A stretch of DNA of 64,000 nucleotides from Armatimonadota bacterium (lineage in GTDB: Bacteria; Armatimonadota; UBA5829; DSUL01), in assembly GCA_039811685.1 (NCBI GenBank), contig JBDHZC010000002.1, positions 512,001 through 576,000 on the forward strand. The letters are read 5' to 3'. This document shows positions 1 through 64,000 of this stretch, one piece after another (the stretch's first letter is position 1; every line of letters begins with the position of its first letter). The translations under genes and the position numbers were made by a program. Below the pieces are notes generated by a model. That model did no database searches. It worked only from the letters and a program-made list of their open reading frames with translations, and had not been told where the DNA came from.

Positions 1-71
1 GCAGGAAGATTGCTCAGAACAAGCGCAACAATCAGCACGCGGGCTATAGCGGCGCGCAGAGAACGGGCCAT
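1..71 (-). CDS. N-terminal fragment of a probable secreted protein running off the window edge
   Basis: Open minus-strand frame MARSLRAAIARVLIVALVLSNLP..., a basic N-region plus hydrophobic stretch typical of a Sec signal peptide. Only ~23 codons are visible. Confidence 0.4.
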   Translation of the reverse strand, partial: MARSLRAAIARVLIVALVLSNLP

Positions 72-194
72 ACGCCATCTTCTGTGTCCGCTGACAGGCC
101 ACAGGCTGAAACCGGCGGCGGACTTCACAGGCGAAAGCGCCTCATGCAACTGTCGTATCACTCGAATAGCAAAACCTTTCTTCTTTTCTCCTGG

Positions 195-752
195 TCAGAC
201 CACTCCGTCCAGCTTGCGCCGCAGAATTGCCCTTGCCCGCGCCAGACGAGTTTTCACAAGCTCCACACTGATCCCGGCAGCCTCGGCGATCTCTTGGTAC
301 GTCAGACCCTGCAGATCCCGCAAGACGCTGACGACCCGGTAATCTCCAGGCAGGGAATCTATGGCTCGACGGATTCTCTCAGAAAGTTGAGCACTTTGTA
401 AAGCCGCTTCCGGCGTGGGCTCTGACGATTCCAGAGTCTCCACTTCAACAGGCTCATCACTCCAGTGCTCGCGGTCTCTGGCGCGATTGCGGCACAGATT
501 GATCGCTATCTGACACAGCCACGTATAAGGCGCCGAGCGCCCTTCAAAGCCGTCCCAGCTTCTGAACGCGCGCACGAATGTCTCCTGTGTGACGTCCCAG
601 GCGTCGTCAGGGTTACGGACGAGACGCAGAGCAAGATTATAAACCTTGCGGTCGTATTGCGCGACTAGCTCTTCAAAGCTCTCTGTTGAGCCGCGGGACA
701 AATCTGTGCGCTTGTCCACGGTCTTTTCCCCATCGTCTTCAACTTGCTGCAA
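195..752 (-). CDS. ECF-family sigma-70 RNA polymerase sigma factor
   Basis: Region 2 (FEELVAQYDRKVYNLALRL...DAWDVTQETFVRAF...TWLCQIAINLCRN) and region 4 (LRDLQGLTYQEIAEAAGISVELVKTRLARAR); 185 aa. Confidence 0.93.
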   Translation of the reverse strand: MQQVEDDGEKTVDKRTDLSRGSTESFEELVAQYDRKVYNLALRLVRNPDDAWDVTQETFVRAFRSWDGFEGRSAPYTWLCQIAINLCRNRARDREHWSDEPVEVETLESSEPTPEAALQSAQLSERIRRAIDSLPGDYRVVSVLRDLQGLTYQEIAEAAGISVELVKTRLARARAILRRKLDGVV

Positions 753-911
753 GATGTCGTCCGTTGTCCGGATGCCTTTTTGCCAGAGCGTTCAGTCTCG
801 CGGCCTCCGGGCTGTAGCCCGCCCTCGCGGCGACTGTGCCGTTGGGATGATGGTTAAACTACAGTGTGCGTGCATGCAAACAGCGCTTCATCGCTGCGCA
901 CAAGCCACCTC

Positions 912-3900
912 CTAAAAACCCAGAGAGCCTTCAATTCCAATGGAGGTCATATCGAAGCGGTTGCGCCCGTACGTCAGGCGCAGCCGATCCGTCACGTCAT
1001 AGAGCAGCTTCCACTCCTCCTGCTCCTGCGCCGCTTCCAGTGACCGCCAGTACTGGATGCTCACCCCGTCAAACAACTTCCGCCGGAGCATGACGTTCAT
1101 TGGCTCGTACTGGCCAAACCCGAACGTCACCTCCTGAAAACCAAGCGCTTCAGCGATAGCGGACTCAACCGGTTCCAGCACACCAGGCGCTATATTCGCT
1201 GTGAACAGCCTCGCAACCTCTTTCTCAAAGCCGCCCTGAGAGTCGAATCCGCTCGGGCCGACCCCCGCGCGCTCCCCCAGAAGCGCAAAAATCCTGTTGG
1301 TCTCCAGCCCGGGAGGATAGCTCTGGAAAGTCACTTTGGGGTCTTCAGGAGACCCGCTGGCGTGCATCTCCACACGGTAAGAGGTTCCGCTGAAGGCTGT
1401 GGAAGCCAGACCTGAGGATATCTGGGTCTCTGCACGGATATCCATAGTCACCCGCGCCCCTTCCGGAGCATCGTAGTGATAACTGAGCTTTCCGACCGGC
1501 ACCACGCGAAAACGCGTCCCTGGAAACAGCAGATACCCGCTGAGCACGTCCAGATTGCCCGTCACCAGCGGATCCTGCAACGTCTGCGCGACTCGAAGCT
1601 GTCCGCGCACGTCCACATTCATGCGCGGCCCCCTGGCTTTCATACGGTCTCCCGCCACAAGCGACAGGTCAAATGTCGGATTGAAGGCAAATCTGAGGGC
1701 CTGCTCTGGTTTCTCAGGCAGCGTGGGCATCCCGACAACGCCATTTTGCAGGGTGATGCGACCGGCAATCAGAGGATGCATCGGAGATCCGGACGCCTGG
1801 AGGTTCATATTGAGCTTGCCGTTGTAGGACTCATCGAAGCTGCGAGTGACGTTTCTCAGCTTCAAACCCATGTTCTCAGCCTGCGCAGAGGCGTTCAGTG
1901 CCCATCCCTTGTCTGTTGAGCGCGCCCCGCCCGTCACACTCAATACTCCGCCATCCGAAGAGCGCATCGTGAAGCGCTCGATATTCACCTGATCTCCCTG
2001 CAGAAGAATGTTGACGTTCACGTCGCCAAAGACTGTGGCCATATTCTTGACTGCAAGCGTGCCGCCGTCCACACTAATCAAACCGTTGAGTTGTGGTGAA
2101 GGCCACTTGCCCGTCACATCTACGCGGGCCACCATGTCGCCGCTGGTGCGCTCGGTGTCTATGCGGCTGGTTATGAGGCTCAGCGTCTTCAGTGTCGGGT
2201 TCACGGCCTGCGCGTGTATGTCGAACTCACCGCCTTCGACAAACGACAACGTAGACAGACTGAACGGAGCCGTGCCTTCAATCCGGATACGCTGATCCGA
2301 GCTGACCAGCGTGCTCTCAGCGACATTGATGGAGTGGGCGTCCGCGATGATCTGACCAGTCGTGAAGCGTTCGATCGGCAGGCCGGCAATGTTTGCGCCA
2401 CTCACCGTCAGCGATCCGACCGCCTTCGGATCGGAGAGAGTGCCACTTGCCTCAAAGCTGAAGTCCGCCGTTCCCGCTGCATCCGACACTCCCTTGATGA
2501 CCGGGATACGGCTCAACTCTACGTTGTGACCTTCCACATCCGCCGTCAGCTCACCGCTTCGCGCCAGAGAACCTGAGGCGGTAATCAGCATATCGTGGTC
2601 TTCAATCTGCAGACTGTGCACGGTGGTCCCCATTGGGCCAGTGGACGCCTTCACATTCACCTGTCCGAGCGGTGTGCCCCACGCCTGCAGCGCATTGATG
2701 TTCCAATCCGCCACGACCAGCGTGCCGCCTGTCTGGCGCGTCACGGAAACTGTGCCGGCAAGCGATCCCTGCACACGCTCCGGCGCCTGCAGCGCCAGAT
2801 CGCGCACTCTTGAATCGCTCAGATCAGCCAGGACTCCCAGCCCGCGTACCATCGCCAGCAGCCGAACGAGATCGACCCGGCCCGTGTCAGTCTCGCTCTG
2901 TCCAATTCGCAGCCTCGCTGAGAGTACCCCGGCTGTGTCCGGGTCTGTGCTGATCTTCACGTCCTCCACACTCATCCGGCCCCCGGCGACGGACAGGACC
3001 GCTGCGTCCACCTCAAGCAGGTTGTCCCGCCACACTATCTCACTGCGAGATACGCCGAGTTGCTCACCACCCGCGCCGAGATCGGACCCGGTAAGGCTTG
3101 CCGACACAACGGGACCCGCGCTATCGCCACCCACATGACCAAACACATCCACAGTACCGGAGACCGGCATCTGCCGGTTCATAGCCAGAAAAGCCACGTC
3201 ACCAAGCGGCATGCCCTCCAGACGAAAGTCGAAGTCCAGAGACTTGTCACGCCCAACGGTTCCCGTAGCAATCAGGGTCGCCTGGCCGCGCGTAGCCTGC
3301 AGGTTATCCAGGGTTAGCGTACCGCGGTCGAAGCTGCCGCGTGCGTTGACGTAGGAGGCCGAGTAAGTCCTGTAGCGTGCGCCCTCGATAGTAAAGTCAA
3401 AATCAGCCCGCAGAGATCTCAGAGGACCGCTGACATTTTTGAGCTCGCCGGATACCTGCCCCTGCATATCCGCAAACGCCGGAGCCACTGTCGCAAAATC
3501 CTGTGCGCTCAAAGAAGCAATACTGGCAGTAAGCTGGAGTCTGGGTTGGGCGGACAGTGGCTCTATCACATCGCCAACTATCGTGAACTCACTTTGCTTG
3601 CCCGTAACTGTCAGTCCCGGCGTGCTGATGCGATGGCGCGAGGCTGTCAGGTCTCCGCTGATTGAATCCAGGGCATGCCCCTGATAGACGGCATCCAGAA
3701 TCTGCACTCGCCCCTCAAAGCTCGGACTCGACAAAGAGCCGAGGACGCGCCCGTCAGCGCTCAACCATCCCGATACGCCGTCTGTCTGCGATGCGCCGAG
3801 AATATCGCGAGCGCTCAAGCCCACAGCCGTCACGTTGAGATTGACCGGCCCGTTGAGCGCCACTTCACCAGATGCCGTCACAAACCCGCGAGGCGTGGAC

Positions 3901-5489
3901 ACAAGCAGCGACTCTACACTGATCTTCCGGCCTGCCAGATGAGCCCTGCCAACTGCGGAGGTGGCGTGGCGGCCATAGACGACCGGGTTCTGGACGTGAA
4001 AGCTGACAGCGCCGCCCGGACGTCCGTCCGCCAGAGTCACCACCGCGTTGCCGGACGCCCTGCCTTTGAGATGAGTGTCAAGCTGCGCCAGTGAGACGTT
4101 GTCAAAACGAGCCTGCCCCTGCAGACGGGGGCGGCCCATGAGAACCTGTGCTGTCCCTGACCCGGACACAGTCCCACCACCGATCTTCGCTGAAAACGAT
4201 GGTAAGCTCAGTTTTCCCTCAGCAAATGTAAACGAAGCTCGAGTATCACTGAAAGAACGGCCGGAGTACGATAGGTGCGGAATTTGCGCCTGCCCGCTGA
4301 GCATCAGAGCGGACAACGGTCCCCTGGCGCGAACGGCGAGTGGACCCCTTCCGCCCACTCGCACGTCTCCGGTCGCCGCAGCGGCTGGCGCCAGTGATTT
4401 CAGGCGGCTGTAGTCGGCTTGAGAGGTGACCAGGTCAATCCAGACCGTCGGCTTTGCCAGTGAGAGTACGGCGCCCTTCACGCGCCACTGTGTCCCCGCC
4501 GCGCGAGCAGAGCCGTCAACTCTCAGATAGTCAGCGCCCGCAAGAGCTACCGAGGCATTCACACTTTCCAGCCGCGGTAGATGGCCTGGAAGCTGAACGG
4601 CAGCCTCACGCATCTGCCCTTCCACCCACACGTGCGTGGTTGGTTTCGGCTTTGTGCGCCTCGTGAGAAGCAACCGGCCGCTGAGAGTTCCGCTGTACAG
4701 ATGCAGGTCTGGCGATGCGCCAAGAAACGGGTCGAGGAAAGGCAGCGACACCCGCTGGCCCTGGACGTCTACTACCAGGCCGCCTTTGTAGCCGAACGCC
4801 CCTTCTACCTCAACTTTTTCCGAAGCGTTTGTCCGGGAGACGGTTCCGGAAAACTCACCGCCGTCAGGAGCCTGCAAGCTTATACGAGCACTCACGCCGC
4901 TGGAGAGCAGATGGAGCGGTGCTTTCGTCTTTGAGGTCAGCGCATGGTCAACGTAGCGCACCTGCCCATCGGAGACAGTAATGACGCCGTGAAAACGCTT
5001 CTTCACCCGTCCTTTCGGGCGAAACGCCTCCTGGTAGTTCAGTCTGCCACTCCTGTCGCGCTCCAGATAGACGACCGGACCGACAATGTTAACTGAACTG
5101 ACGGTAGAAGCGGGAGCGTCGAGATTGCGCAGCATGTCCACGAGGCTGTAGCGCGCTGAGGCCCGCCGTGCCGTGAGCAGTGTGCCAAAGCTCTGCTTGC
5201 TGATGCGCAGTCCACGCACTTCGATCTGCCACGGGGAAGCGCTGGCGACACTGTCAACCGTTACCTGTGCGTCAAGAGCCGCAGAGACCTCCACCGCAAT
5301 GGCCTGCCAGAGCAGTCCGCGCGAGCGATCGAACTCGCGATGGGCGATCAGAACGCACAGCGCCAAAAATAGGATGGGAGGAATCACCGCCACCAGACGG
5401 GAGACCGTCCAGAGGCCGCGGTTGAAAAATGCTCTCACGGTGTACACCAGCCGCGGCTGCCTGCCAAGCCTGTAGGCCGCGAATACCAA
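912..5489 (-). CDS. TamB/AsmA-like translocation and assembly module protein
   Basis: ~1500 aa beta-rich repetitive protein with an N-terminal TM segment. The C-terminal region resembles TamB/DUF490 (G.L.V..T..DP...G.L....G..F.G..F; ASGSPEDPKVTFQSYPPG; ends in an aromatic F). Start codon uncertain. Confidence 0.8.
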   Translation of the reverse strand: MVFAAYRLGRQPRLVYTVRAFFNRGLWTVSRLVAVIPPILFLALCVLIAHREFDRSRGLLWQAIAVEVSAALDAQVTVDSVASASPWQIEVRGLRISKQSFGTLLTARRASARYSLVDMLRNLDAPASTVSSVNIVGPVVYLERDRSGRLNYQEAFRPKGRVKKRFHGVITVSDGQVRYVDHALTSKTKAPLHLLSSGVSARISLQAPDGGEFSGTVSRTNASEKVEVEGAFGYKGGLVVDVQGQRVSLPFLDPFLGASPDLHLYSGTLSGRLLLTRRTKPKPTTHVWVEGQMREAAVQLPGHLPRLESVNASVALAGADYLRVDGSARAAGTQWRVKGAVLSLAKPTVWIDLVTSQADYSRLKSLAPAAAATGDVRVGGRGPLAVRARGPLSALMLSGQAQIPHLSYSGRSFSDTRASFTFAEGKLSLPSFSAKIGGGTVSGSGTAQVLMGRPRLQGQARFDNVSLAQLDTHLKGRASGNAVVTLADGRPGGAVSFHVQNPVVYGRHATSAVGRAHLAGRKISVESLLVSTPRGFVTASGEVALNGPVNLNVTAVGLSARDILGASQTDGVSGWLSADGRVLGSLSSPSFEGRVQILDAVYQGHALDSISGDLTASRHRISTPGLTVTGKQSEFTIVGDVIEPLSAQPRLQLTASIASLSAQDFATVAPAFADMQGQVSGELKNVSGPLRSLRADFDFTIEGARYRTYSASYVNARGSFDRGTLTLDNLQATRGQATLIATGTVGRDKSLDFDFRLEGMPLGDVAFLAMNRQMPVSGTVDVFGHVGGDSAGPVVSASLTGSDLGAGGEQLGVSRSEIVWRDNLLEVDAAVLSVAGGRMSVEDVKISTDPDTAGVLSARLRIGQSETDTGRVDLVRLLAMVRGLGVLADLSDSRVRDLALQAPERVQGSLAGTVSVTRQTGGTLVVADWNINALQAWGTPLGQVNVKASTGPMGTTVHSLQIEDHDMLITASGSLARSGELTADVEGHNVELSRIPVIKGVSDAAGTADFSFEASGTLSDPKAVGSLTVSGANIAGLPIERFTTGQIIADAHSINVAESTLVSSDQRIRIEGTAPFSLSTLSFVEGGEFDIHAQAVNPTLKTLSLITSRIDTERTSGDMVARVDVTGKWPSPQLNGLISVDGGTLAVKNMATVFGDVNVNILLQGDQVNIERFTMRSSDGGVLSVTGGARSTDKGWALNASAQAENMGLKLRNVTRSFDESYNGKLNMNLQASGSPMHPLIAGRITLQNGVVGMPTLPEKPEQALRFAFNPTFDLSLVAGDRMKARGPRMNVDVRGQLRVAQTLQDPLVTGNLDVLSGYLLFPGTRFRVVPVGKLSYHYDAPEGARVTMDIRAETQISSGLASTAFSGTSYRVEMHASGSPEDPKVTFQSYPPGLETNRIFALLGERAGVGPSGFDSQGGFEKEVARLFTANIAPGVLEPVESAIAEALGFQEVTFGFGQYEPMNVMLRRKLFDGVSIQYWRSLEAAQEQEEWKLLYDVTDRLRLTYGRNRFDMTSIGIEGSLGF

Positions 5490-5552
5490 GCAGTATATAC
5501 GTAAGCTCTTTGACGGTCAAACAGATTGTGAAGTTACACAGTGAGAGGTGTC

Positions 5553-6293
5553 TCAGGAGAGCTCAACAGTGCGCGCCAGAGCCAGCATACGCACTGAAGA
5601 CGCTTCGAGAGCTTTCAGTTTGGCCGCAAGCGCATCCGCCGTCGCCCCAGTGGTGACGACGTCATCTACAAGCAGAATCCGCATACCTCGGATATCAGGA
5701 GGGTTTCTCCGAGCGCCGTAAATTCTGTGGGCGTTTTCCAGACGCTGTTGCCTGGACAAACCCATCTGCCCCGGCCCTCTCAGACGCCTGAGAGGCTGTA
5801 AAAGGGGCAGTTCCAGAAAGCGCGCGACGCGCAGCGCCAGCTCGTGTGAGTGATGAAACCCCAGCTCCCAGCCACGCGCCCGGGAGCCCGGCACAGCCAC
5901 TACCGCATCGAACTCTCTCCACTTCGCCGACGAGCCCTCCAGCCACGCGGTCAGCATCTCGCCCAGCGGGTCAGCCAGACACTTCATCCCATCGTACTTA
6001 TAGCGGTGGATGGCGCGTCTGAGAGCGCCTTCGAAAATCGCAGTCTGGCGCAGGGAGTCGCACGGACGCGCGCTGGCCCACGGCGCTTCTCCGCAGTCCG
6101 GACAGCGGCGCGATGCTTCCGGACGCCCGCATCGAGCGCAAATCTCTCCGGCCATAGGCGTCCTGCTGGAAGCGCATCTCTCGCACAGGAAAGCTCCCCT
6201 GGCGGAAGAACAGACGCAGCACACCGGAGGCCACAGCAGATCACACACGCCTGCCGCAGCTTCACGCAGGGTGTCAACGACAGACACACTCAC
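5553..6293 (-). CDS. comF: ComF family protein (double zinc ribbon + PRTase-like domain)
   Basis: CxxC pairs (CCVC, CERC, CARC, CPDC), AIHRYKY, and the PRPP loop ILLVDDVVTTGAT. Confidence 0.9.
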   Translation of the reverse strand: MSVSVVDTLREAAAGVCDLLWPPVCCVCSSARGAFLCERCASSRTPMAGEICARCGRPEASRRCPDCGEAPWASARPCDSLRQTAIFEGALRRAIHRYKYDGMKCLADPLGEMLTAWLEGSSAKWREFDAVVAVPGSRARGWELGFHHSHELALRVARFLELPLLQPLRRLRGPGQMGLSRQQRLENAHRIYGARRNPPDIRGMRILLVDDVVTTGATADALAAKLKALEASSVRMLALARTVELS

Positions 6294-6483
6294 GAGTCTA
6301 TCCGCTCAGCCGCCGCTGCGCCGGTGGCGAGGGTGATACCGCGCAAGGCGCGCACTTTACCCGTCCCTTCTGCGGACGGATCCGGCATTGAAAATTGGCG
6401 CAAACAGGCTACGGGCAGCCACAGACTCCTGTCCTCCCTCACGCAGATTTGGACAGCGCGTGGAGACTCACCTCCGCGAAGCG

Positions 6484-9400
6484 CTACTCTATGTCAGACT
6501 GACGCCTTGGCCTGAGAACACTGCGATAACCGCCGGAGGCTGGTTCCATAGATATGACACCTGTCACCGTAACCATCTGTCCGATAGCCGGAGGCGTGAT
6601 CACTTGCCCACTGGCCAGCCCGCTGAAGCTCACTTTGATGCCGCTTCCACCCGCGGGGTCGCTCACGCCGGAGCCATCGTCCATCACCCAGTACCCGGCA
6701 TCAATGGCTGTGATGCGCCCTGTGGTTTTGCACAGCAGTCCGATACTGTTCAGGCCGTTGCCGCCGGTGACACCGGGCTGTCCGGAGGCGGGTGGTCCAC
6801 CGCCGAGGTCTTTGTTGCGCATAACAACCGGAGCTATCTGCTGCGCGCTGTTGGTAATCTGGAGCGTGCTCAGGCGGATAGCGCGTTCACCACCTGAGTT
6901 TATAAGGGCGCCTGCAATGCTGACTTCCGAGCCTTCCGAGGGCATTACCTGGCCGGTCGGAACCACCTTGATGGCCGCTCCTCTGCTCGGCTCCTCCACA
7001 TAGAAGCAGTCCGCGTAAACAGCCGTTACAATCTTGCCCGCCAGATTCACAACCACACCGTCCGAATTGAGCTTCGCCTGCCCGATATTCTGCTGCGCCG
7101 CTGACTGCACAACCAGAATACCGTCTGAGAATCCTGTCGCGCTCCAGATGCGTGCGCCATTTCGCGCGGTGGCCGAGAAGTAGTACACCACACCCGGCGT
7201 CAGATCCAGATCGGAGCGGGTCACAGATGTTTGAGTTCCCACGCTTGTCCAGGGTATCACGTCGTCTGTTCCGGGCCACGTGCCGATAGCGTAGCGGTAC
7301 TCGACGACACCGGACTCGGGATCGGAAGAAGACCACGAAGCAGACAGAGTTGTCAGACTGGTTGTCGCCGCGCCTGTGTCAAGGACGGTCGGCGTGATCG
7401 GAGGAGTGGAGTCCGCAATGTTGGAATCCTTAAAGTTGAACACTGTGCCGTTGTAGGACGCCACCACAACGCTACCATCGTTGGAGATCACCGGCGACGA
7501 CAGCACCGCATAGCCTGTCTGATACTGCCACTTCAGATTGCCGCCAGTGTCCAGCGCATACACGTGCCCGTCGCCTGAACCGAAATAGATATAGCCGTCC
7601 TGGGAGACCACGGGAGATGAGCGCACCATCCCATTGGCGTCAAACTGCCATTTGACTGTTCCGTTCGGATTCAGCGCCATGAACAGTCCGTAAGACCAGT
7701 CGTTGCCGAATCCCACATACACCGTACCATCCGGCGTGACCGAGGGTGAGCAGTCTGGCGGCCAACCCATATAGTAGCGCCACTTGAGAGTGCCGTTCGG
7801 ATTCAGCGCGTAGAAATAGCCGTCTCCGGAACCGGCAAATATGGCGCCGTCCGGGCCAATGGCCGGAGAGGCGTCCACCGCGCTGCCCGTCTGGTACTTC
7901 CACTGCAGAGTGCCAGTGGCTGCATCCAGAGCATAAATTGCCCCATCTCCAGACCCGAAATAGATCGAGCCTGTATCGCTGAGCGCTGGTGAAGACCACA
8001 AAGAGCCGCCTGTAGTGTACTTCCACTTCTGGGTGCCGTCCGGGTTCAGGGCGTAGAAAGACCAGTCCTGACAGCCAAAGTACACGGTCTGGTCTGGGGT
8101 GATCAAAGGAGACGACCAGATCGCATCACCCGCATTGAAGCGCCAGCGCAGTTGCCCGTTGGAGGCCAGAGAGTACAGATAGCCGTCGTACGAACCGAAG
8201 AAAACCGTCCCGTTGGCTCCGATTGCGGGTGAGGAGTCCACCGGCCCGTTGGTCTGGTACGTCCACTTCAGCGTGCCATTCCGCGAGATCGCATAGAGTT
8301 TTCCGTCACCACTCCCGTAGTAGATCGTGCCGTCACCGGCGATAGCGGGCGAGGAGTCCAGCCAGCCGTTTACGTTGTACTCCCACATCAGAGCGCCAAC
8401 GCGCGACCCTGACAGATTGCTGATGCCCCTGTTTTTGCTGTCCCCGCGGAACTTGGACCATGTGACGGAGGAGACGTATGTGATGCCATCGCTTACGCCC
8501 ACGGCGCTCCACAACCCAGCCTTGTTGCGCGCCTTGACAGCGAAGTAGTACGTCTGACCCGGGTTCAGACTCAATCCGGAGCGGCTGATCTGTGTCGCCG
8601 CGCCTGCGCTGGTGAAAGGCACAACATCCGTACCGCCAGGCGAGGTTCCGATAGCGTACTGAAACTCGGCGATGCCGCCCTGAGGATCTGAAGCGCTCCA
8701 CGAAGCCTGCAGGAAATCTCCGGAAGCTGTCACATCGCCGTCGTCTGTAACCACCGGCGTGCTTGGCGGCGTCGTGTCCACAGCAATACCGTCACTCGTA
8801 CCAACCTGGCTCCACAGATTGACGCTGTTGCGCGCTCGCACCGCAAAATAGTAAACAACGCCTTCAGAGAGACTCAGTCCATTGCGGGTGACAGAAGGCG
8901 TTATGCCGGTTGATGTCCAGTTGACGACACTTGTGCCTCCGGGTGAAGTGCCGATGGCATACTGATATTCGACAATGGCCGTATGCGGCTCAGAAGACGA
9001 CCAGACCGCATGCAGCGTGTTTGTCGAAGAGGTGTACTCCCCGTCATCCGTGACAGCCGGCCTGGACGGCGCGCTGGCGTCAACGGTGATGCCGTTGCTA
9101 GTCCCGACAGCGCTCCACTGACTGGCATTGTTGCGCGCTTTGACAGCAAAGTAATACGTCTGACCGTCCTGAAGGCTCAGACCGGCTCTTGTAACCTGCA
9201 GCGCCGTGCCGGCCGATGTCCAGTTGACCACATCCGTAGCGCCAGAAGTCGTGCCGATGGCGTACTGGTACTCCGCGATACCGCTTTGCGCGTCTGCTGC
9301 GCTCCAGGAAGCGTGCAGCGAGGCGTTCACGGTGGTAAACTCCCCATCATCAATCACTGTCGGAGTGGATGGAGGAGAGGAGTCAATGATTATGCCATCG

Positions 9401-12400
9401 CTGACGCCAACCGCGCTCACTAACCCTGCGCCGTTGGTAGCCCGGACTGAGAAGTAATAGACTCCACCTTCCGTCAGATTCAGGCCACTTCTGGTAACCT
9501 GCGTATCTGTGCCCGCAGATGTCCAGTTGACGACGTTGGTCAACCCGGGCGCTGTCCCGATCGCGTACTCATACTTCGCTATGCCACTCTGCGGGTCGCT
9601 GGCAGCCCATGACGCGTGTAGCGACGTGGCGGAGGAGCTGTAAGCGCCGTCATCAGTGACGGTTGGCTGGGTCGGAGGAGTGCGATCGACAGTGATACCG
9701 TCGCTGACGCCGATGGGACTCATCACACCGACGGCGTTGCGCGCGCGCACAGCAAAGTAGTAGGTGACCCCGTCCTGCAGCGAAAGCCCGGAGCGCGTAA
9801 CGCCCGCCGTCGTACCTGTCGAAGTCCAGTTGACGATGTTGGTAGCGCCGGAGGTCGTCCCAATCGCATACTGATATTCAGTGATGCCACTCACTCCCGG
9901 GTCCGCCGTCCATGTTGCGTGAAGCGTCGTGCCGGACTGAGTGTAATCTCCGTCGTCTGTGACGACCGGCCGCCCAGGACCGCTTGAGTCCACGGTAATT
10001 CCATCGCTGAAACCGGAAGAGCTCCAGTGTCCGGCCTGATTCAAAGCCCGAACCGAGAAATAATAGGTTACGCCGTTTTGCAGGTTGAGACCGGTGGCTT
10101 CCACAAAGCTGTTGGTCCCGGTCGAAGTCCAGTTCACGACGTTGCTGGAGCCCGGGCTGGCGCCGATGGCGTACTGGTACTCAGCAATCCCGCTTTGAGG
10201 GTCTGAGGCGCTCCAGGTAGCGTGGAGTGTATCCGTTGAAGACGTGTAAACTCCGTCATCCGTGACTACGGGAGTCGTAGGCGGCGAGCGGTCAATCGTG
10301 ATACCGTCGCTTGACCCAACCGGCCCGAGCAATCCCGCGCCGTTACGCGCCCGAACGGAGAAGTAGTAGGTGACTCCCTCCGCCAGCGAAAGCCCGGAGC
10401 GAGTGACGGACGTAGTTCCTCCAACTGAGGTCCAGTTGACTACATTTGCCGCGCCAAGCGTAGTGCCGATGGCGTACTGATACTCGATAACGCCACTTTC
10501 AGGGTCTGAAGCGCTCCAGGTTGCGTGCAGGCTGTCTGTGGCGCTGGAGAAGGCGCCATCGTCGGTCACAACCGGGGCGGAGGGCGCGCTGCCGTCCACT
10601 GTGATGCCGTCGCTGACACCAACAGCGCTCCACAGTCCTGCGCCGTTTCTGGCTTTCACGGCGATGTAGTAAACAACTCCGTCCTGTAGCTGCAGGCCTG
10701 TCGCCGTCGCCTGCAGCGCCGTGCCAGCGGATGTCCAGCCCAGAACATTTGTGGCGCCTGGTGTGGTACCAATGGCGTATTGATACTCTGCGATTGCACT
10801 CTGGACATCGGTGGCAATCCAGCTACCGTGAAGCTGATTGCGCTGCGAAGTGTACTGCCCGTCGTCTGTCACCACCGGCGTAGAAGGCGGCGTCAGATCC
10901 AGCCGGATCCCGTCACTCACACCAACAGAGCTCCACAAATCGGCCCCGTTGCGCGCGCGGACGGAAATATAGTAGGTCACCCCGTCCTGCAGAGAAAGCC
11001 CGGTGCGAGTCACCTCTGCCGCGCCGCCCGTCGACGCCCATCCGGTCACTTCCGTTCCCCCAGGTGAGGTGCCGATGGCGTACTGATAATCCGCAATACC
11101 GCTTACCGGGTCCGAGGCGCTCCAGACGGCGTGCAGGGAGTTCGCGCTGGAGGTGAATGCGCCGTCATCCGTCACGACGGGCGCGCCTGGTGGCGTTCTA
11201 TCCACCGTAATCCCATCGCTCTTTCCGACCTGACTCACAAGTCCCGCTCCATTGGTGGCGCGAACGTAAAAATAATAAGTCTGGCCGTCAATCAGCGGGA
11301 GGCCATTTCGCGTTACAGTTGTCGCAGACCCTACCGATGTCCAGCCAACCAGGTCGGGATTGGCGCCACCGGTCCCTATGCCGTATTCATATCCAACAAC
11401 CGCAGAGTGTGGGTCCGAAGACGACCACCACGCCCGCAGCGTGTTCGGCGACGAAGTAAACTGCCCGTCATCTGTAATCAGAGGCGTCGTCGGTGGGCTG
11501 GAATCCACAATCACGCCATCGCTGAAGCCCACCTGACTCAGTTGACCTGCGCCGCTGGTTGCCCGGACAGAAAAGTAGTACGTGGTCCCGTCAGTAAGCG
11601 ACAGCCCCGTAGCTGTGACACTGGTCGCGTTTGTCTGTGTCCAGCCCTTGACGTCCGTCTGACCCTGTCCGGAGCCGATTGCGTACTCGTAGAACGCGAT
11701 ACCGGATTCTGGATCACTGCTTGACCAGGTCGCATGCAGGGAACTGGAGCTCGTGCTGTAGCTGCCATCATCCGTGACAACCGGTGTCGATGGCGGAGTG
11801 CGGTCCAGTTTGATGCCGTCGCTTGTGCCAACGCTGGAAACCAGGCCAGCGGCATTTGTAGCCCGCACGGAGAAATAGTAGGTTACGCCATCCTGGAGAT
11901 TCAGTCCCGCGCGCGTAACGGAAGCTGTTTGTCCGGTAGATGTCCAGCCGACAACATTAACCGCTCCCGGCGATGTACCTATCGCGTACTCGTAGAGTGT
12001 AATGCCGCTTTCAGCGTCTGCCGAAGTCCAGGACGCGTGCAGTGAGGTGCTGAGGTTTGTGTACTGCCCGTCGTCCGTCACCACCGGCGTAGAAGGCGGC
12101 GTGAAGTCCACGGTGATTCCGTCTGAGACGCCGATGTCCGACCAGACGCCTGCGCCGTTTTTGGCCTTTACACTGAAATAGTAGCGTGCGCCGTTGGTCA
12201 GGGCCAGCCCGCTGCGCGTCACCGAAGCAGCCGTGCCAGTTGACGTCCATCCAAGCACGTCCGTACCGCCGGAGGTGGTTCCGATAGCGTACTGGTACTC
12301 GCTGATTCCGGTCTCCGGATCCGAGGCAGACCAGGTCGCGTGCAGAGATGTAGCGCTGGTGCTGTAGCTGCCGTCGTCAACAACGACCGGAGTTGTTGGG

Positions 12401-13521
12401 GGCGTACTATCACGCACAAACGAATAGAGTTTGCCGTCGCTGCACCCCGCGTAAAGTGTCCCGTCCTGAGCGATAGCGGCCGAGCTGTAGCCAGACCCGC
12501 CCAGTGACGACTGCCACAGGATAGAGCCATCCGGCTGAAACGCGTACAGCTTGCCGTCGAAAGACGGGCAATAAATCGTGTCGTCTCCGCCGACGGCTGG
12601 GGAAGCCTGAATTTTGTCCCCTGTCGCGGTGCGCCACTTGAGCGTGCCTTGAGGAGTAATTGCGTAGAGATAGGTATTGTCTGAACCTATGTAAATGGTG
12701 CCATCAGAGCCTATGGCCGGTGAAGATGTCACTGCCGCGCCAATGTTGTAGCTCCAGTTCAGCACGCCAGCCTGAACAGCGTACAGATAGCCGTCCGCGC
12801 TCGCTATGTAGACGACTCCGGCGCTGTCGATGGCCGGAGAGGAGTCGAGACGGTTAGAGGCTCGATAACGCCATGCCCGCGTACCGTTTGGCTGCAAGCA
12901 GTACAGGTAGCCGTCCTGCGCTCCGAAATAGATCCGTCCGTCCGCGCCGATTGCCGCTGAAGACAGGATCGGAAACGCCACGTAGTAATTCCACTTGATG
13001 GAACCGTTCGAGTTAATCGCGTAGAAACGGCCGTTTGTCGATCCGCAATACACTGTTCCATCAGGCGCTACTGCCGGGGAAGCCTTGACCTGCTTCCCAA
13101 TACCAGTGCGCCACTTCAGAGTTCCGGATGACGTAATGGCGTAAACATAATAATCATCTGACCCGACGTAGACTGTTCCGTCTGATCCAACAGTTGGCGA
13201 AGAATAGCTGCCGGAGTGGACGTTGTAGCGCCACTTCTGTGTGCCGTCCGGATTGACGGCGTAAAGGTACTGATCCTGCGAGACAAAGTAAACTGTCCCG
13301 TCCGGCGCCACCGCCGGCGATGAAGATATGCCTGCGCCTGTGGTGAATGTCCAGCCCGCAATTCCCACCGACGGCCCGACGGTTGCCGTCCGTCCAGTAC
13401 CGCGGATATCGGCACGGAAGCGTGGCCACCCGCTCTGGGCAAGCTGCGCCAGAGAAGGAGCTGATGCGGCTGCCAGCCCTGCCGAAACGAGCACAGCGAT
13501 TGCTATTGACCTGATGCGCAC
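6484..13521 (-). CDS. Giant secreted protein (~2345 aa): PQQ-like beta-propeller, 13 FN3-like repeats, second PQQ-like propeller, 1 FN3-like repeat, shared C-terminal OB-like module
   Basis: GTG start after a GGAGGAGG RBS; signal peptide (..SAPSLA). Repeats SSPA(I/V)xxDGTIYxGSxDGxLYAxxxxGxxKW form the propellers, and ~101-aa repeats DxTPPxTPVVTDDG...W...YQYAIGT...TYYFSVRAxNxAG form the stalk. Confidence 0.9.
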   Translation of the reverse strand: MRIRSIAIAVLVSAGLAAASAPSLAQLAQSGWPRFRADIRGTGRTATVGPSVGIAGWTFTTGAGISSSPAVAPDGTVYFVSQDQYLYAVNPDGTQKWRYNVHSGSYSSPTVGSDGTVYVGSDDYYVYAITSSGTLKWRTGIGKQVKASPAVAPDGTVYCGSTNGRFYAINSNGSIKWNYYVAFPILSSAAIGADGRIYFGAQDGYLYCLQPNGTRAWRYRASNRLDSSPAIDSAGVVYIASADGYLYAVQAGVLNWSYNIGAAVTSSPAIGSDGTIYIGSDNTYLYAITPQGTLKWRTATGDKIQASPAVGGDDTIYCPSFDGKLYAFQPDGSILWQSSLGGSGYSSAAIAQDGTLYAGCSDGKLYSFVRDSTPPTTPVVVDDGSYSTSATSLHATWSASDPETGISEYQYAIGTTSGGTDVLGWTSTGTAASVTRSGLALTNGARYYFSVKAKNGAGVWSDIGVSDGITVDFTPPSTPVVTDDGQYTNLSTSLHASWTSADAESGITLYEYAIGTSPGAVNVVGWTSTGQTASVTRAGLNLQDGVTYYFSVRATNAAGLVSSVGTSDGIKLDRTPPSTPVVTDDGSYSTSSSSLHATWSSSDPESGIAFYEYAIGSGQGQTDVKGWTQTNATSVTATGLSLTDGTTYYFSVRATSGAGQLSQVGFSDGVIVDSSPPTTPLITDDGQFTSSPNTLRAWWSSSDPHSAVVGYEYGIGTGGANPDLVGWTSVGSATTVTRNGLPLIDGQTYYFYVRATNGAGLVSQVGKSDGITVDRTPPGAPVVTDDGAFTSSANSLHAVWSASDPVSGIADYQYAIGTSPGGTEVTGWASTGGAAEVTRTGLSLQDGVTYYISVRARNGADLWSSVGVSDGIRLDLTPPSTPVVTDDGQYTSQRNQLHGSWIATDVQSAIAEYQYAIGTTPGATNVLGWTSAGTALQATATGLQLQDGVVYYIAVKARNGAGLWSAVGVSDGITVDGSAPSAPVVTDDGAFSSATDSLHATWSASDPESGVIEYQYAIGTTLGAANVVNWTSVGGTTSVTRSGLSLAEGVTYYFSVRARNGAGLLGPVGSSDGITIDRSPPTTPVVTDDGVYTSSTDTLHATWSASDPQSGIAEYQYAIGASPGSSNVVNWTSTGTNSFVEATGLNLQNGVTYYFSVRALNQAGHWSSSGFSDGITVDSSGPGRPVVTDDGDYTQSGTTLHATWTADPGVSGITEYQYAIGTTSGATNIVNWTSTGTTAGVTRSGLSLQDGVTYYFAVRARNAVGVMSPIGVSDGITVDRTPPTQPTVTDDGAYSSSATSLHASWAASDPQSGIAKYEYAIGTAPGLTNVVNWTSAGTDTQVTRSGLNLTEGGVYYFSVRATNGAGLVSAVGVSDGIIIDSSPPSTPTVIDDGEFTTVNASLHASWSAADAQSGIAEYQYAIGTTSGATDVVNWTSAGTALQVTRAGLSLQDGQTYYFAVKARNNASQWSAVGTSNGITVDASAPSRPAVTDDGEYTSSTNTLHAVWSSSEPHTAIVEYQYAIGTSPGGTSVVNWTSTGITPSVTRNGLSLSEGVVYYFAVRARNSVNLWSQVGTSDGIAVDTTPPSTPVVTDDGDVTASGDFLQASWSASDPQGGIAEFQYAIGTSPGGTDVVPFTSAGAATQISRSGLSLNPGQTYYFAVKARNKAGLWSAVGVSDGITYVSSVTWSKFRGDSKNRGISNLSGSRVGALMWEYNVNGWLDSSPAIAGDGTIYYGSGDGKLYAISRNGTLKWTYQTNGPVDSSPAIGANGTVFFGSYDGYLYSLASNGQLRWRFNAGDAIWSSPLITPDQTVYFGCQDWSFYALNPDGTQKWKYTTGGSLWSSPALSDTGSIYFGSGDGAIYALDAATGTLQWKYQTGSAVDASPAIGPDGAIFAGSGDGYFYALNPNGTLKWRYYMGWPPDCSPSVTPDGTVYVGFGNDWSYGLFMALNPNGTVKWQFDANGMVRSSPVVSQDGYIYFGSGDGHVYALDTGGNLKWQYQTGYAVLSSPVISNDGSVVVASYNGTVFNFKDSNIADSTPPITPTVLDTGAATTSLTTLSASWSSSDPESGVVEYRYAIGTWPGTDDVIPWTSVGTQTSVTRSDLDLTPGVVYYFSATARNGARIWSATGFSDGILVVQSAAQQNIGQAKLNSDGVVVNLAGKIVTAVYADCFYVEEPSRGAAIKVVPTGQVMPSEGSEVSIAGALINSGGERAIRLSTLQITNSAQQIAPVVMRNKDLGGGPPASGQPGVTGGNGLNSIGLLCKTTGRITAIDAGYWVMDDGSGVSDPAGGSGIKVSFSGLASGQVITPPAIGQMVTVTGVISMEPASGGYRSVLRPRRQSDIE
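8476..12411 (-). repeat. 13 tandem ~303-bp intragenic repeats encoding FN3/Ig-like domains
   Basis: Thirteen consecutive units start D-x-(T/S)-(P/A/G)-P and end SDG(I/V)xx (one unit SNG); 3936 bp / 13 is about 303 bp. DNA copies are diverged while the protein motifs are conserved. Confidence 0.88.
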
Positions 13522-13603
13522 TCCCGACTTCCTCCTCCATACCAGAGCGCATTTGCCAGAGAGGCTAAGCACCGATATCCGCGCAAAGTACGATTACTCC
13601 TGT

Positions 13604-16600
13604 CTAAGGGGCCGCAATATCCGACTGCTTTCGCGCCAGGATCCGGCGTCTGAGTGTGGTCCCGGAGGACTCTGACGAGCTGACACCTGTAACTATCAAC
13701 GCGTCGCCAAGCGCGGGCTTGGTGAGGGAGCCGCACTGAACCTTGACACCCTGATGCCCGGAGCCATCGTCAAGGGCTTTGCCGTCGTCTAGATAAAAGA
13801 ACGGCTCTGCTCCTGTGCCGACATAGGTCACCTTGCCGGCCATTCTGATAAGCAGACCCACGTTGTTGGAACCCAGGAATGCCGAGCCGATATTCGTGTT
13901 GATGAGCAACCCTGTACCGCCGATGCTGAAGCTGCGCATGGTGAGCGGCGCCGGAATCACTCCGGCCGGATTGACCACCGTCACGTTTGAAGCGGTAATC
14001 TGGCGCTCGCTGCCGACAGTCTCAATCGTGCCCATAATATCCACTACGTTGCCTTCCTGGACATTCGCATTGGTGACAACTTTGATTCCTGCGACACGGT
14101 TGGGTTCTTCAATGTAGAAGATACCGCCCAGCTGATCTGTCCCGGCAATAGCCACCTTGCCTGATATGGAAACACTCGTTCCGTCGCTCAGGGCCTTGGC
14201 TGCCTCGATGGTGGGCACGACAATAGCATTCGGGTCATTCAACGTCCTGCCAACCAGACGTTTGGACGCGTTTTTGAAACGGGAGTAGAAAACAGCCTGC
14301 GCTGAAGCGCCGCCAGCAATGACGGGGGCGTACTCTGAATAGTTCGAACTCGCCATCACTGTCGGATTGGCGTCAATCACAATCCCCGCTGCGTTCAGCC
14401 GGGTGAGGTAGATGTCGTAGTTGGATACTGCAGCGCGATTGTCCTGCCAGGCAACGATGTAGTTGGAGCCTGCCCAGCACAGACTGGGCGCGCTCTGCTC
14501 ATTCGGAGCCGTGACAATCGCCAGATCACTTCCAACAACCGCAGCCGCCGTGGACAGTCGCGTTCCGTAGATATCAAAGACGTAGTTGTTCCGCGCGTCC
14601 GACCAGACGACCAGATACTCAGAGCCATTGTAGGCTATCTTCGGTTGCGCCTTCAGGGACGGCGCGGACGAAAGCTGCACTCCCGCGGCCTGGCCGATCG
14701 AGCCGTTGTTCAGCACTTTTGTCGCGTAGATGTCGCCCTGACCCGAGCGCTGATCCTGCCAGACCACCATGAAATCCGTGCCGTCCGAAGCTACGGAAGG
14801 CTCAAGCTGATCGCCCAGAGCCCCACTCACGACGCCGCTAAGAGGCATCAACGCGCCGGCAGAAGTGACAAAAGTCCCCATAATATCGGTGAAGTAGTTC
14901 GGCGCGAGGCCGGTTCGCTGGTCGCGCCACACAACGAGATACTTCGTACCGTTCCACGCTATGGAAGGCTGACTCTGATCGAGATCGGCAGAAGCGATGA
15001 GGATAGGGGAACCGACCGGCTGCATGTTCGCGTCCAGCCGAACACCCCGGATATCGTAGCTGTAACCGATGAACTCCTTCCACGCCACCAGATAACCCGA
15101 TCCACTCCACGCGATCGCGGGTTCCAACTGCTCCGCACCCGCGGCCAGCAAGATACCCTGCGCATCCTGCACAATGCCGTTGCTGTCAACCCTGGCGCCG
15201 TAAATCTGGTAGTAACCGTTGCGGCGATCGGCCCAGACTACTCCGTAACCATTTCCATTCCAGCAGGCTGCATAGGATGGCTGGCTCTGAATCGCGCTTG
15301 AAACGAGATTGGTGCTTACGATTCCTCCGAAGACGTTCATCTTCGTTACGAACACGTCGGAGTTCGTCGGATCAATGGTGTACCAGGCGACCAGACCAGG
15401 AGCGATACGCGGACCCCTGTTTCCCGTGGAGGCATTGGTGACGACCGGAAACGGCTGCAAATCGAGAGTCTGAGCGCTGCTGTTCAGCCTGCAACCTTTG
15501 ATGTAGCGCGTGCCAACCTGACGGTCCCGCCACACCACCATAAACTGCGTTCCGTCCCAGGTAATGTCCGGTATCTCCTGATCCCCACTGCCCGGAAAGA
15601 TAGACTTGCCGCCGGTATCGACCACCGACCCGGCTGTTGTGTATCGCGTCCCGTAGATGTCGAGATCGCTTCCTCTGCCGTCCTGCCAGACAATAATAGC
15701 TGTCCCGGTGGAATCGCACGCCACAGACGGGGAGAGCTGCGGGCCCAGAGCCCCGGCGGCAGGAGCGCCCGCGCGGTTTGAGATCAGAGTGTCACCGCCC
15801 TGCTTCTGTGTGGAGGAGTTGATGCGGCAGCCGTAGATGTCCGTGTCGCTTGATTCAGAGTTGCGCTGGTCTTCCCAGACCACCACGTAGTTTGTCCCGT
15901 TCCACGCGATATCCGGATTCTGCTGGTTGTCTGCGGTGAAGGCGATAGCCGATCTGTTGGTCACAGCGCCCGCCGCGGTCACTCGCGCTCCGACAATGTC
16001 GAATCCGGTTCCCTGATTCTCCTGCCACACCACGTGCCAGTCCGTGCCGTTGCTGGCCACCGCCGGCAGATACTGCTCTGGGACGGGATTGTTAGGATTG
16101 ATCGGGGCCGTTATCGAAATCGGGAAGCCGTCCGGATCCAGAATGCTGCCGGAGGTGCTGACGCGCGCGCCGTAGATGTGCGGCTTGGAGTCCACCGCGC
16201 GACGGTCCGACCACACCACCAGAAAGTTCGAGCCGTTCCAGGCGACAGCCGGATTCATCTGGTCGCGCGCCGCGTGACCACCACTCGAGGTAGAAGAGAT
16301 CAGGAAAGCCTCTCCCATTGCCGGGACGCCGCTGGAATCGAGAAAGATCCCGTAGATGTCGTAGCCCGTATCAGGATCATTCGAGGAGTTCAGACGATTT
16401 CGGCTGTCCTGCCACACGACGAGATAGCCTGTCCCGCCCGCTGCGACCGCGGGAGCTTCCTGCGTGAAAGGCGCCGCAACACTGACCTGCCCGACCGGAA
16501 ACTCCGGACCTGCGGCGATCTCTGCCGCTCGCGCCTCCCCAATCAGAGCGCATCCGGCCAGCGCTACCCATGCGATCAGACTGCTGCGTACGATTGTGCG

Positions 16601-16609
16601 ACTTTTCAT
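13604..16609 (-). CDS. Secreted beta-propeller repeat protein (~14 blades) with shared C-terminal OB-like module
   Basis: ATG after an AGAGGA RBS; signal peptide (..GEARA). About 14 repeats of Q-x-x-P-x-(I/V)-A-W-N-G-x-x-Y-L-V-V-W-x-D-x-R...D-I-Y-G-x-R; ends RRILARKQSDIAAP. Confidence 0.85.
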   Translation of the reverse strand: MKSRTIVRSSLIAWVALAGCALIGEARAAEIAAGPEFPVGQVSVAAPFTQEAPAVAAGGTGYLVVWQDSRNRLNSSNDPDTGYDIYGIFLDSSGVPAMGEAFLISSTSSGGHAARDQMNPAVAWNGSNFLVVWSDRRAVDSKPHIYGARVSTSGSILDPDGFPISITAPINPNNPVPEQYLPAVASNGTDWHVVWQENQGTGFDIVGARVTAAGAVTNRSAIAFTADNQQNPDIAWNGTNYVVVWEDQRNSESSDTDIYGCRINSSTQKQGGDTLISNRAGAPAAGALGPQLSPSVACDSTGTAIIVWQDGRGSDLDIYGTRYTTAGSVVDTGGKSIFPGSGDQEIPDITWDGTQFMVVWRDRQVGTRYIKGCRLNSSAQTLDLQPFPVVTNASTGNRGPRIAPGLVAWYTIDPTNSDVFVTKMNVFGGIVSTNLVSSAIQSQPSYAACWNGNGYGVVWADRRNGYYQIYGARVDSNGIVQDAQGILLAAGAEQLEPAIAWSGSGYLVAWKEFIGYSYDIRGVRLDANMQPVGSPILIASADLDQSQPSIAWNGTKYLVVWRDQRTGLAPNYFTDIMGTFVTSAGALMPLSGVVSGALGDQLEPSVASDGTDFMVVWQDQRSGQGDIYATKVLNNGSIGQAAGVQLSSAPSLKAQPKIAYNGSEYLVVWSDARNNYVFDIYGTRLSTAAAVVGSDLAIVTAPNEQSAPSLCWAGSNYIVAWQDNRAAVSNYDIYLTRLNAAGIVIDANPTVMASSNYSEYAPVIAGGASAQAVFYSRFKNASKRLVGRTLNDPNAIVVPTIEAAKALSDGTSVSISGKVAIAGTDQLGGIFYIEEPNRVAGIKVVTNANVQEGNVVDIMGTIETVGSERQITASNVTVVNPAGVIPAPLTMRSFSIGGTGLLINTNIGSAFLGSNNVGLLIRMAGKVTYVGTGAEPFFYLDDGKALDDGSGHQGVKVQCGSLTKPALGDALIVTGVSSSESSGTTLRRRILARKQSDIAAP

Positions 16610-17060
16610 GAATCCTCTACCTCTATCGGGCTCGCCAGAGTACCTGGCGGCCTCTCCCTGCTGTCGCAATGGAGCCAGAACCAAAATCGTCTCCTGTTCC
16701 GCTACCTGTCAGGCGAAAGCAAGCGCGACGAACGATCCACAGCGATCTCTCCCTCGCAATGAAGCAGCCAACTGCTCCACACGCGCGGAAACAAACCAAG
16801 GGCTAACCAGTAGGGGCGCACAAACAATAGCAGCACTGAGCGTGCAGGCTACGTGACGCCACCGCGAAGAGAGGTGACGAAACGCATGCCACTTCAGTTC
16901 AGATTTGGAGTTGTGTCCCAGGTTAGCGGCAATCCAGCATTCTGGCCGGCTGCCCGATCTTCAGTTTGCGTCCAGACCCGCGCAACGCCTCTGGCGTAGC
17001 GGCTTCTCCTTTCGGGCCTGGCGCAAAGAAATCTGTTTGGCTGGCAAAGAGCCCCGAAGC

Positions 17061-17699
17061 TTAGCCTGCCTTCTTCTCACCGTAGTCCGGCATCTTTCGC
17101 ATCGTCATCCCCTTAGGGAGATCAAACTTTGAGTCCGCTACGGGGACACCGGTCTTGTAAGACTTGTAGGTGTAGGTCACCGTGTCCGTAGCCTTCACGC
17201 CAGTCGTGATAAGCTTCAAAGGTTCATAGCTGACGGGCCTCACCCACAGCTTGCACTTCCACTTTGTCTTGGACTCGGTATAGGTGTACACGTTGGCTGG
17301 CTTTCCACCGATTTTTTCCGTTCCCACCTTCCTGGCGCCCTGGCTCTGGAGAAATTTCTGAACGTTGCCAATCGGTCCAGGTACGTAGCTCATAGGAGTA
17401 TCGCGAAGAGTACCCCTGGGATATTCCACAATGAACTTTCTCGCGCTGTTCACCATGAAGGTGCCTTTGGAGTTCTTAATTGCCTGCAGCCTTATTCCCG
17501 GTGAGTCCATATCCCAGTAGAAGAAGTCGCCCTTGATAGTCATGGAACGAGGACCCATATCACCCTGAGGAGACTTCGCCGAGACCTGATAAACTGTAGT
17601 GTCCGGCTTTGCGGACTTGGAAGGCTTAACCGGTGCGGCCAGTACAGCCTGAGATGCCAGAAGTGCGGCCAGAAGCCCACCTGTAATGGTCTTGTTCAT
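17061..17699 (-). CDS. Secreted LolA-like/DUF4412-like protein
   Basis: ATG after a GAGGAG RBS; signal peptide (..QAVLA). Motifs KVGTEKIGGKPANVY...LWV....PLK and C-terminal DSKFDLPKG are typical of LolA-fold/DUF4412 proteins. Confidence 0.65.
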   Translation of the reverse strand: MNKTITGGLLAALLASQAVLAAPVKPSKSAKPDTTVYQVSAKSPQGDMGPRSMTIKGDFFYWDMDSPGIRLQAIKNSKGTFMVNSARKFIVEYPRGTLRDTPMSYVPGPIGNVQKFLQSQGARKVGTEKIGGKPANVYTYTESKTKWKCKLWVRPVSYEPLKLITTGVKATDTVTYTYKSYKTGVPVADSKFDLPKGMTMRKMPDYGEKKAG

Positions 17700-18297
17700 T
17701 TCTCTCCTCATGCAATCAATGAAACGCGCCACGCAACACATTCAGCCTCGAAGAACAGCCAGCACGCGCACGGACCTAAACACCTGTCACATCTTTGGGT
17801 AGCCCGATGGTATTGTGCCAAGTTCGGCAGCGGAACCCTCTATAGAAAAACAGCATCTGGGAAGCGCCCGGCCAGTCTCCCGGCGCTTTGCGCGTAAGGA
17901 ATCCGGACTTGTCAGAATGACGCTGTACGAACCACGCGCGGCTTCGTGAGCTTTCAGGAGGCCTGAAAAACGGCGGCCAGGCTTCATGGCTTATGAAATC
18001 TGCAGGCGACAGGCGACCGCGAGTCGGCCCGCCCACTCGTCTCTGCCTCTAATTCATGATAACCCACGATTGTTCAGTTGTGGAGGCCAATTCTGACGTG
18101 AGGACGAGTATCTCCGACCTTCAGAGGCTGTGAAAACCAGGCTGATGAGGAAGGCGCTCTATGGGCATCAGCGCGTTCACGAACTCTGGATCGCCTCGCA
18201 GTTTTTCACGGCTGAGCCAGGCGAGCAATCCTAATCCGGTGCAACGAGTTGAACGCCATCGAAGGCGTTGCCACCTCCAGCGCGGTCTCCCAAGAAC

Positions 18298-18332
18298 CGA
18301 AAGAAGGCTCCGGCGGTAAAGCCGGAGCCTTC
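18298..18332 (-). terminator. Intrinsic terminator downstream of the 18398-19297 gene
   Basis: Perfect 12-bp stem GAAGGCTCCGGC / GCCGGAGCCTTC with a 6-nt loop, followed on the minus strand by TTTCGGTTCTT. Confidence 0.75.
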
Positions 18333-18397
18333 AGGGTGGAACTCGAGTTACCTAGACTTCGCCAGGCGGCTCGGGTTCTTCACTTTCGCCCGGATAA

Positions 18398-19297
18398 TTA
18401 CTTATTGGGCTGAAAGATACCCCCCCTTGTGACGTACTCAATGTCGACCAGGAGCTTGCAGCAGGCCGGATTCTCGAGAGTATTCGCGATACCGGTCCCT
18501 GGGCCTGTCGGGCTCGGGAACGCCGGAGAGGCGCCGATGCAGGCATCCATAACACCAAGCTCAAAGTCGCCGAGGATCAGACCGGCGCTCACAGTGTCAC
18601 CAGCGGAAGCAGCGGCCTCAGCCGAGCTCAGCCAGGAGAGCAACTGCGGATACAGGCACTCGTCGCTGATCAGCGGAACCTCGTCCAGACCGAACGGGAG
18701 CTCGTGGAACAGGCGGACGGCGTTGGCGATTGAGCCAAGCGTAGCGTCCACATGCCACTTCCACACTTCCTGATGCACGTAGGCCGGCGGGTTCGGGCCA
18801 GCGCCATCGTCATCGTACGGAAGGGTTGTTCCGTAGAGGATGGTCAGGGTCCAGTTCGTGCCAGGCACTTCATACATCAGCGGCCACCAGGTTCGAATGT
18901 TCGCGGTGCCCTGCTGAGGGATGTTCTTCACGGGGAAGACATCGCTGCACTGAATGTACGGAGGCGTGGTCTTCTGAAGAACAACGTTCTTGATGCTCCA
19001 CGCATTGCCGGACTGTCCAGCACTGATGTGCGGGATGCCGTCTTTGGCGGCGCCGACAAAGTTCTCCCAGTTGGCGCCGCCCTCGATGGACAGAACGCCA
19101 GGAACGGCGCTGATCACGTCAGAGCCGGCGCCAAGGTAACCCTTGGAGCTGAGATTGGTGCCATTGCTGTCGCCAGGATAGGCCTGGTAGACGGCGATCG
19201 ACTGATGGGTGATCGGAACGCTCGCGACGCGGGCAGCATTTGCCCCGACGGAGAGGACCGTAGCACCAGCCACAAACAGCGGTAGATACTTATTCAA
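18398..19297 (-). CDS. Secreted hypothetical protein (~299 aa, 5 Cys)
   Basis: TTG start after a strong AGAAGGAGG RBS; signal peptide MNKYLPLFVAGATVLSVGANA. No recognisable domain. The ORF-track extension to 19648 does not look coding. Confidence 0.8.
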   Translation of the reverse strand: MNKYLPLFVAGATVLSVGANAARVASVPITHQSIAVYQAYPGDSNGTNLSSKGYLGAGSDVISAVPGVLSIEGGANWENFVGAAKDGIPHISAGQSGNAWSIKNVVLQKTTPPYIQCSDVFPVKNIPQQGTANIRTWWPLMYEVPGTNWTLTILYGTTLPYDDDGAGPNPPAYVHQEVWKWHVDATLGSIANAVRLFHELPFGLDEVPLISDECLYPQLLSWLSSAEAAASAGDTVSAGLILGDFELGVMDACIGASPAFPSPTGPGTGIANTLENPACCKLLVDIEYVTRGGIFQPNK

Positions 19298-19766
19298 TGT
19301 AGTTCCTCCTTCTCTTGTAGAGAGGCTTGTCCACCCTGCTCTAAAGAGAAACACACTAGTGTCGTTGTTGTTCAAGGGCTGCGATGTCAAGCTTCCATCC
19401 AGCCAGTTTCCAAGGACGCCGGTCTTTAGTGACCTGGCACCTATCCAACCCAGGATCTGACTCATCCGCATGGCGTCTTTACCAAATCCTGCACGTGCCC
19501 TGGTCGGGAAAACCGGCCGGCTGTATGGCCTTTTCGTCTCGTCTCCTGACGTCTTGACCTTCCCCTGTGCCTGAGCTTGTGAAAGAACAGGCTTTTGCCT
19601 TTGCGGGCATCTGGAGAGAGTCTCAATCTGTCGAAGCCGAGAGCTCAACGCTTGGCCCTTATGTCGTCTGCTCGGGTGGGGGGGCTAGGCCGCAGGCTCT
19701 CCGTTGAGGCATTGGAGAGTTAGTCCCTAACGGCGCAGCTTGCGCCACCCTCACAAAGCTGACTCC

Positions 19767-19793
19767 AGTATACCTTAGTTGGTAGACCGTCAA
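19767..19793 (-). promoter_or_regulatory. Putative sigma-70 promoter ~470 nt upstream of the 19297 start
   Basis: Minus strand TTGACG-N15-TATACT; the spacer is shorter than optimal. Confidence 0.35.
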
Positions 19794-20079
19794 GGGGCAA
19801 TTGGCGAAATTTCAAGCCTGTACGGCTCGAATCAGGTATTTATAACAGGATGCTTTTCACCTCAGCGACGCAACCCGTCTCCATTCCTGACCTTCTTGCC
19901 ACCTGGATCGGTATCGCTTGCGCGCACTCCGACCCTCAGCCTTGCACCCGCTCCTCATCTCAACTGCGCTGCTTGCGCGACGCCGTGTTCCGAGTTAGCG
20001 GTCTGTCATTCAGTATAAAGCTCAGCGCGTCGTTTGTGTCCTAGCAACAATACCAGAAGTTACCTGTAGCAGATCACTC

Positions 20080-20100
20080 AGTTGCCACTGTGTGACAACT
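20080..20100. promoter_or_regulatory. Near-perfect 21-bp palindrome, candidate transcription factor binding site
   Basis: AGTTGCCAC-TGT-GTGACAACT has one mismatch between arms and lies ~43 bp upstream of a -24/-12 motif. Confidence 0.45.
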
Positions 20101-20142
20101 GCTCCTCGTAACTATACGGGGATTCGGCGCTTTTCTTAGTAA

Positions 20143-20157
20143 TGGCACAGAATATGC
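20143..20157 (+). promoter_or_regulatory. Putative sigma-54 (-24/-12) promoter of the PEP-CTERM gene
   Basis: TGGCAC-AGAAT-ATGC gives GG-N10-GC spacing, one mismatch to TGGCAC-N5-TTGC; 51 nt before the ATG at 20209. Confidence 0.55.
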
Positions 20158-20208
20158 GCCCGGCTCTCGTACCGCAGCAGCGTCCACCACGCTCAGCGTA
20201 CAAAAGCC

Positions 20209-21447
20209 ATGAGTAGAAAAAACGAACAACAGTTTAGAAGCGCCATCAGACTTTGGAGCCTCGCGGCAAGTGTTGCCATTGCGGCATTCTGCGCGACCTC
20301 CGGATTCGCGGATGCGTTTTTCCACATGGACGCCCAGCGCACCGGCCGTGCGGAGTTTTCCGGTCCATCAACCGGCGCAGTCCTCTGGCGTTACCAGACC
20401 GGAGGGCTGATAACCTCATCTCCCTCTGTCGGGCCAGATGGCACTATCTATGTGGGGTCCTTTGACCGAAAGCTGCACGCCGTACTTCCCACCGGAACCC
20501 GTCAGTGGGCCTTCACCACAGGTGGCTACGTCGGATCGTCTCCCGCGGTGTCCAGCTCTGGGGAGATATACTTCGGTTCTGACGACGGGTGGATGTACGC
20601 CCTGAGCCAAAGTGGCGCGCTGGACTGGAGCTTCCAGACACCGGTACTGGGGCCGACTCCGAGCGGCCCGATCTCGAGCGCTCCTGTTCTGAGTGGCAAT
20701 GATCTGATCTTCACGGCGGATGCCGGACGAGTGTGGAATCTCAACTCTACCACAGGCGCCGCGCAGTGGAACTTCCTGATGCCTCAGTTCTCCTACTCTT
20801 CACCCACAATCGGCCACAACGGCGACATCTATGTGGGAGACGGAAATGGCAAAGTGTACGCCCTCAGCGCTGCCGGCCAGCAGCTCTGGTCCTATCAGAC
20901 CGGAAACCAGATATTTGCGGCGCCAGCGGTCGGCGACGATGGCACTATCTATGCGACCAGCTCCGACGGCTACCTTTACGCACTTAACCCAAATGGCACA
21001 CTCAAGTGGAAATATGCCGCTCCGCCAGGAATCGGCACCACTCCAGCCATTGGGCACGATGGCGCCATTTATATTGGTGGCGCTGACAGTAAGATTCACG
21101 CCATCAGCCCGACCGGACAGCGGAAATGGATTTTCCACACCAATGGGCCAATCTACAGCTCTCCGCTGGTGGACAAGGACGACAACATCTACTTCGTGAA
21201 CAACGGTGGGGTATTTCAGTCTGTCACACCTCAGGGAGCGCTGAGGTGGAGTGTTGGCATCGGCTCTGTGTCTTACTCATCTCCGACAATGGGACCGGAC
21301 GGCATCATCTACGTGGGAGCGAACGACAACTATCTCTACGCCATCGGCCCCTCTGGCTACGTCATCCCTGAGCCTTCCAGCCTGCTGCAGTTGGCAGGTC
21401 TGGTGAGCGGCCTGGCCGCCTTCGGAAGACGCCGCATCCGGCGCTAA
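20209..21447 (+). CDS. PQQ-like beta-propeller protein with PEP-CTERM sorting signal
   Basis: Signal peptide (..TSGFA); ~8 SSPx(V/I)GxDGxIYVG...LYA...W repeats; C-terminus IPEPSSLLQLAGLVSGLAAFGRRRIRR (PEP + TM + Arg cluster). Confidence 0.92.
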   Translation: MSRKNEQQFRSAIRLWSLAASVAIAAFCATSGFADAFFHMDAQRTGRAEFSGPSTGAVLWRYQTGGLITSSPSVGPDGTIYVGSFDRKLHAVLPTGTRQWAFTTGGYVGSSPAVSSSGEIYFGSDDGWMYALSQSGALDWSFQTPVLGPTPSGPISSAPVLSGNDLIFTADAGRVWNLNSTTGAAQWNFLMPQFSYSSPTIGHNGDIYVGDGNGKVYALSAAGQQLWSYQTGNQIFAAPAVGDDGTIYATSSDGYLYALNPNGTLKWKYAAPPGIGTTPAIGHDGAIYIGGADSKIHAISPTGQRKWIFHTNGPIYSSPLVDKDDNIYFVNNGGVFQSVTPQGALRWSVGIGSVSYSSPTMGPDGIIYVGANDNYLYAIGPSGYVIPEPSSLLQLAGLVSGLAAFGRRRIRR

Positions 21448-21470
21448 GCAGCCTTCACCACATACGCAGC

Positions 21471-21501
21471 CGGGCGGGACATCCCCCTCTCGTCCCGCCC
21501 G
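21471..21501. terminator. GC-rich hairpin between convergent genes
   Basis: CGGGCGGGAC ... GTCCCGCCCG 10-bp stem; no clear U-tract. Confidence 0.4.
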
Positions 21502-21572
21502 CTACTGCGCGCTATGACTGATGAGCGAATCAGCCTTTGTCCCCCGCTTATGCCCGATTATCTCTCACAGGT

Positions 21573-24500
21573 CTACGGATGGGGCACGGCCACGGTGATG
21601 TCTGAAGAGCGGCGCACTCTTACAACACGCCTGTAGCCGCCGCTTCCGTCCGGCTCCATTGTGCTGATTCCTGTAACTGTGACAAAGTCCCCTGCCGCGG
21701 GCTTTGCGAGTGTCCCACACAACACCTTCGCCGTAACTGGATCGCTATTGTAGCTTGACCCGTCATTGATGGTAAACGAATCCGCAGAGACCGACTCTAC
21801 CTGGCCACCCACCTTCACGAGAAGTCCGATGTTGTTCAACCCGTAGCCCGTGTGCACACCTGGCGTATTAGGATTCAGCGCACCGCCGCCCAGTGAGCTC
21901 AACCGCATCACGAGCGGAAGTATGGCCGGGTTGCCGGAGAGATTCACCGTGACCGAGCTTGCGTCAATAAAGCGCTCCCCGTTCAACGTCTGGATTGTGC
22001 CGCGCACCGTCACGCTGTCACCCTCCTGGAGAGTCTGTGCCGTGGCGACGCGGATGCCGGAGCTGCGGTTGGTTTCCTCGATGTAGAGATACTGTGGATA
22101 CTCCTGCGTGGATCCCGCTGTGACAATCTTGCCGTTTAACAGCACCTGATCACCGTCCGGCAGCGCCTTTATGGCAGAAATAGACGCTGTGCCCGAAAGC
22201 AAACCGAGGAAATCCGCCTCGGAGCTCATCCCCCACACCGCATTGACAGTCTGCGACGCAGGCGAGAATGTCCAGGACGGCTTAGCGGCGCTGAGGGAAT
22301 AGAGTCCGGGAGCGAGATCATCAAGTGTGTACGATCCGTCAAGCGCGGTAAGCGCGGACTTCCCGCCCGGGCTGGCCGTGATGGTCACTCCGGGCACCCC
22401 GTGCTGATCAGTCACGGCCTCATAGCGGTCTGTGATGAAGCCCCAGTCCGAGTTCCCAGGGTCTGACGTCAGCACAATCTTCAGAGAATCACCGTTCACC
22501 CACTCAGACCAGACGTCACTGTAGTGCCCGGTGAAAGTATCAATGATCTGATCGCTGGAGTCCGTAACATCAATGAAGTCAAATCCGGGCTCCACCTCCA
22601 GGCGCGTGAAGTGCACCCGGATCTTGGAAGCCCCTTGCGGCCCCTGCACAGTGTAGGTCTCCGAGACGTTGTCACCATAAGGATGCTGAGACTGCAGTAC
22701 AACCGCTTCCTGCACAGTCGTCCCGACAGTCACAGACCCCGTGATCGTCGCTGGCGGACGCGCTGTGAAGTTAACTCCCGAGAGCGTGCTGCCCGGGGAA
22801 GGCTCAGCGCTCCGGGCGTTTGGCTGGAACTGCCAGTTTGGATACGAAGGCGTCACGGTGTAGGACACAGGCTCCAGCCCCGACAGAGTATAAGCGCCTC
22901 CCACGCCGGTAGTTGTGGTATGGTTGCCTGGCTGAGCTGTAACAGTGACGCCGGCAGGAGCGGGCTCTGTCAACAAGTCCGTTTCGTAGCCATCCATCCT
23001 GAAGCCGTAGTCCACACCTGTTGCGTCCGTCACCAGATGCAGTACCAGCGCATTGCCGGGCACCCACTGGCTCCAGTAGTCCGTCTTGTTGCCGGTGATG
23101 TCCTGATAAGGAGTCCCGTCAGCATCCTCAATGTAGAGATGATCCAGACCATTCTGCAGCGCCACTTCGTCAAAGTGAGCGCGGATATGCGTAGCGCCCA
23201 CAGGTCCTGTCACCGTGTACTTCACATCGGAGTTGTTCTGGTAGTTGTGCGGTGATTCGACTTCGTAAGCCGTCACACCGCCCAGAGCTTTTTGAATGAC
23301 ACCGCTGATAGACGCAGGGGCCGCAGAGCCGGTGAAATCAACCCCCGGCGCCGCCTGATCTGCCACAACTACTGCCGTACTTGGCGGAGCGAACGTCCAG
23401 CCGGTCTTGGCGGCAGAGACGGTGTAGCTGTCCGCCGGCAGGCGCAGAGTGTAGCGTCCGTTAGCGCCCGTTGTCGTGTCTTTGGTCGCGCTGGACCCTG
23501 TCGCTGTGACCGTGGCTCCCGCGATGGGATTTCCGGACGTGGACAGCAGCGTTCCCGTAATATAGGAACCTGGAAGGTGACCGGAGGCCACAAGCGCAAA
23601 AGGCTGCGGGCCGCCTGGAACGCTAAAGCCTGTGACCGTGACCGTATAAACGCCCGTCAAAGGCACGCTGACGTCCACGCTTTCAACATTGTTGACGCTG
23701 TCTGTGGCGCCGTTGCCGCGGTAAACTGTGCCGTTGGGAGCCGTGACAGAGAGATTCAGATCATTCACCAGCTCTTTGGCTGCCAGAGGAGAGCCTGGAG
23801 GATCAGTCCACACCAGCGTCACCGCAAACGGAGCGTCGCTTCCAAGCACCGTGTACTGATACGTGCGCGTCTGCCCCGTTGAAATACCGGAGGTTTCGTC
23901 CACATATTCGATCTGCCTGGGCGCTGGCGGGTCTATGGCGGCATTCACATCCACGCGCCCCCAGCCTTCAACGCTGTTCGGGCGCACGGGAATCTCAGGA
24001 GGCACGGCTCCGATATACTGCCCCGGCGCCATGTCTTTTGCGCTGTTGAGCAGCGCCGCCTTCACGAGCGCGGCGCTTGGAGCTATGCCAAACGATGAGT
24101 TCAAATACTGTCTGAGGAGGACGGCCGAGCCTGCCACCGCCGGAGCAGAAAAGCTGGTGCCACCCCAGTAGCTGTAGTGAGAATCATACGGCATCCATCC
24201 CGGGTTGCCGACAAGCTGGCTGCTCAAAGCCACAATATTTGTGCCGGGCGCGCAGATATCGGGCTTGATGCGACCATCGGCGCATGGGCCGCGGCTGCTC
24301 CACGCCGCCATGCCGCTCGGATTGTCAGAAATTGGATCGCTGTTTATCGGCGCCTGTGGGAAATCTGACCCCCAGTACGTCCCGTAGGACTGGGAGCGGC
24401 CGGTGGCGCGCAGGCTCTCAGTGGCGCCCACGGAAATACAGTTTTTCGCAGTGGCGGGGGAATAAAGCGCGCCGGAGTCAGTCCGTCCGTCAGCGTTTGC

Positions 24501-25622
24501 GTCCACGCCGTCGTTTCCTACGGGAAAGACCAGAACCGCGTCTTTATGATTCCAGACGAAATCGTCCACCTGCTGCGAAAGTGTTGTGTACTTCCCCTCC
24601 ACAGGGGATCCCCAACTGTGGTTCTGAACGCGGGCGCCGTCCAGATAGGGCGGCTGGAAGAGCTGCGAGAGAGTCACGGGCGGATAGACAAAGGAGCTTC
24701 CGTCACCTATGGACTGCATGATAATGGAAGCCTCAGGCGCAACCCCGCAAAAGGAATCTGTATACGTGTGGGAGCCAGCGTTGGAGCCAGACAGCGCTCC
24801 CGAGCCTGCCGCCACAGACACGCAGAAAGTGCCGTGCCCGCTCAGGTCGCTCCAGTCGTCTGGGCGGCGCAGAGCGTACGTCTTGATAACGCGGCCGGCC
24901 AGGTCCGGGCTCAGTGTAGCCAGGTTGCCAGTGTCCAGACCGGAATCCGCAAAAGAGATGATCTCACCCGCGCCAAAAAGCCCGGTTCTGTTGCGAACGG
25001 GTGTGACACCGATGATGGACTGCACAACGTTGTTGGCAGCGCGCGGAGGCGCCCACTCTTCAATCCAGCGCACTTCCTCGAGACCCGCAATCCGGTCCAG
25101 AGCTCTGGCCGGGATTGTGGCCAGCAGAATGCCGCCCGCCACATCGCTGTCGCGCAACAACTCGCCACCGCTTGCGCTGATGACCTGGATGACGGTTGTG
25201 GCTGCTTCGTCACCAAAGACCCGGATGAGGACTGTCAGGCTCTTCTGCTGAGTCTTTTTTTTCAGGTGAGGATCAATACGATAGCGAGCATGCAGCCTTC
25301 CCATCCAGGCGATACAGGCAAGCCCGCGCACCTTGGCAATCTGAGAGCGTTTGAGACGCGCTATGTAGGCGTTCTCCGGCAGGTAGTCCCGCAGCTTGAC
25401 ACCCATCTTCTGAAGTGAAGCCTTCCACTCTGGTCGGGGTGTCCCGCTGAACTGGAGGATGTAGTATCCACCGCGAGAGGGCGTCAGGCTCTGAAGCTGC
25501 ACTGTGCTCTTTACTTCCCTGTCCACCGGTCCAGCTTTCAGCAGCAGAGGCGCGGGGGCGCTCCAGACGCTGGTTGCAGCCATCAAACAAAGGAAGACAG
25601 AGATCAGAAAGGGTCTGTTCAT
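21573..25622 (-). CDS. Secreted S8 subtilase (Kp43-like) with pre-peptidase C-terminal, carboxypeptidase-regulatory-like and two CUB-like domains plus shared C-terminal OB-like module
   Basis: Catalytic triad motifs FADSGLD, SGHGT and GGTSFSAP; SSRGPCADGRIKPD, EGWGRVD and LVNDLNL. CUB-like repeats ESPHNY/QSQHPY...IR(A/V)HF...GF. Signal peptide from MNRPFLIS. Confidence 0.92.
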   Translation of the reverse strand: MNRPFLISVFLCLMAATSVWSAPAPLLLKAGPVDREVKSTVQLQSLTPSRGGYYILQFSGTPRPEWKASLQKMGVKLRDYLPENAYIARLKRSQIAKVRGLACIAWMGRLHARYRIDPHLKKKTQQKSLTVLIRVFGDEAATTVIQVISASGGELLRDSDVAGGILLATIPARALDRIAGLEEVRWIEEWAPPRAANNVVQSIIGVTPVRNRTGLFGAGEIISFADSGLDTGNLATLSPDLAGRVIKTYALRRPDDWSDLSGHGTFCVSVAAGSGALSGSNAGSHTYTDSFCGVAPEASIIMQSIGDGSSFVYPPVTLSQLFQPPYLDGARVQNHSWGSPVEGKYTTLSQQVDDFVWNHKDAVLVFPVGNDGVDANADGRTDSGALYSPATAKNCISVGATESLRATGRSQSYGTYWGSDFPQAPINSDPISDNPSGMAAWSSRGPCADGRIKPDICAPGTNIVALSSQLVGNPGWMPYDSHYSYWGGTSFSAPAVAGSAVLLRQYLNSSFGIAPSAALVKAALLNSAKDMAPGQYIGAVPPEIPVRPNSVEGWGRVDVNAAIDPPAPRQIEYVDETSGISTGQTRTYQYTVLGSDAPFAVTLVWTDPPGSPLAAKELVNDLNLSVTAPNGTVYRGNGATDSVNNVESVDVSVPLTGVYTVTVTGFSVPGGPQPFALVASGHLPGSYITGTLLSTSGNPIAGATVTATGSSATKDTTTGANGRYTLRLPADSYTVSAAKTGWTFAPPSTAVVVADQAAPGVDFTGSAAPASISGVIQKALGGVTAYEVESPHNYQNNSDVKYTVTGPVGATHIRAHFDEVALQNGLDHLYIEDADGTPYQDITGNKTDYWSQWVPGNALVLHLVTDATGVDYGFRMDGYETDLLTEPAPAGVTVTAQPGNHTTTTGVGGAYTLSGLEPVSYTVTPSYPNWQFQPNARSAEPSPGSTLSGVNFTARPPATITGSVTVGTTVQEAVVLQSQHPYGDNVSETYTVQGPQGASKIRVHFTRLEVEPGFDFIDVTDSSDQIIDTFTGHYSDVWSEWVNGDSLKIVLTSDPGNSDWGFITDRYEAVTDQHGVPGVTITASPGGKSALTALDGSYTLDDLAPGLYSLSAAKPSWTFSPASQTVNAVWGMSSEADFLGLLSGTASISAIKALPDGDQVLLNGKIVTAGSTQEYPQYLYIEETNRSSGIRVATAQTLQEGDSVTVRGTIQTLNGERFIDASSVTVNLSGNPAILPLVMRLSSLGGGALNPNTPGVHTGYGLNNIGLLVKVGGQVESVSADSFTINDGSSYNSDPVTAKVLCGTLAKPAAGDFVTVTGISTMEPDGSGGYRRVVRVRRSSDITVAVPHP

Positions 25623-26032
25623 AAGGAGTCCGCCAGGTACACTTGAGGTAGTGGAGGTTACTGGAACAACGAATCTGGCCGTTACCGGCACACGCGAAAA
25701 CAGCCGGGCCCGACACGCAAAACCCCACACATGGAAGTATACCGTACTGCCTGCGCCGAGTATCCAAACAGGTTTTCTTCACAGGGAGAAGACAAAGGGC
25801 TGGAGCCTGGCTGGCCGCCATTACTGTGACTGTAATCTCCATCCGCACGCGAATCGCCGAATACGGCAGCGAACCTCGATCAATATCCGCTCCGCACAGG
25901 CAAAGGTACTGGTTTTGTCCGCGAAGCGCCCCGCTGAGGGCACGAAAGACGTATAATAGATAAGAACCACTTCTTCCCTGACCCTGCGTCCGCCGCACAG
26001 TCACAAACGAGACCAACCACAGGAGCCTTCCT

Positions 26033-28123
26033 TTGCGACTTATCCACCTGCGACTCGCCACTTTCGCCCTTCTCGCCGCCCTGTCTGCGCCAGGCTCGGC
26101 CGCTATCTACGTCTCTCAGTCCGCGCCCGGTCCGCTGCACAACGGCGCGTCATGGCTAAGCGCCTACAAGTCACTGTCGCAGGCGCTCAGTGTGGCGACA
26201 GCTGGGTCTCAAGTGTGGGTAGCGCGGGGGACATACGTCGGGACGTTTACGGTGCCGGCGAACGTCGCTGTGTTCGGAGGCTTCGCGGGCACGGAGAGCG
26301 CTCTGGCCGGCAGAAATCCCAACAGCAACCGCACAATTCTTGACGGTGCGCTGGCCGGCTCTGTCGTGACGATAAACGCAGGATCTCAGGTGGACAGCTT
26401 CACGATCCGAAACGGCCGCAGCTCATCCGGAGCCGGTATCGTCGGGACTAACGCGATCGGCGCGATTATCTCCAATAACACCATCGAGAATAACACCAGC
26501 ACATCCGATGGAGGCGGAATCTATCTGTACTCCAACGGCTGGTCCAACAGGGTCATCATCAGGGGCAATCTCGTACGAGGCAATTCTTCCGGTGGCAGTG
26601 GAGGGGGCATGGGACTCTACGGTCCTGGCCATACGGAAGCGGACTCTCCACAGCTCTTTGACAACGTCGTGCGTGACAACAAAGCCGCTACGGATGGTGG
26701 CGGTATCTGGGCCTACTTCTCAACACCGCGCGTTGAGCGCAACATGATCTGGAAAAACCGCACAGGCAGAAACGGCGGCGGTCTGTTCATCTATCACAGC
26801 TACGCAACAATCATCTGGAATCACTTCTGGATGAACCGCGCCGACTCCCCCACAAAGGGCGGTGGCGCGCTGTTTATCGACTTCCACTCGACGCCAACCG
26901 TTGCCGACAATATCTTTGACCGCAACACTGCCTTTCAGGGCGGCGGCACGTGGAACGAGTACCAGAGCCAGGCTAAAACCTGGCGCAACATCTTTACAGG
27001 CAATACAGCCACTTCCGGCGCGGGCATCTACATTGCTCAGGGCGCCTCACCGGAAGTTACCAACAGTCTTTTCCTTCGCAACAAAGCCGCCTACGGCGGC
27101 GCGGTAAGCGCGGACTATCCGTCCTCCTCACCCGGTTTCAAGTTTACGCACAACACTGTCGTTTCCAACTCTGCGACGGTCTCTGGCTCAGCGCTGTCTC
27201 TTACGCGCTACGCCAGCGCGGGTGTGGCTAACAACATCTTTGCGCACAACTCCGCCCCGGATGGCACGATAGCGCGAGACTCCACCTCCTGGCCAAACCT
27301 GGTGGGCAACGACTTCTGGCAAAATACAGGCAGCAATCTCGCCGGTGGGACTGATCCAGTTGGCACGCTTGGCAACATCTCTGCCGACCCGTCCTTCGTC
27401 AACCCCTCAATTGACTGCTACCAGCTTCAGCCTGGCTCCGCCTGCATAGACACGGCCAGCGCCAGTGCCGCAACCACCTATGACCTCAACAACCGCCCGC
27501 GCCCGTTCGACGGAGATTCCAACGGATCCAGCCTTCCGGACATCGGCGCCTATGAATACGGAACCGGTCCGCTGGTGCTCTTTGCTGTGCAGCAAGCCTA
27601 TCAGCTTCCGCCTGGCGTCAGTGTGGCTATCTCTCCGCGTGTCGTGAACGGCTCGTGGGAACAGGGCTTCTTCGTGCAGGACTTTGACAGGACGCGCGGA
27701 CTGAAGATCGAAACCTCCGCAACGCCTCCGCCTGCAGGACGTGTGGTGAGCGCACAGGGAACGCTCTCGGACGCCGCAGGGTACCGCACACTCTCCGCGG
27801 CTTCGTGGGCCGGTACGGACACAGCCTTCGCTCTCGCCCAGCCCCTGGCCATGGCGCTACCGCGTGCAGCGGAGACGATCGGGCTGTCCAACATCGGGCT
27901 GAGCGTGAGCATAACCGGCAAAGTGGAAAACCTGGAAACAGACGGATTCTGGATGAGTATTAACGGACAGTCACTCACGCGCATCTACTGCGATCCTGCG
28001 TGGATTCCCGTCTCCGGCAAGACCTGCACGGTGATTGGAGTCGTTGACTACGACCCCGTCTCTGCGCCTGGCGGACGCATTGTCCGAGCGCGTACAGCCT
28101 GGGACATCATCCAGCAGGACTGA
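26033..28123 (+). CDS. Secreted right-handed parallel beta-helix protein with choice-of-anchor-Q-like region and shared C-terminal OB-like module
   Basis: Signal peptide (..PGSA); IYVS...GASW..AY...QVWVARGTY cap; many N..GGG(I/L) beta-helix coils; ADPSFVN...YQLQPGSACID...DIGAYEY; ends IVRARTAWDIIQQD. Confidence 0.85.
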   Translation: MRLIHLRLATFALLAALSAPGSAAIYVSQSAPGPLHNGASWLSAYKSLSQALSVATAGSQVWVARGTYVGTFTVPANVAVFGGFAGTESALAGRNPNSNRTILDGALAGSVVTINAGSQVDSFTIRNGRSSSGAGIVGTNAIGAIISNNTIENNTSTSDGGGIYLYSNGWSNRVIIRGNLVRGNSSGGSGGGMGLYGPGHTEADSPQLFDNVVRDNKAATDGGGIWAYFSTPRVERNMIWKNRTGRNGGGLFIYHSYATIIWNHFWMNRADSPTKGGGALFIDFHSTPTVADNIFDRNTAFQGGGTWNEYQSQAKTWRNIFTGNTATSGAGIYIAQGASPEVTNSLFLRNKAAYGGAVSADYPSSSPGFKFTHNTVVSNSATVSGSALSLTRYASAGVANNIFAHNSAPDGTIARDSTSWPNLVGNDFWQNTGSNLAGGTDPVGTLGNISADPSFVNPSIDCYQLQPGSACIDTASASAATTYDLNNRPRPFDGDSNGSSLPDIGAYEYGTGPLVLFAVQQAYQLPPGVSVAISPRVVNGSWEQGFFVQDFDRTRGLKIETSATPPPAGRVVSAQGTLSDAAGYRTLSAASWAGTDTAFALAQPLAMALPRAAETIGLSNIGLSVSITGKVENLETDGFWMSINGQSLTRIYCDPAWIPVSGKTCTVIGVVDYDPVSAPGGRIVRARTAWDIIQQD

Positions 28124-28226
28124 GCTCAGCGCTCAGACGCCAGGCCGTTGCACGCGAACAGCCGAAGCGATTGGTCTGGCGGCTGTCTGGCAGGACTCTG
28201 GGGGAGGTCTGGCTAAGACAGCAAGC

Positions 28227-29948
28227 ATGAAACCTTTCTTGACACCGATTTTCGCCTGCGCCATTGGCGCGGCTGCTCTGGCCACAGGCTGTCTGCCTGC
28301 GTTTGCGGTTACGCCCTCTGAGGTCGCGTCATCCCTGACAGTAAACGTGCGCGACTTCGGCGCGAAGGGTGACGGCCGGACTGACGATACAGGCGCCTTT
28401 GAGGCGGCGATGAAAACGCTTGCCGGGAAAGGCGGTATCGTCTCGGTTCCCGCTGGCAACTACATGATAAAGACTCACCTCACTGTGCCTGCGATGGTGA
28501 CTCTGGAAGGCGTATGGCGCTCTCCGACCTCCTGGACGCAGAACAAGGGCGCCACACTTCTGGCTGTGGAAGGCGCCGGCTCCGAGGAGGGTCCCGCCTT
28601 CATCACCCTGAACGCCAACTCAACCATCAAAGGATTGACGGTCTTTTATCCAAATCAGGACCCGTCAAAAATCGCCGCCTACCCCTGGTGCGTGCGCAAC
28701 GCTCCCGGCGACAACTGCGCGATTATTGACTGCCTGCTCGTGAATCCCTACCAGGCCGTGGACTTCGGCACAAACCCGAGCGGGCGGCACTACATTCGCA
28801 ATCTGTACGGCCAACCTCTGCGGCGAGGCATTTTTGTGGACAAATGTCTTGACATCGGGCGCATTGAGAACGTCCACTTCTGGCCCTTCTGGACATGGGA
28901 GGAAAAAACTGGCATCCGTGATTGGCTATGGAAGAACGGAGAAGCTTTTATCTTCGGGCGCACAGACTGGGAGTACGTGTTCAACACCTTCTGCTTTGGC
29001 TACCGGGTGGGTTACAGGTTCATCAAGACCAAAGACGGCGCAATGAACGGCAACCTTCTGGGTATCGCGGCTGACGCTGCCAACATTGCGGTGCTCGTGG
29101 AAGAGACCCAGCTTTTCGGGCTTCTTATCACCAACGGCGAGTTTGTAGCCATGGGCGGGCCCAAACCTACGGAAGTAGTCGTCAAAGATACACACACGGG
29201 CACAGTACAGTTCTCAAACTGTTCCTTCTGGGGGCCGGGCTACCAGATCGCTTCTATTGCCGGCAGAGGCAACCTCACCTTCAACGCATGCAACTTTGTG
29301 GAGTGGGATACCGCCAATCAGAGCGTCCCCGCTATTGACGTCTCAGGCGGCAAGGTGACAGTGAGCGCATCGTACTTCATGAAAGACGCGCCGCAGATGA
29401 ACCTGCGCGCAGACGCCCAGAGCGCAATCTTTATGGGCAATCACGTCGCAGGCAATGTGAAAGTTACAAACCCTGCAAGTGCGAGCCTGCAGGTGGGACT
29501 CAACGCTGAACCAAAGCGTCCAGTCGAGCAGAAAGGCGCAATTGTCGTGGACGATTCTGATGGACTGCCAGAAGTCTCGTTCACCAAGGGCTGGATTCAA
29601 ACCAGGCACCCCGGAACCTATCATCTGGGCACGCACTGGGCATGGAAGGGCAGCGGCACAGAACGCGCCACCTTCCGCCCACTCATCCCCCGCACGGGCA
29701 GCTACGACGTTTACGTCTACGTCAGCGCCGACGCCAATGAAGACCACGCCACCAACGCGCCGGTTACCGTGCGCTCCCGAGCTGGCCTCAAGACTGTACA
29801 CGTTGATCTCAGCAAAGCCAAAGGCGCATGGAAGAAGATTGGAACCTTCACCTTCGCCGGTGGGCAACGCGCGGAGATAACCTTCACTAACAACGCCAAC
29901 GGCAATGTGGTGGCGGACGCTGTGAAGCTGACGCCCCACTCAAAGTGA
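28227..29948 (+). CDS. Secreted GH55/pectate-lyase-3-like beta-helix protein with C-terminal golvesin-like (Xly CBD-like) domain
   Basis: VNVRDFGAKGDGRTDDTGAF...VPAGNY; C-terminal GSYDVYV...ATNAPVTV...WKKIGTFTF...NGNVVADAVKL. Signal peptide, possibly with lipobox LATGC. Confidence 0.8.
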   Translation: MKPFLTPIFACAIGAAALATGCLPAFAVTPSEVASSLTVNVRDFGAKGDGRTDDTGAFEAAMKTLAGKGGIVSVPAGNYMIKTHLTVPAMVTLEGVWRSPTSWTQNKGATLLAVEGAGSEEGPAFITLNANSTIKGLTVFYPNQDPSKIAAYPWCVRNAPGDNCAIIDCLLVNPYQAVDFGTNPSGRHYIRNLYGQPLRRGIFVDKCLDIGRIENVHFWPFWTWEEKTGIRDWLWKNGEAFIFGRTDWEYVFNTFCFGYRVGYRFIKTKDGAMNGNLLGIAADAANIAVLVEETQLFGLLITNGEFVAMGGPKPTEVVVKDTHTGTVQFSNCSFWGPGYQIASIAGRGNLTFNACNFVEWDTANQSVPAIDVSGGKVTVSASYFMKDAPQMNLRADAQSAIFMGNHVAGNVKVTNPASASLQVGLNAEPKRPVEQKGAIVVDDSDGLPEVSFTKGWIQTRHPGTYHLGTHWAWKGSGTERATFRPLIPRTGSYDVYVYVSADANEDHATNAPVTVRSRAGLKTVHVDLSKAKGAWKKIGTFTFAGGQRAEITFTNNANGNVVADAVKLTPHSK

Positions 29949-29978
29949 GGCGGGAGGCCCACATCGAAGCGACTTATC

Positions 29979-31067
29979 TCAGCCTTTTACGCCTGAGATA
30001 ACCACACCCTGAATGAAGTAGCGCTGGGCGGCGGCGAAGAGAGCCAGAAGCGGGAGCATGACGACAGTGGCCGCCGCCATCAGCAGCTGCACATCCACCG
30101 AGTGCTCTCCCTGAAACGCATACAGCCCCAGCGCAAGCGTGCGCAGATCAGGGTTTCCCAGATAAATCAGTGGGCCGAGAAAGTCATTCCAGTGCCCCAT
30201 GAAGCTGAAGATCGCTACCGTCGCTACAGCCGGCTTTATCTGGGGCAGAATCACCCGCCCGAACACCTGCGCCGTGGATGCCCCGTCAATTCTGGCCGCT
30301 TCGTCCATCTCCAGAGGGATGCTCATGAAGTACTGGCGCAAGAGAAAGACAAAAAACCCTGACGTCGCAAAAAAAGCCGGTACGGTGAGGGGCAGGAAGG
30401 TGTCGTACCACCCAAGCGTGACAAATATCTTGAAGAGCGGCACCATAGTTACCTGTGCCGGGAGCATCATCGTCGAAAGCAAGACAATAAACAGAGCGTT
30501 GCGCCCCGGAAAGCGCAGTCGCGCGAATCCAAAGGCGACCAGGCAACAGCTTGCCACCTGCCCCACCAACGCAAAAAAGGTGATGAGCAGCGTGTTGCGC
30601 AGATACAACAGAAAGCGGAAATTGGGCGGTGTGAGCGCCTCCGTGTAGTTCTGCCAACGGGCCCCCCATGTCTTGACCGGCGCGACGCTGTCCTCACTGA
30701 GCGTCTGCGTCTGTGCGGGAAGATATGGCAGAGTATCGGGGCGCTCCCGGCCAAGCACGGCCAGGCGCAGCTTTCCCGCCGGCAGCCGCTCAAGCATCGC
30801 GAGATACAGCGGCTTGTCACCGGAAGTGCGATAGACCGGATACTCGGATTTTCCCACCTTCACAACGACCTGACGCCTCGGAATCCACTCGATGTTGCGG
30901 CTGAAGATCTGATCTTTGTCCTTCAGCGATGTGGACAGCATAAAGGCAAAGGGAATCAGGAACACTGCTGTGCCCGCAAGCAGCAGGGCGTAAGCCACCG
31001 CGCGTCCGCGCGCCTCACTTCTGCGGCGGCTGGCGTAAAGACTTCCATGCGCTGGAGCCGCGCTCAT
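29979..31067 (-). CDS. Carbohydrate ABC transporter permease (MalG-type) with an extracytoplasmic insertion
   Basis: EAA loop EMDEAARIDGAS, WNDFLGPLIY, AQRYFIQG. Confidence 0.93.
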   Translation of the reverse strand: MSAAPAHGSLYASRRRSEARGRAVAYALLLAGTAVFLIPFAFMLSTSLKDKDQIFSRNIEWIPRRQVVVKVGKSEYPVYRTSGDKPLYLAMLERLPAGKLRLAVLGRERPDTLPYLPAQTQTLSEDSVAPVKTWGARWQNYTEALTPPNFRFLLYLRNTLLITFFALVGQVASCCLVAFGFARLRFPGRNALFIVLLSTMMLPAQVTMVPLFKIFVTLGWYDTFLPLTVPAFFATSGFFVFLLRQYFMSIPLEMDEAARIDGASTAQVFGRVILPQIKPAVATVAIFSFMGHWNDFLGPLIYLGNPDLRTLALGLYAFQGEHSVDVQLLMAAATVVMLPLLALFAAAQRYFIQGVVISGVKG

Positions 31068-32014
31068 CCCCGCGCCCTCTCACCCTCGTAGTACACCCAG
31101 CGTTTGCTTGTCCCGAATACTACCAGCGTCAGCGCCAGAATCACCAGAAAAAGAATCCACGCCATCGCGCAGGCGTAACCCATGCTGAAATACTGAAACG
31201 CCTTCTGGTACAGATAGAGCACGTAAAACAGAGTGCTGTAGGCGGGGCTTCCCGCGCCGCCAGTGATGACGAAAGCGCTGACAAATACCTGAAAGCTGGC
31301 GATGATCCCCATGACGACATTGAAGAAGATAGTGGGGCTGATCATGGGAAGCGTCACGTTAACGAACTTGCCCCACGCCGCCGCCCCGTCCAGCTCCGCC
31401 GCTTCGTAAAGCTGCGTCGGCACACTCTGCAGGCCCGCCAGGTAGATGATCATTCCAGCGCCCGCGCCCCAGAGACTCATGATCACGAAAGCCGGGATCG
31501 CCCACTCCGGACTTGTGAGCCACTGCGGACCGTGAATGCCAAACTTCGCCAGAATCAGATTGATGATGCCGGAGTCCGGGTTGAAAATCCACTTCCACAG
31601 CATAGCCACGGCCACTCCAGGCAGAATGGCAGGCAGATAGAAGATGGCGCGGAAGAATGTGAGCCCCTTGACACGCTGATTTAGCAGGACGGCGATAGAC
31701 AGCGACGTGATCACGCCGATGGGCAGCGACATGGCTGTGTACTTCATCGTAACGCCCAGGGACTTGACGAAGCGGAAGTCGTGCCCGAACATCTGGCGAT
31801 AGTTGTCCAGCCCGACAAAGCGCGGCGGATTGAGCATGTCCCAGTCGCACAGGCTCACGTAGAGGGAGAACAGCATCGGCCCAAGCGTAAAGACCAGAAA
31901 GCCGATAATCCAGGGAGCTATGAAGATATAGCCGTCAATAGCCTCGCGCCGGGAGAGCGACCACTTGCGCCTTCCAGCGGCAGAAGGTGGAGAAGAGCTC
32001 ACTGAGCCTCGCAC
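31064..32014 (-). CDS. Carbohydrate ABC transporter permease (MalF-type)
   Basis: FVGLDNY, FRAIFYLP, LAGLQSVPTQLYEAAELDGA, MGYACAMAW. Overlaps both neighbouring genes; exact start uncertain. Confidence 0.93.
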   Translation of the reverse strand: MRGSVSSSPPSAAGRRKWSLSRREAIDGYIFIAPWIIGFLVFTLGPMLFSLYVSLCDWDMLNPPRFVGLDNYRQMFGHDFRFVKSLGVTMKYTAMSLPIGVITSLSIAVLLNQRVKGLTFFRAIFYLPAILPGVAVAMLWKWIFNPDSGIINLILAKFGIHGPQWLTSPEWAIPAFVIMSLWGAGAGMIIYLAGLQSVPTQLYEAAELDGAAAWGKFVNVTLPMISPTIFFNVVMGIIASFQVFVSAFVITGGAGSPAYSTLFYVLYLYQKAFQYFSMGYACAMAWILFLVILALTLVVFGTSKRWVYYEGERARG

Positions 32015-32850
32015 GCAGTGGCGGGAGCAGACGAAAAACTCATGCGCCGCGCTCCCCAGTAGCGATCCAGAAACTCCCCTTCAAAGAGCTTCGAGATGAT
32101 AACGCCCCAGCTTCCGCCGTTGGAGTGAATGAACTCACCATTTCCGATGTACATCCCGACATGCGTTATGCGCTCTTTCACCGTGTCACCCAATCGCGCG
32201 AAGAAGACCAGATCTCCCTCGCGAAGCTGCTCCGGCTCTAGGGGTTGGGCTCGTTCGTCCTGCGCCTGAATCCCCGCGTCCCGCAGAAGCTGGCAGCCGC
32301 ACATCCGGTGGCACATCTGCACAAAGCCGCTGCAGTCTATGCCAAACGGTGTCGTGCCGCCCCATAGATATGGCGTGCCAATGAACTTTTTCGCATGGTT
32401 TACGAGCACATCTCCTCGCGGTTTGCACGGCAGCGGCGTAGAGTCCTGCCGCAGATCTACATCTTTTGCGCGTACCCATCCACTTTGTCCGTCAGGGAGC
32501 TTCAGCTCCACCAGATCGGAAGTGACCTCGCCCGTCTCCACCTCTGTTGTCACCACCAGCTTGGTAAGAATAGGGGCAAAAGCTTTCGGCTCGGCGCGAA
32601 CGTCCACAATCAACGGCTTCACACGCGCGTAGGCTGAGCGGGGATAGCCCTCGCGCTCCAGAGGACGGACAAAGTGGCTGCGCAGCCAGCCTGTATAGCT
32701 GTCCCAGAGGCGCACATGCGACCACTCACCCTGTTCTTCGAGCAGCCAGGCCGGCTGACCCATGATCGCCTGCGTAACAAGCTCCGTTTCTCCAGAGGGT
32801 TCAAGGTGAACGTTGACGACGTTCTTGGCGATAACCAGCGGCTGATTCAT
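31999..32850 (-). CDS. NlpC/P60 (C40) peptidase with two SH3-like domains, YkfC-like
   Basis: GTPYLWGG...GIDCSGFVQ (catalytic Cys), GDLVFF, ITHVGMY...FIHS. No signal peptide. Confidence 0.92.
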   Translation of the reverse strand: MNQPLVIAKNVVNVHLEPSGETELVTQAIMGQPAWLLEEQGEWSHVRLWDSYTGWLRSHFVRPLEREGYPRSAYARVKPLIVDVRAEPKAFAPILTKLVVTTEVETGEVTSDLVELKLPDGQSGWVRAKDVDLRQDSTPLPCKPRGDVLVNHAKKFIGTPYLWGGTTPFGIDCSGFVQMCHRMCGCQLLRDAGIQAQDERAQPLEPEQLREGDLVFFARLGDTVKERITHVGMYIGNGEFIHSNGGSWGVIISKLFEGEFLDRYWGARRMSFSSAPATACEAQ

Positions 32851-32865
32851 AGGCGCAGTCAGACC

Positions 32866-33645
32866 TCAGTATCCTGGCGGGGCGTCTGGCCGGCACCAGT
32901 AAGCGCTGAACAGCCAGGTCTCGGTGGTGGGAGCGTCTTTGGGATAGCGTATCTCCTGAAAAGTGAGGTTGCGAGCGTGCCCGTCGAAGAAACCGATATT
33001 CCACGATGCGTCCGGGAAGCGCCGCGTGTGCCACTGAGAGTTCCATGCCTTCTCACTGTCCGGGCCGTTACTGGACGTCTGCCACACATCAAACACCACC
33101 ATCGCCTTGGTGAGATCGCGCGCCTGATCCATCTTGCACGGCTTGAGAACGCCACGGGGATAATACGTGTTGCTGTAGTTGGTCACATAGCTGGAGCCGT
33201 ACGCCTTGTAGCAGTTCTTGACTTTGCTGCCTGCGGCGCCGTTCGGGCCACCTGTGCGCCAGGTCATCCCCTTGTCAGACGGACAGCGCCACAATTCAGC
33301 GCTCTTGGTGTAGTCCTTCAACAGCACCCAGATGTAGCGGCCCGGATTGATGCCAGGCTCCCCCTGGTGTCCGTTGACATCTTCGAAATCACAGCACGAT
33401 GGCCAGAACCCGTTGTAGTCGTTGGCGTACTGCATGACTGCCCGCGTAATCTGACCCACGTTACTCAGGCAGGCGACTGTGCGGCTTCGCTCCCGGGCCT
33501 GCGCAAAAACGGGAAAGAGGATAGCCGCCAGAATAGCGATGATGGCAATCACGACCAGAAGCTCAATGAGCGTAAAGCCGCGCAGGCCAGAGCGCCTTTT
33601 CACGACGGACTTTTCAGTGTTGATTTTGGATTCACGGAGCGACAT
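32866..33645 (-). CDS. Prepilin-type N-terminal cleavage/methylation protein (DUF1559 / H-X9-DG-CTERM-like)
   Basis: [31 protein letters not shown]...CLSN..Q, WRCPSD, WH...N..FFDGH. ATG at 33645 follows GGAGG. Confidence 0.9.
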   Translation of the reverse strand: MSLRESKINTEKSVVKRRSGLRGFTLIELLVVIAIIAILAAILFPVFAQARERSRTVACLSNVGQITRAVMQYANDYNGFWPSCCDFEDVNGHQGEPGINPGRYIWVLLKDYTKSAELWRCPSDKGMTWRTGGPNGAAGSKVKNCYKAYGSSYVTNYSNTYYPRGVLKPCKMDQARDLTKAMVVFDVWQTSSNGPDSEKAWNSQWHTRRFPDASWNIGFFDGHARNLTFQEIRYPKDAPTTETWLFSAYWCRPDAPPGY

Positions 33646-33713
33646 GTCAGTAGAAGCCTCCCAGTTGGACTCCGGCGTCTGAGGCACGGTGAGGCGAACG
33701 GCGTGATTCATTC

Positions 33714-33803
33714 TGCCTCCGGCAGTTTGCCTCCGGCAGTTTGCCTCCGGCAGTTTGCCTGAGGCAGTTTGCCTAGGCAGAATGCCTAAGCAGTTGCCTG
33801 CAG
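33714..33803. repeat. Tandem 14-bp repeat array (TGCCTCCGGCAGTT x3 plus 4 degenerating copies)
   Basis: Units start at 33714, 33728, 33742 (identical), 33756 (TGCCTGAGGCAGTT), 33770, 33783 and 33795. The intact units have an internal dyad TGCC-nnn-GGCA. Confidence 0.9.
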
Positions 33804-33819
33804 CCATTGGCCTACCGCA

Positions 33820-33849
33820 ATAATATCATCCACAACACAACCTGAGCAA
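33820..33849 (-). promoter_or_regulatory. Putative sigma-70 promoter for the pilin-NlpC-ABC operon
   Basis: Minus strand TTGCTC-N18-TATTAT with an extended -10 TG. Confidence 0.45.
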
Positions 33850-33857
33850 GCATTTTG

Positions 33858-33871
33858 CGGAAACGATTACA
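33858..33871. promoter_or_regulatory. LacI-family operator-like site
   Basis: Minus strand TGTAATCGTTTCCG resembles the TGNAANCGNTTNCA LacI/CcpA-type palindrome and sits just upstream of the -35. Confidence 0.4.
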
Positions 33872-34162
33872 TCTACCTGCTGGATAAGGTATTTTACTCG
33901 AACCGGAGCAGGCCTGGCTGCCGCCTGTAGCCTCCAGCGCTGTTCATGGCGTCAAGACTACAAAAGCACGACGTATAGAGTGACAAAACAGGGCGCGGCG
34001 CTGGCGTCCGGAGGCAAGAGGTGACCGCAGACCCAAACGGGAGATTGCAGAGCTGAGAAGTGGCGGATGGGCTTCCGCGTCATCTCTGTCCCAACCTTTT
34101 CGACCGCGATAGTCCACTTTTGGCATCAGTTCGCGGCCTTTGGCTATACTTTCTGATAGAAG

Positions 34163-34966
34163 ATGGAGAAACAGCGCTCATACGAGAAGCTCATTGAACG
34201 CTACGCAGAAACCGCGAGAACTGCTGGCGCACAGATAACAGATATCGGAAAAATCCAGTCGGATATCGGTGAGTACACCCTCTACAGAATGCATCTGCGC
34301 TGCGGGGAGGGCAAGCAGCGGCTGTGTATATCCACAGGAATGCATGGAGATGAACCGGCCGGGCCGGAAAGCCTGCTGAAGATCATCGCCAGGCTGGGTG
34401 AGCTGCGGGATAGCCTCAACGCCGACTTTCTATTCTTTCCCTGCGACAACCCCAGTGGGTACGAGCTCAACACCCGGGAGAACTGGCAGGGGCTGGACCT
34501 CAACCGCGAATTCGTCCAGGAGAAGCAGGCTGCGGAGATAGCTATCGTCGAAAACGATCTGCGCGGGCGGGCGTTCGACTTCACGCTGGACCTGCACGAG
34601 GACGTGGACACGTACGGGATGTATCTCTACGAACGGGCGCGCAAAGGGTACAGATCTGTCGCTGATTCGATGATCGCCGAGTTACGCGCCAGAGACTATC
34701 CCATTCACGAGGCGGACTGGATTGAGGGATTGCCAGCTTCAGGGGGCATCATCTGGCCAAGCGGCCGCCTGCGCAAGTGCGCGCTGCCAAAAGCCGTGTT
34801 TCTCTGGCAGAACGGAAGCCCTCACCTCGTCACCACGGAAAGCCCGGGCAAGCTGGAGCTGTCCACGCGCGTCGAAATGCAGATGATCTGCTTTGACGTG
34901 GTGTTGAAGCGTCTGCTGGCGGAGGAGTTCGCGGCCGCTCCGGTTCCCAGCGCAGCAGATCGCTGA
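34163..34966 (+). CDS. M14-family zinc metallopeptidase (AstE/AspA/MpaA-like)
   Basis: GMHGDEPAG (HxxE), NPSG...TREN..GLDLNREF, LDLHED, and a terminal TESP. Confidence 0.85.
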   Translation: MEKQRSYEKLIERYAETARTAGAQITDIGKIQSDIGEYTLYRMHLRCGEGKQRLCISTGMHGDEPAGPESLLKIIARLGELRDSLNADFLFFPCDNPSGYELNTRENWQGLDLNREFVQEKQAAEIAIVENDLRGRAFDFTLDLHEDVDTYGMYLYERARKGYRSVADSMIAELRARDYPIHEADWIEGLPASGGIIWPSGRLRKCALPKAVFLWQNGSPHLVTTESPGKLELSTRVEMQMICFDVVLKRLLAEEFAAAPVPSAADR

Positions 34967-35061
34967 TTCTCACCTGTCCTCCGCGCCTGCGCTCTTTTCC
35001 AGCTATACTCCCTCGTGGCCCGGGCGCTCCCTTTACCAGCGCCTTCTGAAAGGATACAGCC

Positions 35062-36219
35062 TTGAGTTCCATCCCACATGGCGGACAGCTTGTCAACCTG
35101 CTTGCCTCTTCCGAGGAAGCCCGCGAACTGACGCGAGAAGCTGAGACTCTCAAGAAGCTCACTCTTGGTCTGCGCGATTATTCTGACGTCGAAATGCTCG
35201 GCATCGGTGCGTTCAGCCCGTTGACCGGTTTCATGAAGCGCGACGACTACGAGAGCTCCCGCAGCCACATGCGCCTGATGAACGGGCTGCCCTGGGGGAT
35301 TCCGATTACGCTTTCGGTGGACAAAGGCGAGGTCAGCGAAGGCGAGCGCGTCGCCCTCCACGCTCCAGACGGCTCCCTGGCGGCGGTCTTTGACGCTGAG
35401 GAAATCTTTGCGTACGACAAGAAGCAGGAAGCCCGCGAAGTGTTCAAGACAGAAGAAGAGGCGCATCCCGGCGTAGCAGCGCTCTACGCGCAGAAAGAGT
35501 TGCTGGCCGGCGGCTCCCTTAAGCTGGTGACCCCACCTCGCCACGGCAGCTTTCCCGGTTATCGCCTCACCCCAACCCAGACCCGCGCCGCCTTTGACGA
35601 GCGCGGCTGGAAGACAATCGTCGGTTTTCAGACGCGCAACCCGGTACACCGGGCGCATGAATATCTGCTGAAATGCGCGCTTGAGATCGTGGACGGACTG
35701 CTGCTGCACCCGCTGGTTGGCGAGACCAAGTCCGACGACATTCCCGCCGACACTCGAATGAAATGTTACGAAGTTCTACTGGCGGACTATTTCCCTTCCG
35801 AGCGCGTTCTGCTGTCCGTAATGCCGGCGGCTATGCGCTACGGTGGTCCGCGTGAAGCTATCCTCCACTGTATCATCCGCAAGAACTACGGCTGCACCCA
35901 CTTTATCGTCGGACGGGATCACGCTGGCGTGGGCAACTACTACGGTACGTACGAAGCGCAGGAGATATTCAACAACTTCAGCGCAGAGGACATCGGCATT
36001 ACGCTGCTGAAGTTCGAACACTCCTTCTGGTGCAATCGTTGCGAGGGTATGGCTTCAACGAAGTCCTGCCCGCACGGCCCGGAGGACCGGGTCAGCCTTT
36101 CTGGAACGAAAGTGCGGGAAATGCTCGCTAATGGACAGCGTCCGCCCAGGGAGTTTTCCAGGCCGGAAGTCGCTGACGTGCTGATTGAGGCGACCCGGCG
36201 AGTCGTATCCGATCAGTGA
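35062..36219 (+). CDS. sat: Sulfate adenylyltransferase (ATP sulfurylase)
   Basis: [54 protein letters not shown]. Confidence 0.97.
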
Positions 36220-36339
36220 GTTCGTAGTCTGCGCTTTCTGGGCAGGCTGTCGCGGCAGTTGGGAGATAGTGGGGGCGCAACAGGAGGGACTTTCTTTACG
36301 TCAAACTTTCGCATATAATCCGTCGCGATAAGATTACAA

Positions 36340-39300
36340 TTGCGTGCCCACCGGTGCGTCGAAAGTTGGACCCGAACCTTGATTAGAAGAGTCGCCGCCT
36401 GCCTTTTGCTCTGCCTGGGAACCGCCCTTGCGCGCGCCCATGCCGACTACGAAAAAGCTGTCTATCCTCAGACCGCTCCAGTGGTCTCCTCCATCACAGT
36501 CCAGGCACCCGGATCGGCGAAGCTGGGAGAGACCGTCAAAGCGCAGATCAGTGTCTCGACCGCCTCTGCCTTTTCGGACGACCGGGATCTGTACATTTAT
36601 CTGGTGCACGCTGGCGCGGTCCGCGCTGCGCAGGTCCTCAATCCAGCACCAGCGACAAAGTCGTGGAAGGCGTCTGGCGCGAAGCTCAAAGATGTCCTGA
36701 TCCGTATTCCCAAAAACATACCAACCGGTGATTACTCCCTGGTTGTGGGCGTGTACAGAGAGAAACAGGAAGGGCGCGCCCCCATCACCGTCACCGGCAC
36801 ACAGGCTACCAGACTGGCGAAGATTATCACCCGCGGCAGAATGGTGGACAAGTACGGCGTCGGACACGAGTGGTTTCTAAATGACGCTCACGCCTTGATC
36901 TGGGACGGCAAGCCCTGGATGCCTGCCGGCGGGATGTTCGTCTACGACCGGGACTGGAACGTCGTCAAAGCGCAGATTGACCTGCTCCACAAGTACGGCG
37001 TGCGCAGCATCTACCTGCACCTGGGCGTCAACCAGCCCTACCCCTGGAAGACCTACTCCGATGACGACTACCGCTTCTTCCAGCAGACCATCGACTATCT
37101 CGATGACCTGGGTTTCACGTACGGTGTTGAATTTCAGGCGCTGGAAGCGAAAGGCCCGGGCTTCTACTACCCCGCGCCCGGGCCACGCAAAGATATCACC
37201 TCCAGCGGCAGAGTTGAAGTGCAGCAGGACAAAACTCTGAGCGGGTACTTTGCCGTGTTCGACAGACATACGCAGCAGATTGTCCAGACGGGCGAAGTGA
37301 GTGTTACGGACGGCAAGAGCATATCGGCGGATGTGAAAGTGCCCAAACCCGGCGACTACACCGTCACTTTCGGTCTGAAGCGCCAGGCGCCGGATATGTT
37401 CAGCATGTACTACTGGGATCAGCAATATCCCAACTACGTCGAAGTCGTTCGCAAACACTACAGCAAAGTCGCGCTGGGGCCGGGTTTCCGATTCCTGGTT
37501 GATCCGCTCTGGAACGAGATGAATGTCAACCGGGACTTCTACCCAGCCTCCGATGTGTACTACCAGCAGTTCGCGGACTGGCTGCTGAAGCGCTACGGAA
37601 CAGTGGACAAGCTGAACGAAGCGTGGCACGCGGTGACAGCGTACGCAGGTGAGCAGAATGCGTCGATAGCCGGCGTGGACAGCTTTGACACAGCCTCACG
37701 CCTGATTCCCATTGACCGCAAGGACGCTCCCGGCAACAAAATCCTGCAGTACATGATGGACCCGCAGACCGGCCGGGTGTTTGCGATGGATCTGCGCAAG
37801 GGACAGTTCAACTACGACACGCAGGAGTTTCTGGGACGCTCGCTCCTTTACTACACCTGCGACATCGCAGATCAGTTCAAGAAACTCTACGACGTGCCAG
37901 TCATCTACAAGGGCTTCTCGGACATGGATTTCTGGCATATCAACGACCTTGGCACACCCGGTGGGCACGACGGGTTGGGAATGGAGTCCTACGGCAACGG
38001 CGAGCCGATGATGCTGTTTATGGCGGCGCATCTGTACGGTGAACTGGAGCAGGCGACCAAGACGACGTGGCTGGTGGTGACGGAGACGGGTCAGGGCGCT
38101 CATCAGGACAACAGCCCTTCACGCAACAAGCCGCCCGGCTATACCAGCCGCCTGGACCATATGTACGCCAACTACAACGCGATGCTCTCAGGCGGGGCGA
38201 AGGGAATCTTCCAGTACAACATGGTTCCTGGCAGAGGCTCCAACGATCCATGGACCGATGCGCTGATTTCTGACCCGCGACAACTTGAGTGGCTGGCAAC
38301 CTACGACAGGATTCTGGCCAATGCGCCCGCTCTGGCTGAGTACAAACCGCCGATGTACTTCCGCTATCCAGGACTGTTCAATCCGAACTCCATGAACCTG
38401 CGCAGTGAGCCAGCGGATGACTATGCCAACATGGGCGGCTGGTGGTGGCGGGAGCCCGTGGAGCGCGCGGCTAACGATATCTGGATCGTCCCCTCCTTTT
38501 CACTGCGTCCCGAGGCGCCAATGCTGATCGTGAATCTGGAGGACTCACCGGCCACCGAGCGCTTCCGCGACGAAGTGTCCAACGCCATAAAGGAAAACCT
38601 GCGCCTCACCGTTATCGGATTCCGGCGCAACCCGGGAGCGGCGCCGGAGCTTGACAAGTACTACGAAGACGCCTGGTCAACAGACACAGACGGGCGCAAA
38701 TTCCAGCCACTGCGCCCCACAGCCACCAGCCGCGTGATTGGACGCAATGAAGCCGGACAGGTGTGGAATCTGATGGATGGCAACCTCCAGATAATCTCCA
38801 AAGAAGTCTTTGCCGAGCACGGCTATCGGCCGGAGTTTCTGGAGACAGGCGGCGAGCGCGGCGTGGAGCCGTACTACGGAGTCTTCAGGGATCTGCTCGG
38901 GGTACGGCTGCTGAATGTGGGAGAAGGGCTTTATGGACTGACCTACAGCGACGGCGGTACGCCGGTCACGGTTCTCGGGCTGACCAACGACGCGAGAGAG
39001 TCCCGCACCCTCAGCTTTCTGGCGAAGCCGGGCAGCGTTGAAGCGCAGTTTCCGTCCGGAGAAAAGACCGGCGTCGAGCGCAACGGATCGTTCAGTGTCA
39101 AGCTCGACCTTGTGGGCAGAAAGCTCATAAAAGTGGATGAGTGGCCGCTTCGAGATCAGAATCGCTGGGTGCAAAGCGGCGTTATTGTGGACTCTACCAA
39201 CGCTCACGACTCCGTTGTTCTGAGAGGCTTACCCGAAAAGGACAGCGTTCCCGCCGAAGCCGCGCGCTCTGCTATTCTGGAGGCGGCGAGGACAACTCCA

Positions 39301-40527
39301 GCCGCTGGCGACGCACAGAAGCGCGCGCTGCAACGGACTATTGAGCGCAGCCAGTCGGAACTGCAAAAGGGCAATTCAGCGGGCGCGATGGACCTGCTGG
39401 CACAGGGTGTGGAGAGCGTGTCGGCCCAGAGCGTACCCTACATCTGGCAGGAGGCGGAGGATCGCCAGGACTCCAACTTCAACTACAGCCGTCTCGGGGC
39501 GATTCCCACGCTGAGCGGCGCGGCCTTTCTGGGGCTTGAGACAGCCGTGAAGCCACCCAGCGACACCGGGTGGTATGCGACGTACCGGATTGATGTGCCG
39601 AAAGAGGGCGACTATCAGCTCTGGGTACGTGAGAACTACCTGGGTTATTCCTCACCCTGCTATTGGCGCATTGGGCCGCCGAAGGGCGCGGGGGGCGAGT
39701 GGCAGCGTGTCACACAGCAACTGATTGCTAAGGATGCGGAAGTGGTGGCGCTCTACAACGCTGTTGAGGACACCCGCCAGGTCTTTGCGTGGTATCACTA
39801 CGGACAGGCTCATCTCACGAAGGGCCGGCACGACATCACCTTCAAGGTGACTGAGCCACGCGGCAAAGGGCTGGCTGTGACGATGTCCGATGACCGCCAG
39901 TACGCCAAACTCATGGACTGCCTTGTGCTTGTGCAGGGCGATTTCCAGCCCAACGGCAAAGACAGACCGCGACTCGTTCTGCCAAACGCCGCGCCTCCGC
40001 GACAGAACATGATCCCCAATGCCAGCTTTGAGTTCCGCCCGGATCAGGCGCAGAAGATTCCCACCGGTTGGACGCGCTCCGAGGACAGTGACGATCTAGT
40101 CTGGCAGGACGCGGGTTGGGGGACTTACAACGTCATGCCTGGCGTGGCGATGGACCTGGGACAGCGCTTCGCCTACATCGGCCAGCGCAACCTGACAATC
40201 AAGCCGGGCAAAGCCGAGCGTTTCTGGCAGACCACACTGCCCGCGGCGCTTCCGGGCCAGAAAGCTCACGCCTCTGTGTACGTCCGGTCTGTCGGAGCAC
40301 AGGCCGCGCCATCTCTGAGAGTGCTGTTCCTGGATGCCGCCGGTAAGGAGGTTGGCCGAAAGATTCAGGCCGGCCCGAGCGGCGATTTCGACTGGCGCGA
40401 GCTGACCGTAACGGCCACTGCTCCCGAGCAGACCAGACAGATAAGACTGGAGCTCGTGTCGCCTTCCGGCTCAAGCGGCGTAGTCTTCTTTGACGACGTC
40501 GCGCTCTGGCAGCTACAGGGAGAGTAG
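36340..40527 (+). CDS. Large secreted clan GH-A (GH42-like) glycoside hydrolase with carbohydrate-binding-type domains
   Basis: Signal peptide (..ARAHA); LWNEM (acid/base), FADWLLKRYGTVDKLNEAW (GH42-like), VVTETG (nucleophile); C-terminal NMIPNASFE...VFFDDVAL (CBM4/9-like). Start uncertain. Confidence 0.7.
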   Translation: MRAHRCVESWTRTLIRRVAACLLLCLGTALARAHADYEKAVYPQTAPVVSSITVQAPGSAKLGETVKAQISVSTASAFSDDRDLYIYLVHAGAVRAAQVLNPAPATKSWKASGAKLKDVLIRIPKNIPTGDYSLVVGVYREKQEGRAPITVTGTQATRLAKIITRGRMVDKYGVGHEWFLNDAHALIWDGKPWMPAGGMFVYDRDWNVVKAQIDLLHKYGVRSIYLHLGVNQPYPWKTYSDDDYRFFQQTIDYLDDLGFTYGVEFQALEAKGPGFYYPAPGPRKDITSSGRVEVQQDKTLSGYFAVFDRHTQQIVQTGEVSVTDGKSISADVKVPKPGDYTVTFGLKRQAPDMFSMYYWDQQYPNYVEVVRKHYSKVALGPGFRFLVDPLWNEMNVNRDFYPASDVYYQQFADWLLKRYGTVDKLNEAWHAVTAYAGEQNASIAGVDSFDTASRLIPIDRKDAPGNKILQYMMDPQTGRVFAMDLRKGQFNYDTQEFLGRSLLYYTCDIADQFKKLYDVPVIYKGFSDMDFWHINDLGTPGGHDGLGMESYGNGEPMMLFMAAHLYGELEQATKTTWLVVTETGQGAHQDNSPSRNKPPGYTSRLDHMYANYNAMLSGGAKGIFQYNMVPGRGSNDPWTDALISDPRQLEWLATYDRILANAPALAEYKPPMYFRYPGLFNPNSMNLRSEPADDYANMGGWWWREPVERAANDIWIVPSFSLRPEAPMLIVNLEDSPATERFRDEVSNAIKENLRLTVIGFRRNPGAAPELDKYYEDAWSTDTDGRKFQPLRPTATSRVIGRNEAGQVWNLMDGNLQIISKEVFAEHGYRPEFLETGGERGVEPYYGVFRDLLGVRLLNVGEGLYGLTYSDGGTPVTVLGLTNDARESRTLSFLAKPGSVEAQFPSGEKTGVERNGSFSVKLDLVGRKLIKVDEWPLRDQNRWVQSGVIVDSTNAHDSVVLRGLPEKDSVPAEAARSAILEAARTTPAAGDAQKRALQRTIERSQSELQKGNSAGAMDLLAQGVESVSAQSVPYIWQEAEDRQDSNFNYSRLGAIPTLSGAAFLGLETAVKPPSDTGWYATYRIDVPKEGDYQLWVRENYLGYSSPCYWRIGPPKGAGGEWQRVTQQLIAKDAEVVALYNAVEDTRQVFAWYHYGQAHLTKGRHDITFKVTEPRGKGLAVTMSDDRQYAKLMDCLVLVQGDFQPNGKDRPRLVLPNAAPPRQNMIPNASFEFRPDQAQKIPTGWTRSEDSDDLVWQDAGWGTYNVMPGVAMDLGQRFAYIGQRNLTIKPGKAERFWQTTLPAALPGQKAHASVYVRSVGAQAAPSLRVLFLDAAGKEVGRKIQAGPSGDFDWRELTVTATAPEQTRQIRLELVSPSGSSGVVFFDDVALWQLQGE

Positions 40528-40561
40528 CACAGCCAGCGCACCCAGCCCTTTAGCGCTTGTT

Positions 40562-42103
40562 TCAGTACTTGTAGTCCAGAATCTGCGCATCAAGTTGACC
40601 GATGACTTTGCCCATCCGGAACATATCCGTTGCATCGCCTTCGGTCAGCTTGATGTGGCTGGCATCCACGCGATCCGTGGGCAGGGTGCTGTCAAACGCA
40701 AGCCACGTGTTACCAGTCCACACCTCATCCCAGGAATGATAGTAGAAGCGGCCGCGGCTGAGGATGAGGCCGTTGACAATGCGCGTGGGAATGCCCGCCG
40801 CCCGCGCCAGCGCTGCGAACAGGATGGCGTAGTCCCGGCACACTCCGGCACGGTTTTTCAGGACGTCTGTCGCCGGGCGCAGGATTCCCATGTTCGCCTG
40901 CGGTGTCATCTCTTCGTAAATCCACCGCCGTATCCGGCACGCTGCATCGTAGATGTTCCTGCGCTCCCCGGCAATCCGCCTGGACTGGCTCTTTATGGCG
41001 TCTGAGTCCGCCTCAACATAGGGCTCCGAGGACAGATACTTCTGGAAACGACCTGTGGCCGGGACTGGCAGAGTTCCGGATTGCGCCTCTGAGTAGTCCT
41101 CAGCCGTAATGAAGTATGTCACTGTCAGCGTGTCGTCACTCTTGATCTTTTCCACGCGCTGTCGAGAATCGCTGATGACGAAGCTGCGCTGTGGAACCCC
41201 TGAGAGCGTTACGCGCAGCTCTCTGAATGCTCCGGAGGCCAGGTGTCTCCCCGCAGACACGCTGGTGGCAACAGCCAGGTCTTTGGGCGGTGTATAGCCA
41301 CTGGACACGCTCGATGTAGCCTCCTGCTGAGTTTCGCGGCGCATCTCTATGCCCATCGGGGCGTCAATTCTGATAACCTCCGCACCATCAAGCGTCTGAT
41401 ATGTTGTCAGATCTGCCATTGCAGACTTTGTCACAACAACGGCCGCATCAACCTCTTTGCCATCCAGCGTCATCTTCTGGATACGCTCAACTCTGATATT
41501 CATTTTGTCGATGGAGAGCGTCAGAGGATTGAAGGAATACTGTGTGAAAGAGGCTCCCGGTTTCACGGTCTCGCCTTCGACAGGGTTGTAGGCGTCGCCG
41601 ACCAGCTTGACGCCGGGAGGAATGGGGATGGACTTTTTCGTTTCGCCAGTTCCTGTGACCATCCGCGCCTCAACAACGTCATCTTCAAAGCGGGCGAAAA
41701 CTTCCGTCGTCTTGCCGCCGGAGGACATTCTGAACTCTTCGTACAGCGGCCGAGAAGAAGACAGCGCAGTATAGACAGTAGTGCGGATGTTCTGAATCAT
41801 CTTCGCACCCATCATCACCGACTCTGTGTGCACGGTGCTGTCACTCTTGAGCGCGGGCGCGCCTTCAAACCCGGCTTTCTCCGTGCGCAGCACGGTGTAC
41901 CCGAGTTTGGTTTCACCCAGATACATACCAAACCACATCTCCCGCGGCAGCTCAGCAGGCCGGGCCGAAACCGAGACAGCCCCTGAGAAGAGCAGGACAG
42001 AAAGCGCGAGGACAAAGCGGCGAAAGCGGATGGACAAAGCCAGTGACCTCCTGAGAGAAGCATAGCCGCAGGTGTACCAGGAAAGAAATAGCGGCGCGGA
42101 CAT
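40562..42103 (-). CDS. Secreted transglutaminase-like domain protein
   Basis: Cys-His-Asp triad motifs GVCRDYA...ARAAGIPTR, YYHSWDEV, AFDST. A hydrophobic signal sequence suggests the true start is somewhat downstream of 42103. Confidence 0.85.
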   Translation of the reverse strand: MSAPLFLSWYTCGYASLRRSLALSIRFRRFVLALSVLLFSGAVSVSARPAELPREMWFGMYLGETKLGYTVLRTEKAGFEGAPALKSDSTVHTESVMMGAKMIQNIRTTVYTALSSSRPLYEEFRMSSGGKTTEVFARFEDDVVEARMVTGTGETKKSIPIPPGVKLVGDAYNPVEGETVKPGASFTQYSFNPLTLSIDKMNIRVERIQKMTLDGKEVDAAVVVTKSAMADLTTYQTLDGAEVIRIDAPMGIEMRRETQQEATSSVSSGYTPPKDLAVATSVSAGRHLASGAFRELRVTLSGVPQRSFVISDSRQRVEKIKSDDTLTVTYFITAEDYSEAQSGTLPVPATGRFQKYLSSEPYVEADSDAIKSQSRRIAGERRNIYDAACRIRRWIYEEMTPQANMGILRPATDVLKNRAGVCRDYAILFAALARAAGIPTRIVNGLILSRGRFYYHSWDEVWTGNTWLAFDSTLPTDRVDASHIKLTEGDATDMFRMGKVIGQLDAQILDYKY

Positions 42104-42237
42104 CTCCGGCAGGCGAACGCGGTCTGTTGAAATACTGCGTGCGCCGGCAATCTGACGTTATTATCGGATGGAGGGTGCGCCGGCACAGAGCCATTTGCCA
42201 GGGCCCGCGCGAAAAATCAGACTGTCAGGGTCACGCC

Positions 42238-42657
42238 CTAGCCACGTACAGGCTGCCCGGCTGCAGTCAGACGGGCTGCTGCCCGGAGCATCGCGAGCCG
42301 GGCACGCTCAACATCCAGTCCCGGGGCGCTGGAAGCCAGACGCTCACTCGCGCGCTTGTAAGCGCTTCGCGCGCGCTCAACGTCTATCTCATCGGGTCGC
42401 TCAGCCGTATCAGCCAGCACGGTGACATGGTTGTTGGACACCTCCGCAAAGCCGCCCGACACCGCCATAATCTCTTCCAGGCCGCTTGCGTGTGTAACTC
42501 TTAGCTCACCGGGCATCAACTCGGCTATGAGCGGTGCGTGAAAGGCCATAAGACCGAAATACCCCTCTGAACCAGGGGCCATCAGCGAGACAGCATCGTT
42601 GACACTGGTCAGGAGCCTGTTGGGTGTTACGATATCCAGTTTGAAGCTTGCCGCCAA
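42238..42657 (-). CDS. atpC: ATP synthase F1 epsilon subunit
   Basis: LDIVTP, GYFGLMAFHAP, VSGGFAEV, IDVERA. Confidence 0.96.
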   Translation of the reverse strand: MAASFKLDIVTPNRLLTSVNDAVSLMAPGSEGYFGLMAFHAPLIAELMPGELRVTHASGLEEIMAVSGGFAEVSNNHVTVLADTAERPDEIDVERARSAYKRASERLASSAPGLDVERARLAMLRAAARLTAAGQPVRG

Positions 42658-42663
42658 TGCCGT

Positions 42664-44076
<1,413 letters not shown>

Positions 44077-44130
44077 TCAGGTTCTCCAGAAAATACAGCG
44101 TGTTTCTTAAGCGAAAAATAAAGCGCCAGC

Positions 44131-44991
44131 CTATTTCAGCGCTTCGGCCGTCCCAACAATTTCGGAAATCTCCGTGGTAATCGCCGCCTGCCGCGCACGG
44201 TTGAGTGACAGTGTAAGACGGTCGATCATCTCGTTAGCGTTATTGGTTGCGCTGTTCATAGCCGTCATGCGCGCGCCCTGTTCACTGGTGACGGATTCCA
44301 GCACAGCCCGGAACAGTTGCGTATCTACATAGCGCGACAGCAGACTCCCCAGCAGCTCTTCGGGCGCCGGCTCAAACAGGTACTCTGTCGCGGACCCATT
44401 GTTGTCGTCATTCGAAGGCGGCTCAACGGGAAGCAGCCGCTGAACGAGCGTGTGCTGGGAGATGGCGCTGCGAAACTCCGTGTAGATGACATACACTGCG
44501 TCCACTTCGCCAAGCGTGTACATTTTCTGCGCCATTTGAGACAGCGGGCGGATGTCCACAAACTGCACATCCGTACCCGGCAACTCTCGCGCGCCTTCCA
44601 GCAGCGGTCCGAGACGTTTGATGGAGGCCGCGCCCTTCTTGCCAAGTACAAACAAACGGGGATTCTGATGCTGATGCTCGGTCAGAAAGCGCTGCGTGAT
44701 GCGGACTATATTCGTGTGATAGCTCCCTGCAAGCCCGCGATCCGCCCCAATAACGATCAGCGCAATACGCTTTTCAGGCCGCACTTCCATCAAAGGGTGG
44801 TGCAACTCTGTCGCGGACGCCGACAGATGCGCGATAATCTCCTGAATCTTGTCCGCAAACGGTCGCGCCGCGTGAACCCGGGACTGCGCCTTTTGCAGGC
44901 GAGCCGAGGCCACCAGCTTCATCGCCTGTGTGATCTGCTGGATGTTCTTGACCGTCTTGATGCGACGCCGAATGTCCTTTGCGCTGGCCAT
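44131..44991 (-). CDS. atpG: ATP synthase F1 gamma subunit
   Basis: QITQAMKLVA, DRGLAG, SEQGARMTAM, RQAAITTEISEI. Confidence 0.98.
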   Translation of the reverse strand: MASAKDIRRRIKTVKNIQQITQAMKLVASARLQKAQSRVHAARPFADKIQEIIAHLSASATELHHPLMEVRPEKRIALIVIGADRGLAGSYHTNIVRITQRFLTEHQHQNPRLFVLGKKGAASIKRLGPLLEGARELPGTDVQFVDIRPLSQMAQKMYTLGEVDAVYVIYTEFRSAISQHTLVQRLLPVEPPSNDDNNGSATEYLFEPAPEELLGSLLSRYVDTQLFRAVLESVTSEQGARMTAMNSATNNANEMIDRLTLSLNRARQAAITTEISEIVGTAEALK

Positions 44992-44997
44992 AGAGCT

Positions 44998-46527
44998 CTA
45001 AGCGGCCGCCTCCGACGCCTTGAACGTCCTGGCAAACTCTTCGATTGCGCTCTTGAGCTTCGTCTCCAGCTCTTCGCTCAGCTTGCCTGTCTGCTCAATC
45101 TCGCGTTCAAGGTCCTGATAGCCCATCTCCAGATGCTGCAGAAACTCCGTTTCAAAGCGGCGGCAGTCCGTCACCGGAATGTGGTCCAGGTATCCATTGG
45201 TCACGGCGTAAATGACAGCGATCTGCTTTGGAACAGACATCGGGGAATACTGAGGCTGCTTGAGGATTTCAACAATTCGGTTTCCGCGAGCCAGCTCCTG
45301 CTGCGTCACTTTGTCCAGGTCACTGGCGAACTGGGCAAAGGCCTGCAGCTCCCAGTAGCGCGCGAGGTTCAGCTTCAGGCGGCCTGCGATCTTCTTCATC
45401 GCCGGGACCTGAGCGCTGGAGCCAACGCGGGACACAGAAATACCGACGGAGATCGCCGGGCGGATACCGGAGTAGAACAGGTCGCTCTCCAGGTAAATCT
45501 GCCCGTCCGTGATGGAGATGACGTTAGTAGGAATGTAAGCCGAGACGTCACCAGCCTGCGTTTCGATAACCGGTAGCGCTGTCAACGACCCTCCGCCGCG
45601 GGCTTCGGAGAGCTTTGCGGCCCGCTCCAGCAGGCGAGAGTGCAGATAAAAGACGTCACCCGGATAGGCCTCGCGGCCAGGCGGACGGCGCAGAAGCAAA
45701 GAGACCTGCCGGTACGCCTGCGCATGCTTGGAGAGATCGTCATACACAATCAGCGCATGCTCGCCGCGGTCGCGGAAGTACTCCGCCATCGAAGCCCCCG
45801 CGTACGGGGCGATAAACTGAAGAGGCGCCGGGTCGCTGGCAGTAGCTGAGACGATTGTCGTGTACTCCATCGCACCCGCGCGCTCCAGAATGTTGGCTAT
45901 GTTAGCGACGGTCGAGAGCTTCTGACCAATCGCCACATAGAAGCACTTCACTCCCGTGCCCTTCTGGTTGATGATGGTGTCAATGGCGATAGCTGTCTTA
46001 CCGGTCTGGCGGTCACCGATAATGAGCTCGCGCTGCCCGCGCCCGATGGGGATCATCGAGTCAACGGCCTTGAGGCCGGTCTGCAGAGGCTCTCTGACCG
46101 ACTGGCGGTCCACAACGCCTGGCGCTACTGTCTCCACCGGCCGGCGCTCATCCGTAATAATAGGCCCCTTGCCGTCCAGCGGCTCACCCAGGGCGCTCAC
46201 CACCCGGCCAGCCACAGCGGCGCCGACAGGAACGTCGATAATACGGCCGGTCCGGCGCACCTGGTCGCCCTCTTTAATCTCTACGTCCGAGCCCAGAATA
46301 ACGCAACCGACGTTGTCTTCTTCCAGGTTGAGTACCATCCCCATAACGCCACCCGGGAACTCTATGAGCTCCGAGGCCATAGCGTCGGAAAGGCCGTAGA
46401 TGCGTGCAATGCCGTCACCAACCTGCAAGATTGTGCCGACACCGACCTCGTCCAGGCCTTTCTCGTAATTTGCAATCTCCGCCGAGAGAATGGATGTGAC
46501 TTCCTCGGGCCTAATGCTAGAGGGCAT
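44998..46527 (-). CDS. atpA: ATP synthase F1 alpha subunit
   Basis: [31 protein letters not shown]. Confidence 0.99.
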
Positions 46528-46599
46528 ATTCTCGTGTTACTCCATCAACTCCATCAACTAAGCCTGCGCCACACACTCTGTGACGCCGGGCGCAGCAAC

Positions 46600-47145
46600 T
46601 TACGCTGCCGCCATCGTCTCCTTCAGCCGCGCAATCTGCGCGCGTACAGACCCATCAATCAACGTGTCACCAACACGGATTACTACACCACCGATGACCG
46701 ATGGGTCCACCGTCGGCTCCAGCTCAACCTGCTTGCCTGTCATGCGCCCGAGAGCCGCGCGCATTTCCTGCAGCTCTTCTTCGGTGAGCGCAACGGCCGA
46801 AACTACCTCAGCCCTCACAATATTGCTGCGCTCATCGGCGATTTTCCGAAAAGCCGTGTCAATTGACTCGACAACGTCTTCCCGTCGCTTGTCCACAAGA
46901 AGATTCAGAAAATCAAGGGTCAGCGCGCTGACGTGAGGCTCAAAGAGCTTTTTCAGAATGCGCTTCTTGGTGGCATCGGGAGTCACGCCTCGCAGCAGGA
47001 CTGTCCTGAGCTCTTCGCTGTGCTGGACCGTGCTGCGAACCAGCGTCAGCTCTGCGGCAACCTGCTCAACGATGTCCCCGCGCTGGGCGGCCGTAAAAAG
47101 AGCGGCGGCGTACACTCGAACGACGTGCTTGGCTGTGGCCGCCAT
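46600..47145 (-). CDS. atpH: ATP synthase F1 delta subunit
   Basis: YAAALF, FLNLLVDKRR, VDPSVIGGVVIRVGDTLIDGSV. Confidence 0.96.
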   Translation of the reverse strand: MAATAKHVVRVYAAALFTAAQRGDIVEQVAAELTLVRSTVQHSEELRTVLLRGVTPDATKKRILKKLFEPHVSALTLDFLNLLVDKRREDVVESIDTAFRKIADERSNIVRAEVVSAVALTEEELQEMRAALGRMTGKQVELEPTVDPSVIGGVVIRVGDTLIDGSVRAQIARLKETMAAA

Positions 47146-47654
47146 CAGTTCTTCGACGCCTCCAGCTCATCCAGAGCGCTCTTGATGAGGGCGCGATGCC
47201 GGGAGTCGTCCAGGGATTCTCCGACTATTTTCGAGGAAGCCTGCGCGACCAGATCCGCCACATGCTCGCGAATAGACTGCAGAGCCTTGTCCCGCTCTCG
47301 CTCAATATCCGCAACACCGCGCTCTTTCACCTGCTCAGCGTGCGCTCGCGCCTCCGCCAGAATCTCATCCTTCATGCGGTTGGCGCTTGCCGTAGCCTCC
47401 TGAATCTTCGCGCGGCCTTCAGCCTCGATCTCTGTCAGGCGGGAATCCAGCTCTGTCTGAAGCTGCTGAACTTTTGCGGTTTCGTCCGCGATGCGCTGGT
47501 AGCTGCTCTCTATGTCGGAGCGCCGCTGCGCGAGAATTCCCGACACGGGTCCGATCATGTACTTCTTCAGCAGAAGATACAGCAGAAGGAATGAGATGAT
47601 GTTTGTGACAATGACCGCCTGGTCAATGCCCAACGTATGAAACAGTGACTCCAA
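47145..47654 (-). CDS. atpF: ATP synthase F0 b subunit
   Basis: N-terminal TM helix followed by a long charged coiled coil; operon position. Confidence 0.95.
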   Translation of the reverse strand: MESLFHTLGIDQAVIVTNIISFLLLYLLLKKYMIGPVSGILAQRRSDIESSYQRIADETAKVQQLQTELDSRLTEIEAEGRAKIQEATASANRMKDEILAEARAHAEQVKERGVADIERERDKALQSIREHVADLVAQASSKIVGESLDDSRHRALIKSALDELEASKN

Positions 47655-47707
47655 ACCTATCTCCTCAGAATATCAGCCTACCAGCGCATCCGGACGTTAT
47701 ACTTGTA

Positions 47708-47977
47708 TCAGCCGCCGCCGAGCTTGGCGAGCACCGCATCCGTCGCAGGAAGCTTTCCCTGCAACAGGAAGAACACGAGCAGCGCATAAATGACGAGCGA
47801 CTCGACAAATGCAAGCGCGATAATCATCGCGATCTGGATCCTGCCGGACGCTTCCGGCTGCCGGGCGATGCCAGCCATAGCCTGACCGCCGATAATGCCC
47901 TGACCGATGCTAGCGGAAAGAACCGCTACGGACACGGCAAAGCCAACAGCAATCGCTAAACACGCAAAATATACCAT
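47708..47977 (-). CDS. atpE: ATP synthase F0 c subunit (89 aa)
   Basis: IGQG...ARQPEA loop and FVESLVIY carrying the essential Glu; ATG after GGAGAAGG. Confidence 0.97.
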   Translation of the reverse strand: MVYFACLAIAVGFAVSVAVLSASIGQGIIGGQAMAGIARQPEASGRIQIAMIIALAFVESLVIYALLVFFLLQGKLPATDAVLAKLGGG

Positions 47978-48226
47978 TCGACCTTCTCCGATTTTAGTGT
48001 GACTGCCGGAGTGCGCAAAGCGCCGAATCCGGCCCGACTGCTCCGGCACACCCTCTGACCCGCAAGGCCCGGCTTTTTCAGCCGGGCGCTAACACAGGCA
48101 CAAATGTCATTGTGCTGGAGCGCTCTGGCGAGAAGTCTGACTTCCGCGGTCTTTGGGAAGCCGCCCCAAAGCAGACTCACCCGCCAATTCTAAAAAACTG
48201 GAAACTCAGACGGCTTTCACCGATCC

Positions 48227-49111
48227 CTACGCCGCGCCACTCCACTGTGCGCTGGTTTCGTGAGCTTCTCCAGATGAATGTTCGTCGTGGTCCTCGTGCG
48301 CGGTCATCAGGACTATGTAAGCGGCTACGAGGATGGCAAATACCAGCGCCTGCACAACAGACGTGAACAGGCCAAACACGAACATCGGAAACTGTATCGG
48401 CAACAACTTATAGACGCCTATGGCAAGCGGCCCAAGCAGAGCCAACTGCAGGACAACTGTTTCTTCGCCAAAGACGTTCCCAAAAAGACGGATAGAGAGC
48501 GACAGCGGTTTGGCGATTTCACCAATCACATGAAGAATGAACATCAGCGGGGCCAGCCACAGCGGCTCCCCAAGAAAGTGCTTTACATAGCCCAGAAAGC
48601 CGTTTTCCCGAATTCCCTGAATCTGCACATAGATGATGGCCACTAAAGACAGCGCCACAGTCATGTTCAGCGTGGAGGTCGCCGGCTTCATGAACGGAAT
48701 CAGCCCCATCAGATTCATCACAAGAATATAAAGGAAGAATGTAACGAGGATGGGGACGTGGCGCTTGCCTTCCGGGCCCAGCACATCCAGAAAGAACTGC
48801 TCCAGACCGCCCACAACCATCTCCAGAAAGTTCTGAAGCTGGCCCGGAACCTGCTGCAGCCGACGAGTCCCAAGCGCCCCCAACAAAACGAGAAAGACGA
48901 TAGCGATCCACGACATCGCTACGTAAAGCCACGGACTGCCATGAACCAGCGATTCACCCTGATCGCCGCCGTGAGAGGCTTCCTCCGCCATGACCCTCAC
49001 AGCAAGGAAGAGCACAGAAAACGCAACTCCAACAAGCGCCAGAAGTTGACGGACGACTCTTCTCTGAACAGTTGCAAGAGGCAGCGCGCCACTTTGTAGC
49101 TGTCTTTTCAA
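48227..49111 (-). CDS. atpB: ATP synthase F0 a subunit
   Basis: QNFLE, NLMGLIP, SLSIRLFGN, VQALVF. Unusually long N-terminal extension; start uncertain. Confidence 0.96.
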   Translation of the reverse strand: MKRQLQSGALPLATVQRRVVRQLLALVGVAFSVLFLAVRVMAEEASHGGDQGESLVHGSPWLYVAMSWIAIVFLVLLGALGTRRLQQVPGQLQNFLEMVVGGLEQFFLDVLGPEGKRHVPILVTFFLYILVMNLMGLIPFMKPATSTLNMTVALSLVAIIYVQIQGIRENGFLGYVKHFLGEPLWLAPLMFILHVIGEIAKPLSLSIRLFGNVFGEETVVLQLALLGPLAIGVYKLLPIQFPMFVFGLFTSVVQALVFAILVAAYIVLMTAHEDHDEHSSGEAHETSAQWSGAA

Positions 49112-49519
49112 CTAAGAACTCTTCTCCTGAAACCGCTCACTCGCCGCATTTCTGTAAATGGAAACGACAAGGGAAATCTGTGCCGCTACCACACCGGCGA
49201 TGAACGCCCACACAACGAACCCGCGCCACTTCACAAGCCCGCCTATCAGGACCATCATCAGAAGGACTCTGGACAAAAGCAGCAGACCGCGAACAAATCT
49301 TCCCCCTGCCGGATTTGCGCCCTGCGCCATAGTCAGACCCATACGGACATAGGCGTTACACGAAAAAGTCAGCAGGACCAGCGACACAGAACCCACCAGA
49401 GCGCCGGTTATCTCGCTCAGCGCGGCCTGCCCCAGACCCGCCATCACAAGCCCGACAGCGATGAAAGCCTGGCCCGTCAACAAAACGCGCCAATAGGTTG
49501 ACAAGTCAAAACGTCGCAT
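49112..49519 (-). CDS. atpI: ATP synthase protein I (UncI-like, 4 TM)
   Basis: Four hydrophobic segments, immediately upstream of atpB. Confidence 0.7.
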   Translation of the reverse strand: MRRFDLSTYWRVLLTGQAFIAVGLVMAGLGQAALSEITGALVGSVSLVLLTFSCNAYVRMGLTMAQGANPAGGRFVRGLLLLSRVLLMMVLIGGLVKWRGFVVWAFIAGVVAAQISLVVSIYRNAASERFQEKSS

Positions 49520-49525
49520 GGGTTT

Positions 49526-49816
49526 TTATTTGGACAGGCGAATAACGAGCTTGATGACTTCATAGAAGCCTGCCGCCACCCCCAGAATCAGGAAGATGAT
49601 TGTTGCCCAGGGGTAGGAATGCAGCTTGCCGTCAATCCAGTCGCCAATAGCAAATCCGATAAGCGGACTGATAACGAGCACCCAACCGATTGTGCTGGCC
49701 TGCCCCGCCCTTACCATCCACTTGTAATCTCGCTGGGGCCGCTTTGTGCCCGGGTCGTCGTCGCCCTGTACCATAGGATCCGGGTTCCTTTGCCGTTGCC
49801 CGGCTGCGCCCACCAC
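49526..49816 (-). CDS. AtpZ/AtpI-family small membrane protein
   Basis: G..IG.WID......PW..IIFLILG..AGF motif; first gene of the atp operon. Confidence 0.85.
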   Translation of the reverse strand: MVGAAGQRQRNPDPMVQGDDDPGTKRPQRDYKWMVRAGQASTIGWVLVISPLIGFAIGDWIDGKLHSYPWATIIFLILGVAAGFYEVIKLVIRLSK

Positions 49817-50086
49817 GAGCGGCGCGTAACGACGGAGTATAACATGTGGGAGAGGCTATTCGCCAAGTGTTATAGCTCTATTTGTGAAAAACTTCTCAGA
49901 TTTTTCCTTGCCTCATTTTTCATCCAGCCGATGGTTGCCAGCCGCACAACCAGAACGGCCGTGGACAACGCGAGGGAGCGGCAGGATTGACGCAGGTCTC
50001 TCCGAGCGCGTAAACTCAATCTTGGACAGTGTGCGGGCGTCCGGAAGCGCGTTACGAAAAATTTCTGATTTTTTCTGCGCAGCCCC

Positions 50087-50114
50087 TAAAGAGCGCGCTT
50101 CTATACGCCAACAA
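50087..50114 (+). promoter_or_regulatory. Putative sigma-28 (FliA/SigD) promoter for flgM
   Basis: TAAA-N16-GCCAACAA compared with consensus TAAA-N15/16-GCCGATAA; lies upstream of the riboswitch and flgM. Confidence 0.45.
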
Positions 50115-50208
50115 TAAGAATACAAGCAGTTATAAGCGCCTTGACGAGAAGCTCAAGACTCAACCTGAGAGAGTTTCACAGACAGGCTAACATAGAGTTA
50201 CTAGAGAT

Positions 50209-50320
50209 CTGATAAGGGCAAACTCTTCGAAAGAAGGGGACGCAAAGCCAAGGGTCTACCCCGCTCCGCCAGAGACCGTCTGGAGAATTGGAGATGGCAG
50301 GACAGCCTGGCTGCCGAGTT
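50209..50320 (+). ncRNA. Cyclic di-GMP-I (GEMM) riboswitch aptamer
   Basis: AAGGGCAAA-CTCTTC-GAAA-GAAGGG-GACGCAAAGCC-AAGGGTCTA...GACAGC-CTGGCTGCCGA matches the GEMM-I core: GNRA tetraloop stem, GACGCAAAGC junction and tetraloop-receptor stem. Confidence 0.88.
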
Positions 50321-50442
50321 CCCGGCCTTGTACTTCTGGATCGCCGCAGGCGCTCCGAAGTCGCATGCGAAGAGCTTGCCTTTTCGCGTTTGTGGTGGCC
50401 GGGAGACTCCAGAGGTTCAGATGGAAGAGGGAGTATCCAGTC

Positions 50443-50739
50443 ATGAAGATCACTGAAATGGAATCGGGAAAAGCCGGCGGACCACAGCAGGACCCAGCCA
50501 GCAGCATTCTGCCGGAGGAGTTTCGCGCCAACCTCCATCAGCCCAAAGCTCGCAGGGCGAAGACATCGCGGGAAGAGGCGATTGAAGTGGCGATGAAGGC
50601 GATGGAAGAGGTTCCGGACGTTCGCGAAGACGTTGTCGCCGATCTGAAGGCCAGAATTGAAAGCGGGCAGTACAAGGTGGCCGGTGAAGACGTTGCGGAC
50701 ATGATGATCCGGCGGATGAAAGCAGACCGCATCCGCTGA
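50443..50739 (+). CDS. flgM: Flagellar anti-sigma-28 factor FlgM
   Basis: 98 aa; C-terminal EVPDVREDVVADLKARIESGQYKVAGEDVADMM is the FlgM signature. RBS GAGGGAG. Confidence 0.85.
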   Translation: MKITEMESGKAGGPQQDPASSILPEEFRANLHQPKARRAKTSREEAIEVAMKAMEEVPDVREDVVADLKARIESGQYKVAGEDVADMMIRRMKADRIR

Positions 50740-50767
50740 GCGTTGCACAGATTAACACAAACCAGCG

Positions 50768-50800
50768 AAGAGCTGTCTCATTCGAGGCGGCTCTTTTTTT
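50768..50800 (+). terminator. Intrinsic terminator after flgM
   Basis: AAGAGCTGTCTC-ATTC-GAGGCGGCTCTT stem (with G-U pairs) ending in a T7 run. Confidence 0.85.
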
Positions 50801-50909
50801 ATAAGTCCGTTACTGCAGTCTCGGTACGGGCTGGCGTCTTGAGTGGCTACAAAAGTACTATAGCTTGCCGTAGAGAAAATCAGTAATGCTGATGTCAGGA
50901 GGAACATTC

Positions 50910-51260
50910 ATGTACGCAACTGCCAAAGAGTTCTACGACAACCGCAAAGCCAACAGCATGAAGATTCGAGACAATGCGCCGCAAGCTGCAAAGGGCTTTG
51001 CCCAGATGGACCAACTGCTGATGGCCGAGGGCGCCATCTCCGCAAAAGTCAAGGAGTTGATTGCGCTCGGAATCGCGATCGCTGACCACTGCGTTCCCTG
51101 CCTTCGGGCGCACGTCTCAGGGTGCATGGAAGAGGGCGCGACGCGAGAAGAGATCATTGAGGCTGCACAGGTTGCGGTGGTGATGGGTGGCGGGCCGGCG
51201 TTGATTCATCTGCCCATGGTGATAGAGGCGCTGGATGAGTTGGAGAGCCGCACAGGCTGA
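50910..51260 (+). CDS. Carboxymuconolactone decarboxylase / AhpD-like protein
   Basis: KVKELIALGIAI..HCVPC..AH....GATREEI.EA; RBS AGGAGG. Confidence 0.9.
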   Translation: MYATAKEFYDNRKANSMKIRDNAPQAAKGFAQMDQLLMAEGAISAKVKELIALGIAIADHCVPCLRAHVSGCMEEGATREEIIEAAQVAVVMGGGPALIHLPMVIEALDELESRTG

Positions 51261-51301
51261 CTTTCTGGCGGGTGCGGGTTCAATCGGCTAAGATTGGCGC
51301 G

Positions 51302-52117
51302 ATGAACACCGTCACTGTCAGCGAAAACGTATCATTTGGCTCCGGACGCCTGGCGCTGATTGCCGGGCCATGCGTCATCGAAGACCTGGACCTGTGCCTC
51401 AGTGTTGCCGGACGCGCCAAGGACATTTGTGAGCGTCTGGGGATAGGCTACGTCTTCAAAGCCAGTTTCGACAAAGCCAACCGCACGTCCGTGGACTCCT
51501 ACCGCGGGCCGGGTCTGGCGCGCGGGTTGGAGATTCTGGCAAAGGTCAAGAACGACGTTGACGTTCCGCTGCTGACAGACGTTCACGAGACCTGGCAGGT
51601 TGAACCCGCCGCTGAGGTGGTGGACATCCTGCAGATTCCCGCGTTTCTGTGCCGCCAGACGGATCTTCTGCTGGCGTGCGGGCAGAGTGAGCGCGTTGTG
51701 AATGTGAAGAAGGGGCAGTTTGTAGCCCCTCACGACATGGTCAACGCGGTGCGCAAGATTGAGAGCACGGGAAACCAGCGCATCCTGCTGAGTGAGCGCG
51801 GCGCGAGCTTTGGCTACAACACGCTTATTGCGGATATGACCAGCATCCCTGTCATGCAGGAGACGGGCTATCCGGTTGTCTTTGACGCTACACACAGCGT
51901 GCAGCGTCCGGGAGGACAGGGAACGTCTTCAGGAGGCAACCGGCAGTTTATTCCGGCGCTCACCAGAGCCGCAATGGCGGCGGGAGCGGACGCCCTGTTC
52001 ATCGAGACCCATCCTAATCCCGAAGCGGCGCTGTCAGATGCGGCGTCACAGCTTCCACTGGATGAGCTGGAAGCGCTGCTTGAAAGTGCGCTGCGCGTGT
52101 TCGAAGCTGTCCGCTGA
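51302..52117 (+). CDS. kdsA: 3-deoxy-8-phosphooctulonate (KDO8P) synthase
   Basis: IAGPCVIE, FKASFDKANRTS, QIPAFLCRQTDLL, KKGQF, FDATHSVQ. Confidence 0.97.
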   Translation: MNTVTVSENVSFGSGRLALIAGPCVIEDLDLCLSVAGRAKDICERLGIGYVFKASFDKANRTSVDSYRGPGLARGLEILAKVKNDVDVPLLTDVHETWQVEPAAEVVDILQIPAFLCRQTDLLLACGQSERVVNVKKGQFVAPHDMVNAVRKIESTGNQRILLSERGASFGYNTLIADMTSIPVMQETGYPVVFDATHSVQRPGGQGTSSGGNRQFIPALTRAAMAAGADALFIETHPNPEAALSDAASQLPLDELEALLESALRVFEAVR

Positions 52118-52173
52118 CGGAAGAGGCCGCGGGCACAACCCGTCGTACCTGATCCCTTGACCCTAAACCCTGA

Positions 52174-53976
52174 TCACTGACCCCTGGTCTCTTGTTCTGG
52201 CGGCGCGGGCGGAGCCTTGACCGGCCGGGTCAGATCGATCTCCTGCGTCTTGTCGGGCGGATAGCTCAGGACGAGTTTGGTCCCGGTGTCCGGCGCTTCA
52301 AGGAGCTTGACCAGCGCTCCGGGAACAAAGAAGTCGCGCGCGCTGATGCCTCGCGCAATAAGAACTGCGTCAAGACTGGAGCGCTCCTGCGGTGACAGAC
52401 CAAGCGCGGAGAGACCAGTGGACCTCAAACGCTCGATCTGGCTTTCCGGGAGCGACCCGTAGAACAGAACGGCGCTGCGCCGCTCGGTGGTGACCAACGC
52501 CCAGCCGCTTGCCGACAGCGTCTGGTCCGACATCAGCAACCCCATAAGCTGCTCCTGGGAGTAGCTCTGGGCAATTTGCGCGAGCTCCTCAAGGTTTAGC
52601 CCGCCGTTCTTCTTCGCAAGGTCCGCCCAGTATTTTTTGTCAGCCTGCGCCACCATTGCGGCCCGTCTCTGTGCCCAGTCGTCTGCCTTGAGGCGCGCCG
52701 CTCCGGCGCTATAGTCCCAGGTCATGCCAAATGTGCTCGAGACCCCGGCGATGACTTTCTTCGCCGTTCCCTTGTCTTTCGCGGCTTTGCGATCCGGCTG
52801 GTTCCAGGCCTCCGCGTAAATATCAATGTGGGCCTTCTCGACGACCGGCTTCAGAGCGGCGGCGGCGTCCGAGATGTCCTTAGGATCTATCTCGACCTCC
52901 GTCAGTAGCCGCGGGTCAGTTGGCGCTGGAGTCTCCGCAAGCTCACGGGCCGCAGTTTCACGGTTGATTGTCTGTACGGCCTCACCGATCTCCGTACCGA
53001 TCTGTTGTACAACGGTACGCGGATCCTCACCCTGAGCAAAGCGGTTGACGGCCTTAGTGATGAGAGCGGCCATCGGACTACCGGGTGTGACGATTGGAAA
53101 GCCCATCCGTCCACCCGCGCCAACGCCACTGACCTCCAGCGTGCCGGCGAATCCGATCTGATCCATCACCGCATGTCCCGGGCCGGAAGGCATCGGCCGC
53201 ATGACAAGAGAGGTCTTGCTCCAGTCACCGTCAAAAGCCGTACTGTCGGTCTTGTTGCCGAGTTTGCTGTGGAAGTAGTTCATCCCTGTGGCGAAAAACT
53301 GGAGGCTGCTCTGCTGGGCGGGAGTCAGTTGATTGTAGGGAACTCTGAACGGCTCACCGGCAGCAACGGACGGAACGGCTGATGAGGCAAGAGCGGATAC
53401 CAGGCTGCCGTAAGCCTTTCCGAACGGGTCCTGGCTGACAAATTTGCCGAAATCCTGTTCCGGATCGTTCTTACCTCCCGCCTGTTCCTGAGAGGTCTTG
53501 TCGTGCGGGGACATGAGGGCCTTTAGCCCGTCCGCAATCTCCTGCCACTGCGCTGTGACTTTCTCCAACTGCTCGTCCTGCTTGGATTGCAGTTCCCTGG
53601 CCTCCCGGTCGCGGGAGTTGCGATCCTGCCATATTGTGTAAACCCACTCTCCTTCCCTGCCGGAGCGCGCCCAGCGCAAGTCCAGCAATCTGGCAAGCTG
53701 CGCCTGGAACTCCTGCACTGTTGCATCCTTGACTTCAACGCTGACAGGGAGCTCCCGGATTTTCCAGGCTTTGGTTTCCTGATCCGCACGCATCGTCACG
53801 CCGGACTCCTCGGAAGCCTTTTTCAAAAGGTCATCCAGAAGCGCGTGAGTTTCGGAAAGAGTGATTGTCTTGCTGAGCCGCAAATCCTGCTGGCGCTCGG
53901 TCTCCGCGGCAGAAGACACGCTCGCGCAAATGACAAGCAGACTCGCAATGAATGCGACTGACAGAGCTCTGTACAT
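52174..53976 (-). CDS. Secreted hypothetical protein with an N-terminal STN/secretin-N-like domain
   Basis: Signal peptide (..VSSA); DLRLSKTITL....LDDLLKKASEESGV..., with a second similar unit at DPRLLTEVEI. No catalytic motif recognised. Confidence 0.65.
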   Translation of the reverse strand: MYRALSVAFIASLLVICASVSSAAETERQQDLRLSKTITLSETHALLDDLLKKASEESGVTMRADQETKAWKIRELPVSVEVKDATVQEFQAQLARLLDLRWARSGREGEWVYTIWQDRNSRDREARELQSKQDEQLEKVTAQWQEIADGLKALMSPHDKTSQEQAGGKNDPEQDFGKFVSQDPFGKAYGSLVSALASSAVPSVAAGEPFRVPYNQLTPAQQSSLQFFATGMNYFHSKLGNKTDSTAFDGDWSKTSLVMRPMPSGPGHAVMDQIGFAGTLEVSGVGAGGRMGFPIVTPGSPMAALITKAVNRFAQGEDPRTVVQQIGTEIGEAVQTINRETAARELAETPAPTDPRLLTEVEIDPKDISDAAAALKPVVEKAHIDIYAEAWNQPDRKAAKDKGTAKKVIAGVSSTFGMTWDYSAGAARLKADDWAQRRAAMVAQADKKYWADLAKKNGGLNLEELAQIAQSYSQEQLMGLLMSDQTLSASGWALVTTERRSAVLFYGSLPESQIERLRSTGLSALGLSPQERSSLDAVLIARGISARDFFVPGALVKLLEAPDTGTKLVLSYPPDKTQEIDLTRPVKAPPAPPEQETRGQ

Positions 53977-54186
53977 AATCAGACTGTATCTCCCTCAGCC
54001 ATCTGGCGGCACACGTGTCCTAGCGGCTGTCACCTGAATTATACACCGTACCCGCTCTTCGGGAAAGGCAGAAGCCTGCTGTGCGAAAGTTCAAACCTGT
54101 GAATAGTGCCAAATAGCCAGTATTCCTGTCAGTCAGGCAGCAACTCTCATTCCGGCATAAACTTCATGACTCTATCTGCGAGGTAT

Positions 54187-54576
54187 ATGCCAGTGTCCTT
54201 GACACGCGAAAGTCAGATCATCGCGGTGATCTGCCTGGTTGACCTTGTAGTGACTCTGGCTCTGCTGGCGAGCACGCCGAACGTCTCCGAAGGGAATCCG
54301 CTGATGAACTTCTATCTTCAGTTTGGAGTCGGAGCGTTCGTAATCGCCAAGCTGTGCCTGCTATTCGCCCCAATCTTCATCGTCGAGTACTGCCGCCAGT
54401 ACAGACCACGTTTCGCGCGCAATATGTTGCGTATGGCGATCATCGCCTACCTGGGCACCTACGCCCTGCTGTTTGTGCGCTACAACGTGCCGGTCTTGCT
54501 GGCGGACACGCATTCGGCCACGCAGTACACCCGGGTTGCGGCGACTTCAGGCCCTCAGCACGCGATGCCCAGATGA
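54187..54576 (+). CDS. DUF5658-like small membrane protein
   Basis: LVD.VVT...EGNPLM...F...K pattern with 3 TM segments; start uncertain (54166, 54187 or 54193). Confidence 0.7.
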   Translation: MPVSLTRESQIIAVICLVDLVVTLALLASTPNVSEGNPLMNFYLQFGVGAFVIAKLCLLFAPIFIVEYCRQYRPRFARNMLRMAIIAYLGTYALLFVRYNVPVLLADTHSATQYTRVAATSGPQHAMPR

Positions 54577-54612
54577 CACTGCGGGTCGGTCACAGATGAC
54601 CGCACATTCACG

Positions 54613-54645
54613 AAAGCCGCTCTATTCCAATGGAGCGGCTTTTTT
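54613..54645. terminator. Probably bidirectional intrinsic terminator
   Basis: AAAGCCGCTCTAT-TCCA-ATGGAGCGGCTTT followed by a T run, between convergent genes. Confidence 0.8.
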
Positions 54646-54683
54646 GTGTGTCCAAGTGCAAACACTTTCCTGAGTCGGAGGGC

Positions 54684-55520
54684 CTAGTAAGGGTATTCCG
54701 GGCGGATATAGTAGTCGTTAAGAAGCCACTTATTGTACGGGTTGTCGTTCGGGTGGTAGAGCTTGTCTTTGGTGACGACCTCAGTGTGGCCGTCAGACAT
54801 CACGGTGTTCCAGGCGAAGATCGGGTACTTCATATTGTGCCACTGTGCCTGCCACGCACTCTCTCCAGGAGGGCTGGACTCACTGAACTGAAGCGCATCG
54901 TAAAACACAATCGCGCGCGATGGAAACGGAATCTGCTGAAGCTTGACAGGGCGGATGGAGCCCGCGGGCGGGCCACCTCCGTAGAGCTGATCCCAGTTCT
55001 TGATGACCAGGCTGGTGCGAAAAGCATAGCTACAGCCAACCTGACGATACGCGTTCTTGATTACCGGCGGCCATCCGGTCTGGCCCGTGTCCGGCCGCAA
55101 CCACTTATAGCCCTTGTCGGCCGGATCGCGCCATATCTCGTGGCTTTTGCTGTAGGGCATCAGGGCGTCCCAGACGTACGGGAACTGCGCCATAGCAGCC
55201 TTCGGATTGTCGTGCCGGTCTTCAGCGTCACAGGCGCGCGGGACAAATCCCTGGTGATCGTCACAATACTGAATGAATGCCAGCCCAATCTGATGCAGGT
55301 TGCTCAGACAGCCCGCCGCACGGGCGCGGTCTCGCGCGGCAGCAAAGACAGGGAAGAGAATCGCCGCCAAAATGGCGATGATGGCAATGACCACGAGAAG
55401 CTCAATCAGGGTGAAGCCTCTGCGGCCCGCCCGGCGGCGGAGTAAGCAAATACTTCGCGACGCCTCAACACCAAATTCCAGGCTTACTGCACACCTTGTC
55501 TCAACTCTGTTGCCCACCAT
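54684..55520 (-). CDS. Second prepilin-type N-terminal cleavage/methylation protein (DUF1559-like)
   Basis: [31 protein letters not shown]...[17 protein letters not shown]...N.VMSDGH. ATG at 55520 follows GAGGA. Confidence 0.9.
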
Positions 55521-55994
55521 TACGTCCTCGTTTATACCACTCAGCTCTGAATGCCCGATAACACCCGTATTATAGCATTCGCACAGAGAAAACAAGAAGT
55601 CGTTGCAAAATTGGAGGCCGGACAGGGGGAGGGCCGCTTAGAGCGCAAAAAAATGGCCGCACCTTCTGTCAGATATTACCAGGAACGGCCAAGATACTAA
55701 CTCCGAGGCAGGAGTTGGGCTCTCAGGCAGAAGGAGGCGCTTTCTCAAATTGAAGGCTTTCCACCTGTCCTGGAACCAGTGCAGTCTTTCGACCGCATGC
55801 TGCGCGGGTTGGGACCGCGCAGACATCCTCATAGCTGTGCACAATCTCGTTGGCAAAGGCAGCGCTTTGATGCAGCCTGCCCGCAACGAGCGCTGGAAAC
55901 CACTGTCACTCCTCAGGATAAGCCGCGGCCACTGTCCTGTCAACTACCTTCAGGAAATCCTGTTAGTTGTACGGGGAAATGCCGCACACCTGGA

Positions 55995-56789
55995 CTACTG
56001 CGGTGGCGCGCTCCTTCTCAGGAACGGTTCAATGAGCTCGATAGGCAGCGGAAAGATCGTGGTGGAGTTGTTCTCCGAGGCAATCTCGCTGAGAGTCTGC
56101 AGGAAGCGAAGCTGCAACGCCGCCGGCGTTGCGCCGATAATGCTGGCTGCCTGAGACAGCTTCTCGGCGGCCTGAAACTCGCCTTCCGCATTGATAACTT
56201 TGGCGCGCCTCTCTCGCTCCGTCTCCGCCTGGCGAGCCATTGCCCTTCGCATCCCTTCGGGAAGAGCGACATCGCGCACCTCTACGGCGTTGACCTTGAT
56301 TCCCCAAGGCTCGGTTTGCTCGTCAATAACCGTCTGCAGCCGCTGGTTCACTTCGTCGCGCTCAGCGAGAATGGAGTCGAGCTCGACCTGGCCCACGATA
56401 CTGCGCAAAGTCGTCTGCGCGATCAAAGCTGTCGCGCGGGAGAAGTTCTCAACTTTGACAATGGCGTCTGCCGGGTTCAGGACTTGAAAATAGATGACCG
56501 CATCCACTGTGACTGGAACGTTATCACGCGTCATTGTCTCCTGTCTGGCAACGTCCATGGTCACAACGCGCAAGTCCACCTTGACCATCTGTTCAATGTA
56601 AGGGATGAGATAGATCAGGCCAGGGCCACGCACGCCAACCAGACGGCCAAGGCGAAACACCACGCCCCGCTCGTACTCTTTGACCACCTTAATGGCGGAG
56701 GGGATCACCAGGATAGCAATGACAATAATCACCACTACCGTGGGGCCTAGAAACTGATAAATAGCCAAAAGAAGACTTGCAAAGTCCAT
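55995..56789 (-). CDS. Slipin (SPFH/band 7, stomatin-like) protein
   Basis: EYERGVVFRLGR..GPGL, TRDNV, AQTTLRS, MARQAETERERRAK, ALQLRFLQTL. Confidence 0.95.
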   Translation of the reverse strand: MDFASLLLAIYQFLGPTVVVIIVIAILVIPSAIKVVKEYERGVVFRLGRLVGVRGPGLIYLIPYIEQMVKVDLRVVTMDVARQETMTRDNVPVTVDAVIYFQVLNPADAIVKVENFSRATALIAQTTLRSIVGQVELDSILAERDEVNQRLQTVIDEQTEPWGIKVNAVEVRDVALPEGMRRAMARQAETERERRAKVINAEGEFQAAEKLSQAASIIGATPAALQLRFLQTLSEIASENNSTTIFPLPIELIEPFLRRSAPPQ

Positions 56790-56793
56790 AGTC

Positions 56794-58092
56794 CTACTCT
56801 TTCGTAACGAACAGTCTGAGACCCTTCACGCGCACAACCCGCACCATCTGACCAGCCTCAACAGGCTCGCCGCCCTCAACCTCAGCAGTCCACCAGGAAC
56901 CTTCCAGAAACACGCGCCCGACCGGCGCCAACGGTGTTCTAGCTTCGGCAAGCAAACCAATTAGACCTTCGTGGCCCGTAGTAACCTTGCGCTTCTGCGC
57001 CCGGATTCCAGCGCCGATTGCTGTTGTAAACAGCACAGCGCTTACAATCGCTGCAGAGATGACAAAGGACAGGGACATCCGGAACATGGGTTCGTCGGTG
57101 TCAACGAGGAGAAACAGACCAAGCGCAAGGGAGATCACGCCTCCTGTTGTGAGGACTCCGTGGGTTGCGACATGGGCATCCACAGCAAAGAGGATGAACG
57201 AAAAGAAGATCAAAAGCAGCGCCGTGTAGTTCAAAGGGAGAACATTCGAGCTGAACAACACGAGAATGAGCGCCAGACCACCCGCAACTCCTGGAAAGAT
57301 GGCCCCGGGGTTGGAGACTTCGGCGATTATCCCGTACATCGCAATAAGAACGAGCACGCCCAGCACCATCGGGTTGGCCAGAAAATGGAGCAATGACTCA
57401 CGAGGATTGATTGGCAGCTCTTCAACCGGAGCGTGCTCTGTCCGCAGCGTAACGTGTTTGCCGCCCGCGACTTCAACCGAGCGTCCATCAATCTTCTGGA
57501 GGAGCTGAGTGCGATCCTTCGCAATGAGATCGATGACGTTGAGCTTCAACGCTTCCGTTTCCGTTGCGCTGATACCCTCTCGCACCGCCTTCACCGCCCA
57601 CTTCGCGTTGCGCCCGCGGCGCTCAGCCAGCGTCTCCATATAGCTCGCCATCGCGTTTGTGACTTTTCGGGGAAGGTCCTTGCCTTCTCCTGTGATCGGG
57701 GTCGCAGAACCTATGTGAGTTGTTGGCGCCATAGCGGCTATCTGAGCTGCGACGGTGATGTACGTCCCGGCGGAAGCAGCCATCGCGCCTTCTGGCGCCA
57801 CGTACACCGCTATCGGAACCGGGGAGGCCAACATAGCCTTGATGATGTCTTTTGTCGAGTCCACCAGACCGCCCGGAGTATCCAGCTCAACGAGCAGCAG
57901 TGCGTCCTTGTGTTCGGTGGCCGTGCGAATTCCCCGCAGGATATAGGCCGCAGTTGCCGGATCGATTGACCCTTCGACGCGGACAACCCGGACAATGCCG
58001 GCCGCCAGAGCGTGCGCTTGCGCGCTCACCAGCAGCACAAGCGCGAGAAGGGCAGTGCTGGCCCAGCTTTTTTCCGCTACAGGTCGTCGCAT
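56794..58092 (-). CDS. nfeD: NfeD (long form, ClpP-like serine protease domain)
   Basis: LDTPGG, AASAG, IGSATP, TM region and a C-terminal OB domain (GRVFLEGSWWTA); the classical partner of slipin. Confidence 0.93.
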   Translation of the reverse strand: MRRPVAEKSWASTALLALVLLVSAQAHALAAGIVRVVRVEGSIDPATAAYILRGIRTATEHKDALLLVELDTPGGLVDSTKDIIKAMLASPVPIAVYVAPEGAMAASAGTYITVAAQIAAMAPTTHIGSATPITGEGKDLPRKVTNAMASYMETLAERRGRNAKWAVKAVREGISATETEALKLNVIDLIAKDRTQLLQKIDGRSVEVAGGKHVTLRTEHAPVEELPINPRESLLHFLANPMVLGVLVLIAMYGIIAEVSNPGAIFPGVAGGLALILVLFSSNVLPLNYTALLLIFFSFILFAVDAHVATHGVLTTGGVISLALGLFLLVDTDEPMFRMSLSFVISAAIVSAVLFTTAIGAGIRAQKRKVTTGHEGLIGLLAEARTPLAPVGRVFLEGSWWTAEVEGGEPVEAGQMVRVVRVKGLRLFVTKE

Positions 58093-58295
58093 GAATGTTA
58101 TCAATCGAGGTCTTTGCCTATCCCCGTTTCAGTCTATGCCAGAAACCGCAATCCGAGGACTGCGTCGACTGCGAGAGCTTGCTTTCCACGCTGTACAACG
58201 CAAACGAACATCTTCCGCAGGGACTCTCGATACTTGCCTGAACTATACCGGTACCACTCCCGTAATGCAATCCGAGCGATCGATGGGCATAATAA

Positions 58296-60851
<2,556 letters not shown>

Positions 60852-60865
<14 letters not shown>

Positions 60866-61319
60866 AGAGCAAGGATTTGAAATTGTTGACAAGCGCAGGT
60901 TGGGCGAAACTGAACCACCACAGCCAGACATTTCTCGGAACGCGGAATCAGCCGCAACACCTGAAACCTCGCACTCTAGCGTCTCGACCGAGGCCAATGC
61001 GGCAACGCCCGACCCTTCGGAAACGGACCCCGAGCTTCTCGGCCCTCCAAACGTTGAAAGCTTGCTAGCTTATATGTTGAATCTGCTCGCGACTTCGGCG
61101 TGGCAGTGGATGGGTGTCATTATGAACCCTGAAACATCCGAGGCAACTGTGGATATTGGGCAGGCGCGACTGGCCATCGATACCTTTGAGGCAGTGGCTG
61201 AGAAGCTGAGCCCCTCACTTGATGAGCGAACACGCCGGGAGATCCAAAATGCCCTTGCTGACTTGCGTGTCAACTTTGTCGAGAGATCTACCAAAGCGCC
61301 GTCGGGCGGCGCATCCTGA
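60852..61319 (+). CDS. DUF1844 domain protein
   Basis: GFEIVDKRR; A...MG...NP......D...ARLAID...L..LR..FV. Confidence 0.8.
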
Positions 61320-61810
61320 TGGAACGACTGTGGGCACCGTGGAGAATGCAGTACATCGACCGCGGAGAGACGGAGGGCTGTATCTTTTGTGATAAGCCGC
61401 GTCTAGCGGACTCAGAAGCACTTATCGTGCACAGGGCGCAACACACCTTCGTTATGATGAATGCTTTTCCATACAACAACGGGCACGTGCTGATAGCTCC
61501 CTATAAACACACTTCCAGCATTGGAGACCTTTCACGTGACGAACGTCTCGAAATTATGGATATGCTAGACCTGTGCATACAGACCCTCAAGCTCACAGCT
61601 AATCCTGAAGGGTATAATTTCGGCGCCAACCTGGGGCGTGTTGCCGGAGCCGGAGTTGCTGAGCATGTCCACTTCCATCTTGTGCCTCGCTGGAACGGAG
61701 ACACGAACTTCATGCCCGTCGTAGCGGATACCAAAGTGCTGCCGGAGGCGCTACAGACAGTGTGCGACAAGCTGCGAGAAGCGCTCAAGAGATCGAAGCC
61801 ACAGTCGTGA
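61319..61810 (+). CDS. HIT family hydrolase (Fhit/Ap4A-type)
   Basis: LWAPWR, CIFC, NAFPYNNGH, AGAG..EHVHFHLVPRW.GD. Confidence 0.93.
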   Translation: MERLWAPWRMQYIDRGETEGCIFCDKPRLADSEALIVHRAQHTFVMMNAFPYNNGHVLIAPYKHTSSIGDLSRDERLEIMDMLDLCIQTLKLTANPEGYNFGANLGRVAGAGVAEHVHFHLVPRWNGDTNFMPVVADTKVLPEALQTVCDKLREALKRSKPQS

Positions 61811-62457
61811 ACGACTCCCTTACAGAAGCTCTTTCAAGAATCGCCCGGGAAGCTTCCAACTGCCGCAACTGTGATCTCTCCGAGACACGGACGAATGTGG
61901 TGTTCGGCGAGGGCAATCCGGACACGCCGCTGATGATTGTCGGAGAAGGACCGGGGGAGACAGAAGACCTCACGGGACGGCCATTTGTGGGGCGTGCCGG
62001 CGCCCTCCTGGACGAGTGCCTGGCGGAAAACCGAATAACTCGTAAGCACGTCTACATCACAAACGTCGTCAAGTGTCGCGCTTGCACGCTCGAAGGGAAA
62101 CGGAAAAAAAACAGACCTCCAACTCCAGGAGAAGTCTCAGCCTGCGCACCCTGGCTACAGCAGCAATTGGAGATTATCAAGCCGCTTGTTGTGATGTGTA
62201 TCGGGGCATCCTCCGCTAATGCACTTATCCACAAGAACTTCAAGATTATGCAGGAAAGAGGCAGGTTCTTTGAAGTTCCGTTCGCACGCGCGGCGATTGC
62301 TGCGCTGCACCCGGCTTACATCCTTCGGCAGCACGGGCAAGCCTATCAGGACGCACGCGCCACGCTTGTCGCTGATATCGCAGCAGCTCGACAGAAGGTT
62401 ATCGAGATCAAGAAAGCCGACGATTACGCAAGCGAGAGCGGTCTTTTCCAGCCATAG
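61807..62457 (+). CDS. Family 4 (Fe-S) uracil-DNA glycosylase
   Basis: C..C.L, GEGPG.ED..GRPFVG.AG, TNVVKCR, HPAY. The GTG start overlaps the HIT stop codon. Confidence 0.93.
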   Translation: MNDSLTEALSRIAREASNCRNCDLSETRTNVVFGEGNPDTPLMIVGEGPGETEDLTGRPFVGRAGALLDECLAENRITRKHVYITNVVKCRACTLEGKRKKNRPPTPGEVSACAPWLQQQLEIIKPLVVMCIGASSANALIHKNFKIMQERGRFFEVPFARAAIAALHPAYILRQHGQAYQDARATLVADIAAARQKVIEIKKADDYASESGLFQP

Positions 62458-63333
62458 TTAGCGTGCTGGGAGATAGTTGTCTGCGAGCAATGTCAACAGG
62501 CGATCGAGATCGTCTTGACCATAGAATTCGATCTCGATTGTCCCTCTGTCTTCCCCAAAGCGAATCCGGACTCGAGTCTTGAGTATCTGCCTGAGCTGGT
62601 CTTCAACAGCCTTTAGATTCGGCTCGACGCCAGGGAGGGAATTTGTTTCACGTGAAACATTCCGGCCTGCCAGCGATGACGCCCAGCTTCTTGCGAGTCT
62701 CTCTGCCTCCCGAACTGAGCACTGCTTGCGGACAATTTCATCTGCTACCAGGGCTTGGCCAGCCGGGCTTACAATCGATAGTAATGCCCGCGCATGGCCT
62801 TCCGTCATTTCCCCTTTTTCAACGCGCGCCTGGATCGCTTCCGGCAATTGCAGCAATCGGAGGGTATTGGCAACCGCGGAACGAGACTTCCCCACACGCG
62901 CTGCTACGTCCTCTTGAGACAAGTCGAACTCGTCCATCAAACGCCGATAGGCTCGCGCAGCATCCAGCGGACTGATGTCTTCGCGCTGAATGTTCTCGAT
63001 CAGAGCAACTTCCAGCGACTCCTGGTCTGCCATCTCTCGCAGAATCACGGGAATGGACGTCAATCCGGCCGAGCGCGCCGCGCGCAGGCGTCTTTCGCCG
63101 GCCACCAATTCGTACCGACCTGCTCCGGCGCTTCGAACCACTATTGGCTGGATGACACCATGCTCACGGATGGACGCCGCAAGCTCTGCGATAGACCCTT
63201 CGTCAAGGTTCTTCCGAGGCTGATACGGGTTGAAAGAGATCGCACTCAGCTCGATCTCCTTTACCCCGGTCGCTGGAGTCCCGCTACCGGGAATAAGCGC
63301 CGAAAGTCCCTTACCCAGACCTTTCCTGTCCAA
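62458..63333 (-). CDS. parB: Chromosome partitioning protein ParB/Spo0J
   Basis: KGLGKGLSALI, NPYQPR, AGERRLRA, ENIQREDI, HTH GKSRSAVANTLRLL. Confidence 0.97.
   Translation of the reverse strand: MDRKGLGKGLSALIPGSGTPATGVKEIELSAISFNPYQPRKNLDEGSIAELAASIREHGVIQPIVVRSAGAGRYELVAGERRLRAARSAGLTSIPVILREMADQESLEVALIENIQREDISPLDAARAYRRLMDEFDLSQEDVAARVGKSRSAVANTLRLLQLPEAIQARVEKGEMTEGHARALLSIVSPAGQALVADEIVRKQCSVREAERLARSWASSLAGRNVSRETNSLPGVEPNLKAVEDQLRQILKTRVRIRFGEDRGTIEIEFYGQDDLDRLLTLLADNYLPAR
62644..62659. promoter_or_regulatory. parS: parS centromere-like site
   Basis: Exact palindrome TGTTTCACGTGAAACA, the canonical bacterial parS consensus. Confidence 0.9.
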
Positions 63334-64000
63334 ATCGAATCACCTCCGCTGCAAGTCGACGATAGCTCTCTGCGCCCTTAGACCGCGCATCATACAGTAC
63401 GATGGGCAACCCATGACTGGGCGCCTCCGACAGACGGACATTGCGCGGGACAACAGTCGGCGAGACCAGCTCACCAAAGTGATCTCGCACCTCTCGCACG
63501 ACATCCTGGCTCAGTTTCGTGCGGTAATCGAACATCGTCAGCACCACGCGAGCAATCTCCAAAGATGGATTCAGCTCACGCCGCACGAGTTCGACCGTCT
63601 TCAAGAGCTGGCTGATTCCCTCCAGCGCATAGTATTCACACTGGATCGGTATCAGCACATATCTCGCCGCCGTCAAAACATTGATGGTCAGTAAGCCAAG
63701 AGCTGGCGCGCAGTCCATGATAATCCAGCGATACCGCTCCTCAACCGAACTCAGGGCACTCTTCAGGCGAGACTCGCGTGAAATCAGCGAGATCAGCTCA
63801 ATATCCGCTCCTGCCAGATCCAGAGTCGACGGGACAACGTCCAGGTGAGGGATAGCCGAGGGCACGATTGCTTCCTCTAGCGGCCGACCACCCAGTATGG
63901 CGTCGTATACGGTTGTCTCAATGCGACTCTTATCAAGACCGATGCCGGTCGTCGCGTTGGCCTGTGGATCTACGTCAATCAACAGGACGTCTTCACCGGC
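63311..64000 (-). CDS. parA: ParA/Soj ATPase (5' end beyond the window)
   Basis: LLIDVDPQANAT, IMDCAPALG, PIQCEYYALEG, PRNVRLSEAPSHG; the frame is open to the window edge. Confidence 0.97.
   Translation of the reverse strand, partial: AGEDVLLIDVDPQANATTGIGLDKSRIETTVYDAILGGRPLEEAIVPSAIPHLDVVPSTLDLAGADIELISLISRESRLKSALSSVEERYRWIIMDCAPALGLLTINVLTAARYVLIPIQCEYYALEGISQLLKTVELVRRELNPSLEIARVVLTMFDYRTKLSQDVVREVRDHFGELVSPTVVPRNVRLSEAPSHGLPIVLYDARSKGAESYRRLAAEVIRFGQERSG

Follow-up and report, generated by a model that had tools for sequence, protein, structure and literature searches.

Four proteins of an Armatimonadota bacterium carry unrelated cargo and end in the same tail, which raises the question of what a constant tail does on such different proteins. 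A sequence-only reading of the window (the whole 64,000-nucleotide stretch of DNA analysed here) had proposed an undescribed surface sorting or anchoring system. We found the four ORFs and their common tail as described, and the profile boundaries agreed with the earlier coordinates to about 20 nt. The features on which the analysis draws are the following.

912..5489, minus strand: TamB-like protein (Pfam TamB, E 5.5e-34)
6484..7107, minus strand: tandem-OB module (predicted fold), C-terminus of the 2362-aa PQQ-propeller/FN3 protein (ORF 6484-13572; profile, residues 2156-2361, E 1e-86)
13604..14230, minus strand: tandem-OB module, C-terminus of a 1026-aa protein (ORF 13604-16684; profile, residues 819-1025, E 1e-87)
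20209..21447, plus strand: PQQ beta-propeller protein with a PEP-CTERM end (VIPEP, hydrophobic helix, RRRIRR; Pfam propeller matches, C-terminal sequence)
21573..22193, minus strand: tandem-OB module, C-terminus of the subtilase (ORF 21573-25730; profile, residues 1180-1380, E 2.6e-89)
27419..27559, plus strand: choice-of-anchor Q domain of the beta-helix protein (NF041518, residues 463-509, 30.9 bits, cut-off 25)
27569..28123, plus strand: tandem-OB module, C-terminus of the beta-helix protein (ORF 26033-28123; profile, residues 513-696, E 4e-79)
32866..33807, minus strand: prepilin-type N-methyl / DUF1559-like pseudopilin gene (Pfam N_methyl, weak SBP_bac_10 match)

The common tail and its fold

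The C-terminal ~185-207 residues of all four window proteins can be aligned, with 22 invariant columns. Compared with the tail of the giant propeller/FN3 protein, the other three are 37%, 41% and 25% identical, which gives the range of 25-41% quoted for the four tails; the lowest value belongs to the beta-helix protein, the most diverged copy. Since the four-tail profile matched the window ORFs with E-values of 1e-79 to 1e-90, the likeness is not due to chance. The consensus motifs reported earlier were seen again in an alignment of 30 paralogues (FY..E..DRS.GIRV, GER, PL.M....LGG, GLNN.GLLV, DDGS and V.VTG, with the ending R..R...DI). By Pfam, the cargo consists of PQQ propellers and FN3 repeats in the 2362-aa protein and of Peptidase_S8 plus CarboxypepD_reg in the subtilase, and no nuclease domain was found in the cargo of the four; the beta-helix protein is DUF1565/NosD-like. 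Its choice-of-anchor Q domain, already named in the earlier reading, scored above the cut-off and stops 4 residues short of the module. The label "14-blade propeller" for the 1026-aa protein found no such backing, as Pfam assigned no family and NCBIfam gave only a sub-threshold beta-propeller repeat match.

For the fold, we used an AlphaFold2 (AF2) model of the subtilase tail copy (pLDDT 93.7, pTM 0.89), in which two five-strand OB barrels are seen. VIA-align against reference OB domains (AspRS, RPA, MCM, YgiW) gave Z-scores of 11.8, 11.3 and 10.9 for residues ~5-125 of the model and of 11.1 and 10.9 for residues ~96-211; YgiW (1nnx) superposed on the first half with Z 10.9, rmsd 2.1 over 79 residues and TM 0.70. 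Foldseek also matched tandem-OB proteins, e.g. POT1, Deinococcus SSB and HIN-200. The model and the structural alignments place the module in the OB-fold superfamily at fold level, as the earlier comparison of each half to an OB-fold had suggested, and we predict with high confidence a ~200-residue tandem OB-fold whose two barrels are joined by a conserved linker.

When the tails were scanned against all of Pfam-A and NCBIfam, no model covered the module and no CBM family matched it, so the module is an undescribed, unnamed domain of about 200 residues. The nearest candidates all fell short. PF01336 (tRNA_anti-codon OB) did not reach its gathering cut-off (3 of 30 paralogue tails at E <= 0.01, best 9.4e-5), PF04076 (BOF) gave E 0.04-0.17 on the window tails (12-15 bits against cut-offs of 25.8-27), and the ExeM/NucH endonuclease model NF033681 gave 10-12 bits against a cut-off of 300, restricted to its OB part. 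The solved EEP nuclease 9sf9 was weakly matched by sequence (E 1.3e-3). The module thus resembles the BOF/YgiW, ExeM/NucH and YhcR OB domains in being a Sec-exported OB fold with weak profile matches to them, but all these matches lie far under curated cut-offs. Those domains either stand alone as one OB or form the N-terminal substrate-binding part of a single enzyme type, whereas the module is a constant tandem unit common to about 80 different proteins.

A large family restricted to one class

Genome-wide, the family comprises 83 ORFs, which make up 6.1% of the DNA of the 3.42-Mb genome, and relatives carry tens per genome; a local duplication confined to four genes is thereby contradicted. 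In 67 ORFs (81%) no more than 15 residues follow the module, and a signal-peptide-like N-terminus is present in 72/83, compared with 532/1468 control ORFs. Fifteen of the 83 copies are non-terminal, three directly after the signal peptide and others ahead of further domains, and 24 of 150 database representatives contain 2-3 tandem copies. Such N-terminal, internal and tandem copies speak less for a cleaved sorting signal tied strictly to the C-terminus than for a domain that binds or docks. In agreement with the earlier reading, none of the module ORFs showed a hydrophobic helix at its C-terminus, a PEP-CTERM or an SLH, the top hydropathy of a C-terminal 18-mer being 1.87.

The cargo is diverse, including subtilases, at least eight glycosidase families, amidases, an EEP nuclease-like protein, a metallophosphatase, beta-helix proteins and lectin-like or unknown domains; one HAF-repeat protein also bears the module, and some module ORFs (257-315 aa) hold little beyond signal peptide and module. 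Among 60 module proteins scanned, six had a choice-of-anchor Q match that exceeded the cut-off, and in four of these six the module begins 2-8 residues later, so that it occupies the slot of a sorting signal, right after choice-of-anchor Q. With a median pI of 5.2 the module is acidic; aromatic residues are scarce in it (W 0.9%, Y 2.2%, F 2.3%), and its conserved residues are chiefly glycines and core valines.

Across the phylum sample, the module occurs in 30 of 33 genomes of the class and in 7 of 267 others, and it is restricted to one class of Armatimonadota. Outside the class, a weak module-like match (2.8e-13) turned up in G108, an 88% complete genome that the list of 219 exosortase-bearing genomes does not include.

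Co-distribution with exosortase and exclusion of PEP-CTERM

The phylogenetic profiling proposed earlier for a co-occurring system led to exosortase/PEP-CTERM. Among 53 class genomes, exosortase and module occur together in the same 48 and are both absent from the same 5, none being discordant, and PEP-CTERM follows the same 48/5 split. The five module-less genomes belong to 3 genera and 2 families and are 84-99% complete; as the class genomes are related by kinship, only about three independent loss events lie behind the 48/5 pattern. In a 41-genome set, the SLH/OmpM-like, secretin, pseudopilin-like and "GWN" tail families persist in module-less genomes, and Wza-like export proteins and EPS priming transferases are present in all five. 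Module-less genomes have 0-1 subtilase genes, so that the cargo vanished along with the module. Module counts correlated with PEP-CTERM counts (Spearman 0.72 in the 41 genomes, 0.62 in the 37 that bear the module), and the coefficients were 0.46 with genome size and 0.27 with pseudopilins. Some exosortase-positive genomes have few modules (G313 one, G015 two, G038 four). By its phyletic distribution, the module is a candidate associated component of the exosortase/PEP-CTERM system.

According to Haft et al. (2006, PMC1569441), the PEP-CTERM/exosortase (EpsH) system has many paralogues per genome on diverse signal-peptide proteins, belongs to outer-membrane bacteria with EPS genes and was revealed by phylogenetic profiling. 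The module shares all these traits, and its phyletic pattern within the class is exactly that of the system, but it is a folded ~200-residue domain and never sits on the same protein as PEP-CTERM (0/83 ORFs here and 0/207 database module proteins, 0/290 together). As a PEP-CTERM sorting signal (TIGR02595) the module was rejected: it has no PEP motif, transmembrane helix or basic C-terminal cluster, and cannot serve as a canonical exosortase substrate.

The genome encodes 43 PEP-CTERM ORFs, 17 of which directly adjoin a module gene, compared with 2.6 +/- 1.6 (maximum 9) in 2000 draws of random 83-gene sets. Elsewhere in the class hardly any such adjacency was seen; in its other families, PEP-CTERM ORFs were found in 5/20 module-centred 10-kb regions and in 3/20 control regions. 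Because the PEP-CTERM proteins adjoining module genes are heterogeneous, no common protein receptor is obvious among them. One such gene lies in the window and had been overlooked in the earlier reading; it is the canonical PEP-CTERM propeller gene at 20209-21447, convergent with the subtilase gene and 125 nt from it.

Proposed retention at the cell surface and its rivals

We tentatively favour, at a probability of roughly 0.45, a non-covalent docking (retention) module for an exosortase-dependent surface coat. Tens of hydrolases and binding proteins per genome would be exported via Sec with the module mostly at the C-terminus; after export, the module would tether its cargo non-covalently to the coat, which may consist of exosortase-processed PEP-CTERM proteins or of a polymer dependent on them. 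For this reading we infer an extracellular location, the binding of a ligand, the identity of that ligand and a route across the outer membrane. Several points run counter to docking: co-loss with exosortase could mirror the loss of a whole exo-digestive lifestyle, as the cargo went with the module, and the loss events are few; an acidic, aromatic-poor module is unlike typical glycan-binding modules; and the nearest fold relatives bind nucleic acids. The weak PEP-CTERM adjacency in other families, the heterogeneity of the adjoining PEP-CTERM proteins, the exosortase-positive genomes with few modules and the match in G108 count against it as well.

Alternatively, the folded domain could serve as a signal for export or sorting. 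An outer-membrane machine (type II-like or other) would recognise it in the periplasm and carry the cargo across, as happens with the T9SS C-terminal domain in Bacteroidota. Judged from its genes, the organism is diderm (LpxC, BamA, TamB and an OmpM-like SLH porin are encoded, BamA and LpxC just upstream of the window), so that Sec substrates would need an outer-membrane route, and the prevalence of extreme C-terminal copies with a conserved R..R...DI ending would suit such a signal. The genome further has three secretins and 43 pseudopilin-like genes, 11 of which adjoin module genes (2.3 +/- 1.4 in random sets). However, 20 module-centred regions taken from other families of the class showed no pseudopilin adjacency, and pseudopilin-like genes are commonest where modules are few or absent (60 in G011, 73 in G015, at least 79 in G020 and G038). 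Secretin number does not follow the module either, G002 and G004 having one secretin and about 77 module matches each and G011 four secretins and zero modules. The N-terminal, internal and tandem copies also count against an export signal, as does the point that exosortase is not known to export proteins without a PEP-CTERM helix, and we consider this explanation unlikely. A general polymer binder, directed not at the producer's coat but at substrate or matrix such as extracellular DNA or a widespread polysaccharide, would concentrate scavenging enzymes on biomass and be linked to exosortase only indirectly through a shared biofilm or floc lifestyle; it seems to us about equally doubtful. Each half has an OB fold of a kind that binds nucleic acids, the weak hints to PF01336, BOF/YgiW, the ExeM/NucH OB and 9sf9 point the same way, one cargo is itself EEP nuclease-like, the cargo set resembles a necromass-degrading arsenal, and tandem copies are compatible with avidity for a polymer. 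Yet substrate-binding modules freely join cell anchors and none of the 290 module proteins has a PEP-CTERM, a ubiquitous ligand gives no reason for exact co-loss with exosortase in three genera, the acidic, aromatic-poor composition fits poorly, and a single specificity would need to suit proteases, amidases, amylases and phosphatases.

A structural or maturation domain without a targeting role, i.e. an intramolecular chaperone, stabiliser or spacer possibly removed after export, has a precedent in the pre-peptidase C-terminal and P-domains of secreted proteases. The C-terminal position on many secreted hydrolases, the conservation mostly of glycines and core valines, and the failure to find a direct partner agree with it. 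We nevertheless hold it highly improbable: the cargo folds are too diverse for a single chaperone domain, some ORFs are scarcely more than signal peptide and module, tandem copies occur, and both the co-distribution with exosortase/PEP-CTERM and the exclusion of PEP-CTERM would be left unexplained.

Known terminal modules offer parallels. SLH domains anchor exoenzymes and S-layer proteins non-covalently to a secondary cell-wall polymer, and the module resembles them as a ~180-residue non-catalytic unit that is made of internal repeats, can sit at either terminus of diverse exoproteins and would, if it docks, depend on a polymer-modifying system encoded elsewhere in the genome; it differs in consisting of two OB barrels instead of a helical trimer. 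No SLH match (PF00395) was found on the four proteins or their tails. Class genomes have 1-6 SLH domains, mostly N-terminal on OmpM-like ORFs of roughly 500-780 aa, with a minority in short ORFs of about 135-260 aa, and the single one of this genome lies in a 687-aa ORF (C4:68404). In the dockerin-cohesin system, a terminal module docks many cellulosomal hydrolases non-covalently, and anchor genes often adjoin enzyme genes. A common terminal module on many hydrolases and the proposed docking on cell-anchored proteins are shared, but dockerin or cohesin sequence and fold are lacking, no repeated receptor domain was identified, and the adjoining PEP-CTERM proteins vary. The T9SS type-A CTD of Bacteroidota is likewise a lineage-restricted terminal domain that stays constant across dozens of unrelated secreted hydrolases; it is a beta-sandwich of ~80-100 residues, whereas the module is a ~200-residue OB fold, not strictly C-terminal and sometimes tandem. 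TIGR04183 and PF18962 had no match in the Pfam-A/NCBIfam scans of the tails.

The earlier sorting or anchoring interpretation is therefore partly supported. All the computational checks then proposed came out in its favour and none of the refuting outcomes listed with it was observed, but the 15 non-terminal copies and the tandem copies suit a strictly C-terminal sorting signal less well than docking, and the function is one that we infer. Under the docking reading, the module would stand in for the covalent or membrane anchors of other surface proteins, and it may well be a new means of keeping enzymes on the cell surface.

The shared tail in the window and its genome

Four secreted proteins of the window carry the same C-terminal module of about 200 residues on cargo of unrelated Pfam families or, in one case, of none.

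Module-bearing ORFs of the window
6484-13572, (-), PQQ propellers and FN3 repeats
13604-16684, (-), ORF without a Pfam family
21573-25730, (-), subtilase with Peptidase_S8 and CarboxypepD_reg domains
26033-28123, (+), DUF1565/NosD-like beta-helix

The four tails can be aligned over their last ∼185–207 residues, with 22 invariant columns, and the identity to the tail of the PQQ/FN3 protein is 37%, 41% and 25% for the other three. The sequence-only reading had proposed that one module ends all four proteins. Since the tails align, its consensus motifs recur in an alignment of 30 paralogues, and the four-tail profile recovers its own tails at E-values of 1e-79 to 1e-90, this observation is confirmed, with coordinates right to about 20 nt. 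The Pfam scan also bore out that the cargo of the four proteins is unrelated.

The window (C2:512001-576000) belongs to an assembly of 3.42 Mb in 15 contigs (G000, 97% complete), in which the four-tail profile found 86 matches. ORF calling with hmmsearch gave 80 module ORFs, and a new profile built on 76 complete copies raised this to 83; their median length is 819 aa, and they occupy 6.1% of the genome in total. By a crude signal-peptide test, 72 of the 83 have a signal-peptide-like start, compared with 532 of the 1468 remaining ORFs that reach 300 aa, while a lipobox-like motif occurs in five and a C-terminal hydrophobic helix in none of the 83. In 67 ORFs no more than 15 residues follow the module, and in 15 more than 30 do. 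Beyond several non-terminal copies lie ∼170 residues that, judging from an N.GFE motif, may be a CBM4/9-type jelly roll, or else an FGE-sulfatase or another domain, and three copies stand immediately after the signal peptide. Among the best 150 database representatives, the module is C-terminal in 110, present in two copies in 21 and in three copies in 3; tandem triplets are seen in database proteins P0005, P0006 and P0007.

A Pfam scan of the module ORFs elsewhere in the genome (76) identified Peptidase_S8; the glycosidase families GHL10, GH10, GH39, alpha-amylase, arabinofuranosidase, glucoamylase and Glyco_hydro_cc; the hydrolases Amidase_2, Amidase_3, Exo_endo_phos and Metallophos; and Beta-helix/NosD/DUF1565, GSDH, FGE-sulfatase, NAGPA, Laminin_G_3 and F5/8 type C domains. 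Many of the 76 had no Pfam family on the cargo part. The cargo of the module is the organism's secreted degradative arsenal. In NCBIfam usage, choice-of-anchor domains and HAF repeats usually stand before interchangeable C-terminal sorting signals. Of 60 module proteins scanned, 6 exceed the cut-off for choice-of-anchor Q (NF041518), and in four of the six the module starts 2–8 residues past that domain; one module protein carries HAF repeats.

The AlphaFold2 model based on the 30-paralogue alignment (pLDDT 93.7, pTM 0.89) consists of two five-stranded barrels. Foldseek matched it to the tandem-OB proteins POT1, Deinococcus SSB and HIN-200, and one half to YgiW (TM 0.70), while VIA-align against 48,161 chains placed each half at Z 10.9–11.8 to AspRS/AsnRS anticodon-binding domains, RPA, MCM and YgiW. 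At the level of the fold, the earlier comparison of each half with extracellular OB folds is supported; the sequence hints to BOF, PF01336 (3 of 30 tails), DUF5666 and YgiW/ExeM_NucH models were all sub-threshold, and profile matches in the PDB reached E 1e-3 for the N-terminal OB of an EEP nuclease, RPA14 and YgiW. The module is acidic in composition and poor in aromatic residues. A conserved lysine near its start was considered as a transpeptidation acceptor, and this idea was dropped because the position is K, R or aromatic in the 30 paralogues. Neither Pfam nor NCBIfam holds a family for the module, the precomputed Pfam lists of database homologues have no entry covering the tail, and no description of the domain was found in the literature searched. 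Database homologues are labelled "hypothetical" or named after their cargo, and the ESM Atlas neighbours are Armatimonadota clusters without a name. The family appears undescribed in the libraries searched.

Co-distribution with exosortase and PEP-CTERM

A single-tail scan of the genome collection returned nine MAG loci, the close relatives being Armatimonadota MAGs. Within the class, the module is found in 37 of 41 relatives (2 to more than 76 matches each), and its absence from the other four (G011, G014, G020 and G021) made them natural controls in the search for a partner. In an even sample of the phylum (301 genomes), 38 matched at E ≤ 1e-10, namely the window's genome, 30 of the 33 other class genomes and 7 of 267 others, the last with one match each (best 1e-42). 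Among 1.84 billion representative proteins at 50% identity, 7125 matched at E ≤ 1e-3, and of these 2361 reached E ≤ 1e-30. The largest count seen, at least 135, was in G315, a class genome of 5.6 Mb that is 60% complete.

Exosortase (PF09721), which processes PEP-CTERM sorting signals, is encoded in 37 of the 41 genomes, and the four that lack it are precisely those that lack the module. Across all 53 class genomes of the collection it occurs in 48 and is absent from the same four and from G316; among the 12 newly tested genomes, the module is missing from G316 and present in the other 11. PEP-CTERM (TIGR02595) shows the same 48/5 split, and the five negative genomes are 84–99% complete. Counted by genus, module and exosortase are both present in 30, both absent from three and discordant in none. 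The numbers of modules and of PEP-CTERM matches per genome correlate with a Spearman coefficient of 0.72 over the 41 genomes and 0.62 over the 37 with the module, but the genomes are kin, so that p-values exaggerate the strength of the link; the coefficients of module count are 0.46 with genome size and 0.27 with pseudopilins.

Because exosortase is common across the phylum (219 of 301 genomes), the module arose in an exosortase-positive background, and each loss of exosortase went along with a loss of the module or a failure to keep it. This co-distribution goes back to only about three independent losses. Cargo genes vanish together with the module: the module-less genomes have 0–1 subtilase genes, and no orthologue of the window subtilase was found in them.

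Neighbouring genes and candidate partners

Scanned for the motif, the window's genome yields 43 canonical PEP-CTERM ORFs (median length 250 aa). The module is absent from all 43, and among 207 database module proteins there is no C-terminal PEP-CTERM or other hydrophobic helix. Of the 43 PEP-CTERM genes, 17 directly adjoin a module gene, where 2000 random sets of 83 genes gave 2.6 ± 1.6 and at most 9; 21 of the 83 module genes have a PEP-CTERM neighbour. The neighbours are heterogeneous, small proteins that look like putative beta-sandwich proteins, with no receptor domain common to them. The window holds one such pair.

PEP-CTERM gene of the window
20209-21447, (+), PEP-CTERM propeller gene facing the subtilase gene; its product ends ...VIPEPSSLLQLAGLVSGLAAFGRRRIRR

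Elsewhere in the same genome, a small PEP-CTERM protein (C4:296079-296765, (-)) lies between two module genes, one an alpha-amylase; its 'GDFNGWN' motif may reflect a likeness to starch-binding E-set/CBM domains. In five genomes of other families, PEP-CTERM ORFs were present in 5 of 20 module-centred 10-kb regions (7 ORFs) and in 3 of 20 evenly spaced control regions (3 ORFs); the adjacency is therefore weak outside the window's genome and G010, in both of which it is clear. In G023, a genome of another family, a 412-aa PEP-CTERM ORF (locus L148:6133-7371, (-)) adjoins a module gene, and because it equals the window propeller gene in length, conserved synteny of the two pairs is suggested.

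The three exosortase genes of the window's genome lie in classical exopolysaccharide (EPS) loci, among whose members are EpsI, Wza-like export, chain-length/tyrosine-kinase, priming transferase, GT4 and flippase genes. As a general partner, EPS was rejected: Wza-like export and priming glycosyltransferase genes are kept in all five module-less genomes, though with scores below curated cut-offs. Judged from these gene inventories, the dependence of the module therefore looks tied to the exosortase/PEP-CTERM part and not to polysaccharide export in general.

Other envelope genes of this genome are LpxC, one Omp85/BamA, TamB, three secretins and a 687-aa ORF that holds the one SLH, and on this gene content the organism is taken to be a diderm with LPS. 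LpxC and the only Omp85/BamA lie at most 6 kb upstream of the window (C2:506405-511228) and form, with the TamB-like gene, an outer-membrane biogenesis neighbourhood adjoining the exoprotein cluster.

Further genes of the window
912-5489, (-), TamB-like gene
17061-17741, (-), 226-aa ORF between module genes, signal-peptide-like start, no family match
18398-19648, (-), 416-aa ORF between module genes, no family match
28035-29948, (+), pectate-lyase-like protein with a Golvesin_C end in place of the module
32866-33807 and 54684-55595, both (-), prepilin-type N-methyl/DUF1559-like genes (43 ORFs genome-wide)
36340-40527, (+), 1395-aa ORF, signal-peptide-like start, no Pfam/NCBIfam family, module or PEP-CTERM

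The longest pectate-lyase-like ORF shares 89 nt with the end of the beta-helix gene, and translation therefore probably begins further downstream.

Several candidate partners or substitutes failed to follow the module. Diderm Terrabacteria typically have SLH-porin (OmpM) tethers; the idea that the module replaces an SLH anchor was rejected, since SLH is low-copy (1–6 matches), mostly OmpM-like and present in 41 of 41 genomes. A dedicated secretin was likewise discarded, secretins occurring in all 41 in numbers unrelated to the module. Of the 43 pseudopilin-like genes in the window's genome, which share a nearly identical N-terminal helix, 11 adjoin module genes, against 2.3 ± 1.4 for random sets, and this enrichment is confined to that genome. 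Such genes occur in 41 of 41 genomes, are most numerous where modules are few or absent (60 to at least 79 matches in class genomes G011, G015, G020 and G038), and were found in none of the 20 module-centred regions of other families; a DUF1559-like pseudopilin was thus rejected as a specific docking partner. In G011 and G021, the only subtilase has another C-terminal domain, ∼230 residues long and with the motifs GWN..S.P and GWN.(I/V)GNPF.

GWN-domain loci
G000:C1:722570-730589, in the window's genome
L139:1023-1697, (-)
L140:1087-1788, (-)

Because this domain is already low-copy in all 41 relatives, often within one gene cluster, it is not a substitute for the module.

Possible roles of the module

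A constant terminal domain marking surface proteins is of an already known kind, and such domains on diverse exoproteins have often led to sorting machines, as with LPXTG/sortase, the T9SS CTD and PEP-CTERM/exosortase. The existence of N-terminal, internal and tandem copies makes a strictly C-terminal, cleaved signal less likely. The module might instead bind polymers or eDNA in general and be linked to exosortase through lifestyle only, which we consider improbable: for a plain substrate binder it serves too many enzyme types, is never combined with PEP-CTERM and disappears exactly with exosortase. An outer-membrane export signal seems about equally improbable, and a purely structural or maturation domain is very unlikely.

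As the strict cleaved-signal and plain substrate-binding explanations both fit poorly, we favour, with a probability of roughly 0.45, a non-covalent docking module for an exosortase-dependent surface coat. The main weaknesses of this proposal are the small number of losses, the loss of cargo alongside, the lack of a common receptor domain and the acidic, aromatic-poor character of the module. A more specific and rather doubtful extension is that enzymes are displayed in this class by a system of two parts that depends on exosortase. Its receptor coat would be made of small PEP-CTERM proteins that exosortase fixes at the surface, or of a polymer needing them, and the large hydrolases would plug into it via the tandem-OB module, a "dockerin" of new fold.

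What appears to be new is the domain, its fold in such a role and the tie to exosortase, none of which was found in the libraries and literature searched. The family is large, with 20 to more than 130 matches per genome, and defining it would improve the annotation of thousands of "hypothetical" tails. If two-part display is true, exosortase would for the first time be seen to have a non-covalent client system, and the PEP-CTERM coat would gain a concrete job as a cellulosome-like scaffold in a diderm bacterium. The co-distribution with exosortase offers a testable handle on how uncultured Armatimonadota hold large hydrolase arsenals at the cell, and on the purpose of the exosortase/PEP-CTERM coat.
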